The position numbers and the translations under genes are program-made. A model generated the notes under the pieces. The model saw only the letters and a program-made list of their open reading frames with translations. It was not told the DNA's origin and made no database searches. Source: a virus. From it: a stretch of 64,000 nt of DNA. Positions 1 to 64,000 of the stretch are shown piece after piece; position 1 is the first letter of the stretch, and each line of letters starts with the position of its first letter. The stretch lies in IMG/VR virus record IMGVR_UViG_3300035698_010959. The stretch is one strand, 5' to 3'.

Positions 1-171
1 GGTATCTATTCCTTTAGCCATTAGCGTTCTTAAGGATTTTAGATTTACTTCAAACAGAGCGTGTGTCTTATTTATTTCTTTTGTTCCTCTGTTGTAAAGC
101 CCTAAGTGAACTCCAGCTGTACTAAAAAATACCTTTAATATTTTGGTTTCTATATCGTTTGGTCTTAGCAT
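1..171 (-). CDS. hypothetical protein, runs off the window edge
   Basis: ATG at 171 preceded by GGAGG and an extended -10 (TGCTATAAT, 204-212); frame open to position 1 (MLRPNDIETKILKVFF...). Confidence 0.6.
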   Translation of the reverse strand, partial: MLRPNDIETKILKVFFSTAGVHLGLYNRGTKEINKTHALFEVNLKSLRTLMAKGIDT

Positions 172-238
172 ATAGTAATATGTATATCCTCCATTACATA
201 TACATTATAGCACATTTGTGTAAATATTTATAGTATAT

Positions 239-988
239 TTAGGTAATTTCTTTGATTTTTGCTAATGTTACTTTTGTAAGAGCTATATCTGAATTTTCTA
301 ATAGATATTCACCAAGGGAATCATATCTTGTTCCTTCTAAACAAACTATTCTTTTAATTCCTGCGTTGATTAGTGTTCCTATACAGTTTTTACATGGTGT
401 AGTACAGTAACAATATAGTGTAGAATTATTTGTAGATATCCCATTCTTTGCTGCGTTTATTATTGTATTTGCTTCTGCATGGACTGCTGGACATAGTTCT
501 AGGTTTTTTCCACTTTGTAATCCTAGTGTCTTTCTTGGACAATATTTATTTGTTTGACATAGCTTGCTACCAGCTGGTGCTCCATTGTATCCAATAGATA
601 ATACTTGTTTATCTCTTGTTAGTACTGCTCCTATTTGTCTAGAAGCACATTTACTTCTTTTACTTATTTGCCATGCCATATCCATGAAGAAAGCATCCCA
701 AGTTTGCTTATCTGTAGGTTTTGCTATACATACATCACTAAAGTTACTATCTTCCCACCAGTCTGTAGTGCTTGTTTGTTCTGAATCAGGAAGTAGTTCA
801 TTTAGATTGTCATCTGTTAGTACTGTCATTTTCTTGTGTGTTGTCCTCTCTTTAATTAAAGAATCTGCCCAGTGCTCAAATGCTGAAGAATCTTCTACTT
901 GTTTTTTACATAGAGCATGTAGCTCATTGTCACTTAGTTTGTTTAAATATGGATTTGTATTTCTTAGTGAGTTGTTTCTTCTTTTCAT
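239..988 (-). CDS. dCMP deaminase (ComEB/cytidine deaminase family) with N-terminal extension
   Basis: WDAFFMDMAWQISKRSKC, GYNG, HAEAN and PCKNC zinc-deaminase motifs; start moved to ATG 988 because the longer ORF overlaps tRNA-Gly. Confidence 0.92.
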   Translation of the reverse strand: MKRRNNSLRNTNPYLNKLSDNELHALCKKQVEDSSAFEHWADSLIKERTTHKKMTVLTDDNLNELLPDSEQTSTTDWWEDSNFSDVCIAKPTDKQTWDAFFMDMAWQISKRSKCASRQIGAVLTRDKQVLSIGYNGAPAGSKLCQTNKYCPRKTLGLQSGKNLELCPAVHAEANTIINAAKNGISTNNSTLYCYCTTPCKNCIGTLINAGIKRIVCLEGTRYDSLGEYLLENSDIALTKVTLAKIKEIT

Positions 989-997
989 TATAAGTTT

Positions 998-1073
998 TGG
1001 AGCAGGCAGCGAGGTTCGAACTCGCAACTTCTTGCTTGGAAGGCAAGTATTCTTCCAATTGAATTATGCCTGC
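998..1073 (-). tRNA. tRNA-Gly(TCC)
   Basis: Cloverleaf GCAGGCA/TGCCTGC acceptor, CTTGC-CT-TCC-AA-GCAAG anticodon arm, GTTCGAA T-loop, encoded CCA. Confidence 0.95.
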
Positions 1074-1081
1074 TTTGTTAT

Positions 1082-1156
1082 TGGTCCCTCCAAAGAGAAT
1101 TGAACTCTTCTCTCTTAATTGACAGTCCGATGTTTTAGCCAATGAACTATGAAGGG
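1082..1156 (-). tRNA. tRNA-Asp(GTC), atypical (mispaired anticodon stem)
   Basis: Acceptor CCCTTCA/TGGAGGG, T-arm AAGAG-TTCAATT-CTCTT, CCA end; loop CT-GTC-AA, but stem TCGGA/TTAAG has two mismatches and two G-U pairs. Confidence 0.75.
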
Positions 1157-1168
1157 ATTAGTGTTAAT

Positions 1169-1963
1169 CTATTCAAGTTTTATTGAAGGTGAAGGACTAT
1201 CTGTGTCAATATTGTGAGTTACTTTTCTAGGTTTGACCCGCTTTCTGGTACCACGACGATATGCATCTTGAAGGTTGCCACTAGGTGTTACCCACTCAAG
1301 ATTACATGCATTGTTGTTCTCTGGGTTTCCATCTCGATGATTAACCCATTCTTTGTAATCATCATCAGGTGGACGTATAAATAGGGTTGCTACTGCTATG
1401 TGAACATACAAAGTCTTTTGTCTAACACCATTTTTCCAAAGAGCTACAAACTTGTATTTTCGTCCATTGTCACTGAGGGCAATAGGCTTGTATTGCTTTC
1501 CATGTCGTTTTTTAGTAGCTTCGGTGTATTCTTTGCGAATATTTCCATAATTGGAGAATTCATATGCCGGAAAGTCAGGCCATTTACGATATTCTTCACC
1601 CCAAGTATAAGGTCTATCATCTAAGTAGCTTGCAATGTTGTTATATTCCATAAGGGTAAATAATCCCCATGTGGCATGGGCTAGATGTTGAAGTCCACTT
1701 TCGGAGTCTATGTCTTCACCACGCCGCCATGCTTCTAGGTGACGCATAACTGCAGCATAAACGCGGGACCAGTTAATGCCCAATCTATAATTATTAGATT
1801 CATATTTTTGTGCTCCGAATGTATATACAGATACTAGAGCTTCTAAGGCATGTGGTGGTAGTAAATCGTATCGCAATTTTTGATTATCATACTTCAACCC
1901 TACTCCGGTTTCTGTTTCTGTTTCATCTTGTGCTAGATGTTCATCTTTGATGCATTTACTCAT
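1169..1963 (-). CDS. DUF5664 (dATP/dGTP diphosphohydrolase N-terminal-like) domain fused to NUMOD4-HNH endonuclease
   Basis: GLKYD..KLRYDLLP..GAQKY..NNY..RHL.AW..GEDID.ESGLQHLAHA; then YEFSNYGNIR (NUMOD4) and VHIAVA..F..VNHRDGNPENNNACNLEWVT (HNH_3); GGGAGG RBS before ATG 1963. Confidence 0.85.
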   Translation of the reverse strand: MSKCIKDEHLAQDETETETGVGLKYDNQKLRYDLLPPHALEALVSVYTFGAQKYESNNYRLGINWSRVYAAVMRHLEAWRRGEDIDSESGLQHLAHATWGLFTLMEYNNIASYLDDRPYTWGEEYRKWPDFPAYEFSNYGNIRKEYTEATKKRHGKQYKPIALSDNGRKYKFVALWKNGVRQKTLYVHIAVATLFIRPPDDDYKEWVNHRDGNPENNNACNLEWVTPSGNLQDAYRRGTRKRVKPRKVTHNIDTDSPSPSIKLE

Positions 1964-1998
1964 GTTAATATAGTGTCCTCCCATAGAAACATTATAGT

Positions 1999-2184
1999 TT
2001 ATCTATTTTGTCCTAAGCCTCTTCCGTTTCCTCTTCCATATCCTGGTCCTCCAACTGGACATGCTTTGGTATTTCTACCTAGTCGTCTTCCTCCTGGTCT
2101 TCCAATTCCACGTCCTCTTCCATCTCGTGGTCTAGATAGTCCTCTTGGGTTTGTTTCTGATTGTTGTTGATTTTGTTCTTGCAT
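1999..2184 (-). CDS. small Arg/Gly-rich basic protein
   Basis: RDGRGRGIGRPGGRRLGR..CPVGGPGYGRGNGRG low-complexity RG repeats; fits minus-strand packing. Confidence 0.65.
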   Translation of the reverse strand: MQEQNQQQSETNPRGLSRPRDGRGRGIGRPGGRRLGRNTKACPVGGPGYGRGNGRGLGQNR

Positions 2185-2569
2185 TTGGTGTTGTTTTCTT
2201 TCCTTTATCCTTTTGCTTAGAAGACCTTTTTTGGTCTTCTTGTTTGGTAGTGTTGTCTTGTATGTTTTTAGTTATAGCAAGTTTTAGTAATACTATTTTT
2301 GCTGCTATACTTGTTGCTACTTTTTCATAAACACAATTTGTGTGTGGTTCTATTGTATCTGGATTATTTAATAATGGAATTAGCCTATCATATTGTTCTC
2401 TTATTTGTTCTGATACATAAACTATAATCTTTTCCATAGGTAGTAGTGTTTTTTTAATTTTATTGATTGTTTCTAGTTTTGAGTTTACTACTATACTATC
2501 TAGTTGTGATAGTGTTTCTTTTATTCTTTTTGTTACTTCTGTATTAGAAGGAATGGTTTCTTTTTTCAT
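2132..2569 (-). CDS. hypothetical protein
   Basis: 145-aa ORF downstream of tRNA-Arg, AAGGA upstream. Confidence 0.6.
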   Translation of the reverse strand: MKKETIPSNTEVTKRIKETLSQLDSIVVNSKLETINKIKKTLLPMEKIIVYVSEQIREQYDRLIPLLNNPDTIEPHTNCVYEKVATSIAAKIVLLKLAITKNIQDNTTKQEDQKRSSKQKDKGKKTTPNARTKSTTIRNKPKRTI

Positions 2570-2599
2570 AGACTTAGTTTATATCCTTATTTTGTTTGT

Positions 2600-2675
2600 T
2601 GGTACTCCCTGCCTGATTCGAACAGGCGATCTACTGTTTAGAAAACAGTGGCTTTTTCCGCTAAGCTAAGGGAGT
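2600..2675 (-). tRNA. tRNA-Arg(TCT)
   Basis: ACTCCCT/AGGGAGT acceptor, ACTGT-TT-TCT-AA-ACAGT, GCCTG-TTCGAAT-CAGGC, CCA. Confidence 0.95.
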
Positions 2676-2676
2676 A

Positions 2677-3315
2677 TTATACCTTATCTAGACAGCAATT
2701 TTTATATTTTTTTCCAGAGCCACAAGTACATAGCTCATTTCTACCAGGTTTAGGAGGTGTTGCTTTATTACCTTTATCATTTGTGTATAGAGTTTCTATA
2801 TCAAATGGTGGAGCACAAAAAGCATCACTATATGCTGCTGCTTCTAAAGCTAAAGTTATTCTAGCTTTTGGTTCCATTCCTTCTGTAGAAAACATACTTC
2901 CTAAAGCGTAAGATTCTCCACTACCTAATGCAACATAAGGTATGAGGCTTTCTGTAACTTGATAATCACTATAGACTGTATATAGTTTATTTTTGTAACC
3001 AATTACAAATGCATGTCCTGTTTCTTTAGTATTGTCTATAACTACACAACCAGCTTCTTTGAAGCACTTTCTTATAGCATCTATAAAAGTTGTTGTCATA
3101 TAAGCAATATCAGATTCTTCTTCTTTTTGTTTTGGCGGCTTAAATCTGTATTTTAATACTTGTGCTGCTCTACAAGAACCTACAGGACCAAATAGAAAAA
3201 GCCCATTAGCAAATACTTTTGGATTTGCTTTTATCATTTGTTTGCTTCCTGTTGATGCTCTATCTCCTCCTACGTATATTATATTATTTTCTACTAATCC
3301 TACAATTACAGTCAT
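2677..3315 (-). CDS. HslV/proteasome-beta-like Ntn protease with C-terminal SEC-C motif
   Basis: N-terminal M-T (Thr nucleophile) VIVG..GGDR, K at NPKV, ALGSG motif; C-terminal GRNELCTCGSGKKYKNCC. Confidence 0.85.
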   Translation of the reverse strand: MTVIVGLVENNIIYVGGDRASTGSKQMIKANPKVFANGLFLFGPVGSCRAAQVLKYRFKPPKQKEEESDIAYMTTTFIDAIRKCFKEAGCVVIDNTKETGHAFVIGYKNKLYTVYSDYQVTESLIPYVALGSGESYALGSMFSTEGMEPKARITLALEAAAYSDAFCAPPFDIETLYTNDKGNKATPPKPGRNELCTCGSGKKYKNCCLDKV

Positions 3316-3348
3316 TTAAACAATCTATCCTTTTCTTTCTATAATGTT

Positions 3349-3423
3349 TGGTGGAAGCGAAGAGACTCGAACTCTTTTTTCATGCGTGCAAAGCAAACGT
3401 TCTCCCAATTGAACTACGCCCCC
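3349..3423 (-). tRNA. tRNA-Ala(TGC)
   Basis: GGGGGCG/CGCTTCC acceptor with the G3:U70 Ala identity pair, TT-TGC-AC loop, TTCGAGT T-loop, ACCA end. Confidence 0.92.
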
Positions 3424-3435
3424 ATTTCTATTATC

Positions 3436-3464
3436 AATATACCATTGTATTATAGAGATGTCAA
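3436..3464 (-). promoter_or_regulatory. sigma70/sigmaA-type promoter upstream of tRNA-Ala
   Basis: TTGACA-17 nt-TATATT with TGn extended -10. Confidence 0.75.
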
Positions 3465-3466
3465 GT

Positions 3467-3718
3467 CTATTTCCTCATGATGTCAGGAAAGCGTTTAATG
3501 TCTTCTGGTTTAACATAGTGTTTTCCATCTTTAGCAAATACCCAGATTTCACTAACATCTCTTTTTTTAAGTGGAAGAATATCATCTGGATCGACTGCTT
3601 TGCGTATACGCTCTTTGTTTATTCTTCTAAGTTTTCTATTTGCTATTCGTTTATCCCACTTTTCACTGTCACTGCATGTTATTCCGCAAAATGGCCGTTT
3701 CTTTCTTGATCTACTCAT
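3467..3718 (-). CDS. small basic hypothetical protein
   Basis: MSRSRKK..SEKWDKRIANRKLRR..W.F.KDGK; typical small basic phage protein. Confidence 0.75.
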   Translation of the reverse strand: MSRSRKKRPFCGITCSDSEKWDKRIANRKLRRINKERIRKAVDPDDILPLKKRDVSEIWVFAKDGKHYVKPEDIKRFPDIMRK

Positions 3719-3732
3719 TATATATTATCTAC

Positions 3733-3924
3733 CTATATTGTAAAATGTATATGCATTTCTGCTGGATTTATTTGTTGAGCTTTTTTTAGTTCAGCTATGT
3801 GTTCTTTTGCTTGCGCAACTGCGCGTAGCATTGCTTCTTGTCCTTCTTTACTTTCTGTCCAAGCTGCTACTTTCTTTGCTAATATAGTCCATTTTTTAGT
3901 AGGCTTTAGTGTTGAGTTGCTCAT
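3733..3924 (-). CDS. hypothetical protein
   Basis: ATG at 3924 directly follows the upstream stop (TAAAATG). Confidence 0.6.
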   Translation of the reverse strand: MSNSTLKPTKKWTILAKKVAAWTESKEGQEAMLRAVAQAKEHIAELKKAQQINPAEMHIHFTI

Positions 3925-3925
3925 T

Positions 3926-4147
3926 TTATTTGTATATTTCTTGCTCATCAAGTAGTGTATATAATGGAAGTAATTCTGCATATTGCTTATCTGCGATAGT
4001 GGCTGTAGTTAGTTTTTTATCTCTTGTGCTTTGAGCGTGTCCTCTTACGTGTTTTCCTTGTAAGAATTCACGATTACAATACCAACACCATAACCCACAT
4101 CCTTTATTTCTTACTTTTGTTGGAGGTTTTCTGTATGTTCTACTCAC
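3926..4147 (-). CDS. small basic Cys-containing protein
   Basis: GTG start after GAGGA; MSRTYRK..CGLWCWYC. Confidence 0.6.
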   Translation of the reverse strand: MSRTYRKPPTKVRNKGCGLWCWYCNREFLQGKHVRGHAQSTRDKKLTTATIADKQYAELLPLYTLLDEQEIYK

Positions 4148-4165
4148 AATCTTTCCTCATTCTGC

Positions 4166-5152
4166 TTATATTATACTATATATCTTCTTATTTGTAAAGT
4201 ATTGTATTGTATTAAAGAGCCCTTCTGCCATAGTTATTTCTGGTTTCCAATCTAATAGTTTAATTGCTCGTGCTATTTTTGGGCATCTTCTTGTTGGATC
4301 TTCTGGTTTTTCTTTTATATGGTTTATCTCTCCTTTACCCATTAGGCTTATTATTCTAGTGGCAATTTCTCTTATTGATAATACTTCGTTTGGATTTCCT
4401 ATGTTTATTGGCTCATGTATATTAGAAAAGAATAGTTTATATATTCCTTTTACTGTGTCATCTACATAACAAAAGCTTCTGGTTTGTAGCCCATCTCCAT
4501 GTATTGTTAGAGGCTTGTCTTCTAATATTTGATTTATAAAGTTTGGCAGTACTCTACCATCGTTTGCTTTCATCCTTGGGCCATAGGTGTTAAACAGCCT
4601 TGCTATTGCTGTATTAAGTCCTACTGTTCTTAAGAATGTTACTGTTGCTGCTTCTGCAAATCGTTTGGCTTCTGAGTATTGGCTTCGTGGCCCAATTGGA
4701 TTTATGTTACCAAAGTATGTTTCATCTTGTGGATGTTGTAATGGATTTCCATATATTTCAGATGTGGATGTTAATAAAAACCTTGAATTGTCCTTATCAT
4801 TTTTTAGTTTTCTATCTAATAAATAATGTAATATTTCTAACGTACATATAGAATTTGCGTGAAGAGTTTGTATTGGATAGGTTTCATATCCAACTGGGCT
4901 TGCTGGTGAAGCCAAGTGAAGCACTCCAATAAGAGTTTTTATATTTAAACCAGTAAGTAGTTTTTTTGTTATTTGGTCATTTATAAATGTATAATTTTTG
5001 TTTGACTCTAAGTGTTTTGTATTCTCTTTGCTTCCTGTTATAAGTGTATCTATGTTTGTAACTTTATATCCATCATCTAATAATTTTTCACATAGATGAG
5101 ATCCTATAAATCCAGATCCTCCTGTTACAATTATATCACCTTTGTGTGACAT
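4166..5152 (-). CDS. UDP-glucuronate decarboxylase (UDP-xylose synthase)-like NAD-dependent epimerase/dehydratase
   Basis: TGGSGFIG, HLASPASP, TSTSEIYG, YFGNINPIGPRSQYSEAKR (YxxxK), FNTYGPRM..DGRV, TRSFCYVDD; GGAGG RBS before ATG 5152. Confidence 0.92.
   Translation of the reverse strand: MSHKGDIIVTGGSGFIGSHLCEKLLDDGYKVTNIDTLITGSKENTKHLESNKNYTFINDQITKKLLTGLNIKTLIGVLHLASPASPVGYETYPIQTLHANSICTLEILHYLLDRKLKNDKDNSRFLLTSTSEIYGNPLQHPQDETYFGNINPIGPRSQYSEAKRFAEAATVTFLRTVGLNTAIARLFNTYGPRMKANDGRVLPNFINQILEDKPLTIHGDGLQTRSFCYVDDTVKGIYKLFFSNIHEPINIGNPNEVLSIREIATRIISLMGKGEINHIKEKPEDPTRRCPKIARAIKLLDWKPEITMAEGLFNTIQYFTNKKIYSII
4170..4198 (-). promoter_or_regulatory. sigma70-type promoter overlapping the end of the epimerase gene
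   Basis: TTTACA-17 nt-TATAAT. Confidence 0.6.
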
Positions 5153-5169
5153 TTGTATATCCTCCATGT

Positions 5170-5808
5170 TTAATTTGTGTAAAGCTTTTGAGCTTCAGCA
5201 AATATATTTAGTCCAGTATCGGTTAGTGGATGCTTAGGCATTAATTCAAGCATTTTATATGGCATTGTTACAATATCACAACCACATGCAAATAAATCTG
5301 CTATGGGTTGGGGTGTTCTAATTGATGCTGCAATAATTTTTGTATCTACGTTTTGAGTAGTGAATGTATTTTTTATTGATTTTACGAGCTCTAGACCGTT
5401 TGAATTAATATCATCTAGTCTACCGACAAAAGGAGCTACAAATTCTGCACCTACAATACTTGCTAGTATTGCTTGGTTTAGACTAAATACTAGCGTTAGA
5501 GTAACACGTATTCCTTCAGAAGATAGTATCTTACATGCGGCAAGTCCGTTTGATGTCATAGGAAGTTTTACTACTATGTTTTGTGCAAGGCTAGTAAGAT
5601 CTTTAGCTTCTTGTATAAGATCTTCAGAAACAGCCTCAACTAGTATAGTTAGATTTGGATCTATAGCAACTATGTCATAGATACACTGAGTAAGACTTTT
5701 GTTCTCGTGAGATATTATTGAAGGGTTTGTAGTAATACCACTTATACATCCAAACGCCATACCTTTTTTTATTTCTTCTGTATTTGCTGTATCAAGATAT
5801 ATTTTCAT
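5170..5808 (-). CDS. tal: transaldolase / fructose-6-phosphate aldolase family (TalC-type)
   Basis: YLDTA, GITTNPS, VVKLP (Schiff-base Lys), TLVFS..QA, APFVGRLDD, AASIR. Confidence 0.93.
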   Translation of the reverse strand: MKIYLDTANTEEIKKGMAFGCISGITTNPSIISHENKSLTQCIYDIVAIDPNLTILVEAVSEDLIQEAKDLTSLAQNIVVKLPMTSNGLAACKILSSEGIRVTLTLVFSLNQAILASIVGAEFVAPFVGRLDDINSNGLELVKSIKNTFTTQNVDTKIIAASIRTPQPIADLFACGCDIVTMPYKMLELMPKHPLTDTGLNIFAEAQKLYTN

Positions 5809-5996
5809 TAATAATGTCCTTTGATTGTTATTGTAGTTGGTATGTCTATTTTTCGTTCAACTAATATTTTATTACAATGTGGACATCTTTCTTCTGGAGT
5901 TACATGTAGAGTAACTTTCTTATAAGCAAATGGACTATAGATAGTTTCTTCTATTGTTGTAGAGTTAGAGTTATTGTTTGCTGTAGTGGTTAGCAT
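5808..5996 (-). CDS. small protein with CPHC knuckle
   Basis: TAATG translational coupling on both sides; ERCPHC. Confidence 0.65.
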   Translation of the reverse strand: MLTTTANNNSNSTTIEETIYSPFAYKKVTLHVTPEERCPHCNKILVERKIDIPTTITIKGHY

Positions 5997-6457
5997 TAGT
6001 GTATTATCTTTGCTATTTCTTCAATGTCTTGGCGCATTACTGGCTCTATTTCTATTACTAGTTTTGTTGAGGCTCTTTCTGCTACTGTCAATTCTCGTGT
6101 ACTATCGTGCTCTGTTGTTACATTAGTTATTGATTCTCCAAGAGTCATAACAAGTTCTACAATTAATTTTATGGTATTTTCTGGTATGGTTAGGTTTAAC
6201 CATCTAGAAGCCATAATTACAATGTAGCATGATATCTTATCTCTTACTGCGTCATACTCTGTTACCTCTTTTTGTGCTTGGATATATGCTGCTAATAAAC
6301 TATCCCATCCAAGTATATCTATCCATAGTTCTACTGATTTTGATAGGTTTTCTATTCTGCTTAATATATATTTTTTTACTATCCAGGTTAGCCCACCAAT
6401 ACTTCCTAATATTCCAAGTAACCATAAGCTTCCTTCTAATGAAAATGCGAGTTCCAT
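5996..6457 (-). CDS. single-pass membrane protein, possible LL-H-type holin
   Basis: N-terminal TM (LWLLGILGSIGGLTWIV) followed by a helical domain; AAGGAG RBS. Confidence 0.5.
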   Translation of the reverse strand: MELAFSLEGSLWLLGILGSIGGLTWIVKKYILSRIENLSKSVELWIDILGWDSLLAAYIQAQKEVTEYDAVRDKISCYIVIMASRWLNLTIPENTIKLIVELVMTLGESITNVTTEHDSTRELTVAERASTKLVIEIEPVMRQDIEEIAKIIH

Positions 6458-6510
6458 ATTGGTTTATCTCCTTTGTTTTACAACTGTATTATAACTATAC
6501 TATAAAAAAG

Positions 6511-6585
6511 TGGTGGTCAAAGAGAGAATCGAACTCTCAATTTCTTCCATGTAAAAGAAGCGCCCTACCATTGAGCTATTTGACC
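6511..6585 (-). tRNA. tRNA-Val(TAC)
   Basis: GGTCAAA/TTTGACC acceptor, CTTCT-TT-TAC-AT-GGAAG, GAGAG-TTCGATT-CTCTC, ACCA. Confidence 0.95.
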
Positions 6586-6710
6586 GATGTTATCTTTTTC
6601 TATAATCTTTTTTAGATTATGATTAAGATAAGAGTTATAGACTATTTGGTTTTGAGATAGTCTAGTTTTAATTTCTTTTGTTTTGCTATATTTAAATTAG
6701 CTAGTTTATG

Positions 6711-7424
6711 CTATATGTGTACATCTGTTATTGGATAAACTGTAGTGTTAAAGTATGAGGTATAAGCATAGTCGTGGTAATTTTTTGGATAAGATATATT
6801 TGGTATAGATTTATATATAGCTATATACTTTGTTATTCCTTTTTCCATATCTTCTTCTTTGTAGTAAGGTTCTAGTTTCATAGTATCTACCATATTTTCT
6901 ACTATGTTTCCATCTTGTTTATAGCCTTTTGTAGTTGATAGTCTTATTTTAATTTGTATCATCTCATTTTCAAAAGATTCTATGGACCAAGGGCTGTGTA
7001 TTATTATATAATGTTTTGGTTTTCCAATAAGTATAAGTGGAGAAAAAGCCATTATTGAATTAATTGGAGTGATTTGACCTTCTTCTTTTTTCCACATAGC
7101 TTTTAGTGAGTTTGTTCCACAGCTAAGTCTTTCTATAAACTCTATTAAAAATCTGTTTAAACTACCATTGTCTAACATTTCTTTTTTGGATATCAATGCT
7201 CCATATGTTTCTTTTTTTAGCATAAATTGAGAGGTAGGATGAGGGTGTGATGGTAAGTTAATTGAATAAGAGTGTTGCCAAGTATCTGCTGATACAGGCT
7301 CTATTGTTGTAGGAATTATTACAACTTTGTTACCTACTGACGTATTTAGAATATAAGGTTTTTCATTAATTACCTTAGTATAATTGAATATAGCTTCATT
7401 TGTGTAGTCTATGGTTGTATTCAT
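6711..7424 (-). CDS. hypothetical protein
   Basis: 237-aa ORF coupled to the upstream gene (TAGTAATG). Confidence 0.7.
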   Translation of the reverse strand: MNTTIDYTNEAIFNYTKVINEKPYILNTSVGNKVVIIPTTIEPVSADTWQHSYSINLPSHPHPTSQFMLKKETYGALISKKEMLDNGSLNRFLIEFIERLSCGTNSLKAMWKKEEGQITPINSIMAFSPLILIGKPKHYIIIHSPWSIESFENEMIQIKIRLSTTKGYKQDGNIVENMVDTMKLEPYYKEEDMEKGITKYIAIYKSIPNISYPKNYHDYAYTSYFNTTVYPITDVHI

Positions 7425-7426
7425 TA

Positions 7427-7885
7427 CTATATTATATGCTCTTGCTTTAGTTTTACTTCTAGCATTCTTTGATATGTACTTGTTAGTATTTCTTGAAATA
7501 TACTATTTCTAAAGTTCTTTTTTGTTCCAAAAGGAATATAAGATACATCCATAAATCCAGCTGCTGCTAAGTGTTGTCCCATACTTACTGATGCTGGATA
7601 ATTTAGAGAATGTATTATAAACTCTACTTTTAGATTTTCTGGTGTATAGTTATTTACTATATACTTTACTACAGTTGTTCCGCAGTTTTCATCTTCAGTT
7701 GAAACATAGACTCTACCTCCGAGGTCATGGTCAAGATATATTGTACTCCATTCTTTTTTTGGTAGTATATCTATACATTCTTGAGCAGTCTTTACCCATG
7801 TAGCATTTGGATATTGTTTTAAGAATATATCCCCTCTTGTTACATCATCATCTAGAAATAAAATAGAGTTACTAGTTGTATTCAT
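7427..7885 (-). CDS. cyclic-phosphate-processing receiver (cREC)-like domain protein
   Basis: LFLDDD, IYLDHDLGG, G..VVKYI, IIHSLN pattern of stand-alone phage receiver domains; AGGAGG RBS. Confidence 0.75.
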   Translation of the reverse strand: MNTTSNSILFLDDDVTRGDIFLKQYPNATWVKTAQECIDILPKKEWSTIYLDHDLGGRVYVSTEDENCGTTVVKYIVNNYTPENLKVEFIIHSLNYPASVSMGQHLAAAGFMDVSYIPFGTKKNFRNSIFQEILTSTYQRMLEVKLKQEHII

Positions 7886-7939
7886 TAGTCTTTATTATCC
7901 TCCTTCTTTCTATATTATAGTATATTTCTATAATTTTTT

Positions 7940-8260
7940 CTAGTAAATAATATCCATTTTAGAGCTTGCTTGTACTACAGATATGTTTGCAAATGAGTTT
8001 GCGTTTATTTTTATTTCTTGGTCTAACTTAATATCTATTATTGTTGCAGATGAATGATAGACAGTAATACACCCCCGTGAGTCTTTAAATCCTTTTTTTG
8101 TTGCTGTATAGTTATATGTACCTGGCTCCATTTCTATTATTGGAGCATTTCCTCTTATTCCTGTTGTTAATAGATTTGATGCACATTGTATTGTTATATT
8201 ATCTATAGGTGTTCCATTGTTATCATGTGCTGAAAAGAAACAATATCCAATATCTAACAT
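7940..8260 (-). CDS. carboxypeptidase-regulatory/PEGA-like beta-sandwich protein
   Basis: DNNGTPI..G.A..EMEPGTYNYTATKKGF pattern; AAGGAG RBS before ATG 8260. Confidence 0.6.
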   Translation of the reverse strand: MLDIGYCFFSAHDNNGTPIDNITIQCASNLLTTGIRGNAPIIEMEPGTYNYTATKKGFKDSRGCITVYHSSATIIDIKLDQEIKINANSFANISVVQASSKMDIIY

Positions 8261-8273
8261 TTTTTGCTCCTTC

Positions 8274-8426
8274 TTATACAATTCTATCTTTGCCTTTAGG
8301 TTTAGATAGAAATTTTCTATAGTTACAATGCTTACACATATATGTTTGTAGATACACATTGTAACCTATGTTGTTACCACATTTAGGACACAATATTGGT
8401 TGTGGGTAGGAGGATGTATTATTCAT
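8274..8426 (-). CDS. 50-aa zinc-ribbon microprotein (absent from ORF track)
   Basis: Manual translation MNNTSSYPQPILCPKCGNNIGYNVYLQTYMCKHCNYRKFLSKPKGKDRIV*; two CxxC; overlaps the upstream stop. Confidence 0.8.
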   Translation of the reverse strand: MNNTSSYPQPILCPKCGNNIGYNVYLQTYMCKHCNYRKFLSKPKGKDRIV

Positions 8427-8730
8427 GTAGTTTTTCTTTTAGACTATCTAGTGTGGTTTTTCTTGTTACATTTGCTGTATGTGTTATAGTTCCTCCTTTT
8501 AGTAATACTTTTGACCAACTTACTACACTGAAGTTTTTTATTGTATATACTATTATATTTTTACATTTATTAGCAGCTATGTCGATTTTTATATTATCCC
8601 ACATACCTTCTATTGCTCTATTTAATTGGTGTTCTGTTATTATGTGAATATTAGTATTCCTCCTGTATGTGGTGGAAGTGTTACAGTATTTCCTGAGTCC
8701 CAGGTTCCTGTTCCGTATGCGTCTCTGCAA
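8419..8730 (-). CDS. hypothetical protein (true start uncertain, probably near 8643-8600)
   Basis: Fills the gap between the 843-aa gene and the Zn-ribbon; annotated start overlaps the upstream gene by 90 nt. Confidence 0.45.
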   Translation of the reverse strand: MQRRIRNRNLGLRKYCNTSTTYRRNTNIHIITEHQLNRAIEGMWDNIKIDIAANKCKNIIVYTIKNFSVVSWSKVLLKGGTITHTANVTRKTTLDSLKEKLHE

Positions 8731-11171
8731 TCGTTAGTAGCTGTCCATGTTTTATTTGTAGCATAACTATTTGCTAAGACAATTCCATTTGTGGCTGTTC
8801 GTTTTTGGAAAGCGTCTTTCCCTTCAGTTACTGCTACTGCTGTTGATGTCCAGGTTCCTAGACTTGCTAAAGGCGTATAGTCTAAGTAAATTGTTTCCGA
8901 GTTGGTTCCTGGTATATATTTTGCCATTCCAAGACTTGTATATGCGTTTTCTCCAAGTAGATAGCTTGCTAATCCAAAATATGCCCAACCTTGTTTTGGG
9001 TAGTTTGGATTATCTGCAACTATTGCTGGGTCTATGGCTGGATCCTTCAGTTTTACATACATATTTAAATACTGTGGACGTGTATTTGTTTCATTCCATT
9101 GCTCAATTGTGTGCATATCATTGATACAATCTACCCAATATCCAGAGGCATAGCTTCCACTAACTACTGTATTTGATGTTGTTGCTATAGTAATTGCTGT
9201 TGCTGTTGTTGTTATTAAATCAAGATTGTGTGCTGGAAGTGCTGTAAAACTTACCTCTGTTCCACCATTTACATAGTTTAAACTTTCTAGGTATGGGTAG
9301 TTCATAATAAACCCATTTTCCATGGCAGAGTATATTGATAGAGCTATTGCGTCATCATCTTGTGATGTTGGTATCATTTCAAAAAACCCACCAGATGCTC
9401 CTGTTCCATCAGTAAATTCACACTTATATACACTAGGTATATCTCCAATATCTAGGTAAATTTTATCTCCTGTTCCATCATTATTTGAGCCTAGAGTTAC
9501 TGTACCATTTACTGAAAAACTTGCTGAGTCAACTACAGCATAGTTACTAAATGCAATTTCATTTGATGTTCCATCTGTTGAGTTGTCTGCTGTATTGGCT
9601 GTATATCCGTCTGATGCTGGGTATGTTGCTGTTGGTACCCAGTTTTGTTTGACTAATAGTTCATCTGTTGAACTAACATCTGATATGTTTTCACCATAAG
9701 CATTTCTCCAAACATAATAACCAAGAGCATGTGCTGAGGTACATAGTGATTTTATCATGTTTTGTGTCATCCACGCCAGTCTTTCTGGCTGTAATATAAG
9801 GCCAGAAGAAGTATATTCTGTTAATACGGTAGTATCATCTACAAACATATACGTATAGGTATGACGTTGTAGTTTTTCTAATATTGGAGGTATGGATGCG
9901 TTTATGTATTCACTATTATCAAAGTTTGTGTAATAACTAGTTGGATATGATCCGAAATAAACAAAACCAGATACACCAAGCCCTCCCGATATTAACCATT
10001 CTGGATTGTTATTTGCTACATCATAGAAACCTAATGTATTAGGCATAGCTGGTAAATTATCGTTTTCAGCGTCTATTAAAGCTTGTGCTGTTGCTATTAT
10101 TACTCTTCCTGGTGTAATATACATCATATATTTACAATTTGGATTATAGTAATTTAGTCTTTGTTTTTTAGTGTCTTGTCCAATGGAGGAAAAAGCCATA
10201 AATGAACTATTTAGTGATGCTTGTTTATAGATATCAATGCAAGCTGAAGTAAAGCTTGCAATATTATATGGAGATCCATTCCCAGTAGATGGTATATTTA
10301 CCATTATTCTACTTCCATCACGTACTACATATACATGTATGTTATCTATATATATTCCAAAATCTGCTGTGGACGGCGTTGTCCCTGAATAGCTAATATA
10401 AGTACTTGCATATATTGGTAAGGGGTTAGTTGTTCCTGTAATAGTAAGTGTAGTTGACAGTGATTGTGTCTCTGTAGAAGTTATATCTGCATAAGCATAT
10501 TCTGAGGTTTGATTATCGGCAGGTAAGGTAGCTAGGGTAGCTAGTCTTATATATATCTTTGGATCTATTATTCCTGGTATATTTTCTAGATTTTCAGAAA
10601 TCTTTAAATGATCAACTACAAGTTCTAGTGTATCATCTCTTCCACACCATGTTGGATATGCGGTACTAGCAGTATTTGATAGATTTGTTATTAGTGTACC
10701 ATAGGGTAAAACTAGCCCTATCCAACTACTACCTGTTGTTGCTCCAGTTATACCAAAGTATTGTGCAACTGTTCCACTTACACCTTCTCCATCTGCTAAT
10801 TGGTATTTTATGTTTCCAGTTGGGTGTATAGTGGCACTTGAACGTCTACACCATCCAACTCCAGTTTCATCTGTTGTTCCAGATAATACAAATCCACAAT
10901 TTAGTTGTGCAATATCGTCAGACATTGGATATGTCCATATTTCTTTTGGATTTGCTGTATAGTCAAGCCCTGTAACTGGATCTGTTACTATGTTTGTATA
11001 GTAAGATGTCCAGTCTACATATGTACCTGCTACTGTAAAATTTCCAATTCCTCCTAATAAATCTAAAGGTACTTGTGCTGTTGTTGTAGCAGTAGGAAGA
11101 GTTTCTCCAACATCTTGTCCTAGAGTTATATTTATATGTGTTGGTATATTTGGATAAGTATAGCTTGTCAT
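8640..11171 (-). CDS. large Thr-rich protein, putative glycoside-hydrolase-like (GHL15-like) virion or adsorption protein
   Basis: C-terminus YFGLASYLLG..LG..FQKRTATNGIVLAN..VTLPPHTGGIL resembles the GHL15-type tail; beta-rich N-terminal region. Confidence 0.5.
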   Translation of the reverse strand: MTSYTYPNIPTHINITLGQDVGETLPTATTTAQVPLDLLGGIGNFTVAGTYVDWTSYYTNIVTDPVTGLDYTANPKEIWTYPMSDDIAQLNCGFVLSGTTDETGVGWCRRSSATIHPTGNIKYQLADGEGVSGTVAQYFGITGATTGSSWIGLVLPYGTLITNLSNTASTAYPTWCGRDDTLELVVDHLKISENLENIPGIIDPKIYIRLATLATLPADNQTSEYAYADITSTETQSLSTTLTITGTTNPLPIYASTYISYSGTTPSTADFGIYIDNIHVYVVRDGSRIMVNIPSTGNGSPYNIASFTSACIDIYKQASLNSSFMAFSSIGQDTKKQRLNYYNPNCKYMMYITPGRVIIATAQALIDAENDNLPAMPNTLGFYDVANNNPEWLISGGLGVSGFVYFGSYPTSYYTNFDNSEYINASIPPILEKLQRHTYTYMFVDDTTVLTEYTSSGLILQPERLAWMTQNMIKSLCTSAHALGYYVWRNAYGENISDVSSTDELLVKQNWVPTATYPASDGYTANTADNSTDGTSNEIAFSNYAVVDSASFSVNGTVTLGSNNDGTGDKIYLDIGDIPSVYKCEFTDGTGASGGFFEMIPTSQDDDAIALSIYSAMENGFIMNYPYLESLNYVNGGTEVSFTALPAHNLDLITTTATAITIATTSNTVVSGSYASGYWVDCINDMHTIEQWNETNTRPQYLNMYVKLKDPAIDPAIVADNPNYPKQGWAYFGLASYLLGENAYTSLGMAKYIPGTNSETIYLDYTPLASLGTWTSTAVAVTEGKDAFQKRTATNGIVLANSYATNKTWTATNDCRDAYGTGTWDSGNTVTLPPHTGGILIFT

Positions 11172-11228
11172 TATATGTATGTAATCCTGTAGAGGTAGGT
11201 AGATGTGTCGTGCGTGTCATGTGGAAGA

Positions 11229-11304
11229 TGGCTCCTCGACCTGGAATCGAACCAGGACTACCTCGATTAACAGTCGAGTGCTTTGCCAATTAAGCTATCG
11301 AGGA
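11229..11304 (-). tRNA. tRNA-Asn(GTT)
   Basis: TCCTCGA/TCGAGGA acceptor, CTCGA-CT-GTT-AA-TCGAG, CCTGG-TTCGATT-CCAGG, GCCA. Confidence 0.96.
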
Positions 11305-11337
11305 GCGCGTATATCTTTATTATGGAGAATGGATGGT

Positions 11338-11940
11338 TTATATAGCTTTGTTTAGCATTGCTGCTATTTCTTTAGCTCTTAAATACTCTGTTACAGTTGT
11401 AGCTGCTTCTTGTGCTACTTGTAGATTTATCATGATAAATCCAGCTATAATTGGAGTATTTCCCTTCTTCATGAAGCCACCATTTGGTGTTTTATCTGCT
11501 TCAAATATCTCTAATGAAAACTGTATAGCAGGTCCTATACGAAGAGGATTACCATCCTTATCTTTATCCTTGTATTCTATTTTTAGAGTTCTAGAAATAA
11601 ATGGTATGTCTGGTTGTTTTACTGCCGCGCCTGTTCCTCCTCCAAAATTTTCTAATACTATTCCTTGCTTTAATGTGCCATTTAACATCTTATGAAAAAA
11701 TGCTCTAGCTTTTGCTATAGGTAAAAAGTGCTGTATATGTTTTGATGGTTTATTACCACTTGGATCATATTCAGTTAAACTTAGTACAAGCTTTCCTTCA
11801 CTTAGTTCATCTTTGGTTAATTCAAATTCTCCAAGATGTGAGAAATCCATTACTCTTCCAGCAGATTTACTTTGTGTATTTACTTTAGTAATTACTGTTC
11901 TTCGTTGTTGCTGTTGTGGTTGTTCTTGATTATTTGACAT
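11338..11940 (-). CDS. hypothetical protein
   Basis: ATG 11940 after GAAGGA; lies downstream of the promoter at 12030-12058. Confidence 0.75.
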   Translation of the reverse strand: MSNNQEQPQQQQRRTVITKVNTQSKSAGRVMDFSHLGEFELTKDELSEGKLVLSLTEYDPSGNKPSKHIQHFLPIAKARAFFHKMLNGTLKQGIVLENFGGGTGAAVKQPDIPFISRTLKIEYKDKDKDGNPLRIGPAIQFSLEIFEADKTPNGGFMKKGNTPIIAGFIMINLQVAQEAATTVTEYLRAKEIAAMLNKAI

Positions 11941-12029
11941 GGTTTCTTTTCCTTCTAAATGGATTTCCTTTTTTAATTGGAAATACATTCTAATATTTGT
12001 CAGGCTATTAGATGCCTTTACTATTATAT

Positions 12030-12058
12030 ATTATAGCATATTTTATCATTTTTTTCAA
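12030..12058 (-). promoter_or_regulatory. sigma70-type promoter at the structural/accessory boundary
   Basis: TTGAAA-17 nt-TATAAT with TGC extended -10 and A-rich UP-like region. Confidence 0.75.
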
Positions 12059-12075
12059 GTTTTTTATTTGTCAAA

Positions 12076-13191
12076 TTAAGAACTCCATTCGGATTGAACG
12101 TAAGTTAGTAATGGAGTACTACCAGCTGATTGCTGTGTTAGTGCTAATTCTACTTTCTTTCCTGATCCACCATTTACTGTTTTTGATATATACGCAAGAG
12201 CTGCTGGTGATTTTCCAAATAAAGTATATGTTGGACTGTTGTATGTTGAGTCTGCTACTGTAGGGGCAAAGTTTACATTTAAAGAGCTAGTTGCTGAGAA
12301 GTCTAACATCTTTAATTCTAATTTTGTAAATCCCCAATACAAGCTAGATGCGTCTACTATACGTAGTCGTATTCGTATTTCTGAGATATCCGTTGCTGGA
12401 AAAAGTAGTCTTGTATTTCCAATTAAAGGTACTGTTGCTCCATTATAGCCTGGTAAATAAGCTAAATCACAAGAGATCCAAGATCCAAGTAAGTTTTTAT
12501 ATTCTACTGATACAAGTGTATGTGTAAGCGTTGGAAACGGATGTAATATTATTGTATTTGCTAAAGCATTTGTAAATACCTCTGCTGGTATTTTTGCTTT
12601 TATCCATACGTCACATGTTTCTGAAACTTCTCTTGTCCATGCTGTATCTAATCTTTGGTCTAGACAATAGATATAATTATCATCATATAAATATTCATAT
12701 TCTTGTGGTACAATTGTGGCTGCAGGTGTACTTACGTAACCTATACTAGAAGAATCTGGTATCCAAATATCTCCATTTGAATCTTCTGTTACTAGCTTGT
12801 CTTGTGTGTTTGTTATGTTTAGAGTTGCTTGTCCATATGTAAGATTTACATCTGCTGAAGTTGCTGATGTATCTGTTGGAGGAGATATTCCTTCTAGTGT
12901 ATACATATCTACTATTGTAGTATTGTAGGTTGTTCCAAGACCAGAAGCTAAGGTTGTTAATGACGTATTTAGAGATGTTATTTTTGAAGCAAGGGCGGTG
13001 GATTGTGCTGTGAATATGTTATTTGATATTGCTATTGCTGTCTCTAACTTAGCTATTCGTGATGTCAATGTTAGTAGATCACTTCGTAGATTATCATTCA
13101 TACTTTGTATTATATCTGAACTTGATTGTCCACCACGATTAATAGTTGGATTGTTTGCTGTTTCTATTAGATTATGTGCTGATCTTAGCAT
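12076..13191 (-). CDS. putative virion structural protein (coiled coil plus beta domains)
   Basis: ATG 13191 after TAAT; N-terminal coiled coil, C-terminal STPLLTYV motif shared with neighbours. Confidence 0.65.
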   Translation of the reverse strand: MLRSAHNLIETANNPTINRGGQSSSDIIQSMNDNLRSDLLTLTSRIAKLETAIAISNNIFTAQSTALASKITSLNTSLTTLASGLGTTYNTTIVDMYTLEGISPPTDTSATSADVNLTYGQATLNITNTQDKLVTEDSNGDIWIPDSSSIGYVSTPAATIVPQEYEYLYDDNYIYCLDQRLDTAWTREVSETCDVWIKAKIPAEVFTNALANTIILHPFPTLTHTLVSVEYKNLLGSWISCDLAYLPGYNGATVPLIGNTRLLFPATDISEIRIRLRIVDASSLYWGFTKLELKMLDFSATSSLNVNFAPTVADSTYNSPTYTLFGKSPAALAYISKTVNGGSGKKVELALTQQSAGSTPLLTYVQSEWSS

Positions 13192-13192
13192 A

Positions 13193-13429
13193 TTAGTATA
13201 TGATTCTCCTTGCAAAGCCTACGAGCAGTTTTGCTTTTTGCAGTGCTGCCTGATATGTTGTATCTAAAGTTGTAAAATTACTTGGAATTTGTGTTTCATA
13301 AGAGTTTTCTAATCCAGCTGTTGATCTTACTAGTTTTGTTAAGTCACTTACTGAAGCACCTAATTGAACTACAAATTTTCTAGATTCTCTTAATCCTCTA
13401 TATCTAAAGTTTACTGGTGGTGTTTGCAT
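13193..13429 (-). CDS. small hypothetical virion protein
   Basis: 78-aa ORF tightly packed in the structural cluster. Confidence 0.65.
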   Translation of the reverse strand: MQTPPVNFRYRGLRESRKFVVQLGASVSDLTKLVRSTAGLENSYETQIPSNFTTLDTTYQAALQKAKLLVGFARRIIY

Positions 13430-13440
13430 TTGATGTTTTC

Positions 13441-15630
13441 CTAATTTAAGTAAAGTGTATAACCATATAGTTTTGGTGTTGTATTTACTTCTGATGTTTT
13501 TGAAAGTTCAAACTTTAATCTTATGGCATTTAACATATCTTCACTACTTCTATTGAAATTTAGATGTAATACTGGTTTCATTGGAAGGTTTATTCCATCT
13601 AATACTGCTGAACTTTGTGTTGGATCAAAGTTTAGTAATACTTTCCAAGAAGAGTTTGGGTCTAGTCTACTTGCCCATGCCCAATAATCTTTTGATCCAA
13701 GAGGTATAGAATACTTTAGCTCAAATTCTGATATATTTTTTTGATATCCATATGTAGCTTGTACTTTATAAGACGTTGTATCAAATCCTAGTATGTTTGG
13801 TCTAAAGTATAATCCAACTGCTGATGTTGCTAATCCTGTTTGATCAACATCAGTAGCCCCTATTCCTGGAAAATACATATATATTTCTAACTTATTCCAT
13901 CCTTTTTTAAATGAGTATGTAGCCGTATAGTCATTTATCCCTACACTTTCTAAGTTTGTAAATGAAGTTTTTGAATATAGTATAGATCTATCATTTAAAT
14001 ATATATGGAAAGGAGCAACAACTGGAGAACCTGTTCCGCCATATACAGCTGGATTATATACTAGACATGGTTGTTCTATTAATAACATATCTGATGGAGT
14101 ATGTATATATGATGTAAATCTATAGTTTCCTCCAGAGGTTAATAGTGTATTTCCTGCTCCATCCAACAAACCAACTACTAACCATTCAGCTGTTCCAGTT
14201 GTTTGTTCTGCTACTTCACACATCATGTTTTTTGCTACTGACATGCATGCCCCATCGCTTATTGCGTCTGATGTAGCTGCTGTGGATATTGGAGTAAAGT
14301 ATCCTTGTAATGCGTTTATCCTATTGTCCCAGTCTGCTTTTGATGGTACATGATTTGGATCTCCTTCATCATTCCATGTATAATTGAAATACTCTACAAG
14401 GAATTGTCTATTTCCTTTTGTAAGTGCTTCTGTTCCTATTAGTACATTACTTCCAGCAATTAGTGAAGAATATAATGGTACAGGTGTACTTGCGTCTATA
14501 GTTACAAAGTCTTTTTTATCTAGTTGTATACTTTGTGATAGTATTGATGCTAATACTACTGGGTTTGTATCTATTCTTATCCAGTTTTGTGGCAAGTTAA
14601 TATCATCTGCTGTTATGTATGCTTTTATATCTGTGCCTTTTGGAAGATAAGTATCTACAGATATCTCAGCCATTTGAATAGGAACTTTTGTATTAGATAC
14701 ATCTAAAGCATTTAATGTAATTGTTTCTACTACCGCATTGTTGGCAAAGTTTATAACTAGCGGTTTTATTTGACGTATACCTACATCTTGTCCAGTTATA
14801 AATATCTTAAAGTAATTTGCCTGTATTGTATCAAATGACCAGGTTTTTGGTGTATTTATATCTCCTGCTAGCAGTGAGTAGAAATTAAATCCATCATTTG
14901 ACCATTCTATTTTAATGTTTAGAGATGTAAGCGGGTCTACATAAAACCCATTTATGGTTTGTAATGTATTTGATATACGTATTGTTGCTATGTATGTATT
15001 ATCGTTTAAAACCGCTTGCCATGCTGTGTTTTGAAAGCTTGTAAGTATATCATAAAAACTACCATATTGTTCTATACCTTGTGGTAAAAGTGTTTCTATT
15101 ATTTCTGTGTTTGATAAATCTATTGGTGAGAGCGTAGATATCGCTCTTGGTAGAATAGCGGCTCCTTCATCTAAGTCTAGTTCTGCTGTGGTTTCTAATA
15201 GGTCTATACTATCTGTGCTTACAAGTGTATCATAGAATGTATACCTTACTCCTTTAGAAAAGAAACTTAATAGTCTTTCTATATTTTGATTTATTTTTTG
15301 TAGTCTTCTTCTTAGAAAAGAGTGCTTTGATGAAAATGATTGATAATGAGTTAAAGCTTTTTCTGCCGAGTTTACTATCTCTTCATACAATACTGTAGTA
15401 TCATCAGCCAGCTCTGTATAGGTATCATATATGTCTGTTCCGTTTTCTCCCCCTACTCGTGTTCCTCTAACAGCTGGTCTGAGTGTAGTTGTAGGTGTTC
15501 CCCATATCTTACCTACTAGTTTTCTACCTGCTTCATTTATTAAAGTTTGTATAGATGGAACTATACCTTTTTGAAGATGTTTCTTTAATACTACATCTAA
15601 TAGATATTTTTTTTGTCTAGTGCCTATCAT
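13441..15630 (-). CDS. putative baseplate/tail structural protein
   Basis: N-terminal coiled coil, discoidin/galactose-binding-like middle (IEWSNDG..W..IQANYFKI), C-terminal IRLKFEL..TPKLYGY. Confidence 0.65.
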   Translation of the reverse strand: MIGTRQKKYLLDVVLKKHLQKGIVPSIQTLINEAGRKLVGKIWGTPTTTLRPAVRGTRVGGENGTDIYDTYTELADDTTVLYEEIVNSAEKALTHYQSFSSKHSFLRRRLQKINQNIERLLSFFSKGVRYTFYDTLVSTDSIDLLETTAELDLDEGAAILPRAISTLSPIDLSNTEIIETLLPQGIEQYGSFYDILTSFQNTAWQAVLNDNTYIATIRISNTLQTINGFYVDPLTSLNIKIEWSNDGFNFYSLLAGDINTPKTWSFDTIQANYFKIFITGQDVGIRQIKPLVINFANNAVVETITLNALDVSNTKVPIQMAEISVDTYLPKGTDIKAYITADDINLPQNWIRIDTNPVVLASILSQSIQLDKKDFVTIDASTPVPLYSSLIAGSNVLIGTEALTKGNRQFLVEYFNYTWNDEGDPNHVPSKADWDNRINALQGYFTPISTAATSDAISDGACMSVAKNMMCEVAEQTTGTAEWLVVGLLDGAGNTLLTSGGNYRFTSYIHTPSDMLLIEQPCLVYNPAVYGGTGSPVVAPFHIYLNDRSILYSKTSFTNLESVGINDYTATYSFKKGWNKLEIYMYFPGIGATDVDQTGLATSAVGLYFRPNILGFDTTSYKVQATYGYQKNISEFELKYSIPLGSKDYWAWASRLDPNSSWKVLLNFDPTQSSAVLDGINLPMKPVLHLNFNRSSEDMLNAIRLKFELSKTSEVNTTPKLYGYTLYLN

Positions 15631-15637
15631 AATAATC

Positions 15638-17689
15638 CTATACTGGTACCGCCTTTATAGCATAGTAGGTTAATACTGGAGAACCATTTGGTTTGTTTTC
15701 TGGTCTTGATAGTGTTGCTCTAAAATAGATAGAGGTTGTTTCTTCTGGAAACTCTACTACTGTATTTGGTAAGTCTTCTCTTTGTGGTTCAATATCATAC
15801 CAGTCTACCCCATTTGGACTTAGTTGATATGTTATCCACTTTGAGGTTGTTGGCCAGAATTGTGGTATTGTTTCTCCAACAATTAGTGAAGCTGCTTTTA
15901 TTGGTTTTTCAAATAAAAACTCTGTTGATTGGTGTATTCCTGTTATACCATATTCTCGTTGTAGTAATCTTAAATCTTTTATACCAATTGAGTATCTATA
16001 TGCTTCGAAGATATCAAAATATTGTTGTACGCCTAGCTCTGTTTCTACGTGATATGAAGAAAAGATACTACCTAATCCACCAAATACAAATCCAAGTGCT
16101 GCTCCAAGAGGTGTTCCATATTGTAACCATCCTATTATTCCACCTGCTACGTTAGATAGAAATCCTCCACCACCAGCACTAGATGTTTGTTGTTCTACTT
16201 CTGTATTTGGTACTCTACTATAGTATGTTATATCCTTTGTTACTTTTCTTGGTGGGAATCCTCTCATGAAGGAGTTCTGTATTCGTGTTGCTTTTACAAA
16301 GAACTGGTGGCCTATTAAAGTTTTATAAGCTTCTGGTTGTGCTAGTTCTAGTTTTAATTGTTTTACTTTTGGAACATCACAAGCTACTACTGCTATTCCA
16401 TTTGTGTTTTTTACTGGTATTCCAGTTGATGTATTGTTTATTGGTTGTTGTATATTTGGTGTAAGATACAATGGCCTTTCTAGTAACTCTACCCAGGTTC
16501 CTCCTCCTTCAGGTAGAACAGATACACTTGTTAAATCTTCTTTTGGTGGTCCATCTGTTGGTAGATAAGGAGTCAGCTCTATCCAAGATAAATCTACTGG
16601 TGTTTCAAATGTTACTATTATTGTTAGAGGTAATATTGTTGTTGGTCTATCTAATCCTGCGTAAGGACTTACAACCCAATATGGTCCACTACTTTCAGAC
16701 TCTCCTGGCCATTTTACATAATACTTCCATCCATAATCTTGTGTTATGTTTTCTGAATAATCTAAAGAAGCAGCAACATCTTTATATAATGCTTTTAGAT
16801 TTTGTTGGTCTGCTGAGGTCCAAATAGGTCCATGTATTACAACATGTGGACTACCATTTGAGTCTGCGATGTATGCTCCTCGTGAATCATCTGGTCCAAA
16901 TACTTTTAATGTTTGTACTGTTGGTAGTGTATAGTTTTCCCATTCAAACCATGTTGTTGGATTTTCATCATTTATGTTTCTTAAATCCCCAGAGTGTACT
17001 TGTTCACTTCCAATAAATGTAGGAGCTAATGGTTGGTCATCTGCTTCAGCATTAGCAGGATATCCTATATCGGAAATTTCCATATTATTTCCTGCTACGG
17101 CTCCAACTATTCCATTACTAACTGTTGGTTTTTGAACTACTATGTTTTCTACATTATAAGCTAAAGTTGTTTCTCCAATAACTGGGAGCTGTATTGCTCC
17201 TATTGTAGAAGACCACCAAGTTGTGCTTATATTTAAATCTATTTTTGTATTACTGTTTAGTGTATCTCCAGCCCATTGAAAGTTTGGGTCTGAATCATTT
17301 GTCCATAGTATTAGTTCATTTGTTTTTCTCTGTGTATCTGCTAACATATCTGATATCCCAGACCGTTCTAAACTACATAGATTTATTAGTGATTTAGTAG
17401 CAGATCTAAGTTTATCTAGTTGTGTAAATCCTACAGATAAGTCTTCATTTAATTCTATCATTGGAGATACAAGAGTAGAGAGACGTAGTATATCTCCTTT
17501 TCTCATCTCTCGTGGTTTTATTGTAGGCTTACCAAGTAAGTTAAAGAAGTTTAAGTATTCTTGTGTTGTTTGTGCAAGAAGATCAGATTCGAAACTAAGC
17601 TTTCCAGCGTTAAAATTTTCTACTAACCGTGTTAATGCATTTCCTGCTCGTTGTTCATTTATGTCTAGTAGTTGTTTAAATGTTGCCAT
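15638..17689 (-). CDS. putative baseplate/tail structural protein with Gly-rich hydrophobic insert
   Basis: Same architecture as neighbours; YQLSPNG..W..IYFRATL..SPVLTYY; GGGGFLSNVAGGIIG..LGAALGFVFGGLG segment. Confidence 0.65.
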   Translation of the reverse strand: MATFKQLLDINEQRAGNALTRLVENFNAGKLSFESDLLAQTTQEYLNFFNLLGKPTIKPREMRKGDILRLSTLVSPMIELNEDLSVGFTQLDKLRSATKSLINLCSLERSGISDMLADTQRKTNELILWTNDSDPNFQWAGDTLNSNTKIDLNISTTWWSSTIGAIQLPVIGETTLAYNVENIVVQKPTVSNGIVGAVAGNNMEISDIGYPANAEADDQPLAPTFIGSEQVHSGDLRNINDENPTTWFEWENYTLPTVQTLKVFGPDDSRGAYIADSNGSPHVVIHGPIWTSADQQNLKALYKDVAASLDYSENITQDYGWKYYVKWPGESESSGPYWVVSPYAGLDRPTTILPLTIIVTFETPVDLSWIELTPYLPTDGPPKEDLTSVSVLPEGGGTWVELLERPLYLTPNIQQPINNTSTGIPVKNTNGIAVVACDVPKVKQLKLELAQPEAYKTLIGHQFFVKATRIQNSFMRGFPPRKVTKDITYYSRVPNTEVEQQTSSAGGGGFLSNVAGGIIGWLQYGTPLGAALGFVFGGLGSIFSSYHVETELGVQQYFDIFEAYRYSIGIKDLRLLQREYGITGIHQSTEFLFEKPIKAASLIVGETIPQFWPTTSKWITYQLSPNGVDWYDIEPQREDLPNTVVEFPEETTSIYFRATLSRPENKPNGSPVLTYYAIKAVPV

Positions 17690-17693
17690 ATAC

Positions 17694-20600
17694 TTACCTT
17701 CTTGTATTTAATAGTACAGAATAATCATATATTGATGGAGTATCTTGGGTTGTTCCATCTCCTGAATTATTTGTGTATTCTATTACTATTCTTGGATTAA
17801 TTGCTAGTGTTTTATAAGATGCCTCTATGCGTGCTGGTGTATCACTATACTTAAATAAATCATCAGCAAATGTTATGTTTCCGTGCTTATCTATATAGTA
17901 TTCATATATTGGATAGTAGTCTGGAGAACTTGAATCTTTGTTTGATAGTTTTAATGTTGGAATACTATTTGTCCAATAGTCAGTCATATTACGTGTTACT
18001 GGATATGCTTGTGTTGGTATATTTCCTACTCCAGATGTTTGTGGGGTTTCTAAATCATAATCTCGTAACATATGGTCCGCTGGTATTTTTGTTCTGTAAT
18101 ATGCTACTAGTTCCCATTTTTCTTCTGATACACCAGGAACACTTAGTATCTGATCAAATCCTTCATCATTAACTGTTATTGTTGCGTGTCCAAAAGTAGT
18201 TGATTTTGTTGTATTAAACCACTTTGTTAAAGCAATGTCTCTTGGTCTTAGGTGGGCTATGGAATATGTAGATGGATGCAGTAGTATGTCGCTTGTATGG
18301 TCTGTTACAACATTACCATCTGAATCTTGATATCTATGCCAGTATATGTCTAACTGATCTCCCTTATCTGTAGATAGTACTGGATATTTTGTAACATAGG
18401 TTTGTGATACTATTCTATTTTCTTCTACTACTTTTCTTGATAGTTTATTACTATCCCATAAATCAGTTGTTTGTACCTGTTGTATGATATTACTTCTATC
18501 TGTGTTTTTATTTCCTTTTTCTATTGCTTTTTGTATTAGTGAATCTACGTAATCCCAGAAACTTAGATCTTGTAGAGAGGGTTCTCCTCCCATTCGTTCT
18601 ACAATTTCTGTTACTACTGTACCTTCTGTATCTAGTAGTAAACTTTCTGGTCCTATAAATTTTGCGACTGTTACACTTGTATTTCCTATAACATCTGGTA
18701 GTACTATACTATCTGAAAAGTGCAATGTAACTTCTACAGGTTTATAACCTTCAATAGTGGTTAGTACTCCAGATGGAGAAGTAACTGTGGAAGTTATATA
18801 TGTTACTGTAGATGTATTTGGACTGTATCTTGCTATGTTTAGCATATCTCCACTAGCAATTTTTGCTGAGATATCCGCTACTTTTTCTATATTAATATAT
18901 GGAAACTTTGAAAGAGAAATTTTGTGGTTTCTATCTGTGCCATTAAAGGTGTCAGTTATTTCTGCTGGGGCTACAATTGTTGTAAGTCCAGATGGTCCAA
19001 AATATCTTGACTCATCTGAAGCTTTCCAATATCTTGTATAGTTTGGTGCTATTAAAGGTGTAAGATTATCTGTATCAATTGTTTCATTTTTATATGTTGT
19101 TACATAAAAGTTTACTGCTTCTGTAGAAGCATCTGTTGTTGGCTTTAGTGTTAGTTGTCTAATTTCTCCAGTTATATCTAATGGCTTTGATACCCATATT
19201 CCTTCTGGTATATATTCATTATTTTTTAGATTTATTTCTGATGCACCAAAAGTATATTCATATTTTACTACTGTTGTTTCTTCTTTACTTGGTAGCGCTA
19301 TAGAGTATAGCTGTGCAATCATTTCTTTTATTTTACCACTAAGCTTTCTTACTTCAATTATAAATTGTGAATTTGCTGGTAGCTTTCTTTCTTTTTTTGT
19401 AAAGGTAGCTACTCGTTTTCTTGGATTGTTGTATGTTAATATATCTGAATTAGGGGGTAATAGTGTTTGCTCCCATAGATCCTGTAAATCCAGTGCGCCA
19501 TTTGATATTGTATAATGTTTAAGTGTATAGTGTGGTTGTGATAGTGTTAGCCAAAGAGTTTTACATACTATGTTTCCACCACGTATAGGTGTAAATTTTA
19601 GCGTTGTTTTGTCTGTAATTATTTCATCAAAAGTAGTTACATAGTAATCATTTGATAGTTGTATATCATCAAGTAGTGTTTCACTGTAGTCTATATCAGA
19701 TATTTCAAAAGTTAGTGCGATTCCAGATGTTATAGCTCCTGCTTGTAAATACTCATCAAGTGAAGGTGTTTGGAAGTTATATATAGCTTCTTGCCATTCA
19801 TTAGAGTATAACAGTTCTTCACTTGGAGTTATTTCCCAGAATTTACTATGTACTGTTCCTACTGGAATATCTACTATCATAGATGCTGTAAGCTTTACTT
19901 GAGTTGTTGAAGAAGATCTCTTCATATAAAATGAGATACCATATAATGTAGATGGGTTTAATTGTAAATTTCTAGATATTTTCCAACTACTTCCAGTTGC
20001 TGTTGCTGTATGTATTTCTAAACACTGACTTCCATCATAGCCAGCAAGAGAGGTTATGTATCCTGTTGTTTCTGATGTTTCTGTTGTAACCCATCCTACT
20101 AAATTATCTGAAAAGTTTCCATTTATTGGAATGATACTTCCTGTGTCTTTGGTATTTCTAAATTGTGGACTCCATGCTACTTCTAATAATCTCATTGGAT
20201 GTGAGGAAACTGGAGATAGTGAGATTTCTGTTATTGGAGTCATAAAATCAAATTCAAATCTTAGTTTTGCGGCTGATCCACCAGAATAGGAAGCTGGTAA
20301 CCAGTTTACTATATTTCTATTTGCAGCTATTGGAGAGTCTGATAGTATTGTTTCTTTCCAACATGTATCTTTACTTCCATCTACTGCTTCTGATACTGGG
20401 TGTAATGTATCTATAGAAGCACCTAATAGTTTTTCTATTGTAACTTTGCACATTTTTCTATTACCAGCAGAGATTGTTTTTGAAATACTTCCAGCTATTG
20501 GCCGTTTTAGCGCATTATCTGTTTTATCTATCTCTAGTTTTCTATAGAGTGTTGGTATTATTGTAGAGTCTCCGTTATCTGCTGTAAAATCTTCATATAC

Positions 20601-20987
20601 TATATCAGTATAATTTAGGATATTTTTGTTCATTGCAGCGCGAGCTTTTACCATATTCTCTATATTATCTATAGCCTTTGATATTCTAGCTAATTCTCCA
20701 GAATTAAGTTTTTCTAATACTGTTATACCTATACCTACATTATCTATTTCGGCATATAACGCAGTTAAATCTGCAATAGCAGCTATGATAGCTTTATTAT
20801 ATTGATCTGGATCTGTGGGTGTATCTGGTACAGAGAATAATTTCTCTCCTATGTTTTTTAATAGTTCCTCTGGATCTGTTGGGGCTAGAGATAGTGCTTG
20901 TGTTTTTGCTTTTTCTAGGAAGCTATTTAGTGTCAATTTTTGACTATCAGATACTACTGATTTATAGGTATTTAGGTATGTTTTCAT
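17694..20987 (-). CDS. large structural protein with CBM4/9-like carbohydrate-binding domain
   Basis: NGNFSDNLVGW..GSQCLEI..YGISFYMK..EWQEAIYNFQTP..LLDDIQL; C-terminal TPSIYDY. Confidence 0.65.
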   Translation of the reverse strand: MKTYLNTYKSVVSDSQKLTLNSFLEKAKTQALSLAPTDPEELLKNIGEKLFSVPDTPTDPDQYNKAIIAAIADLTALYAEIDNVGIGITVLEKLNSGELARISKAIDNIENMVKARAAMNKNILNYTDIVYEDFTADNGDSTIIPTLYRKLEIDKTDNALKRPIAGSISKTISAGNRKMCKVTIEKLLGASIDTLHPVSEAVDGSKDTCWKETILSDSPIAANRNIVNWLPASYSGGSAAKLRFEFDFMTPITEISLSPVSSHPMRLLEVAWSPQFRNTKDTGSIIPINGNFSDNLVGWVTTETSETTGYITSLAGYDGSQCLEIHTATATGSSWKISRNLQLNPSTLYGISFYMKRSSSTTQVKLTASMIVDIPVGTVHSKFWEITPSEELLYSNEWQEAIYNFQTPSLDEYLQAGAITSGIALTFEISDIDYSETLLDDIQLSNDYYVTTFDEIITDKTTLKFTPIRGGNIVCKTLWLTLSQPHYTLKHYTISNGALDLQDLWEQTLLPPNSDILTYNNPRKRVATFTKKERKLPANSQFIIEVRKLSGKIKEMIAQLYSIALPSKEETTVVKYEYTFGASEINLKNNEYIPEGIWVSKPLDITGEIRQLTLKPTTDASTEAVNFYVTTYKNETIDTDNLTPLIAPNYTRYWKASDESRYFGPSGLTTIVAPAEITDTFNGTDRNHKISLSKFPYINIEKVADISAKIASGDMLNIARYSPNTSTVTYITSTVTSPSGVLTTIEGYKPVEVTLHFSDSIVLPDVIGNTSVTVAKFIGPESLLLDTEGTVVTEIVERMGGEPSLQDLSFWDYVDSLIQKAIEKGNKNTDRSNIIQQVQTTDLWDSNKLSRKVVEENRIVSQTYVTKYPVLSTDKGDQLDIYWHRYQDSDGNVVTDHTSDILLHPSTYSIAHLRPRDIALTKWFNTTKSTTFGHATITVNDEGFDQILSVPGVSEEKWELVAYYRTKIPADHMLRDYDLETPQTSGVGNIPTQAYPVTRNMTDYWTNSIPTLKLSNKDSSSPDYYPIYEYYIDKHGNITFADDLFKYSDTPARIEASYKTLAINPRIVIEYTNNSGDGTTQDTPSIYDYSVLLNTRR

Positions 20988-20992
20988 AATAG

Positions 20993-21586
20993 TTATATGT
21001 TGCTACTTATTCCAATAAAGGATATTATTATTTCATTTATTGTAGATGCTGTGGGTGTTGTTACTAAAGTAGCACTTTCTCCTGTATATATTGTATATGT
21101 TACTGTGTCAAGATCAGACCAATACCAGTTTGTTCTATACATTGCATAGCGATTATGATCGTTTGCTGGTGTTGAGTCTAGATATTGTAAATCAAAAGCA
21201 TTATATAGTAATGTGTTTTCTGCTGTTGCTGCGGATGTAGGTCTTGCAGAAACCATAAGCATTGCACTTCCAGTTGAACATAGATTTTCTGCGCCAAGAA
21301 GAGCAACAAGTGCAGATGTTGCAACGGTAGAAGAGTCGAAATCTAATGTTTGTGCTTCACCTGGTACTAAATCTGTAATTGTAACAGTTGTTGCTGCTAT
21401 AACCAAGTCATTTGATCCAGATACTTCTGGTGCATTTAGTAGTTCATGCTCTAAATTATATATAGACGCATTCATTCTATTCATACCTTCAGAAGGTATT
21501 ATATCTGTATCGTTTGCATATCTTCTAAATGAATCTAGTACTCCTGGAAATGTTGATTGTTTTCCTGTATTAAAAGGTATAGCCAT
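20993..21586 (-). CDS. short fibre/adaptor protein
   Basis: N-terminal STFPGVLD..MNRMNASIYNLE anchor motif shared with three neighbours. Confidence 0.6.
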   Translation of the reverse strand: MAIPFNTGKQSTFPGVLDSFRRYANDTDIIPSEGMNRMNASIYNLEHELLNAPEVSGSNDLVIAATTVTITDLVPGEAQTLDFDSSTVATSALVALLGAENLCSTGSAMLMVSARPTSAATAENTLLYNAFDLQYLDSTPANDHNRYAMYRTNWYWSDLDTVTYTIYTGESATLVTTPTASTINEIIISFIGISSNI

Positions 21587-21600
21587 ATTAGATTATTTCC

Positions 21601-22203
21601 TTAGTCTGTTGGGATTGTACAGCCAAATACTTTGACAATATATTTTCCTTCTGGTATGGTTGGTGCATCTTTCCATCCATATCCTTGTGGTTTTAATAGT
21701 AAACTTAATTCTGTTTTAATAGATGTAGTATCTATACGAGTTGTTGTTGGTGTACTTAGTAATTCTACTACAAGTGGATAAACTGTAGCTCCAGTTGAAG
21801 ACACTGAATATCTTAAGTCTCTCCAACTTAGGCTTTCATTTCTTTCTGGAAGTGGAGGAGTTCCTGCTTCATACTGTGTACATATTATTGGTAATGTAAA
21901 CTCTGCACTTGTTACTTCTGTATTACATATAACATCATATGTTGTTAGCAATACTTTTTTCCACAATGCTCCTCCAAGAGCCTCTATTCGAGGTCCTGCT
22001 AATTTATGTATTAGCCGTGATCCTCCTGTTGTGGTTGCGGTTGTACATAGTTTTCTTTCTACAGAACATATAGTATCTGCAAGAGTATTCCATAAACTTG
22101 CATCAACTGGTATTGAATTTCTTACCTTACTTGTTTGTAAGTTGTCAATACCTCCAGTTGCAAATGCAGAATTTAATCCTGTAATTCCGTCTACTATACT
22201 CAT
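21601..22203 (-). CDS. short fibre/adaptor protein
   Basis: SAFATGGID..DASLWNTLADTICSVE anchor motif. Confidence 0.6.
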   Translation of the reverse strand: MSIVDGITGLNSAFATGGIDNLQTSKVRNSIPVDASLWNTLADTICSVERKLCTTATTTGGSRLIHKLAGPRIEALGGALWKKVLLTTYDVICNTEVTSAEFTLPIICTQYEAGTPPLPERNESLSWRDLRYSVSSTGATVYPLVVELLSTPTTTRIDTTSIKTELSLLLKPQGYGWKDAPTIPEGKYIVKVFGCTIPTD

Positions 22204-23693
22204 TATACTTCACTCTCCCTTAGTATAATATCATCTAGCCATAATTGTGGTACATTTTTATGTACCCATGTCCATTCTGAGTCATCTTCATATTCCAATG
22301 GTCTATCATACATTATAAAGTCTGTAGTTGTTTTATAGAAGGATCCTATTGTTAGTCTAACATATGTTAGATCTGCTGGAACATTTACTGTTGTTTTAAA
22401 TTGTCTCCAGCTTCCATATGTTGTATAGACATGTAGTAGTGGAGGTAATTCTATCCAGTAGTCATCACCATTAGTCAACGTCCATGTTGCACTTAATCCT
22501 TTTGTAGTTGTATAGAATCCAGTTTGTGGATCCGTTTCTATTGAGCTTACATACATAGAAGATACTATATCTGTGTGTGTATATCCATGCATATATATTC
22601 TTGGATATGTTGGTATGTTGTTTGGTTTCCAGAAACCTTCATAGAATACTTTATACCAAAAACTTAATTCATAATCTCTTTCAGATCCAGAATTTGGTTG
22701 TGTTCTTAAATCTACTAACCAAGATGCTACGTGTCCAAAGTCAGGCCACATAAATCCAAAATCTCCAGATGCTGATACATTAGCAGCGGCAGGTAACCAA
22801 CTATTACATGATCTTAGGATACCAGGTCCTACTTTAATTCCAGTTATTCCTGAGTGAGATGCAATTGGATCTTCATGAACATATGTTGGAGTTGTTCTCA
22901 TATGTGTTACATAGGCTGGTATACTATATGCTCGTTGTGCATATGTTTCTGCTACGTAGTATACTGGATAAAATGGCCAATCACAATGGTTTTCAAGAGG
23001 TAACCCACAAAGTGGGCCTATAGGGTTTAGTTGTCCTGTTGTTGCATGCCATAATTGGCTATCCATATATGATTGTACTATTTGTTCTGGTATAAGGTTT
23101 ACAGCATATGGACTAAGAATTACTCCTGTTGTACTTGCTTTATCTATACAGATTATTGTATATTTAAGATTGGTTGAATTTGTTGGAAGTGAAAACGCTA
23201 TGGCTGCGGTTTTTCCATCACTGCTTATATTTACTACTTGTCCTTCTACTTGAAGTGTAGCTTCTTGATATCCTCCGCCTTCTAGTGCTCTTTGATAATC
23301 TACTTGTCCAAGTATTATTATTGCATAACTTGTATTATTCCAAGCAGCTATGATACTATTATCATGTGAAATAATATTACCTTCTACTGTGAATGATACC
23401 CAATCTCCTGTTCCAGCAACAGAGTAACTTACATAGTTTCCATTTATATTGCTATGAATATTTTCATGTTCTACTTGATCAAGTATAGCTGTTCGTCTAG
23501 TAACTGTTGTTCCACTTAATGCATGTAAGTCTGTTAGTATTACATTTCGTGCTCTTTGTTCTACAGGCGTAATGGCATTTATTAATAGATTTACATGGTC
23601 AGCTTTGACAAGATTTTCTGATAACATGTTTTGTGTGTAAGGCATTTCAACTAAAGTGTCTACTTGATTTGGAAATGATGTTTCTATTGCCAT
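22203..23693 (-). CDS. tail fibre/receptor-binding protein with C-terminal CBM-like jelly roll
   Basis: TSFPNQVD..ADHVNLLINAITPVE anchor; YELSFWYK..WRQFKTTVNVP..VRLTIG..WLDDIILRE. Confidence 0.65.
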   Translation of the reverse strand: MAIETSFPNQVDTLVEMPYTQNMLSENLVKADHVNLLINAITPVEQRARNVILTDLHALSGTTVTRRTAILDQVEHENIHSNINGNYVSYSVAGTGDWVSFTVEGNIISHDNSIIAAWNNTSYAIIILGQVDYQRALEGGGYQEATLQVEGQVVNISSDGKTAAIAFSLPTNSTNLKYTIICIDKASTTGVILSPYAVNLIPEQIVQSYMDSQLWHATTGQLNPIGPLCGLPLENHCDWPFYPVYYVAETYAQRAYSIPAYVTHMRTTPTYVHEDPIASHSGITGIKVGPGILRSCNSWLPAAANVSASGDFGFMWPDFGHVASWLVDLRTQPNSGSERDYELSFWYKVFYEGFWKPNNIPTYPRIYMHGYTHTDIVSSMYVSSIETDPQTGFYTTTKGLSATWTLTNGDDYWIELPPLLHVYTTYGSWRQFKTTVNVPADLTYVRLTIGSFYKTTTDFIMYDRPLEYEDDSEWTWVHKNVPQLWLDDIILRESEV

Positions 23694-23697
23694 ATTG

Positions 23698-25239
23698 TTA
23701 ACTACTCACATATCTTATTATTGGTTTTATTCCACTAGCAATGTGTTTGTTTACTATGTCTTCTATTTCTCGTTCTGTAAATGCTCTTATTCCTTGCGCT
23801 CCTGTAATTAAATCTTCTGGTAATTCTATTACTACTACTCCATTTAACATTGCTAAATCGCCTTCCCAACCACCAATATCCCAATATCTGTTCATTTCAT
23901 TTATTTGATCTCCAGATAGGGAGGAGAAGGTTATATCTTCGTTTTCTTTTAGACCACCGCCACGTACTCGTGTATCTATTATTGTTACTCCATCTATTGT
24001 GCTACTTGGGCTTATGTAGATTTTAGCCAGAATAAGTGCGCTTGGATAATTTGTTAACGAGCCTACGCCTCCTGCTAATAAATCCGTAGCTAATGTTCCA
24101 TCTTCTAATACAATTATTGGGCTATCTGTTGTTACTGTATTTGAGAAGTAAGTAATGTCATAGTAAGCTCTACCATATGTATTAAGTGTTTTAAGCCCTT
24201 GTGTGGTTGAGTCTGCGTATGTTCCAAAACCAGAAGAGGGTAGAGTTAGAGTAGGTCCAGCTTCCCATCGTAATAGTTGGTCTGTGTATTTTAGTGCTGT
24301 TTTTACTTTTACTGTTCCTGTTAGTGAATCTGTATAAGAGTATGCTGCTGATGGCAGTAAGAATACATATATTGCGGATGCTAATAGATTCTTACTTGGT
24401 TTTCCTCCGTCATAGGTGTGGCCATAGGATGGATTTAAATCTAAGTCACAGAACCTATTAAGCAGTTCATCATAGTATCCTCTGTATACTAAACATCTTG
24501 CTGAGTATTCGTAGGATACTTGTACTAAGTTGTTTGTAGCTATAGAGTTTGTTAGAGGTATAGTTCCTCTATCGAAGTCTATAGCCCCTACCTCTGGATG
24601 TAGGTTTACTGTTAGTGGTGTTATACCTGTTGTTCCTGGTATTTCTGAGACTTTTTCTTCTCCATTTATTTTTATACTTGTAATTTTATACAAGTTTTTA
24701 TTTGCTACAGATATTGTGTGTTCATCTATATATGTAGCATATTCATCTACTGCAGGAAACCCTCTCATGCCTGCTGCTGTTATGTCTGTATCTACTTCTG
24801 TAGTAAGGTAAGGTTGTGCGAGTACTTCTGGTATTGAATATGTAAGTACTATTCTATGCCCATCGAGCCATCCTTCTTCATTTGCTGCTGACGTTATCCA
24901 ACTACTTGCTACTTCTGAAGAAGTATATTCTGTAAGAACTTTAAATGTTCCATCTCTAATAAGTAAGTGCCATGCGCCTGTTTCATCTTCTATTGGTTTA
25001 ACTACACCTATAGGGGCATGTATTGATTCAAAATATGGCAAGGATGCTGCTGTGCTTTCATATGTAAATGTGGATACTTTTGTATCTTTATAATAATTAA
25101 AGATGTTAAGAGGATGCTTGCCAATTACATCTATTACGATTGCATTTTCATTTGGTGTAAGAGGAGGCGGATAAATCCTTGCCAGGTTTATTGAATCTTT
25201 TGGGACTACGTTACCATATTGTAGTATGTAATCTGCCAT
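23698..25239 (-). CDS. putative baseplate wedge/structural protein
   Basis: IDFDRGTI, DTRVRGGG, YWDIG and C-terminal IVNKHIASGIKPIIRY; context. Confidence 0.6.
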   Translation of the reverse strand: MADYILQYGNVVPKDSINLARIYPPPLTPNENAIVIDVIGKHPLNIFNYYKDTKVSTFTYESTAASLPYFESIHAPIGVVKPIEDETGAWHLLIRDGTFKVLTEYTSSEVASSWITSAANEEGWLDGHRIVLTYSIPEVLAQPYLTTEVDTDITAAGMRGFPAVDEYATYIDEHTISVANKNLYKITSIKINGEEKVSEIPGTTGITPLTVNLHPEVGAIDFDRGTIPLTNSIATNNLVQVSYEYSARCLVYRGYYDELLNRFCDLDLNPSYGHTYDGGKPSKNLLASAIYVFLLPSAAYSYTDSLTGTVKVKTALKYTDQLLRWEAGPTLTLPSSGFGTYADSTTQGLKTLNTYGRAYYDITYFSNTVTTDSPIIVLEDGTLATDLLAGGVGSLTNYPSALILAKIYISPSSTIDGVTIIDTRVRGGGLKENEDITFSSLSGDQINEMNRYWDIGGWEGDLAMLNGVVVIELPEDLITGAQGIRAFTEREIEDIVNKHIASGIKPIIRYVSS

Positions 25240-25240
25240 A

Positions 25241-26962
25241 CTAAACTCCTATAATTACCTTGTCAGAGTAGACATAACTTGATATTGTAGAATCATAAAA
25301 ATATGCGTATATGATGTCTCTTCCTATTAGATAGTATTGTAATGTTACTATTCCTGTATTGCCCACTGTTGTTTCATAGTAACTACTTGCTGTTGTTTGG
25401 TCTTCAAATTTACTATTTTTTGATACCAGATATGCTAAAGTCGATCCTCCTATATAAGGTGTTCCATCTGCTGCGGTTAGCATAACATGTACTTTTGCTT
25501 TATTTTCTATAACATTGTCAGTATCAGCATAAAGGAATATTTTTCTTGGTACTTGCGTTCCGCTATATCCTATTATTGGTGATACAACTTGTACAAAGGC
25601 TGCTTGCCCAGATAATGAAGATGAGGTTGTTGTGCTTACCTCTATTGTAAATGTTGTAGTTCCTGCTCCAGTAGGTGTCCATGAGTAGGTTACTGCTCCA
25701 TTCCAATCTGTTATTTGTGTAGTAGGTATTATAGCAGATGTTGCCATTCGTCCATCTCCAATTGCACTACTTGATAGGCTGACTCCAGGCAGAGGATTAT
25801 TATCTTTATCAACTACATATGCTGCTATTCTAACAGGAGGACCTGTTCCACTTAATACTTGTGCCCGTGTTGGTGAATGAGTAATATATAGTTTATCTGC
25901 TTGAGCACTTGTTGCTTGTGCTTCTGCGAGGAATAAGAAGCCAGGACCAACTCCACTGTATATAGGATTTAGCTGTACATATGATAAATCTGAACTTGCT
26001 AAACTAGATAGGTCTTGATGTTCTGCTATAGATGCTTCATAGTTACAGGTTCCTGTCATAGCAGATGTTGCGTATACTGCTATTTCTCCATTGTCTACTA
26101 CGAATGATTGATTTACATAATAAGATATTGCTACTTGATTTCCAGAGGTTATCGGAGAAGCCAATGTTATTTGATTATTTAAACTTCCTGTTCCTACTTG
26201 TGTTGATGCTACTTCTGTAGTTAGTATTCCTGTTGATACAATAGAAGTTACTTGTGGTAGTCTTGTTGTATCTTCTATAGCTATATGTGCGTAGGCTGTA
26301 CGTATTTTTCTATAAGCATCTACAATATGTATTTCTTCTTGTAATAATAATTCTTGTCCTGATGCTGATGTTGTATAGGTTAAAAATACTGTGCCCGATG
26401 GATTTCCATCTGAAGCAACAAAAGCAAGAGATAGCAATTCATTATAGTAATAGTATTCATCTGATGAGATATATCCACTTGCTGGAACGTTCCATAAATC
26501 TCCATATTTGGTACTTGTTACATTTATTAGTAGTCCAGATACAGGCGCAGTCCATAGATTTGTGTCTGTTACTGATGTCCAGGTTGCTGGTCTGTATGTT
26601 CTTAGTGGCCCGCATACCTGTATGAATGTATCTGTAGAATTATTATCATTTAAAAATATAGGCCCATAATCTAATACTGCGGATGTAGGTACAGAGGATG
26701 TTCCTGTTAGAGCATAGGATTCTATTGTAGAGTGTGTACCATAGTCTACTTGTATTCCTGCTTTTTCAGCAAATAGATATCGTTCTGATGTACCTTTGTA
26801 ATACCATCCCTTTGTTATAAGTGGAAACCATCTACCAAATATACCTTTTTTTATTTTGATTTTTAGGTCGTCACCGATCCCTACACCTTGTTTTGTGTAT
26901 CCAGATAATTCAGTACTATAATTAAATTCTACCCCACTGCTACCACTTTCAAATATTGTCAT
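25241..26962 (-). CDS. structural protein with invasin/Big_1 Ig-like domains
   Basis: AYVVDKDNNPLPGVSL..TDWNGAVTYSWTP..GTTTFT. Confidence 0.7.
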   Translation of the reverse strand: MTIFESGSSGVEFNYSTELSGYTKQGVGIGDDLKIKIKKGIFGRWFPLITKGWYYKGTSERYLFAEKAGIQVDYGTHSTIESYALTGTSSVPTSAVLDYGPIFLNDNNSTDTFIQVCGPLRTYRPATWTSVTDTNLWTAPVSGLLINVTSTKYGDLWNVPASGYISSDEYYYYNELLSLAFVASDGNPSGTVFLTYTTSASGQELLLQEEIHIVDAYRKIRTAYAHIAIEDTTRLPQVTSIVSTGILTTEVASTQVGTGSLNNQITLASPITSGNQVAISYYVNQSFVVDNGEIAVYATSAMTGTCNYEASIAEHQDLSSLASSDLSYVQLNPIYSGVGPGFLFLAEAQATSAQADKLYITHSPTRAQVLSGTGPPVRIAAYVVDKDNNPLPGVSLSSSAIGDGRMATSAIIPTTQITDWNGAVTYSWTPTGAGTTTFTIEVSTTTSSSLSGQAAFVQVVSPIIGYSGTQVPRKIFLYADTDNVIENKAKVHVMLTAADGTPYIGGSTLAYLVSKNSKFEDQTTASSYYETTVGNTGIVTLQYYLIGRDIIYAYFYDSTISSYVYSDKVIIGV

Positions 26963-26966
26963 TTGT

Positions 26967-29240
26967 TTACCTTGCTAGTGGGTCGATCTTGTAGACATCA
27001 ATTATCGTCCCATCTTCATTGTATATTTGTCCCGTAGGAACCGTCGTGCCAACATGTCGAAGCGCGCCTGCGGTCTGCTCCAAATGGTAGGTGTCCTGGT
27101 CGGCTGGCACAAGCACGGAAACAACACAGTCAATTAGTGATATATCATCGGCTGCATCACTTGCCAAGATCCCTGTTGCGCTACCGCCGGTTATGCTTGC
27201 ACATGCAGACACATCTTCGAGGATATAACAGTGATCCAGTGTGCCACCCAACGATCCACCACCATTGCAAATGCACCCAATAGAACCAGCCGCCGCGTCT
27301 ATTGGTATATTAGCGAACGTTGTATATCTCGCGTTGAGAACAGCCGCCGTACCCAACTGACAAATTGGGGTACCAGCACCGAGAGCATCGCCTCGCAGTT
27401 CGAGATAACAATGATCGAGTTGTATTGTACAAGTAGTTGCTAGGTTGGTATCTATTGTGCCGACATCCACGCTGTAAAGCCTACAGTAGCGTAACTCAAT
27501 CACAGGATCACCAAGCAGATGAGTGAGCCCCCCAGGGCTACTCATGTTTTCAAAGTCCACGTTATAGGCATAGATATTCGTTCCGGTGTTTTGAAACTCA
27601 TCGCCGCCGCAGTTCAAGGTCAGGTTAGCCATTGACACAGCAGCAGTAGCAATAAAGGCCGTGCCGGTTATGATAGTTCCCTCACGGCTTTCGCCTATAA
27701 TATGCAAATCCTTGGATATGTCAGTTGCATCCTCACTATAGGCTCCGTTCTCCAGCAGAAGAATATCCCCAGTACTGGCTGCTGCTATAGCATCGGCAAG
27801 CGTACCAGTGCCCGGAGAGACAACCGTAGTGGGTATAACTAGTATCGGCGCGTTTCCTGCTGCTGCTACAGCTGCTTTTATTGTGCTGTAGGTACCTTCT
27901 TTTTCAAGAGTAACTGCTTGTCTTGGGGACCATAGTGTTTCAATTGGTAGCACTTTAACTGCTTGATTTGGTGTATAGTCTAGAGTAGTGCCTGGATAAG
28001 TTAATACAGTTGTTGGAAGAGCTAATGTTGCTCCATCTGTTATAGCTGCGTTATTAGCTGCTTGTATAGTTGTGTAGTTTCCATTACCACTTATATCGAC
28101 TGTTAGTAGTCTAGATATATTGCGACTAAAAGATTCTTGATGATAGCCATCCAATAAATCTGCGTTTAAATTACTATTTAGTGTGGTAGATGTTGCTGCA
28201 TATGGCTGAGTCCCTATTGTAACTTCTGAAACAAATCTGTTTCCAGTTAGTGTTCCTGGACATTTGCTGTCTCCTGATATAGTTCCTGTTGAAGTTTTAT
28301 AGTCTGTTCCATATACGTTTAGTGTTCCGGCTGCTTGATATAGGTCATATGTGTTTGCTCCTCCAGATGCAGTAACTTGTCCTCCATATACATTAATTGT
28401 AGATAAAGCTTGATCCATGTATAGTCCATAAGAATTAGCTATTCCTCCACTATCTCTTGATATCATTTGACAGTTATAAAAATTTATATTTGCAATCTGA
28501 CTACTGAAAATCCACGCAACATAAGCAGGGTATCCAAGAGTTGTTTGTGTATTTTCTGAATAAAGCCTACATCCAAAGAAGTTAGCTGTTGTATCGTTGT
28601 CTTGCGCTATACAGCTTGTTCTATGAGTCGTTTCAGAAAGATTTTTAATATATATTTCAGAGGAATATATGTTAATATTTAATCCACCAGCTGCAAAACC
28701 AATATACTCGCTTTCCATTTTTGTATTATATATTGTAAAATTATTTATGCTTTTTTGAAAACTTCTGATTGCATAGGCTTTACCATATATATAACAATTA
28801 CCAATTGTTAAATCGGTTAAAGTGTCTGCTGCATTTATTCCCCATCCACTTGTATTACTTACAGATAGGTTTTCAATTGTTATATAGTTTGCCAATGTAA
28901 GGGTAGCTACATATGCTTTTGAATATTGAATACTTGTTTTTTCAACAGCTGTTCCTAGTAAACTTACATAGTCTTTACATGTTATTTGTTCCTCATATAT
29001 TCCAGGTGGAATCTTTACTACGTATGGAGTAGAACTAGAAGCATCTGTAATACTATTAATTGTTGCTTGTATTGAACCGCTAGTTGTACCGGATACCCAT
29101 ACTTCTGTACCACTAAAAGCAGAATGTGTTTGTATAGCTATTACAGAATTTTGTAAGTCGTTTATATGGGAGTATTCTACATTATTTGCATTTGTTTTTG
29201 TTGTAAATGTATCTATTGTTGTTGGGAATGTTGAGGCCAT
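26967..29240 (-). CDS. tailspike / receptor-binding protein with two right-handed beta-helix (pectate-lyase-like) modules
   Basis: STFPTTID..HINDLQNSVIAIQ anchor; SIQATIN..VVKIPPGIYEEQI..VSLLG; TLADAIAAASTGDILLLENGAY..IIGESREGTII. Confidence 0.8.
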   Translation of the reverse strand: MASTFPTTIDTFTTKTNANNVEYSHINDLQNSVIAIQTHSAFSGTEVWVSGTTSGSIQATINSITDASSSTPYVVKIPPGIYEEQITCKDYVSLLGTAVEKTSIQYSKAYVATLTLANYITIENLSVSNTSGWGINAADTLTDLTIGNCYIYGKAYAIRSFQKSINNFTIYNTKMESEYIGFAAGGLNINIYSSEIYIKNLSETTHRTSCIAQDNDTTANFFGCRLYSENTQTTLGYPAYVAWIFSSQIANINFYNCQMISRDSGGIANSYGLYMDQALSTINVYGGQVTASGGANTYDLYQAAGTLNVYGTDYKTSTGTISGDSKCPGTLTGNRFVSEVTIGTQPYAATSTTLNSNLNADLLDGYHQESFSRNISRLLTVDISGNGNYTTIQAANNAAITDGATLALPTTVLTYPGTTLDYTPNQAVKVLPIETLWSPRQAVTLEKEGTYSTIKAAVAAAGNAPILVIPTTVVSPGTGTLADAIAAASTGDILLLENGAYSEDATDISKDLHIIGESREGTIITGTAFIATAAVSMANLTLNCGGDEFQNTGTNIYAYNVDFENMSSPGGLTHLLGDPVIELRYCRLYSVDVGTIDTNLATTCTIQLDHCYLELRGDALGAGTPICQLGTAAVLNARYTTFANIPIDAAAGSIGCICNGGGSLGGTLDHCYILEDVSACASITGGSATGILASDAADDISLIDCVVSVLVPADQDTYHLEQTAGALRHVGTTVPTGQIYNEDGTIIDVYKIDPLAR

Positions 29241-29264
29241 GATATGTGGTTAATCTCCTACGCG

Positions 29265-32200
29265 CTAGTCAAATACTACTGGAAGATAGGTTAACTCTGG
29301 TTTAATTTCTTCATCTGTAAACCAGTGTGTCGGTCTATCTCCCCATGATGCTGTTCCTACTATTAGAGGTAATGATTCTTTTATATTGTTAGATATTACG
29401 TGCATTATTTCTGTATCTTTTCTTGCTTCAAAGTCTTTTTTATTTGCTGGGCTCCATGTTGTTATGTCATGTAAACATGCTACATAGTATAGTCCTGATG
29501 CTACGTTTGCTGAGGTTGGTATTACTGTTGATAGATAGCCATCAGATGCAGTTTTTGTATAGTTTTTGTATTTATATTGTGCTTTTACTTCTGCGTTTAG
29601 TGTTGTTCCAAAGCTTATTGTTCCACCAGATACAACAAGATTTGGGTAGTTATATGTTGTAACATGTATTCCATCTGCAAATAGTAGATAATTGTTTTCC
29701 CATTCTCTTTTTGATGAGTAATATACTCCCCCACTACCTGAATAGGTCAATAATTCATCTGAGATTGTTTGATACTCTGGTAATGTAGATATTGCAATAT
29801 CTATTACTCCTGTTATGCCGCTTGAGATTGCGTCAAATGTAGATACTCCATCCCAGGTTCTTAGTGTTACTAGTCCTAAATCTAATGCTATAGCAGAAGA
29901 TAGTGTTTTTCCAAAGCTTCCTCTATCTATATTATTTGCAAAGAATAATCTTTGTAAGAGGTTTCTATTTGATTCATATTCTATTCGTTCAATTCCAAAA
30001 GGTGATGCAAAGGAATCTAATGCATTTGGAATTGTTTGGAACTCTACTGGAGCTAACTCTAGCCCTAATTGTATTTGTCCCGATGTTGAGAGTATTGATG
30101 CTAATCTTTCCCAACTTCTATAAAATACTGTTGTTGCTCCAGATGTTGGTAAGTCTGCTGTTACACTGGTAGTAGACCATACAAGGTTTCTTGCTGGGAA
30201 TTTTTGTACTTTGAAGTTCTTTGGTAGGTTTTCATACCATGGAGAAAATACAGTATACCATACGGGTGTGTCTGGATGTATTGAGCTTGGTACTTCACTT
30301 ATGGTAATAGGTGCTCCACTTGCGGTTGTTGTAAATGATTGAACTTCAAGATTTCTTAGATATACATATGTATCATATGGGTCATTTTTTGTATCTTGTA
30401 AAAATGCTCCTGGTACCCATACAGCATCATAGCTACTAAAGAAATCAGCGTAAGAAGTTGCTCGTCTTATAGAGTAAGTTATAGAGCTAACAGTTAAAAG
30501 TATTGTAGATGTTACTGATGTACTTACTGGAATACGAGCAAACCATAAATAACTATCTGTTTCTAGTTCAAAAGTAGAAGGTAATGAGTTATTTACAGAT
30601 GTATCTACATAATCTTCTGCTACTCGTAGCGCATAGCTTGAAGATGTTACCCATTTTCTGAGTAATAAATCGTCTGCTGATATTGTCGATTGTGGTGGTT
30701 CAAATCCAGTAGGAAGCGTTGGAGCCCATGGATCAGGTACATATATGTCTGGTAGATCTGGAAGACCTGTTCCACCAGAGGGTGCAGCAGGGGGCGACGG
30801 TATTTCTGGATCAACAGGAGGAGGTGGAGGACTAGGAGGAGATGGAGGTGGGTCTGTTGGTGCTTTTTCTCCAACTCCATATGCTATTATACTAGCAATT
30901 GGATCTGAGGCTTCAATGGTTTCTTCTCCATAAGCTGTAGAGGTTATTCTGTTATTTACTGCGATTACAGCTGAGCCAACTTGTGTTGTTCCTACAGTTA
31001 GTCCATGACTTACGAATTTACCTCCAGTAGAGTCTAAGTTTTGATTTCTATCTGAATCTACTAAGTCTGTTATTTCTACAGATGTTCCTTGTGTATTCCA
31101 TCCAGCAAATCCACATAGAAGCCATCCAAGTCTGTGTTCTAATGGTAGTATATTTGTAGAATTATATCCAAGGGCTCCTGTTCCATTTCCAAAGTCCATT
31201 GGATTTTTTATTTGCATACTTGTATATGCTTTTCTTATTTGTAATGGAAGCACACTTAAGTTACTTCCTGGAACAAGGTGCTGTGTTTTAAATAAATCTA
31301 ATGCCCAAAAGTCTTCGTTTTCATAGAAGTTCCATGTATGGCTACCAACATAAGTATATGCTATATCTCCTTGTGTTTGTTTGGCTCCTACATACATAGT
31401 TCCTGCAAGCCCATCTACACCAAATACCTCTACAGGCGCTTCCCATAACGTAGGTATTGTTTTGTTATAGTTAATTACATATGTAGGAAGAGAGTCAACC
31501 AATAACCTTCCTACAATAGTGGATGATTTGTAGCCCATGCAAATCGGAGCGTTGTGTGCTGTTATGCTACCAAAGTAAAAACCATATAGTTGTTCAAAAG
31601 TAGTTGCTTCTCCAGATAGTTGATACACTGTTACATCTATTTGATCTATAGATGTTAGCCATGTTGGAGGTGTTGCGCTTGGACCAAAGGAACTTGGAAC
31701 TTCCGCTGATATAAGATCAATTATTTCTCCTTGTCTTACTCCTGTCCAGGTTCCTATTCCATTAAGAACTACATTTGCATAGGCATCTGTATCGTCTGAA
31801 GACCAGCCAAACACCATGTATCTAAAACCAGAGGTATTGAATGCTGCTCCAGTCCAAGATAAATCCATACTTGCTCCAGATACCATCTCTACCTGTACAT
31901 TGTCACTTGATTGAAATATTCCATTGTCTGGTTGTGACCAATCTCCAGATGCATCAAATGTTACTAGGTTGTTGGTTGATATATGGGATATGTATGCTGC
32001 ATCTACCGGTCCAGTTGGATACAGATAGTTTAATTGTCTCCATTCTGGTCCTACAGGACGCTGAAGAGTTACTGCCGATCCATCTGCTATATTGCATGAC
32101 ATTATTGGAGAAGGGAGTGTTACAGTAGCTGCTACTATATCTGAAAATACTTCTGTTTCTACTTCATATATTGATGTAATACAGGATAATGAAATTTCTT

Positions 32201-33290
32201 CATTAGATAGTGTACTTGAAAGATCTCCAGAAAACGCTAGTTCTCTTGATTCTCCGCTTAGCGCTACAAAGTCTAGTCCAGATATACCTTCACCATCTTG
32301 CCAATATACTCTTGGAGATACTTGTAGTGTATTGTTTCCTTGTGTTATTGATTTACGAGCAAATGCTCTGGATTCTGTAAAAAAAGGTATATTGCTGAAA
32401 GGATCTGCTCCAATGTTATGTAATGTTTCTACAACAGATTGTACTCCTGTTGCTGTAATACTTGCTTTTGTAGTGTTTGCTCCTCCTCCACTAGAAGATG
32501 TTGTTGCTGTTGTAGAGCTTAGAGTTGATTGAGCAGAGGTATTTCCTCGTAGTAGTGTTGCTGTTTGTGTATATGCTTGTTTATCATGTGCTGCCGCGTG
32601 TATGGTTGTAGATACACTTCCGCCTTGATCATAAATTAGTGGACCGGTACCTAAACTTGATGCAGGTATAGTAACACTATTAGATCCTATTCTTATTTGT
32701 ATATTTGATTGTCTTTTAAAAGTATTCCAAAACTCAACATTTAGTTTGTTCAAATCCTCTGTGGCAACTTCTTCTACTTCATATGTTATATCCCATGGAG
32801 TTGTTTCATTTATTGTCCACTCATCGTACTCTACACCATTAGGTGAGTCCCAGTATGAGCCAGTATCAAAATATTCGTCTATATCACATGATGTTAATGT
32901 AGCTAGCGTTACTTCTAGTGCTGTAGAGAAATATGGATTTAATACTCCGCTTCCTGTAAGTGCTATAGCTTTTACTGTATGTGTGCATTCTGATACCTGT
33001 TTGAGTCTTGTACCTTCATCATACCATAGATTATAAGCACCAGGACCAGTATATTCTATTGTTGTATATAAATATATGGTGGAACCAAATAGTGTTACTT
33101 CACTACTTCCTATGACTGAAATCCCATTAGGTGCAGTTGATCCAGCTACGACTGCTAGTACTTCAAGTGTTTTTCCACTACCAGCACCATCAACATATGA
33201 TTGTGCGTGACGAGCATATGTTGCTTCTAAAGTTCCTGAAAATATTAGAGTTGCTGATCTATTTGTATAATAGTTTGTGTATGTTGCCAT
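29265..33290 (-). CDS. large structural protein: Ser/Thr-rich beta region, Pro-rich linker, C-terminal wedge-like module
   Basis: PPPSPPSPPPPP linker; NALDSFA..GIERIEYESN..LLQRL motif; C-terminus paralogous to 35232..36701. Confidence 0.7.
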   Translation of the reverse strand: MATYTNYYTNRSATLIFSGTLEATYARHAQSYVDGAGSGKTLEVLAVVAGSTAPNGISVIGSSEVTLFGSTIYLYTTIEYTGPGAYNLWYDEGTRLKQVSECTHTVKAIALTGSGVLNPYFSTALEVTLATLTSCDIDEYFDTGSYWDSPNGVEYDEWTINETTPWDITYEVEEVATEDLNKLNVEFWNTFKRQSNIQIRIGSNSVTIPASSLGTGPLIYDQGGSVSTTIHAAAHDKQAYTQTATLLRGNTSAQSTLSSTTATTSSSGGGANTTKASITATGVQSVVETLHNIGADPFSNIPFFTESRAFARKSITQGNNTLQVSPRVYWQDGEGISGLDFVALSGESRELAFSGDLSSTLSNEEISLSCITSIYEVETEVFSDIVAATVTLPSPIMSCNIADGSAVTLQRPVGPEWRQLNYLYPTGPVDAAYISHISTNNLVTFDASGDWSQPDNGIFQSSDNVQVEMVSGASMDLSWTGAAFNTSGFRYMVFGWSSDDTDAYANVVLNGIGTWTGVRQGEIIDLISAEVPSSFGPSATPPTWLTSIDQIDVTVYQLSGEATTFEQLYGFYFGSITAHNAPICMGYKSSTIVGRLLVDSLPTYVINYNKTIPTLWEAPVEVFGVDGLAGTMYVGAKQTQGDIAYTYVGSHTWNFYENEDFWALDLFKTQHLVPGSNLSVLPLQIRKAYTSMQIKNPMDFGNGTGALGYNSTNILPLEHRLGWLLCGFAGWNTQGTSVEITDLVDSDRNQNLDSTGGKFVSHGLTVGTTQVGSAVIAVNNRITSTAYGEETIEASDPIASIIAYGVGEKAPTDPPPSPPSPPPPPVDPEIPSPPAAPSGGTGLPDLPDIYVPDPWAPTLPTGFEPPQSTISADDLLLRKWVTSSSYALRVAEDYVDTSVNNSLPSTFELETDSYLWFARIPVSTSVTSTILLTVSSITYSIRRATSYADFFSSYDAVWVPGAFLQDTKNDPYDTYVYLRNLEVQSFTTTASGAPITISEVPSSIHPDTPVWYTVFSPWYENLPKNFKVQKFPARNLVWSTTSVTADLPTSGATTVFYRSWERLASILSTSGQIQLGLELAPVEFQTIPNALDSFASPFGIERIEYESNRNLLQRLFFANNIDRGSFGKTLSSAIALDLGLVTLRTWDGVSTFDAISSGITGVIDIAISTLPEYQTISDELLTYSGSGGVYYSSKREWENNYLLFADGIHVTTYNYPNLVVSGGTISFGTTLNAEVKAQYKYKNYTKTASDGYLSTVIPTSANVASGLYYVACLHDITTWSPANKKDFEARKDTEIMHVISNNIKESLPLIVGTASWGDRPTHWFTDEEIKPELTYLPVVFD

Positions 33291-33296
33291 ATGTTG

Positions 33297-35222
33297 TTAT
33301 AATAACTTTTCTAATGTATGTTTTTTTGCTGGTGCTGCTGTCCATACAGGGAACATTGCTAAGTATGGTTCTATAAATGGTATCCAATCTGGGTATGGAT
33401 TATCTAATACGTAAGCTGTTCCACTTAAGCAATATTCTTTTAGTAGATCATCTATACCTACAACCACATAATCATACACACCAACAGTTATTAAACTGTT
33501 GTCTAAATATGTATATGCGGTTGTTGTAAGGGTATCTATTAGCGTATAGGCGCTTTCTTGTTGTGTTTTTCTATATATTTTATATGATGATATTGGTATT
33601 CTATATCCAAGTAATCCACTTGTAAATCGAGCCCAGGAATCCCATCTTAATACTATGTCTAAATCCTCACACAATAGTATCTCTAGATTTGGTATGTTAT
33701 ATGGGGTTAAAGTTTGTTCTCCATATGTACCTTCTCCAACTACTGCAGACAGTACTTCGCTTGTTGTTTTGTTTCCTGCAACATCGTGCATGATTATAGA
33801 TCCAGTTAACATTTCTCCAGCTATTCCAGTACATGCACTTGTTACATATACTGTTGTTTGATGTGGAATACCATAATTAACAAGATATGAGCCGTCATTC
33901 ATACGTAACTCATGCGCGCTTAAGGCTCCTTTATCGCTTGTTGCAAATGAAAACAATACATGTCCTGGTCTAGAATACGCATTAGCGGCATATATGTCTG
34001 GGCCTATTGGGTCTGTATATATTTGTTTTCCATAGTTGTATAAATAATAGGTATAATCCTCTAGGCAGGGTTCATATCGTTTTGCGTATAGCCATACCAA
34101 TATATCATAATTTCCGGTGATATCAAATGTATTTTCTAGTGTATATACTGTGTTAATTGAATCTCCAGTCATAGAAGAAGTTGAGATCGTATATACTGTT
34201 GATTGTTTATCGTAGCTTTCTTTCCATATAACTTGTGTTACAAGTAGATCATTTAAACCTGTTGCTACTGCTGCTGATAATACCCAAGCGCTTACAGAAA
34301 CTGTGTTTCCACTATAGGATCCAGTTAACATACCAGATAGCCCTGTTGTAGAGTTCTGTGTTCCTTCCAGATATCCATAGTTTCCATAACTATCATATAT
34401 CTTTAGTGTATCTCCTACAAAAAGTCCACTAGGCATATTGTAGATATAATATATATAATTAGATAATTTATTTGAAATTGGAGAAATATTGTCTTCTGGT
34501 GTTGGAGTCCATCCAGTAAGTTGTAGACTACCCAAACGTACTAAACCTGCTCTATCTCTATATCCAGATGCTCCAGTAGCATCTATTGAATATATAAGCA
34601 TATTGGTATAAGCATATGAAAGAAACATTTCTCCTGTTCCTGATGGGCAAGCAGTTATTGGTTCATAGATATGCCATGCGCTTATTGTTATTGCTGAAGT
34701 TGGTACTGAGTTTCTAAATACTAACCTTAATTCTGTTGCTGTAGATAACTCTTCTGCTACTGGGTGATGAGCATCTAATAGTGTTCCTCCACTTGTTCCA
34801 TCATTTATCCATCCTTCTGTTTGATATAAATCTGGATTATCTATTCCAGATCCAATCCATGTTGCTAGTGCTGGATTGCTATATCCTGTATGTATTGCAT
34901 ATAGCGCTATTTCTCCGCTTCCTCCTGTTGTAGCAAAAGAAGCTTTTACTGAACAACACATTCCATTTGTTGAAGACAGTGGGATACTTGGAGTAAATCC
35001 TATATAACTTATTGGTTCTCCTAAGTCGTTCCAGTTTGATGCTCCATACCAGTAATGTTCTGAGGATGTTCCTTGAGTTAGAGTTAGATAACCATCCCAT
35101 GCTGAACTACTTGTTGTAAAGCTACCAGATGATGTTACGTCTGTACCTAATACTAATGAGTATACTCCTGGAATTTTTACTTTTCCATTTGGTGAATTTA
35201 ATTGTTCTGTAGATAGTCCCAT
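33297..35222 (-). CDS. structural protein with C-terminal fibronectin type III-like domain
   Basis: LRWD..YKIYRK..YTLI..YTYLD..GVYDYVVVGID. Confidence 0.65.
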   Translation of the reverse strand: MGLSTEQLNSPNGKVKIPGVYSLVLGTDVTSSGSFTTSSSAWDGYLTLTQGTSSEHYWYGASNWNDLGEPISYIGFTPSIPLSSTNGMCCSVKASFATTGGSGEIALYAIHTGYSNPALATWIGSGIDNPDLYQTEGWINDGTSGGTLLDAHHPVAEELSTATELRLVFRNSVPTSAITISAWHIYEPITACPSGTGEMFLSYAYTNMLIYSIDATGASGYRDRAGLVRLGSLQLTGWTPTPEDNISPISNKLSNYIYYIYNMPSGLFVGDTLKIYDSYGNYGYLEGTQNSTTGLSGMLTGSYSGNTVSVSAWVLSAAVATGLNDLLVTQVIWKESYDKQSTVYTISTSSMTGDSINTVYTLENTFDITGNYDILVWLYAKRYEPCLEDYTYYLYNYGKQIYTDPIGPDIYAANAYSRPGHVLFSFATSDKGALSAHELRMNDGSYLVNYGIPHQTTVYVTSACTGIAGEMLTGSIIMHDVAGNKTTSEVLSAVVGEGTYGEQTLTPYNIPNLEILLCEDLDIVLRWDSWARFTSGLLGYRIPISSYKIYRKTQQESAYTLIDTLTTTAYTYLDNSLITVGVYDYVVVGIDDLLKEYCLSGTAYVLDNPYPDWIPFIEPYLAMFPVWTAAPAKKHTLEKLL

Positions 35223-35231
35223 ATAGTTTTA

Positions 35232-36701
35232 CTAATCAAATAATATTGGAAGATTTGTTAATTCTGGCTGAGGTTCTGTGTCTGTAAACCAAGGTGTAGT
35301 TTTACCCCAGTTTGCTGTACCTGCTGTTATAGGAACAGTAGAGTGTATAGTATTAACAAGTTCTATAAATTCTGCTGTTGGGTTTCCTGTGGATGATAGT
35401 AGATTTGAATTTTTATACTTTATATCTGTTGGGGTGTTTATATCAATTCCAGTAACATATACAACTGTATATTCTCCTATTTGTGTATTTGATGTTGGAT
35501 ATAAAGAGGCAGATGTTCCTGTTGTTTCTAATGTATAGTTTCTATATCTATAGGTTGCTGCTACTCTGCCCGATGTTGCTTGACCAAATTCAATATGTTC
35601 ATCTTCTATTGTTGGATAAGGCGGCGTACTTGATGTTGCGCGTAATCCATCTACGTATATATACCAATTTCCTTCCCAATGCGCATGCTGGGAATGGTAA
35701 GTTGTATAATCATCAGAGGGTGTAAGTTGCTCTCCCTCTACAAAGCCAAACTCTTCTAAATCTTTTATAACTATTTGTTTAACGTTTGAAATACCAGAAG
35801 CTTCAAAGTCTATTGTAGAGCTTCCATCCCATTGTAAGCTTCCAATTAAACCTACTTCTCTTCCTATTGCAGAAATCAAACCATTTAATTGTGAGTTTGC
35901 TGGAGATAAATAAGCTGTTCGTATTCGGCCTTGTAATGTTTTATTTGATTCCTTTGGTAATCTTTCTATTCCAGCTAATAGTGCTTTCTCATCAAACACA
36001 TTCCATAAATCTATTTGTGTTGGAATTATAGTGGAACCATCTATTGTAAGTATAGCAGAAGAGGATAGTGTTTCTACATATGTTGAAGATGTGTATCTAA
36101 ATTCAATTGAGCCAGTTAGTGGAAGATTTGCTGTTGCGTTTGTTGTATCTAATTCTTGTCCTGGCGATACCTGGTACCATACACTGTCTGAAGATATCCA
36201 TGCCATACCATCTTCTTCTATGTCTTCTGGTATTGTATAGGATGCTGTATTTGAAGATACTGTAGTAGACGTTACTGCTAAGTTTCTAAAGTAACATAAG
36301 TTATTATCATATTTGTATACCCTATCTGCTGTAGTTAGAAAATCAAATATACTTGCTGCTCGTCTTACGGCATTTCCAGAAACTGTTACTGTAAGTGGTT
36401 CTTGTGTTGTTTTGGTTATCCAAGCAAGTCGTGGAGTATCTAAAGCAGTATCTGAGATTGTATTGTGTCCACGAAAAGAGCTTATATATCTATGTAGGGT
36501 ATTGAATTGTGGGAGCGAAGAACCGAACCACTTATATAGTAGTGTTGATTCTGCTAACTGTAGCCCATATTTAAAGCTTCCATATGCTTCTGCTCCATAG
36601 GTTACATTTCTTATAGTTGGAGATTGTATTGCTAACCATTGTGGTAAATATCTAGCAAATACAGATCCATCCCACTTGCCTGGAAATTTGGTTTCTGGCA
36701 T
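35232..36701 (-). CDS. putative baseplate wedge protein (gpI/gp7-like motif)
   Basis: YLPQW, WNVFDEKALLAGIERLPKESNKTLQGRI; lies just downstream of baseplate J. Confidence 0.65.
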   Translation of the reverse strand: MPETKFPGKWDGSVFARYLPQWLAIQSPTIRNVTYGAEAYGSFKYGLQLAESTLLYKWFGSSLPQFNTLHRYISSFRGHNTISDTALDTPRLAWITKTTQEPLTVTVSGNAVRRAASIFDFLTTADRVYKYDNNLCYFRNLAVTSTTVSSNTASYTIPEDIEEDGMAWISSDSVWYQVSPGQELDTTNATANLPLTGSIEFRYTSSTYVETLSSSAILTIDGSTIIPTQIDLWNVFDEKALLAGIERLPKESNKTLQGRIRTAYLSPANSQLNGLISAIGREVGLIGSLQWDGSSTIDFEASGISNVKQIVIKDLEEFGFVEGEQLTPSDDYTTYHSQHAHWEGNWYIYVDGLRATSSTPPYPTIEDEHIEFGQATSGRVAATYRYRNYTLETTGTSASLYPTSNTQIGEYTVVYVTGIDINTPTDIKYKNSNLLSSTGNPTAEFIELVNTIHSTVPITAGTANWGKTTPWFTDTEPQPELTNLPILFD

Positions 36702-36706
36702 TTATA

Positions 36707-37015
36707 TTAGCAATCCTCTGATAAATTTTCTTCTGTTGGCTCTTCGTTGTTGTGAGTACGGTCATACCCATACTCTGTTGTAATTTTATCTAGATAGAGA
36801 TATGGTAAAAGTGCAATTAGCAGGACAATCAGGTGTGCGTATACTTCTGATTGTGTTACGGCGGTAAATAAACATATGCCTAGTGTGGCAACAAACGCTA
36901 CTCTAGATATTGATAGCTTTTGCGTATCTGGCTTATAGAGGAGGTCTGTTAGTAGTTTTCGTATCCATGTAAACATTGTTGTTGGGTTTTTCCATATCTT
37001 GTCCTCCCAACACAT
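36707..37015 (-). CDS. small two-TM membrane protein, holin candidate
   Basis: KLSISRVAFVATLGICLFTAV and LIVLLIALLPYLYL helices, acidic C-terminal tail. Confidence 0.55.
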   Translation of the reverse strand: MCWEDKIWKNPTTMFTWIRKLLTDLLYKPDTQKLSISRVAFVATLGICLFTAVTQSEVYAHLIVLLIALLPYLYLDKITTEYGYDRTHNNEEPTEENLSEDC

Positions 37016-37025
37016 TATTTAGTAA

Positions 37026-38135
37026 TTATGTAACATCTAAACTTCGTGCGTAAAATTTAGAGCCTGCTGTTGCTGTTAGGTCTACATTTAATGCTGTATT
37101 GTTGCTTACTGCCATTCGTATTTGTGTGTTTGTAATATCTGGGTGAGCATCCATTACTCTTGAAACAAGTTCATTATATATCATATTACCAAGTGTAGAT
37201 TTATTATCTCCTACTGGTAGATTATCTATATAAGAACGTGCTGCTACAGATGCTTGTGATCGCGCAAGTGTGGCATTAAGTTGTGTTCCTAATGCTACTT
37301 TTATTGTAAGGTCTATTGGTATTTCAATAGGGGCTTTTGCTGTTGCGGATATTCCATAAGCCACTACTTTATCTAATGTATCTTGTACTTGCTCTAATAG
37401 AGCTGCTGTTACTCTTCTATCTACTGATATAACTACAACATCTAACGTTCCTGTACCTCTTGCCATTGGTTGAAGTATTACATCTTTAACTCCAGGTAAT
37501 TCAAGTAATGATATTCTTATTGATGTTTCATTTGCTCCTTGTACTGTTAGCAAGGAGTTAGATATCCTATATCTGTAGTTATCATCTGATTCTACATCAG
37601 TACCTGTACTAATTGGTAATATGTTTGTTACTGTTATGTTTGTACTACCTATATCATTAGATGTTAGTGCTTGTGGTCCAACATTATATTGTGGCCCTTC
37701 ATATACAGCAGTAACATCTACATAGGATTCTCCTCCGCTTTGAACAGTTATTACATAGTCTGTAGTGTAAGATATTCGTTGATTGCTTGATGACCATACT
37801 CGTGTACTTTTTGGTATTGTAGCAACTTCATCACCTATATTACGAAATAGAACTGCGTTTCCTGCTCCTGCGGTTGTTGCTGCTTTGGCTGGAAGACGTG
37901 TTACTCCAAATAGTTGTCCTATTTTATCAAGATTTGAGCCTGCCGCTGTTGATAGATTGCCTTGTTCATCAAGCTGTGCCAACATATCATATAGGTCTTG
38001 TATGTAGGCAACAAATACTTTTAGCATAGACCCAGCTATAGATGATTCTGAGAAGTTGGTTATGCCTGTTTTTTCTTTTACTGCTTGTATAGCATAGGAT
38101 AGCAGTTCATCATATGTTGGTGTAGCTAATGCCAT
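37026..38135 (-). CDS. baseplate J-like protein
   Basis: TNFSESSIAG..L.TA.G..LDKIG..FGVTR..A, GTDVESDDNYRYRI, GTGTLDVVV. Confidence 0.93.
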   Translation of the reverse strand: MALATPTYDELLSYAIQAVKEKTGITNFSESSIAGSMLKVFVAYIQDLYDMLAQLDEQGNLSTAAGSNLDKIGQLFGVTRLPAKAATTAGAGNAVLFRNIGDEVATIPKSTRVWSSSNQRISYTTDYVITVQSGGESYVDVTAVYEGPQYNVGPQALTSNDIGSTNITVTNILPISTGTDVESDDNYRYRISNSLLTVQGANETSIRISLLELPGVKDVILQPMARGTGTLDVVVISVDRRVTAALLEQVQDTLDKVVAYGISATAKAPIEIPIDLTIKVALGTQLNATLARSQASVAARSYIDNLPVGDNKSTLGNMIYNELVSRVMDAHPDITNTQIRMAVSNNTALNVDLTATAGSKFYARSLDVT

Positions 38136-38139
38136 GTTG

Positions 38140-38448
38140 TTAGTTTTCTTTCTTCCTCCAGAATGTGTCTTCTGTTAAGTAATCTTCTGTGTCATTTATA
38201 AGTGTGTATGTAGCTTTAGAGGCTTTACTATATGTTCTTGGAAAACTTACTGGAGTTATATGTCTACACTCGTTACAATGTATTAACCAAGTATTATTTG
38301 TATGAGGTTCTGTATTTGGAAAGTAGGAGATGTTACCACAGTACTTACATATAACTTTATAACCATCTGTATATTCTGGAGGAATCCACATTCCTCTTGA
38401 AAAATCAGAGTTATTCCATTGGTTCTTTTTATTTTTGTGTATAGACAT
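38140..38448 (-). CDS. zinc-ribbon protein
   Basis: CKYC and CNEC pairs. Confidence 0.7.
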   Translation of the reverse strand: MSIHKNKKNQWNNSDFSRGMWIPPEYTDGYKVICKYCGNISYFPNTEPHTNNTWLIHCNECRHITPVSFPRTYSKASKATYTLINDTEDYLTEDTFWRKKEN

Positions 38449-38459
38449 TTTGATATTTT

Positions 38460-38924
38460 TTAGTTAGCTATTACAGATATTTGTGCGTCTATTGATTCTT
38501 GTTCATAGAGAATAATATCAGTAGAATTTAAAATTAGGCTACCTGATTGGTCTAAAACAGTTACCGGTATTCCAGCTATTATTGCTGAATCTTGTATATA
38601 TGAGCAATTGGCTGGTAATAAAAATAATATCTTACTAATTCGGTTAGGTATAACAACAGGTAAAGTTGTTTCTGCTGTTACTTCTTTAAGGTTGTCATAT
38701 TCATCTGTCCATGTTATTGAAGTAGTTATCTCTATTGGTGGTCTTGGAACTGAATTATTTTTTGTGGTAGATGTAATAGTTACTTGCTCTCCTGGTTTTA
38801 TAACTGGTTTTGAGCTTTTTACATCTACAGTTAATTCAGCACAAGCACAAAGTGGAGTACCTAACTGTAGTATAAATAATGGTATAGAGCAGCCCATTAT
38901 TATGCTCTTTATAAGCTTTTTCAT
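38460..38924 (-). CDS. exported Ig-like (DUF11-like) protein
   Basis: Signal peptide MKKLIK..PLCACA; SSKPVIKPGEQVTIT..N, LPANCSYI..S. Confidence 0.6.
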   Translation of the reverse strand: MKKLIKSIIMGCSIPLFILQLGTPLCACAELTVDVKSSKPVIKPGEQVTITSTTKNNSVPRPPIEITTSITWTDEYDNLKEVTAETTLPVVIPNRISKILFLLPANCSYIQDSAIIAGIPVTVLDQSGSLILNSTDIILYEQESIDAQISVIAN

Positions 38925-38945
38925 TTGTGTTTCCTTTAATAATAG

Positions 38946-39275
38946 TTAGTTGTTTATTTCATCTTCTTCATAAGTATCTATGTCTTGAGAATTAACAGTT
39001 GTTTTCTCTATGGAAACTTTGGTTTCTATGTTTGGTTGATTACTTTCTGTAATAGATACTATTTTGTTTAATTCTTTTTTATTGTAGATTCTACTATCTA
39101 CTCTTCTTAATATTGTTAAGAGATCTGTTGGATTTGAATGTATGAGTTGTATTTTTTCTATTACTGTTTCTTTGGTTGTTGTTGTATCTGCTATAAGTAT
39201 TGTCTCATTACATCTAGCAGCAGGAGCTAATACTATTATGAATACAACTAAAAGCTTTAATAGTTTTGAGAGCAT
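38946..39275 (-). CDS. exported/lipoprotein, possible single secretin N-domain (NolW-like) repeat
   Basis: Signal peptide ending PAARC; VIEKIQLIHSNPTDLLTIL; AAGGAG RBS. Confidence 0.5.
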   Translation of the reverse strand: MLSKLLKLLVVFIIVLAPAARCNETILIADTTTTKETVIEKIQLIHSNPTDLLTILRRVDSRIYNKKELNKIVSITESNQPNIETKVSIEKTTVNSQDIDTYEEDEINN

Positions 39276-39343
39276 ATAAGATTATTTCTCCTTGTTGTTT
39301 AAGTAATCATCGTGAAACTGTATTATATCTTTATTATGTTGTT

Positions 39344-39485
39344 TTATCCATGTCTGCTAAGATGTTTACGTCTCCATTCGTCAGTCAATTCTACGTTATC
39401 TGGAATGTTAAGGCGTTTTTTTTATCTTTGCTTGTATTTTTTTTACTATGGAATCTGTAATTTTTGTATGTGTATTTGTTGTCAT
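39344..39485 (-). pseudogene. small ORF broken by a frameshift in an A8 run
   Basis: ATG 39485 gives 25 aa; removing one A at 39416-39423 gives MTTNTHTKITDSIVKKIQAKIKKRLNIPDNVELTDEWRRKHLSRHG*. Confidence 0.4.
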
Positions 39486-39492
39486 AATAATA

Positions 39493-40653
39493 TTAGCTCC
39501 AGGCGGGGTAACAACACTGTTTGTACTTTTTACCACTGCCACAAGGACAAGGAGAGTTACGACCAATTTCGGTATTTACTACTGGGCCTGGGCCTACATC
39601 TCCTATTGAAGCATTATATCGTATTGCTTCCCAAGTATCTGCCCACTTACCTATATTCTTTGCGTAGTCGTGGTGTTCTCTTACTTTGGTTTGTGCTGCT
39701 TCTCCCATTTCTCTACGCTTTGTTTCGTCTTCAATAAGTATAGATAGTTTCTCTATCCATTCTGGTGTTGTGTTTGCTGTGTATCCATCTACTCCTTGGT
39801 CTATATAGCGCTGATAAGGAGCAACTTTACTTGCTACATAAGGTATACCCCAGCTACCCATCTCCATTAATTTAAGTGGACTTTTTGCTCTATTAAATGT
39901 AGTGTTTGCTATTGGCGCTACACCTATATCGAAGTGGCTTAATACTTGTGGGTATACATCTATTGGAGCATCTTTTATAAGTATTATACGGTCTACTATT
40001 TCTGAAGGAACATTCCAAGATTCTATTGCTTGCTCTGCCAACATCTTGTTAGTACAAATTCCAAACTTTATATGCTTGTATTTTGTTAGAATTCCTTTAA
40101 CAATTTCTCCAAGAATAGGCATATCTCGCTGGTGTGTCGTTCCCCCAGACCATCCTACTGTAAGGTCTGGATCTCTATTTGTTACTCTCGTAGTCCAATC
40201 TCTTATATCAAAATCTATTGCGTTTGGTACTACGAATGTATTTCTATTAAGATGTAGATATTCAGCAGCCAGCTCTGGTGTAGATACTGTTAGCCCATGA
40301 GATTCTGCTATCATTTCATGTGCTTTTTTTAGTTCTTTTGTTCCTTGATGATATACTCTATATGCTGGTGAGTCTATGTGTACTGCGTTTAGTGCGTCAT
40401 CAACTTCATATATTATTGTTATACCGGTATCTTTTAAATGTTTTAAAGAGTCTACTACATTTTCGTTATATTGCCGCTGTGCTATTATATAATCTGCCCA
40501 TTGTAGTTCAGCAAAATTTACTTTTGTTACTACCTGTGTTGTTGCTCCAAGTTTTGCTAAATAATCAAGTGGATATTGAATTCGTAATAAACCACATGCT
40601 GTTTCATCAGCTCTAAATCCTACTACTTTTAGTCCCGAAAAGTTCTTTCTCAA
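39493..40653 (-). CDS. GT-B glycosyltransferase (GT4-like) with C-terminal SEC-C motif
   Basis: CGLLRIQYP, YEVDD, VSTPELA, VPNAID, VGWSGGTTH..D, DIGVAP..FNRAKSPLKLMEMG..GIP.VAS; GRNSPCPCGSGKKYKQCC; TTG start after GGGAGG. Confidence 0.9.
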   Translation of the reverse strand: MRKNFSGLKVVGFRADETACGLLRIQYPLDYLAKLGATTQVVTKVNFAELQWADYIIAQRQYNENVVDSLKHLKDTGITIIYEVDDALNAVHIDSPAYRVYHQGTKELKKAHEMIAESHGLTVSTPELAAEYLHLNRNTFVVPNAIDFDIRDWTTRVTNRDPDLTVGWSGGTTHQRDMPILGEIVKGILTKYKHIKFGICTNKMLAEQAIESWNVPSEIVDRIILIKDAPIDVYPQVLSHFDIGVAPIANTTFNRAKSPLKLMEMGSWGIPYVASKVAPYQRYIDQGVDGYTANTTPEWIEKLSILIEDETKRREMGEAAQTKVREHHDYAKNIGKWADTWEAIRYNASIGDVGPGPVVNTEIGRNSPCPCGSGKKYKQCCYPAWS

Positions 40654-40672
40654 TTGCTCTAATCCTCCCAGA

Positions 40673-41074
40673 TTATGTGGTTACATTAATATATCCAGTT
40701 CGTAAATCAAGAGAAGCAGTAATTGTATAGTTTCCTGTTTCTCCTTTTAGAACTATTGCTATCATTATTTCTACAGTATTGATTGGTACAACTCTTAGAG
40801 AAAAATCATCTACAGTTAAAAAATTATCATGAGTCAATGCATTAGTTATTTGTTCTGCTAATGCGTTTCCTATTTCTCTTGTATTTGGTTCTCCAATAAA
40901 GTCCTCTAAACTTGCTCCGCAGTAAGGTTCTAATGTATAGTCTCCAATATATGTCTTTAGTCTAAAAATTACATTTTCTACTAATACATCATCACCAAGA
41001 GAGTATTTTATATCTCCATCATATCCGATTTCTATATCCCCATCTGAGTTTAAATGTACATCTTTTCTTGGCAT
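40673..41074 (-). CDS. baseplate wedge/sheath initiator (gp25/gpW-like)
   Basis: GDI..RLKT.IGD..P..GASLEDFIGEPN pattern; context upstream of J. Confidence 0.8.
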   Translation of the reverse strand: MPRKDVHLNSDGDIEIGYDGDIKYSLGDDVLVENVIFRLKTYIGDYTLEPYCGASLEDFIGEPNTREIGNALAEQITNALTHDNFLTVDDFSLRVVPINTVEIMIAIVLKGETGNYTITASLDLRTGYINVTT

Positions 41075-41617
41075 TTACTTAATGTGTTCCTCTAATATTT
41101 TTTGTACGATGGATGCTGTGTTAATACTTTGTAAGGAGTTTATAAATAATGGGGTAGGAGTAAATAAAGATAAAAACGGCATTGGGATATCTGGCCCACC
41201 ACCAAGAGGTTTAGTTACTATACTTAATGGAATTGCTGCCGGTGTAGGTGTTAGAGCACTTCTATTTAGAAGAGAAGTTATTCCTGAATTCCATATTGGG
41301 TTTAATGCTTTGCCTCCAATATTTACTTCTCCTGGATTTGTGTTTAAATGTAACGAAGATACGTTAGTTGCTATTGTTTCTCCATTTATAGTTATTTGCC
41401 CAGATTCTCCATCTATTAGTATGTAACTGCTTCCTGCTCTTATCTCTATACAATTATCGTCCCTTACCCATATACCATCTCCGGTAAGGGCGTTTTTCAT
41501 TCCAACTTCTGTGGGACTTTGATACTCTTGGTTTTTTGCTAATTGTTCTGGAGTTTTATCTTCAGTTAGTTCTTTTATTTTATTTGCTATTACTTTTTGT
41601 TGTAAGGCGGTATCCAT
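41075..41617 (-). CDS. putative baseplate spike beta-helix component
   Basis: GIWVRDDNCIEI.AG..ILIDG..GQITING repeats; follows the gpV-like gene. Confidence 0.55.
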   Translation of the reverse strand: MDTALQQKVIANKIKELTEDKTPEQLAKNQEYQSPTEVGMKNALTGDGIWVRDDNCIEIRAGSSYILIDGESGQITINGETIATNVSSLHLNTNPGEVNIGGKALNPIWNSGITSLLNRSALTPTPAAIPLSIVTKPLGGGPDIPMPFLSLFTPTPLFINSLQSINTASIVQKILEEHIK

Positions 41618-41991
41618 TAAAATAAACCTTTTTGTGTTAAACTATCTTTATCTATGCGTGTTACTCTATCTGGAGTACTATTTTCTTCTCTTGTTACAGA
41701 TTCATAATATGGATCAAAACTCATTAGTAACATTGGCTGTGATCTATCTCCATTTACAAAACATATTATTACGTTTGTATCTGGTTCTGGGTCTTGTACT
41801 CTGTATCCTTTAGATGATTGTGGCCAATGTAATTGTATTGTTTCTTCTCCACTACCCTTATCCTGTAGAAGTCTAACATGGGCTACTGCTGTTTTACTAT
41901 CAAACGATTTAACTACACCGTATATAGGCATATGTACTGTTGATATATTTTCTTTTATAAGTTGTTGGAGTGTTTCTTTAAACTTTGGCAT
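41617..41991 (-). CDS. gpV/gp5-like OB-fold spike base protein
   Basis: YGVVKSFD..AHVRL..PEPDTNVIICFVNGDRSQPMLL. Confidence 0.75.
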   Translation of the reverse strand: MPKFKETLQQLIKENISTVHMPIYGVVKSFDSKTAVAHVRLLQDKGSGEETIQLHWPQSSKGYRVQDPEPDTNVIICFVNGDRSQPMLLMSFDPYYESVTREENSTPDRVTRIDKDSLTQKGLF

Positions 41992-42019
41992 ATGCTATGT
42001 GTGTACCTTACTATACTAT

Positions 42020-42048
42020 ATTATACCACATTTTGTTAAAAAAGTGAA
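42020..42048 (-). promoter_or_regulatory. sigma70-type promoter
   Basis: TTCACT-17 nt-TATAAT with TGTGG extended -10 in an 85-nt intergenic gap. Confidence 0.6.
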
Positions 42049-42076
42049 GTAAATTTTGCATAATTTATAAAATATT

Positions 42077-45000
42077 TTAATTATATTTTGGAGATGCTAT
42101 CCAAGAAACCCTATTGAATACGCTGCTAAGATTTCTGCTTGTACTTACACGTCCTTCAGATAATTCATTTAATTTCCATTGTCCTTGTTGATTTTTATAA
42201 ATCATAGCAAAGTGTTGATCTGATTGGCCTTTGTTAAGACAAATAATCATTCCTGATTCTAGTGCTCTATCGAAGCCTTTTACTGAAGATGGTTTGTTAA
42301 CTTTAGTTCCGTATGTAGAATCATTCCATGGTGTACTTACATGAGATGTATTTTGTCCAAGTGGTTTATTATCGTATGGGCCTTTCCATCCGTATAAGTG
42401 CATTAGATCTGTAACATATCTACCACACCATCGTTCTCCTCCTGTATAAGGCTCTTGTGGTAAAGGATTTCCAAATGATGCTGGAGAGTCTACTATTGTT
42501 CCTACTCTTTCTGATCCTAAGAATGATGCTGGAGTTTGTATTGGGCCGAGGTCTGTTGTTTCAAGTGCTTGTGACGTATCGTAATGTAGTGGTTTTACTC
42601 CTATTACGTTATTGATTAGTGCCCCAAGTCCATAAATATAATCTGAAAAGGATCCTCCACTACCTCCAATGAATGCTGCATAGTCGTTGCCTGCTTTGCC
42701 CATGAATCCTAGATTGTGTTTAGCTTGGTAATCCCAATTTGTAAGTGCTGAAAGAATACCGTCCCATACTCCAATCTCATCTCCCAGTACTGAACCCGCG
42801 TGTCCATTTATACCAGCTGTAAATGGCTTTCCATTTATAAGAAGTGGTCTTAGAATTAATGCTTGTCTTGCTGCGTGCCCTCTATTAAGCCATTCAACAA
42901 TTCCACCTGCCAGTATAATCCATACTCCATTTTTTATTGCTTTTACTATACTTGCGGATGCTGTTGGTAGCTTTATTCGTTTTCCTGCTGTTGCAAATGC
43001 TTTTGGATTTGCTTTAATTTTTGTGAAAGCTGCTTTTATTCCTGACGCTTTTGCTTCTTTTCCTACGCTTTTACATGTTTCTATAAATCCTACAGAGTCA
43101 TGCCATGTTTTAAATTTTGTCCACGATGTTCCCAGATAGGCTTTTGCTTTTATTATGTGTTTATTTGTTGCAAGATCTTTTATTCGTCGTGGTCCATATT
43201 TTTCTAAGCCTTTATCTACTGCTTTTATTATTTCTGAGTCTCCAGCAGTCATTCGTTTTATCATTTCTTCATAGCCAATTCCTTTCCACTCTTTTAAAGT
43301 TTTTATTGGAGATAGTAATGTATCTAATAATATGTTTCTTGCTGATATTGCTACTGGATTTGAGGATTGTCTTCCTAATTTTAGTATTGCTGAAAGAAGT
43401 ATATTACCTACAAATCTTAGTGTTCCTGTTTTTATTAGTATAGAAGCAACTTGTTGCATTGCTATAGCACTTACATATCTTGATCCCATCATTTGTATCC
43501 ATGCCCATGATGTTTGATCTGCTTGATCAATTGCTGATAGTACTAAATCAGGGGATACTGTTGTAATAAATCCAGATTCATAACTGAAGTGTTGTGTTAC
43601 TTCTTTTACGTCTATGAGGCCATACATATCTATTTGATCATCTGCTAAATATGCTCTATCATAGGGCTTTATACTTGGATCTCCTAATATAACTAAATGC
43701 CCTTGATACATATCTTTTACAGAATCCATTAGTATGCTTACTGCTGCGTTGTTAGTAGATTTTCTTGTATAGTACCCAGTTAGTAAATGGAAGTTAAGTG
43801 GAAGTATATCTTGAGCGTTTTGTGCTGTTGTAGCATATAGTCCTGATGATGTGTATAATATTTTCTGATGTTCTGGATAGATATCTGTGTCTAAGTACAT
43901 CATATTAGACCAACTCGGTGAGTTATCTTTAGCTATTGTACCATTGAATTTTGACATTGCTTGGCAGATGGTATGTATTTTATCTGAACTTTTTATTTTG
44001 TTATCTATTAGATTACAGATAGATGAAATTACACGTACTTGTCTAAATGGTTTTTGTAAAGTTACATCATCAGGTTTCCAGTTTTCAGGATAAGCCACTT
44101 CTCCTTTTCCATATTGTACTTCTTCTCGTTTTGCTTTTGCTAGATATTCTGCTGTGTATTCATAGTGTAGAACCCAGTGCGGTTTTCCATAAAATAATGT
44201 ACTTCTTAGTTCAAATGGATATACGGCACATATGTATTCTGGAGCTATGTCTGTACATGTTTTTATAACTTTCCATGGAGTTGCGTCTGTTATAGATAAT
44301 CCTATTTTTGTATCACTTCCATCAATACCGTCAAGCAATCCAAGTATGTTATAATAAGATTCACCAGCAGATGATTCTGCGTACATCCTATCTTCCAGTA
44401 ATCCTTTTTTGTCTGCTCTATATGTATTCATTCCAACCTCTGCTTCTGACTTAAATAATGTAGAACGTGTTGGTGACCCAAAGTGTGCTATACCATATGG
44501 ATTATCTTGTTTAAATTTAAAGCTTTCTTTTAACCAATCATAAGGTCTGGTTGGAGTCATTACTTTCATAATTAATTCACGAGGTTGTACTCCTTGGCCA
44601 AGCCAAGTATATGATTTGTATTCTATACCTCCTTCTTCTTTTACTAGGTTTGGGTCTTTTTGTATTAGTTGTTTATCTAACTCTATACCATCTGATAGCG
44701 CTACGACTGTAACAGCTTCATCTCCTGGAGGTACTTCTGATATTACCCCATTAAATACAACAGGAAGCTTGTTCGCATTTCCTCCCGAACCCATACGAAT
44801 ATGAACCCGTGTTCCAGCCTTTAGTAACATTGAATTTACGTGTTTAGACCATTCTAAAAATACGTCATCTCCTGTATTATGTAGTAATGAGTCCACTGTG
44901 CCTTGTGTTATACTTTGTATTCCCCATTTTACAGTTGGTATTACAGGATCTTCTGTACTTAGCTTTGTTAAATGATGGAACATATTTGAGAATGTTATTA

Positions 45001-48000
45001 GTGCTGTATCTACTGGGCCTTTTCTTGTTTTGTGTATTTCTATTGATTGTATTGCTGTCATTCCATACCAGTGATCATATAATCTATGGAATCGAAGCCA
45101 ACGTCCTCCATCTACTAACAATACACAATATGTTGGAAAGGCAGTTAGTAATCTATTAGCCGGAGTATAGTTTCTCATATCATAGAACATGTCTTGTTTA
45201 TCTTCTCGTATAAAAGAGTCCATGAATGTTCTAATATTCTGAGGTGTTGATTTATCCACATAAAGTTCAGTTACTAATTCTTTATTAAGGTTTTGTAATC
45301 TTTCACGTAATGGTGTTTTCTCTACTTCAGCTCTTACTCCCTCTTCCCAACTACGATATTCTTCTCTACTTTCTTTTGCGTTACCTATCCATCTTTGAAG
45401 CCAGGTTAGTTTGCTATTATCTTTAGATTCTACTGTTGTTGTTTTCTTTACTGGTTCTTTAGATGGATCGTATGCTGCCATACCCGCTATTGTATTTTTA
45501 TATTGTTGAGATACACCTGCTAGTTTACTTATTGTTACTGGCTTTGTGTTACCGTCATTAACTAGTTTTCTTATCTTTCCTGGCCCTGCGTTGTAGGCTG
45601 ATAGAGCTATTAGCCATTTGCTATAATCATTTTTAGCGATTTGTAGTTTTCCTATATTAGGTATTTGATTATAACAGTGTTCTAAATAAAGCATACTAGC
45701 TCGTATTGCGAATTCATGATCTATTGCTCTTATATCTGTAGAGGAGCCATTACATTTGGTATACTCTTCTTTAGTTATGAGTTTTTTATTATATAGTTCT
45801 TGTATGGCTGTACTTTTTCTTAGCTGTCCTAACCCTATTGAATCATGGTCTTTTGTGTAGCTACTATAACCCTCTAGTGTAAACATATTTATAGCAATTA
45901 TTTCAGGTACACTTGTTATTCCAGTTTCTTCTTTAGAATACTTTTGTATAAGTTGTAATATTCTAAGTCCTGTTGAATTTGAATATTCTGCTAATGGATC
46001 ATAGGTTGGAGTTAGTCCTGGTATTGGTGACGATTGGCTGTTAGAGTTAGCAATACCTGGCTTTACAGTTTTTACTTTGTTTAATAGTTTTGTGCGCGCT
46101 TTATATAACTCTGAATCGCTAGTTAGTATAGATGGGCCTGCGCTTGATGTTGTGTCTTGGTTCATGCTGTTCATGATACCAGCATATGCTTTGAATGTTG
46201 CTAATGTAGCTGGATCGTTGCTTACATCTATTTTGCCATTAAATGGTATTGTTGCTTTATCATTGTAGTTACTTCTTACACCACAGGTTGCTACTTTTGA
46301 ATTTACTGATGGATCTTGTACTATTCCTAATAAACTATCTAGTACTGGGTCTACTAAAGGATTGACTATTCCTGGTGGACAAGAAGGACGTACATAAAAG
46401 TCTGGGTCTACATAGGCAGATATATTTGTTGGAGTTTCTAATACACTACATATTTCTGGTGTCCAAGGGAAATCTTCATCTGATATTGCCCATCTATATT
46501 TGCTACTTTCTACTAGTGATCCGGCCTTACAGTCTGTAACCCATTTTTGTAGTTTAGAATATGTTGGCAAATTCATATCAGGATATAGCTGTAATGATCT
46601 TAGCTTTGAATGAAAATGTTCTGCTCTAATCATATGCTCTTTGTATGAGTCTGTAGGTGTTTCTAGTTTAGATTTTTCTACGTTTCTAATATCTTTTATA
46701 TACCAGTTTGGGTCATCTAGCGCTTCAAGATCTTCTCGTGATTGTGACATTGGATCAAAATCTATACAAGAAAACTCTATTTTAAATGTTCCTGGAAATC
46801 CCTGGTCTGTTATGATATTAAGATTTACTGGAAGTACTGTTGTAACACCAGCAAGGGCTAATAACTCATTTGCTATATATAGATATCCTTCATAGGAGTC
46901 TCCTATGTCATCTCCCCTACATGTTTTTACTAAATAGTCTACTCGTTCTGTTAATTCTTTTAATGATTTAATATCTGCTTCATTTGTTATTGTTCCGGCT
47001 ATTGTTATGTAGGTATCACTAGCTCCCATAAACTGTTGAACAGGGGCATTTTTTGGAGAGGCTTGTAATTGTGCGTTTGTTACAATATTTTCCATACCTA
47101 TAGTAACGTTCTCTACTATAAGACTATCTAACTCTATGCGTTCCCATTTCTTTTCAAGTACTTCTGGTATTACTTTTTTCTGTTTAGTACTTCGTCCAGC
47201 AGCATTTGATAGTGATCTTCTTAATGGATGTGTGTCTTTTGGTGAGCTTGCGTTTAGTCCAGACTTTGTATATAAGAAATAGCAGTTATCTAAATCATTA
47301 AGAACTGCCTGCCCTTTTGCCCGTGCTGTGGCGTTTCCTACTGTACTTCTAGCTTCTCTAAGGCTATCTCTTCTTTTATCTCTTCCTTCTCCATCTGTAA
47401 TATCTTCTGAGGTTATTTCTGTAAGATAATTACCGTTGCTATCTGTATTAGGTAATGTATGTAGGCGTAATCCACCAGGAGCATAGTATACTTTTTCTGC
47501 TGTTTGAAATGCTTTTATGGCAGTATCTGGATGTGTAAATTTTAGTATTATAGCATTCTCTGTTCCTGTGCTATTTGCTCTAACTGTGTTTGTACTATCA
47601 GATGAAGACGATCTCCATTCGGCGGATGCTTTGTTATTTGATGGATTAGATTCTACTTTTACTGTTCCTGGCGCTAGTTTTATAAATAACAATGAGCCTG
47701 TAAATTTACCATTACAATTTAATAGATCCTCTGCTTGATATGACCATTTTTTCTGTAACCCATCTCCTTTATATATTCCAAAGGTATCATATAGTTCTGG
47801 CTTTATATTGTCTATCCAGTCTATTGCGTTAGCTACTATTTGTGTATCTTTTTCTAACGTGGTAACCATTAAATCTTCTGACATTAGTTGTCTATTGGAT
47901 GCCATTGCTATAAGATAATCTTCATTTGGTATGTTAAATGCCATATTTCCATTTAATACTGGTCCAAGTGGTTGTGTTTTTGTAGATGTCTCACACCAAA

Positions 48001-49180
48001 TTTTATAAATTGGATAACATATTGTAGAATCAAAATCAGATTCTAAAGGAAGATAAGCAGACCAGTTAAATTCTGATGCTTGTATTACAACATCAAATGC
48101 TCCTGGAAATCCAGGTACTGTACTTATTTGTAATGCCTCTAGTGATAGAGCATCTATATCTAGTGTATCATTAAGATATGAGTTTATAACTGGTACAAAA
48201 GGAGTATGCTCAAATTGACGTATAAGAGGTAACAGTACATTGTTTGTTGCCGTTATATCTGGAATATGTATATGTATTTGTAATTCTTTTTGGGCTTTTC
48301 CTGTACCTCTTTTTAGACTACCTCTACTACGTAGTAAAGGCATTAACTCTATGTGTTGGTTTCTATTAAGAAGTATTTTTTCTGGAGGCAAGTGAAACGC
48401 AGTATAACCTATTCTAAAGTATCCTGTTTCACTGAGGTAACTGTACTCTAGATTTGATGGTATATATGGTATAGGAACTGGAACCCAATCAGGTTCTTTT
48501 TCAAAAATTGTAGGATCATATGGTTTTGCTTTAGTTAATGTTTTTTCTAACTTAGAAGCTCCCTCTTTTGAGTCTTTAAGCGTCTCCAACATATCCATTT
48601 CCCATGAGTAAGGTCCGTATTTATCTGGCATATCTTCTATTTTTTCTTTGAGACTATCTATTATTTTCTGTTGGCTTTTGTATGCATTTGGGTATCCAAA
48701 AGAAGACGGATTTAGCGGTTCTTTTTTTACTATAGCAATAATCTCACTTGCATTTGTTTTTGCGTTGTCATACTTTTTAATATTTTTTGAGGTATTGGAA
48801 TATGTTGTAAGACTTTCTTTTAATCCATCATTTGAGGACATTAAATACTGTAAAGAGTCTTTGTCTACTGTGTTAATAGAAAGTATTCTTACTCCATTAT
48901 ATGTATTTGTATATGAATAGTTGCCAGAAACTAGACGTGCGTTATCGTGTATACTTATTACTGCTGTATCATAATCGTTAATAGTTATTAATGGATCCGA
49001 TCCAATATCAATAAGTAATGAATCTTCAGTATTTATATTTAGGGTAGAGTCTTGTGTTGGAACCATTGGATAGATATGAACACGTCCATGAATGTTATCT
49101 TTTGATACCTTAGCAAGGAATACACTTGTATCTCCAACTCGCGTTGCTCCAAATAATTCTTTTAGTCTTTCTTTTGTCAT
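42077..49180 (-). CDS. 2367-aa baseplate hub / tail-associated lysin fusion (two tube-like repeats, lytic transglycosylase, hub, C-terminal CHAP/NlpC-like peptidase)
   Basis: GFPG.F repeats; E..SIGLGQL..ALSAYNAGPG (SLT); RVHIRMG..VFNGVISEV..ILGDPSIKPYD..VKEVTQHFS..GFITTV (hub); WCGRYV..HFAMI..NE (Cys-His-Glu). Confidence 0.8.
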   Translation of the reverse strand: MTKERLKELFGATRVGDTSVFLAKVSKDNIHGRVHIYPMVPTQDSTLNINTEDSLLIDIGSDPLITINDYDTAVISIHDNARLVSGNYSYTNTYNGVRILSINTVDKDSLQYLMSSNDGLKESLTTYSNTSKNIKKYDNAKTNASEIIAIVKKEPLNPSSFGYPNAYKSQQKIIDSLKEKIEDMPDKYGPYSWEMDMLETLKDSKEGASKLEKTLTKAKPYDPTIFEKEPDWVPVPIPYIPSNLEYSYLSETGYFRIGYTAFHLPPEKILLNRNQHIELMPLLRSRGSLKRGTGKAQKELQIHIHIPDITATNNVLLPLIRQFEHTPFVPVINSYLNDTLDIDALSLEALQISTVPGFPGAFDVVIQASEFNWSAYLPLESDFDSTICYPIYKIWCETSTKTQPLGPVLNGNMAFNIPNEDYLIAMASNRQLMSEDLMVTTLEKDTQIVANAIDWIDNIKPELYDTFGIYKGDGLQKKWSYQAEDLLNCNGKFTGSLLFIKLAPGTVKVESNPSNNKASAEWRSSSSDSTNTVRANSTGTENAIILKFTHPDTAIKAFQTAEKVYYAPGGLRLHTLPNTDSNGNYLTEITSEDITDGEGRDKRRDSLREARSTVGNATARAKGQAVLNDLDNCYFLYTKSGLNASSPKDTHPLRRSLSNAAGRSTKQKKVIPEVLEKKWERIELDSLIVENVTIGMENIVTNAQLQASPKNAPVQQFMGASDTYITIAGTITNEADIKSLKELTERVDYLVKTCRGDDIGDSYEGYLYIANELLALAGVTTVLPVNLNIITDQGFPGTFKIEFSCIDFDPMSQSREDLEALDDPNWYIKDIRNVEKSKLETPTDSYKEHMIRAEHFHSKLRSLQLYPDMNLPTYSKLQKWVTDCKAGSLVESSKYRWAISDEDFPWTPEICSVLETPTNISAYVDPDFYVRPSCPPGIVNPLVDPVLDSLLGIVQDPSVNSKVATCGVRSNYNDKATIPFNGKIDVSNDPATLATFKAYAGIMNSMNQDTTSSAGPSILTSDSELYKARTKLLNKVKTVKPGIANSNSQSSPIPGLTPTYDPLAEYSNSTGLRILQLIQKYSKEETGITSVPEIIAINMFTLEGYSSYTKDHDSIGLGQLRKSTAIQELYNKKLITKEEYTKCNGSSTDIRAIDHEFAIRASMLYLEHCYNQIPNIGKLQIAKNDYSKWLIALSAYNAGPGKIRKLVNDGNTKPVTISKLAGVSQQYKNTIAGMAAYDPSKEPVKKTTTVESKDNSKLTWLQRWIGNAKESREEYRSWEEGVRAEVEKTPLRERLQNLNKELVTELYVDKSTPQNIRTFMDSFIREDKQDMFYDMRNYTPANRLLTAFPTYCVLLVDGGRWLRFHRLYDHWYGMTAIQSIEIHKTRKGPVDTALITFSNMFHHLTKLSTEDPVIPTVKWGIQSITQGTVDSLLHNTGDDVFLEWSKHVNSMLLKAGTRVHIRMGSGGNANKLPVVFNGVISEVPPGDEAVTVVALSDGIELDKQLIQKDPNLVKEEGGIEYKSYTWLGQGVQPRELIMKVMTPTRPYDWLKESFKFKQDNPYGIAHFGSPTRSTLFKSEAEVGMNTYRADKKGLLEDRMYAESSAGESYYNILGLLDGIDGSDTKIGLSITDATPWKVIKTCTDIAPEYICAVYPFELRSTLFYGKPHWVLHYEYTAEYLAKAKREEVQYGKGEVAYPENWKPDDVTLQKPFRQVRVISSICNLIDNKIKSSDKIHTICQAMSKFNGTIAKDNSPSWSNMMYLDTDIYPEHQKILYTSSGLYATTAQNAQDILPLNFHLLTGYYTRKSTNNAAVSILMDSVKDMYQGHLVILGDPSIKPYDRAYLADDQIDMYGLIDVKEVTQHFSYESGFITTVSPDLVLSAIDQADQTSWAWIQMMGSRYVSAIAMQQVASILIKTGTLRFVGNILLSAILKLGRQSSNPVAISARNILLDTLLSPIKTLKEWKGIGYEEMIKRMTAGDSEIIKAVDKGLEKYGPRRIKDLATNKHIIKAKAYLGTSWTKFKTWHDSVGFIETCKSVGKEAKASGIKAAFTKIKANPKAFATAGKRIKLPTASASIVKAIKNGVWIILAGGIVEWLNRGHAARQALILRPLLINGKPFTAGINGHAGSVLGDEIGVWDGILSALTNWDYQAKHNLGFMGKAGNDYAAFIGGSGGSFSDYIYGLGALINNVIGVKPLHYDTSQALETTDLGPIQTPASFLGSERVGTIVDSPASFGNPLPQEPYTGGERWCGRYVTDLMHLYGWKGPYDNKPLGQNTSHVSTPWNDSTYGTKVNKPSSVKGFDRALESGMIICLNKGQSDQHFAMIYKNQQGQWKLNELSEGRVSTSRNLSSVFNRVSWIASPKYN

Positions 49181-49184
49181 ACAC

Positions 49185-49940
49185 TTATGCCGCCGTTCCT
49201 CTTGTTATATAATTAGAATACATTTCATCTACTCTATTCATATCTATTGGATTATCTTTATAATTTAATATTGCTGTTGCTATTGGGTTAGATATTGGTG
49301 GGGATTCATCTGTGCTAAGTTCGTTTCTTGATTCTGTACTTTTAAAGGAGGATATTAAGTTACTGTGGTTGTCTATTGACTTACCTACTGTTTTAAGTCC
49401 AGCATTTAATAGCACCCATAATGGTATTGCCAAGAGAGGAGATGCTATTGTTCTTCCTGTGAGTCTTACTCTTGACATTACATCTTTCTGTATTTTTTCA
49501 CTTGAGTTAAGTAAACTACCTATTGACTTCCATTCTTTTCCTTTGGATGCCATTGTTGTTGTATCAGATGCTTTATCACCAAGATATTCATATATCTTAC
49601 CCATTAGCGGTCTGAGCTTTCCTTGCTCTGTTATTGCTCTTGTAACAATGCGTGCTGCTGTTAGGTCTGCTATTGGGTCTGCTAGAGCAAAAGCTACTCC
49701 ACCTAGTTTATTTTCCCAGTTATCTTCTAGTAGTAATGAGGCAGCACCAGCTGTTCCTGCTGCTAAATATCTAGCACCAAGTAAACTTCCTGCTCCTCTT
49801 GAGTATAGTCCTTTTAAACCAGGCATGTGACTAGTTGCTACTGTACCTTCTAAGGCTCCAGCAGCAAGTGTAGCCATACCTACTCCAAAATATACTTTTG
49901 GGGCTATATTATTATCTTCTGTGGGTCTTGTGTTTTCCAT
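49185..49940 (-). CDS. hydrophobic helical protein, putative ejected or tape-measure-associated
   Basis: Several Gly/Ala-rich hydrophobic helices; directly upstream of the hub gene. Confidence 0.55.
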   Translation of the reverse strand: MENTRPTEDNNIAPKVYFGVGMATLAAGALEGTVATSHMPGLKGLYSRGAGSLLGARYLAAGTAGAASLLLEDNWENKLGGVAFALADPIADLTAARIVTRAITEQGKLRPLMGKIYEYLGDKASDTTTMASKGKEWKSIGSLLNSSEKIQKDVMSRVRLTGRTIASPLLAIPLWVLLNAGLKTVGKSIDNHSNLISSFKSTESRNELSTDESPPISNPIATAILNYKDNPIDMNRVDEMYSNYITRGTAA

Positions 49941-49968
49941 TGTGGGAATTGTTGTGGAGTGCTTGCTA

Positions 49969-52900
49969 TTATTTCTTCCAGGTGTCTGCTATTTCTTTAC
50001 TAACAGAACAAGGAACATCTTCTAAATATACGTGGGCTGCTTCAAGTAGTCGTGCTTCGCTAGCATCTACTACTGCTTGTATTTTATTTGCTGGGGCAGT
50101 TGTTACTATTTCATCGTGAACCCATAATATTATTCTACATTCATATGGATAGTCTGACATTTGTACTAAATCTTTATGTAAGTTTATTGTTGCTAACTTT
50201 ATTGTGTCGGCATTTGTACCTTGAATTGGTGCGTTGACGGCTGCTCGTTCTATAATACTTATTCGTTTAGAATATTCTTTTGGATTTTGTGTAATGTCTC
50301 CTTGTTTTGGCACATCATAATATCGTCTTCGTCCAGCCAATGTTGTTGTATACTTTAATTCTTTTGCTTGATTTTTACATCCATCAAGATAATCTTTTAT
50401 TTTTGGGTATGTTTTAAAGTAAGTAATTATAAGGTTTTGTGCGTCTTTTACTGGCATACCAGAACGTCTTGCTACTGTATCTGCTCCTGCTCCATAAGGT
50501 ATTCCAAAGGTAACAGACTTACTTGCGTTTCGTTGGTCTTTAGTTACTTTTTTTGGGTCTACTCCAAATAGAGAAGCAGCAGTAACTCTATGAAAGTCAT
50601 TTGTATATACTTGGTCTATATACTTTTTTATATCTGGATAATCAATTATGAATTTAGCAAATGCGTCTGCGTTTTCTTCTTGGTCTGGTACCTCTGTAAT
50701 GTTGTAAGATTTTAGTGCTTCTTTTAATAGTTGCTCTGCTTCATATCCATCTTTTAATATTTTGATTATTGTCTCGTCGTTAGAAGCTTTTGCTAAAACT
50801 CTTACCTCATACTGAGAAAGGTCACAATTGTGGCTAACGAAACCATTACTTATGTATGTTAGTGGTCCTGGAATATATAGATCATATACTCTATTTTGAC
50901 CAACATTTTCTATAGAAGCTATGGTATCGTAAATTTGGTTATATTCTAGTAATCTATATAGTTCCAACTCTTTATATACATTAGGATATGTAGTTTTTAG
51001 GTCTTTAGCTAGTTGTATATTTATTGGTCTTTCTAGACATATAATATTATCTAATAGTTTGTAAAGATCTCCTTTTGGATTAAGCTTCTTTAACTTTTGA
51101 GATCTACTAGGCATACTTCTTTTTTGGTGCTTTTCACCAGATCTGGAAGACAATTTTTCTAGTTCGGTTTTCTTTCGTATAGATATAAAACCAATTTTAT
51201 TTTTGTAGTCTTTTACATATGCTGCTGGAATAGATATAGACCAATAATTCTTATGTATTTTTACTGTTTGTAATCTTCGTTTTGAAACTATACCTATAGA
51301 TAGAAGAAGTAATTGCACATCTATAGCTAGTTGTTCATTTACTGTAGAAAAGCGTAATCTGCCACAAGGATGATTGGATACGGATCCATCTGATTCAAAT
51401 AATCCTCTTAGATAAGCCGCAATAGTTTCTGTGTCTGATGTCCATAGATAGTTAGGGGCATGTGTTTTTGCTCCACCAATACTTTTTAACCAAGCAACTA
51501 ATTTTGTACTGTAAAACTGTGCATCAAATACTCCTCTATAATGTAATATTTGTTTAGGTGTTTGTCCAAATAGAGATTTACATAGTTGCTGTAGGTAGGT
51601 ATTAAGGTCTGGGTCTTTATCACATACTACCCAATATGGGCCAGATTTAGAAAAATGTCCATCTCCTGTCATATATCCCATAAATTCTGCTAAATCTTTT
51701 GTTGGTTTGTTTGGTGTAGTTACGCTCTTTTCAAAAGAGTGGGTATAGATAATTTCTGGTAAGGTTTCATTGTTTGCTTGTTTTGTATCAACCAAGTTAT
51801 TTGGTTGTATTACTATTTTATCTTCTTTTGTTATATGTTGTAGTTCTTTCCAGCTATAATTTCCTTTATTGTCAAGTATCCGTATTCTATGTTGCGGAGT
51901 AGCTATCAATTCATATCCAAGCTTTGTTGTTAGTTTTAATGTGTCCTGTATTCCATTATCTATTACTGTATTTACTTTAGCAACTGTTTTAGTATCAGTT
52001 AATGTTGTGTCCCCTTTACATATCTGTTCTATAGGTATGCTTCCTCTATTTGTAGTTACCTTTGTACCTTCTTTTACGCAGATGCCTACTTTATGTCCTT
52101 GTGGAGGTACAATCATCTTACGGAATCTGTTATCTTGTGGAAGGTTTTGTGAGTTTGGACTGTTACTAGAAAATCTTCCTGTATCTGTAGCTGCTTGTTT
52201 AACGTTTGAGTGTACTCGTTTGGTTTTTCTATTGTACATAGTGTCTCCCCATTGCACTATGTAATCATATAGTTTGTTTACTTCTCTATAGTCTAGTAAT
52301 AGCTCTATACACTTATGTTCTTCTTTATAGTATGTTAATACCTTTTCATCTGTGCTATCTGCTGGAATTCCTTTATCTCTAAGTGCTGATAATAATTGTT
52401 TTGGGGAATCAACATTTAATTGAGAGCGTGTACAGTTCATCTCTTTTAGAAAATTTGTTTCTCTTGCTCTCATCTCTTGTTCAAGCTCTTCTTTTAACTT
52501 GGCAATGTGATCCAGGTCTACGTGTATTCCTAGATACTTGTGTTCACCCAATATTGGAATTAACGGTTTTTCTAATGTTTCCCATATATGCCATAGGTTT
52601 TCTGTCTCTAATTGTTTTGTAAGCAGTTCTTGTAATAGTAATAAACTACAAGTATCTCCAGCCGCATATGCTATTTGTTTGTTTAACATTGGAGATTTTT
52701 TATGTAGAGTTTGAAACAGTGTTTGGCACTCTTTATCTAAGTGTAGTCCTAGTAACTCAAGAGTAGTTGCTTCTAATGAGGCTCTTGCCTTTAATAGTCC
52801 TGCTGTAAGGAGCTGTCTTGCTAACATTGTATCAAATTCTATGTTTGTATTTATTTTGTAGTGTGTTTTAAACCAAGGCCATTCGAAGTTAGCTCCGTGT

Positions 52901-53280
52901 GTAACTATAGAGCACTTTTCTAATACGCTTGTAAAGAGTTTGGGATCTAAAACTCTTGGATCAAATACATAACTTTTTCCTATTTTACATGAAAAGGATA
53001 TAAGAAAGATAATATCATTATGCGGCTCAAGGCCAGAGGTTTCTATATCTACAGCCAGTAGTTGCTTTTTACCTAACTTTAGTAAAGCCCTACATCCTTT
53101 ATCTAATACAGATTGACTTGAGATATATTCATATTTTCCTCCTGGACAGTTTCCTGAATCAACAAGAGGTTCAGCTACCTGCATTATTTTTGGAGTTACT
53201 TTACCTTTTGGTGTATCTATAGCAAAATCAAATTGCTGTGCTATGTATGGTAAAAATACTGATTGTTTCTTTCCAAGCAT
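49969..53280 (-). CDS. polA: family A DNA polymerase with 3'-5' exonuclease domain and intein
   Basis: AVDIETSG, YAAGD, TGRFSS..PN.QNLP, DLSQYEVR (motif A), R..SKSVTFGIPYG (motif B, Phe762 type), NAPIQGT.AD, VHDE (motif C). Confidence 0.96.
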   Translation of the reverse strand: MLGKKQSVFLPYIAQQFDFAIDTPKGKVTPKIMQVAEPLVDSGNCPGGKYEYISSQSVLDKGCRALLKLGKKQLLAVDIETSGLEPHNDIIFLISFSCKIGKSYVFDPRVLDPKLFTSVLEKCSIVTHGANFEWPWFKTHYKINTNIEFDTMLARQLLTAGLLKARASLEATTLELLGLHLDKECQTLFQTLHKKSPMLNKQIAYAAGDTCSLLLLQELLTKQLETENLWHIWETLEKPLIPILGEHKYLGIHVDLDHIAKLKEELEQEMRARETNFLKEMNCTRSQLNVDSPKQLLSALRDKGIPADSTDEKVLTYYKEEHKCIELLLDYREVNKLYDYIVQWGDTMYNRKTKRVHSNVKQAATDTGRFSSNSPNSQNLPQDNRFRKMIVPPQGHKVGICVKEGTKVTTNRGSIPIEQICKGDTTLTDTKTVAKVNTVIDNGIQDTLKLTTKLGYELIATPQHRIRILDNKGNYSWKELQHITKEDKIVIQPNNLVDTKQANNETLPEIIYTHSFEKSVTTPNKPTKDLAEFMGYMTGDGHFSKSGPYWVVCDKDPDLNTYLQQLCKSLFGQTPKQILHYRGVFDAQFYSTKLVAWLKSIGGAKTHAPNYLWTSDTETIAAYLRGLFESDGSVSNHPCGRLRFSTVNEQLAIDVQLLLLSIGIVSKRRLQTVKIHKNYWSISIPAAYVKDYKNKIGFISIRKKTELEKLSSRSGEKHQKRSMPSRSQKLKKLNPKGDLYKLLDNIICLERPINIQLAKDLKTTYPNVYKELELYRLLEYNQIYDTIASIENVGQNRVYDLYIPGPLTYISNGFVSHNCDLSQYEVRVLAKASNDETIIKILKDGYEAEQLLKEALKSYNITEVPDQEENADAFAKFIIDYPDIKKYIDQVYTNDFHRVTAASLFGVDPKKVTKDQRNASKSVTFGIPYGAGADTVARRSGMPVKDAQNLIITYFKTYPKIKDYLDGCKNQAKELKYTTTLAGRRRYYDVPKQGDITQNPKEYSKRISIIERAAVNAPIQGTNADTIKLATINLHKDLVQMSDYPYECRIILWVHDEIVTTAPANKIQAVVDASEARLLEAAHVYLEDVPCSVSKEIADTWKK
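50827..52080 (-). mobile_element. 418-aa intein with LAGLIDADG homing endonuclease
   Basis: Starts CVKEGTKV, ATPQH block B, FMGYMTGDG and YLRGLFESDG, ends VYDL..YISNGFVSHN followed by Cys+1. Confidence 0.95.
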
Positions 53281-53312
53281 ATGTATATTATGTCCTCTTT
53301 CCTACAGTTACT

Positions 53313-53341
53313 ATTATACAGTAAATAAAGGAAAAAGTAAA
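53313..53341 (-). promoter_or_regulatory. sigma70-type promoter of the DNA polymerase gene
   Basis: TTTACT-17 nt-TATAAT, then AGAGGA RBS and ATG 53280. Confidence 0.65.
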
Positions 53342-53342
53342 G

Positions 53343-56300
53343 CTAATTTTGCATAGTTAGTAGTGTTTCTGCTAAATTATTTATGTATCCTTGGTTCATT
53401 GTTTGTCTTTGATCGTTTATGTGTGTTGATTGAAATCCCTCTATTGGGCTTACTATATGTGAGTTTATTGCTTCTTGTAATGATGTAAGTATGTTAGTAG
53501 TATCTGTTGGGCCTTCAGTATTTCCTTCTATAAGTATATCTATTTTGTGATATACTGGTTTTTGTATTGATGCTGTTGTTGTATTTTTTACAGTTTCTAT
53601 GGGTTCAGATTTATTACTAATCTCTTGAAGATCTGGTCTTCGTCCTAAAACCATTAACGAGCCAGCCATCATTGCTCCTAATATAAGTGCATACTTTCCT
53701 TTAGTTAGTCTACCTGCATCTAATAATTCAGAAATACCTTCTAGTTTATTTCCTATTCGTGTAAATTTAGTAGTTGCTTGAGAGGTTACTAACTCTTGTG
53801 CTTCTGGCTTTATTATTTTATCTAGTATAGTTCTAAGTGGAGTAGATAGCTCTCTGCTTTGTGCAAGGTCTTCTAGAGCTGATCTCCCAATGTGTCCCAT
53901 CTCTTCTCCAGCGTACTTTCCTTGAGTGATTCGTGCTTTAGTAAAATCTTCTAGTGTACTTCCTTCATCAATATTAGTCCATCCTAACATATCCATAAGA
54001 GTGGATTGTTGTGGTTCTGTAAGTTTTGCAAATTTTTCTTCGCTTGTTGCTAGTCCTCCAAGGAATTTATAAGCTTTTGCTTTGCCTGCTCGTTGCGCTC
54101 TATATGGAGAAAGTGATGGATCCTGTAGTGCTTCACTTATAAATACATTTTCTGTATGAGCTATAGATTTACCCCACATAAGTCTATCTATTTGATTATC
54201 TCCTCTTGCAAACATTAGGTCTTCTGCTTCCATTGCTTTTGCAAGAATAAGTTGTGCTTCATTTTGTGTTTTTGTTTGTATATTTTTTAAGGCATTTTGT
54301 CTAATCTGTCTGCTTTGTAAATACTCATTAAAGCTTGCTGTTGTTTCTAGTGATTGTTGCTCGCTTGCATTAAGGTTTCCTTTGCTAAATCGTTGTAATC
54401 TTTCTACAAACTTTCTTCCTGTTAGATTGGAATAGTTTTCTGGATCTATCGCTTTTGCGGCCTTGGTCCTATTTGATTGATAGGCTTCCAGTATTTCATT
54501 ATCTAGCATGCTTTCTATTAAACGTTCTTCTGCGTCATTAGATAATATATCAACTTTTCTAGTTGTTAGAAATGTTTTTAGATCATCTACATCTAGCCCT
54601 CCAGGAATGCCTACCATTTCTGCAAGTATTTCATTTAGTCTTGAGGAGTCTGCTTTGTTTACAAGTTGAAGAGCTATACGTCTAATGTCAGATTGTATCA
54701 TTAGATCAGAAGCAATTCTTATTGATTGTGGATTATCTCCTAAAGCTTTTATTGTAAACGCTAATCGTCTGTCATGTGCTGGTATATTTACATCTGTAAG
54801 TTGAGCCCATGGCGCTACGCTTTCTATATCTTCATAATACTTCCGTAATACAAGATTCTTTTGCCAAGGTGCAAGTGTTTCATTTGCCACTAATTGATCA
54901 TGTATATTTGAATGTTTTGGTATCCATTCATTTTCTAGCCAGTTTTTTTCTAATCGTATTTGATCTGCTAGTCTTGGATCATTTAGTGCTGCATCTGTAA
55001 ACTTCATAGCATCTCTAACTGCCAGTGTATCTTCCGTTAGACCAGCAATATCATCTTCCATTCCTCCAAAGTAATCCATTGGATTAGGAAGTCCAGAGGC
55101 TTCTTCTAATACTCTTAATCGTTCTAATTCTTTGTAAGGAAGGTCTACTTCATACATCATCTTACGTATACGATTTCGTGCTAGATCTTCTACAGCTCCT
55201 TGTCTTAGTTGTAGTCCTTCTTCAATGTTAACTGGTTTAAATTCTCCTAATAACCTGTCTGGTAATGCATGTACTGGGCTATCAATTGGAGCCATAATTC
55301 TATTAGCTATTGGTTCTCCAGCTTCATTTAATTCTTGCATTACAACACGAACAGATCCACCTAAATCTTCAGCATCCCAACCATAAAGTTTAAATAGCCT
55401 TCTCTCTCTTATTCCCCATAAATACTGCATGTTGGATCCAGCACTTAGTTTTTTTGGAGATCCTCCTTTTGTTGTTTTAAATATATTAAAATTACCTGCT
55501 TGATCTAATACTGTGGGTTTATCTATAGATAGTTTATTAAATAAATCCATAGTTGTTCGTGCATCAAATAAGCCTATGTGTTCTTCTGTCCAAGCTGCCG
55601 ATCTTATCCCTAATTTTCTTGATAGATTCTGTAGACTGTATCCACCTGGCATTCCGCTTTTCATTATCTTGGATAGCATTAGTGTATCTACACTGCGATC
55701 AGACATTGTTTGTAAGCTTTTTATTACATTCTTTCCAAGGCCAAGATCTTTTGCTCTTTGTGTTAGCATACCTATATCAAAGCCTTTGTTATGTAATAAG
55801 AATAGAGTATCATCAGATTGTGTTACTATTTTGCTAGCCAGTTCTTCTATTAGAGCTGCTTCGTTTTGCATCAGCCTTGGAGTATATTTTTTTCCATATA
55901 ATAAAGATTCTTGTGTACCAATATCTAATACATCTTCTGTTTGTAGCATTCCTCCTACAGTTGTTCGTCGTCTTCTAACTGCACCTATGTTGTATATTTT
56001 ATTTGAAGTGTCTGTTTCTATGTCAAAAGCAAATAAATCTGCCTCTCCTAATAATGCTTTTTCAATATTAGTTAAGTGCTGTTTAAATGCTGCTGGAGAT
56101 TCTAATGAACCTATACCTCCTCCTTGTTTTAGTGCAAAAATAGGAAGAGTTTTACTTTTCTTAGATCGTGCAAGAGCGTTTGCTATAACTTGTGCTGCTG
56201 CAGGTGACCCAGGATCCATTGTTTTAACTATGTTATCTAATGATGTAAGAGGTATTTCTGTACTTAGATCTGTTAGGGATTTAATTATTCCTGTCTCTAT

Positions 56301-64000: not shown

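What the first reader, a model, noticed from the sequence alone, without database searches (positions are those of the whole stretch)
2692..39564. The same SEC-C metal-binding tag appended to two unrelated phage enzymes
Seen: GRNELCTCGSGKKYKNCC (2692-2745) ends the HslV-like protease and GRNSPCPCGSGKKYKQCC (39511-39564) ends the GT4 glycosyltransferase, 37 kb apart. Each follows a Pro-containing linker, and the codons have diverged, so this is not a recent duplication. Established: SEC-C is the SecA C-terminal metal-binding motif that contacts SecB and has been linked to ribosome binding. Inference: the phage uses it as a shared docking tag, sending a protease and a glycosyltransferase to one place (SecB, ribosome, nascent exported proteins) to remodel host export or modify proteins co-translationally.
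Basis: partly seen in the sequence, partly recalled or inferred. Interest (0 to 1): 0.7.

Follow-up and report, generated by a model that had tools for sequence, protein, structure and literature searches.

The report
SecA-type zinc tag on two phage enzymes
An uncultured salt-lake phage of about 226 kb ends two unrelated enzymes (a sugar-transferring enzyme in its baseplate operon and a proteasome-like protease) with the small metal-binding tag that SecA uses to bind ribosomes and SecB; the two fusions arose separately and probably act as address labels, but that is not proven.

Summary
Two true SEC-C (PF02810) tails lie at the stated coordinates on the minus strand, and they are the only two in the 142.8-kb record. 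One ends a BPH/HslV-like Ntn protease (212 aa). The other ends a GT4-fold glycosyltransferase (386 aa).

They are not one shared system:
- GT+SEC-C is old and clade-wide. It has a family-specific CC-x-PAWG ending down to about 30% identity. It sits in the same gp25/GT/J baseplate slot in three related large phages, each of which has it as its only SEC-C protein.
- Protease+SEC-C is rare: 2 of 120 homologues. It is absent from the 98%-complete closest relative. Its tag belongs to a different 'CCL' subtype and is closer to 147 of 285 other tags than to the GT's tag.
- Shared codons are at chance level, so this is not a recent copy.
- Neither fusion occurs in isolated phages. No cellular relative of the tagged GT was detected.

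The docking-tag idea gains indirect support. In large viral contigs the same tag is most often fused to peptide deformylase (7 of 28), a ribosome-exit-site enzyme. A methionine aminopeptidase family model also begins with the motif.

Two tags in one phage is uncommon: 1 of 28 other large SEC-C-positive records has two.

The host and the binding partner are untested. Earlier scan notes had flagged this GT family on other DNA.

The parts
2677..3315 (-). 212-aa proteasome-beta/BPH/HslV-type Ntn peptidase with a C-terminal SEC-C tail
   Evidence: ORF. phrog_1040, E 2e-21. AF2 model pLDDT 92.5. Foldseek best hit BPH 5ovs, TM 0.78, then HslV. Thr2, Asp18 and Lys33 are invariant in 119-120 of 120 homologues.
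2680..2745 (-). SEC-C metal-binding tag of the protease (GRNELCTCGSGKKYKNCC + LDKV), 'CCL' subtype
   Evidence: PF02810, 36.1 bits. 15 of 18 residues identical to the SecA peptide of PDB 1ozb. Its nearest tag is a small viral ORF in L004, 19 of 22 identical.
2746..2781 (-). Pro/Lys-rich linker between the protease core and the tag (residues about 179-190)
   Evidence: Sequence. pLDDT falls from 94-98 in the core to 83-78 here. Untagged homologues end about 8 residues after the PF motif.
39493..40653 (-). 386-aa GT4-fold (GT-B) glycosyltransferase with a C-terminal SEC-C tail
   Evidence: ORF. Pfam Glyco_trans_1_2 38.2 bits and Glyco_trans_1_4 30.8 bits. phrog_7162, E 6e-50. AF2 pLDDT 92.8. BshA 2jjm Z 29.7 over model residues 7-346.
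39496..39564 (-). SEC-C tag of the GT (GRNSPCPCGSGKKYKQCC + YPAWS), family-specific 'CC-x-PAWG' subtype
   Evidence: PF02810, 36.5 bits. The tail is conserved in nearly all of 36 homologues down to about 30% identity. The PAWG-like ending occurs in 17 of 23 GT-family tags and essentially nowhere else.
39565..39603 (-). Linker (residues about 351-363, contains GPGP), variable in length across the family
   Evidence: Alignment columns about 510-550 of A1 are highly gapped. The pLDDT block covering residues 351-360 is 71, against 95-98 before it and 83-86 after it.
40673..41074 (-). gp25-like baseplate protein; conserved upstream neighbour of the tagged GT
   Evidence: phrog_975 and phrog_25235. 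Syntenic in L051, L052 and L054.
37026..38135 (-). J/gp6-like baseplate wedge protein; conserved downstream neighbour of the tagged GT
   Evidence: phrog_6, E 1e-44. Syntenic in L051, L052 and L054.
2600..2675 (-). tRNA-Arg(TCT), ending 1 nt after the protease stop codon (context)
   Evidence: ARAGORN.
3349..3423 (-). tRNA-Ala(TGC), 34 nt upstream of the protease start codon (context)
   Evidence: ARAGORN.

Best explanation
Two independent gene fusions have each put a SecA-type metal-binding domain (SEC-C, CxCx8CC) on a flexible linker at the C-terminus of a different enzyme.

Shown:
- The GT4-fold glycosyltransferase with its tail is an old, vertically inherited gene of a clade of roughly 120-230-kb uncultured phages. 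It sits in a fixed slot of the baseplate operon, between the gp25-like and J-like genes.
- The tail on the BPH/HslV-like protease is a rare, lineage-specific addition of a different tag subtype.

Inferred:
- Each tail works as a portable address module that binds what the SecA MBD binds: the acidic surface of the 70S ribosome near the exit tunnel (uL23 region) and, if the host has it, SecB. This would bring the enzyme close to nascent or still-unfolded polypeptides.
- For the GT, which probably belongs to the late operon, this would allow glycosylation of proteins as they emerge, most plausibly phage structural proteins or exported proteins.
- For the ring-forming peptidase, which has no phage-encoded unfoldase in the held DNA, it would supply unfolded substrate that such barrels can otherwise not reach.
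- The two enzymes need not act together.
For: - The tags are genuine and keep every consensus position of the SecA MBD.
- The SecA MBD binds SecB and ribosomes, and it is retained in 52 SecB-less species (PMC6620043; bioRxiv 10.1101/613315).
- The GT tail is under long-term selection. It is present in nearly all homologues from 53% down to about 30% identity, with Cys ligands kept even where the knuckle carries insertions.
- The gp25-GT-J slot is syntenic in L051, L052 and L054.
- In the folds the tail lies outside the GT4 body and follows a lower-confidence linker. The protease model shows the same pattern.
- Independent origin is supported by chance-level codon sharing, by different tag subtypes (147 of 285 tags are closer to the protease tag than its genome-mate's), and by relatives that have only the GT tag and no protease.
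- For ribosome docking, the same tag directly follows the catalytic core of peptide deformylase in 7 of 28 large SEC-C-positive viral records, and that fusion is very abundant in metagenomes.
- The MetAP model NF008970 begins with the motif (profile positions 1-22). The literature notes MetAPs with a SecA-like MBD.
- A retropepsin-like protease with a C-terminal SEC-C exists in another viral contig (L025).
- Four other homologues of the protease carry strongly basic C-terminal tails instead.
- No AAA+ unfoldase is encoded in the held 72% of the genome.
Against: - No binding, localisation or metal content was measured. The mechanism rests on analogy.
- The host is unknown (salt-lake metagenomes), so it is unknown whether SecB exists.
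- The GT tag has a conserved PAWG extension that SecA lacks. That may mean a different, possibly phage-encoded, partner.
- The C-terminal SEC-C of YchJ is reported to act in redox-driven dimerisation and DNA binding (PMC13377102), so the module is functionally plastic.
- In SecA the MBD also has an autoinhibitory role.
- 27 of 28 other large tagged phages carry a single tagged protein, so there is no sign of a multi-enzyme tag system.
- A ribosome-docked protease would also threaten the phage's own nascent proteins.
Confidence: 0.4

Rival explanations
1. One reading: one coordinated system in which the phage sends both the protease and the GT to the same host site (SecB, the ribosome, nascent exported proteins) to remodel export together.
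For: Both tags keep the SecA consensus. Two tags in one phage is uncommon: only 1 of 28 other large SEC-C-positive records has two. Two signal-peptide ORFs lie just downstream of the GT.
Against: The fusions have independent origins and different subtypes. The 98%-complete closest relative has the tagged GT but no protease homologue. The two genes lie in different modules 37 kb apart: a tRNA and nucleotide-metabolism region against the baseplate operon. The signal-peptide ORFs are absent from L051.
Confidence: 0.1
2. The GT tail docks to a phage partner rather than a host one. It would hold the GT on a baseplate or tail assembly intermediate, or in the virion, so that it glycosylates structural proteins in place. 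Under this reading the protease tag is an unrelated case.
For: The gene sits in a fixed slot between gp25-like and J-like baseplate genes in four related phages. The family-specific, conserved PAWG ending is not seen in SecA. In the viral sample, tail and baseplate location occur together, and 74 tail-less distant homologues sit elsewhere.
Against: The SecA-like consensus surface, including the basic KKYK, is fully retained, which a new partner would not require. No baseplate partner has been identified. L053 has the tail without detectable gp25 or J homologues nearby.
Confidence: 0.15
3. The tails are regulatory rather than address modules. They would be a metal- or redox-sensitive switch, or an autoinhibitory or oligomerising element that tunes enzyme activity, as reported for YchJ and for the SecA C-terminal tail.
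For: Cys149/150 in the C-terminal SEC-C of YchJ sense ROS and drive dimerisation. The SecA MBD takes part in autoinhibition and can bind iron. The GT tail knuckle is modelled with fairly high confidence (83-86), which is compatible with a defined position.
Against: The module is fused to either terminus of many unrelated viral proteins through variable linkers. That pattern fits a self-contained binding module better than enzyme-specific regulation. The recurrent fusion to PDF points to the ribosome.
Confidence: 0.15
4. The tails are generic electrostatic anchors: small basic knuckles that hold the enzymes on anionic membranes or nucleic acids, without a specific protein receptor.
For: The tags are Lys/Arg-rich. 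Four homologues of the protease carry plain Lys/Arg-rich tails at the same place. GT4 enzymes such as PimA act at membranes (fold neighbours). From my own knowledge, not checked here, the SecA C-terminus was also reported to bind lipid.
Against: A plain basic tail would do that job. Strict conservation of the four ligands, the Ser and the Tyr over long distances implies a folded, specific surface.
Confidence: 0.1

Closest known systems
C-terminal metal-binding domain (MBD, SEC-C, PF02810) of SecA (PDB 1sx1, 1tm6; SecB complex 1ozb)
   Same: Both share the CxCx8C(C/H) ligand pattern, GRN before the first Cys, the inward Ser (CGSG) and the basic KKYK surface. Both sit at the C-terminus behind a flexible linker. 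The protease tag is 15 of 18 identical to the 1ozb peptide.
   Different: Here the module is attached to a GT4 enzyme and to an Ntn peptidase, not to a translocation ATPase. The fourth ligand is Cys, a variant also seen in some SecA proteins. The GT tag adds a conserved PAWG ending, and the protease tag has a 'CCL' ending that is common in viral tags.
YecA (AscA) and YchJ, non-SecA proteins with C-terminal SecA-like MBDs
   Same: They set the precedent that the MBD is a mobile module on unrelated proteins. The YchJ C-terminal peptide (9l6b_C) is the best PDB sequence hit of the protease tail.
   Different: They are cellular proteins with different body domains (UPF0149, UPF0225). YchJ is reported to be a redox-sensing transcription factor. 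Neither is an enzyme of the kinds found here.
Nascent-chain enzymes carrying the same tag: MetAP with N-terminal SEC-C (NCBIfam NF008970) and viral peptide deformylase with C-terminal SEC-C (L345, L350, L351, L359, L039, L040, L044)
   Same: An enzyme carries the same tag on a short linker. This is the best functional analogy for ribosome docking.
   Different: PDF and MetAP are known ribosome-exit-site enzymes, whereas a GT4 and an HslV-like peptidase are not. No paper describing PDF+SEC-C was found.
BPH (beta-proteobacterial proteasome homologue, PDB 5ovs, 5ovu) and HslV
   Same: The protease shares the Ntn fold (TM 0.78 to BPH). After Met removal its N-terminal residue is Thr. Asp and Lys sit at the catalytic positions, and there is no propeptide.
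   Different: Sequence identity is only 18-21%. The protein does not reach Pfam PF00227. No HslU-like or other AAA+ partner is encoded in the held DNA. It carries the extra SEC-C tail.
GT4 retaining glycosyltransferases (BshA 2jjm/3mbo, MshA 3c4q, PimA, TarM)
   Same: The GT shares the two-Rossmann GT-B fold over residues about 2-350 (Z 26-30) and hits the Pfam GT1-clan families.
   Different: Identity is only 11-17%. The acceptor is unknown. The gene sits in a phage baseplate operon, and the C-terminal SEC-C is absent from all solved relatives.
Phage GTs thought to glycosylate virion proteins (mycobacteriophage examples) and the GtfA/GtfB GT4 pair coupled to the accessory Sec system. Both are recalled from my own knowledge and were not tested here.
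   Same: They are cytoplasmic GT-B enzymes that modify proteins before assembly or export. In some phages the GT genes lie in or beside structural modules.
   Different: None is known to carry a SecA-type tag. The homologous GT of Arthrobacter phage Mimi lies among sugar and RNA-repair genes and has no tail.

Membership tests
SEC-C / SecA metal-binding domain (PF02810) | Score above Pfam's gathering threshold (20.4 bits) | tested here: met
   36.1 bits (protease) and 36.5 bits (GT). 40.2 and 41.6 bits in the genome search.
SEC-C / SecA metal-binding domain (PF02810) | Four metal ligands in the CxCx8C(H/C) pattern | tested here: met
   CTCGSGKKYKNCC and CPCGSGKKYKQCC. The CC variant is described for some SecA proteins.
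SEC-C / SecA metal-binding domain (PF02810) | Conserved structural Ser (SecA Ser889) and Tyr (Tyr893), and the basic surface residues | tested here: met
   CGSG and KKYK are present in both tags. They are nearly invariant in the GT family. The role of Ser889 is given.
SEC-C / SecA metal-binding domain (PF02810) | Binds Zn or Fe | not testable with these tools
   Needs purified protein and metal analysis.
SEC-C / SecA metal-binding domain (PF02810) | Binds SecB and/or the 70S ribosome | not tested
   The host is unknown. Complex prediction was not run: the SecB-MBD pair is solved (1ozb), so a pass would reflect likeness only.
HslV / proteasome beta-type Ntn peptidase (T1) | N-terminal nucleophile Thr directly after the initiator Met, plus Asp17 and Lys33 equivalents | tested here: met
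   Thr2 in 119 of 120, Asp18 in 119 of 120 and Lys33 in 120 of 120 homologues.
HslV / proteasome beta-type Ntn peptidase (T1) | Alpha-beta-beta-alpha Ntn fold | tested here: met
   AF2 pLDDT 92.5. BPH TM 0.78 and HslV TM 0.67-0.74 (normalised by target length), all with probability 1.00.
HslV / proteasome beta-type Ntn peptidase (T1) | Match to Pfam Proteasome (PF00227) | tested here: not met
   No PF00227 hit at E<=0.01 for this protein. Only 2 of 120 homologues carry the precomputed hit. PHROG phrog_1040 'peptidase HslV family' does match, E 2e-21.
HslV / proteasome beta-type Ntn peptidase (T1) | Works with an HslU-type AAA+ unfoldase | tested here: inconclusive
   No AAA_2 or AAA match in the held record. 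That record is only 72% complete, and a host ATPase could serve. BPH also has no known partner (my own knowledge).
GT4-type GT-B glycosyltransferase | Pfam GT1-clan C-terminal domain above threshold | tested here: met
   Glyco_trans_1_2 38.2 bits (cut-off 25) and Glyco_trans_1_4 30.8 bits (cut-off 27). Glycos_transf_1 at 22.6 bits is below its 26.4 cut-off.
GT4-type GT-B glycosyltransferase | Two-Rossmann GT-B fold closest to GT4 structures | tested here: met
   BshA 2jjm Z 29.7, rmsd 2.7 over 316 residues. MshA, PimA and TarM score Z 26-28. The profile hits MshA and BshA by sequence.
GT4-type GT-B glycosyltransferase | EX7E motif of retaining GT4 enzymes | tested here: inconclusive
   Glu264 is invariant and lies in the expected LEY/MEM segment, but the upstream Glu position is not obviously kept. 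This was judged by eye on alignment A1 and no structure-based alignment of the motif was made.

The most novel reading that the evidence does not exclude
Phages use the SecA-type metal-binding knuckle as a general, portable address tag for the ribosome exit site (and SecB), and they hang different enzymes on it. Peptide deformylase is the commonest. In this clade it is a baseplate-operon glycosyltransferase, which would glycosylate proteins co-translationally. In this phage it is also a proteasome-like peptidase, which would gain access to nascent or unfolded chains without an unfoldase.
Probability: 0.3. Interest if true: 0.8.

Novelty: new variant of a known kind. Interest (0 to 1): 0.5.

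Why it matters
If the tails really dock to the ribosome exit site or to SecB, phages would have a simple modular way to bring enzymes to proteins while they are being made. Three consequences would follow. Cytoplasmic co-translational glycosylation by a phage enzyme would be possible. An ATPase-free proteasome-like peptidase would have a route to unfolded substrate. The very abundant environmental peptide deformylase+SEC-C family would have an explanation. It would also bear on the open question of what the conserved SecA MBD does in bacteria that lack SecB. The tag is about 22 residues long and the assays already exist (ribosome co-sedimentation, uL23 crosslinking, SecB pull-down), so the idea is directly testable. 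If the tails are only regulatory or structural, the finding is a modest note on domain shuffling.

Tried and rejected
- A single-protein scan of viral contigs with the GT found nothing. The same scan with the protease returned only SEC-C-motif hits, which I reused as a survey sample.
- The genome-contig scan with the wide alignment failed.
Hits that seemed to extend into the GT C-lobe (L137, L139, L143, L149, L162, L165) proved to be SecA itself. Absence of a cellular GT+SEC-C therefore holds only within that scan.
- The metagenome scan did not recover P0002's contig.
I therefore counted tags per genome on a sample of 28 large records instead of the whole collection.
- No RNA holder was listed among sequencing runs, and read laying was not used.
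- The host was not identified. Shine-Dalgarno-like motifs are enriched upstream of genes, which only suggests an SD-using host.
- Model coordinates are not exposed, so I could not measure whether the tails pack against the enzyme bodies.
- Complex prediction was not used. SecB-MBD is a solved textbook pair, the host's SecB and ribosomal proteins are unknown, and neighbouring baseplate genes alone are not reason enough.
- Intragenomic duplication of the tag was considered and rejected.
- L004's small SEC-C ORF was considered as a split form of the protease and rejected, because L004 matched only the tag residues 189-211 in the scan.
- Sub-threshold Pfam hits for M78-like and transglutaminase-like bodies on other viral SEC-C proteins are not counted as evidence.

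Full report
**1. Observation**

The window is a minus-strand block of a large tailed phage. It holds five tRNA genes, nucleotide- and sugar-metabolism genes, baseplate genes and giant proteins. It is part of an IMG/VR record of 142,839 bp, 35% G+C, which CheckV rates 72% complete. Homologue clusters put the same proteins on a 226-kb contig.

- GRNELCTCGSGKKYKNCC lies at 2692-2745, four residues before the stop of the 212-aa ORF 2677-3315(-).
- GRNSPCPCGSGKKYKQCC lies at 39511-39564, five residues before the stop of the 386-aa ORF 39493-40653(-).
- Both pass Pfam's SEC-C threshold: 36.1 and 36.5 bits against 20.4.
- They are the only two PF02810 matches in the record. A loose regex finds no further candidate in a real ORF.
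- The best PDB sequence hits of the protease tail are the YchJ C-terminal peptide and the SecA peptides of 1ozb and 1sx0.

**2. The two enzymes**

The 212-aa protein matches phrog_1040, 'peptidase HslV family' (E 2e-21).
- Its AlphaFold model is confident (pLDDT 92.5).
- The nearest solved folds are BPH (5ovs, TM 0.78), then HslV and the 20S beta subunits.
- Thr2, Asp18 and Lys33 are kept in 119-120 of 120 homologues, so it looks like an active Ntn peptidase.
- It does not reach Pfam PF00227.
- No AAA+ unfoldase is encoded in the held DNA.

The 386-aa protein passes Glyco_trans_1_2 and Glyco_trans_1_4.
- A profile of the family hits MshA and BshA by sequence.
- Its model has pLDDT 92.8. It aligns with GT4 structures at Z 26-30, always over residues about 2-350 only. 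The tail is therefore an added module.
- It is the only Glyco_trans_1_4-type GT in the record. A GT2 enzyme elsewhere in the record has no tag.

**3. History of the GT fusion**

- Among the homologues, most of those from 53% down to about 30% identity carry PF02810.
- The alignment shows a conserved GRNxPCPCGSGKKYKxCCxPAWG ending after a linker of variable length. The ligands are kept even where the knuckle carries an insertion.
- In 80 GT-family loci from viral contigs, only the four closest have the tail.
- Three of those four (contigs of 211, 122 and 118 kb) sit in the same slot as here. That slot lies between a gp25-like and a J/gp6-like baseplate gene, downstream of the giant protein.
- The 74 more distant complete loci have no tail and no detectable baseplate neighbours.
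- In L054 the gene also holds a LAGLIDADG intein. This confirms a lead from earlier scan notes on another genome.
- In 50,697 isolated phages, GT homologues reach at most about 32% identity and their matches stop before the tail. The Arthrobacter phage Mimi homologue lies among sugar and RNA-repair genes.
- In about 186,000 species genomes the scan found only SecA and similar proteins through the motif, and no full-length relative.
- The GT fusion is therefore old, clade-wide and, as far as sampled, viral.

**4. History of the protease fusion**

- Of 120 homologues, only the query's own cluster and one other protein carry SEC-C. That other protein is P0002, 50-52% identical. Its tail is clearly orthologous but seems to have lost one Cys.
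- Most homologues end about 8 residues after the PF motif.
- Twelve have longer tails, and four of those are strongly basic.
- Homologues in isolated phages (Moorella, Vibrio, Geobacillus, Tenacibaculum and others) all stop before the tag.
- None of the four related large phages has a protease homologue, and each has the GT as its only SEC-C protein. This includes the 98%-complete closest relative.

**5. Are the two tags one tag?**

- They share 14 of 18 residues and 37 of 54 nt. Seven of the 14 identical residues use the same codon, against 8.1 expected from codon usage.
- The GT tag groups with its own family's PAWG subtype, which occurs in 17 of 23 family tags. Outside the family the ending appears only in a relative's own GT, with a similar CCYPQYG ending on one SecA.
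- The protease tag has the 'CCL' ending that is common in viral tags. Its nearest neighbour is a small ORF in L004 (19 of 22 identical). 147 of 285 tags are closer to it than its genome-mate's tag is.
- The fusions are independent.

**6. How unusual, and what else carries the tag**

- The motif is abundant in viral contigs.
- It sits at either terminus of ORFs of 53-829 aa.
- In 28 viral records of 100-376 kb chosen because they hold the motif, 27 have one SEC-C ORF and one has two. A double tag is therefore uncommon but not unique.
- The commonest identifiable body is peptide deformylase, with the tag 7-18 residues after the catalytic core. It occurs in 7 of 28 records.
- That fusion is very abundant in environmental data, Tara Oceans included.
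- I found no paper on it, and the Iyer et al. jumbo-phage survey mentions none of these fusions.
- Other bodies are a retropepsin-like protease (above threshold), NERD, DUF4238 and TPR proteins, and a true SecA.
- The MetAP model NF008970 starts with the motif.

**7. Mechanism**

What is established:
- The SecA MBD binds SecB.
- A SUMO fusion of the SecA C-terminal tail co-sediments with 70S ribosomes and crosslinks to uL23.
- 52 species without SecB keep the MBD (PMC6620043).
- YecA, YchJ and many MetAPs carry the same module (10.1101/613315).

My best reading (confidence about 0.4) is that each tail is a self-contained address module for the ribosome exit region and/or SecB, giving the attached enzyme access to nascent or unfolded chains. 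The PDF and MetAP fusions are the strongest indirect support.

What is shown here is the anatomy, the evolutionary history and the co-occurrence pattern. The partner and the consequence are inferred.

Points against:
- The host is unknown. The DNA comes from salt-lake metagenomes. SD-like motifs are enriched upstream of genes.
- The GT tag's PAWG extension and its baseplate slot may point to a phage partner.
- The C-terminal SEC-C of YchJ is reported to act as a redox switch that helps DNA binding.
- The SecA MBD is also autoinhibitory.

**8. Verdict**

This is a new variant of a known kind: a known mobile module on two enzyme bodies not described with it. One fusion defines a phage clade's baseplate-operon GT; the other is a rare addition.

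Interest is moderate (0.5). The general idea of a phage-borne ribosome/SecB address tag is testable with existing assays and would be notable if true.

Noticed in passing
window 49969-53280 (-): The 1103-aa ORF is a family-A DNA polymerase with a 3'-5' exonuclease domain, interrupted by a LAGLIDADG/Hint intein (Pfam). It lies between giant virion-type proteins rather than in a replication module.
   Followed up: partly
L054:7914-10295 (+) and L052:7893-10118 (+): The orthologous baseplate GT+SEC-C genes of two related phages are 794 and 742 aa long, because of an insertion of about 290-340 aa after the invariant FN-x-AK|S site. In L054 the insert is a LAGLIDADG intein. In L052 the insert gave no Pfam hit.
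   Followed up: partly
L345, L350, L351, L359, L039, L040, L044 (viral contigs of 131-349 kb): Peptide deformylase with a C-terminal SEC-C tag placed 7-18 residues after the catalytic core. It is recurrent in large phages and very abundant in metagenomes, Tara Oceans included. No description of it was found in the searchable literature.
   Followed up: partly
L341, L349, L353, L354, L357 and others: Many large phages encode small proteins of 67-170 aa that pair an N-terminal CxxC...CxxC zinc-ribbon-like start with a C-terminal SEC-C. No Pfam body domain was found in the two that were scanned. They could be decoys or adaptors for the same receptor.
   Followed up: no
window 998-11304 (-): Five tRNA genes (Gly-TCC, Arg-TCT, Ala-TGC, Val-TAC, Asn-GTT) are interspersed with protein genes. 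The tagged protease is wedged between tRNA-Arg (1 nt after its stop codon) and tRNA-Ala.
   Followed up: no
window 1169-1984 (-): One 271-aa ORF combines a dATP/dGTP-pyrophosphohydrolase-like N-terminal part (phrog_801) with an HNH endonuclease C-terminal part (phrog_59).
   Followed up: no
window 38140-39275 (-): Three small ORFs lie between the GT and the J-like gene: two with signal-peptide or lipoprotein-like N-termini (109 and 154 aa) and one Cys-rich zinc-ribbon-like ORF (102 aa). None has a PHROG match. They are absent from the closest relative L051, where the J-like gene follows the GT directly.
   Followed up: partly
P0002 (214 aa): The only other tagged protease ends ...CPCGSGKKYKKTRCLGKA. 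Only three Cys are visible in the knuckle, so its metal site may be degenerate or differently spaced.
   Followed up: no
G027 (184-kb viral record; L357 and L362): This is the only other large viral record in the sample with two SEC-C ORFs (167 and 120 aa). Their body domains are unknown: one was scanned against Pfam with no body hit, the other was not scanned.
   Followed up: no
window 4166-5808 (-): A nucleotide-sugar epimerase (phrog_540) and a transaldolase (phrog_440) lie just upstream of the protease region. They adjoin the large sugar-biosynthesis cluster that earlier notes place before the window.
   Followed up: no
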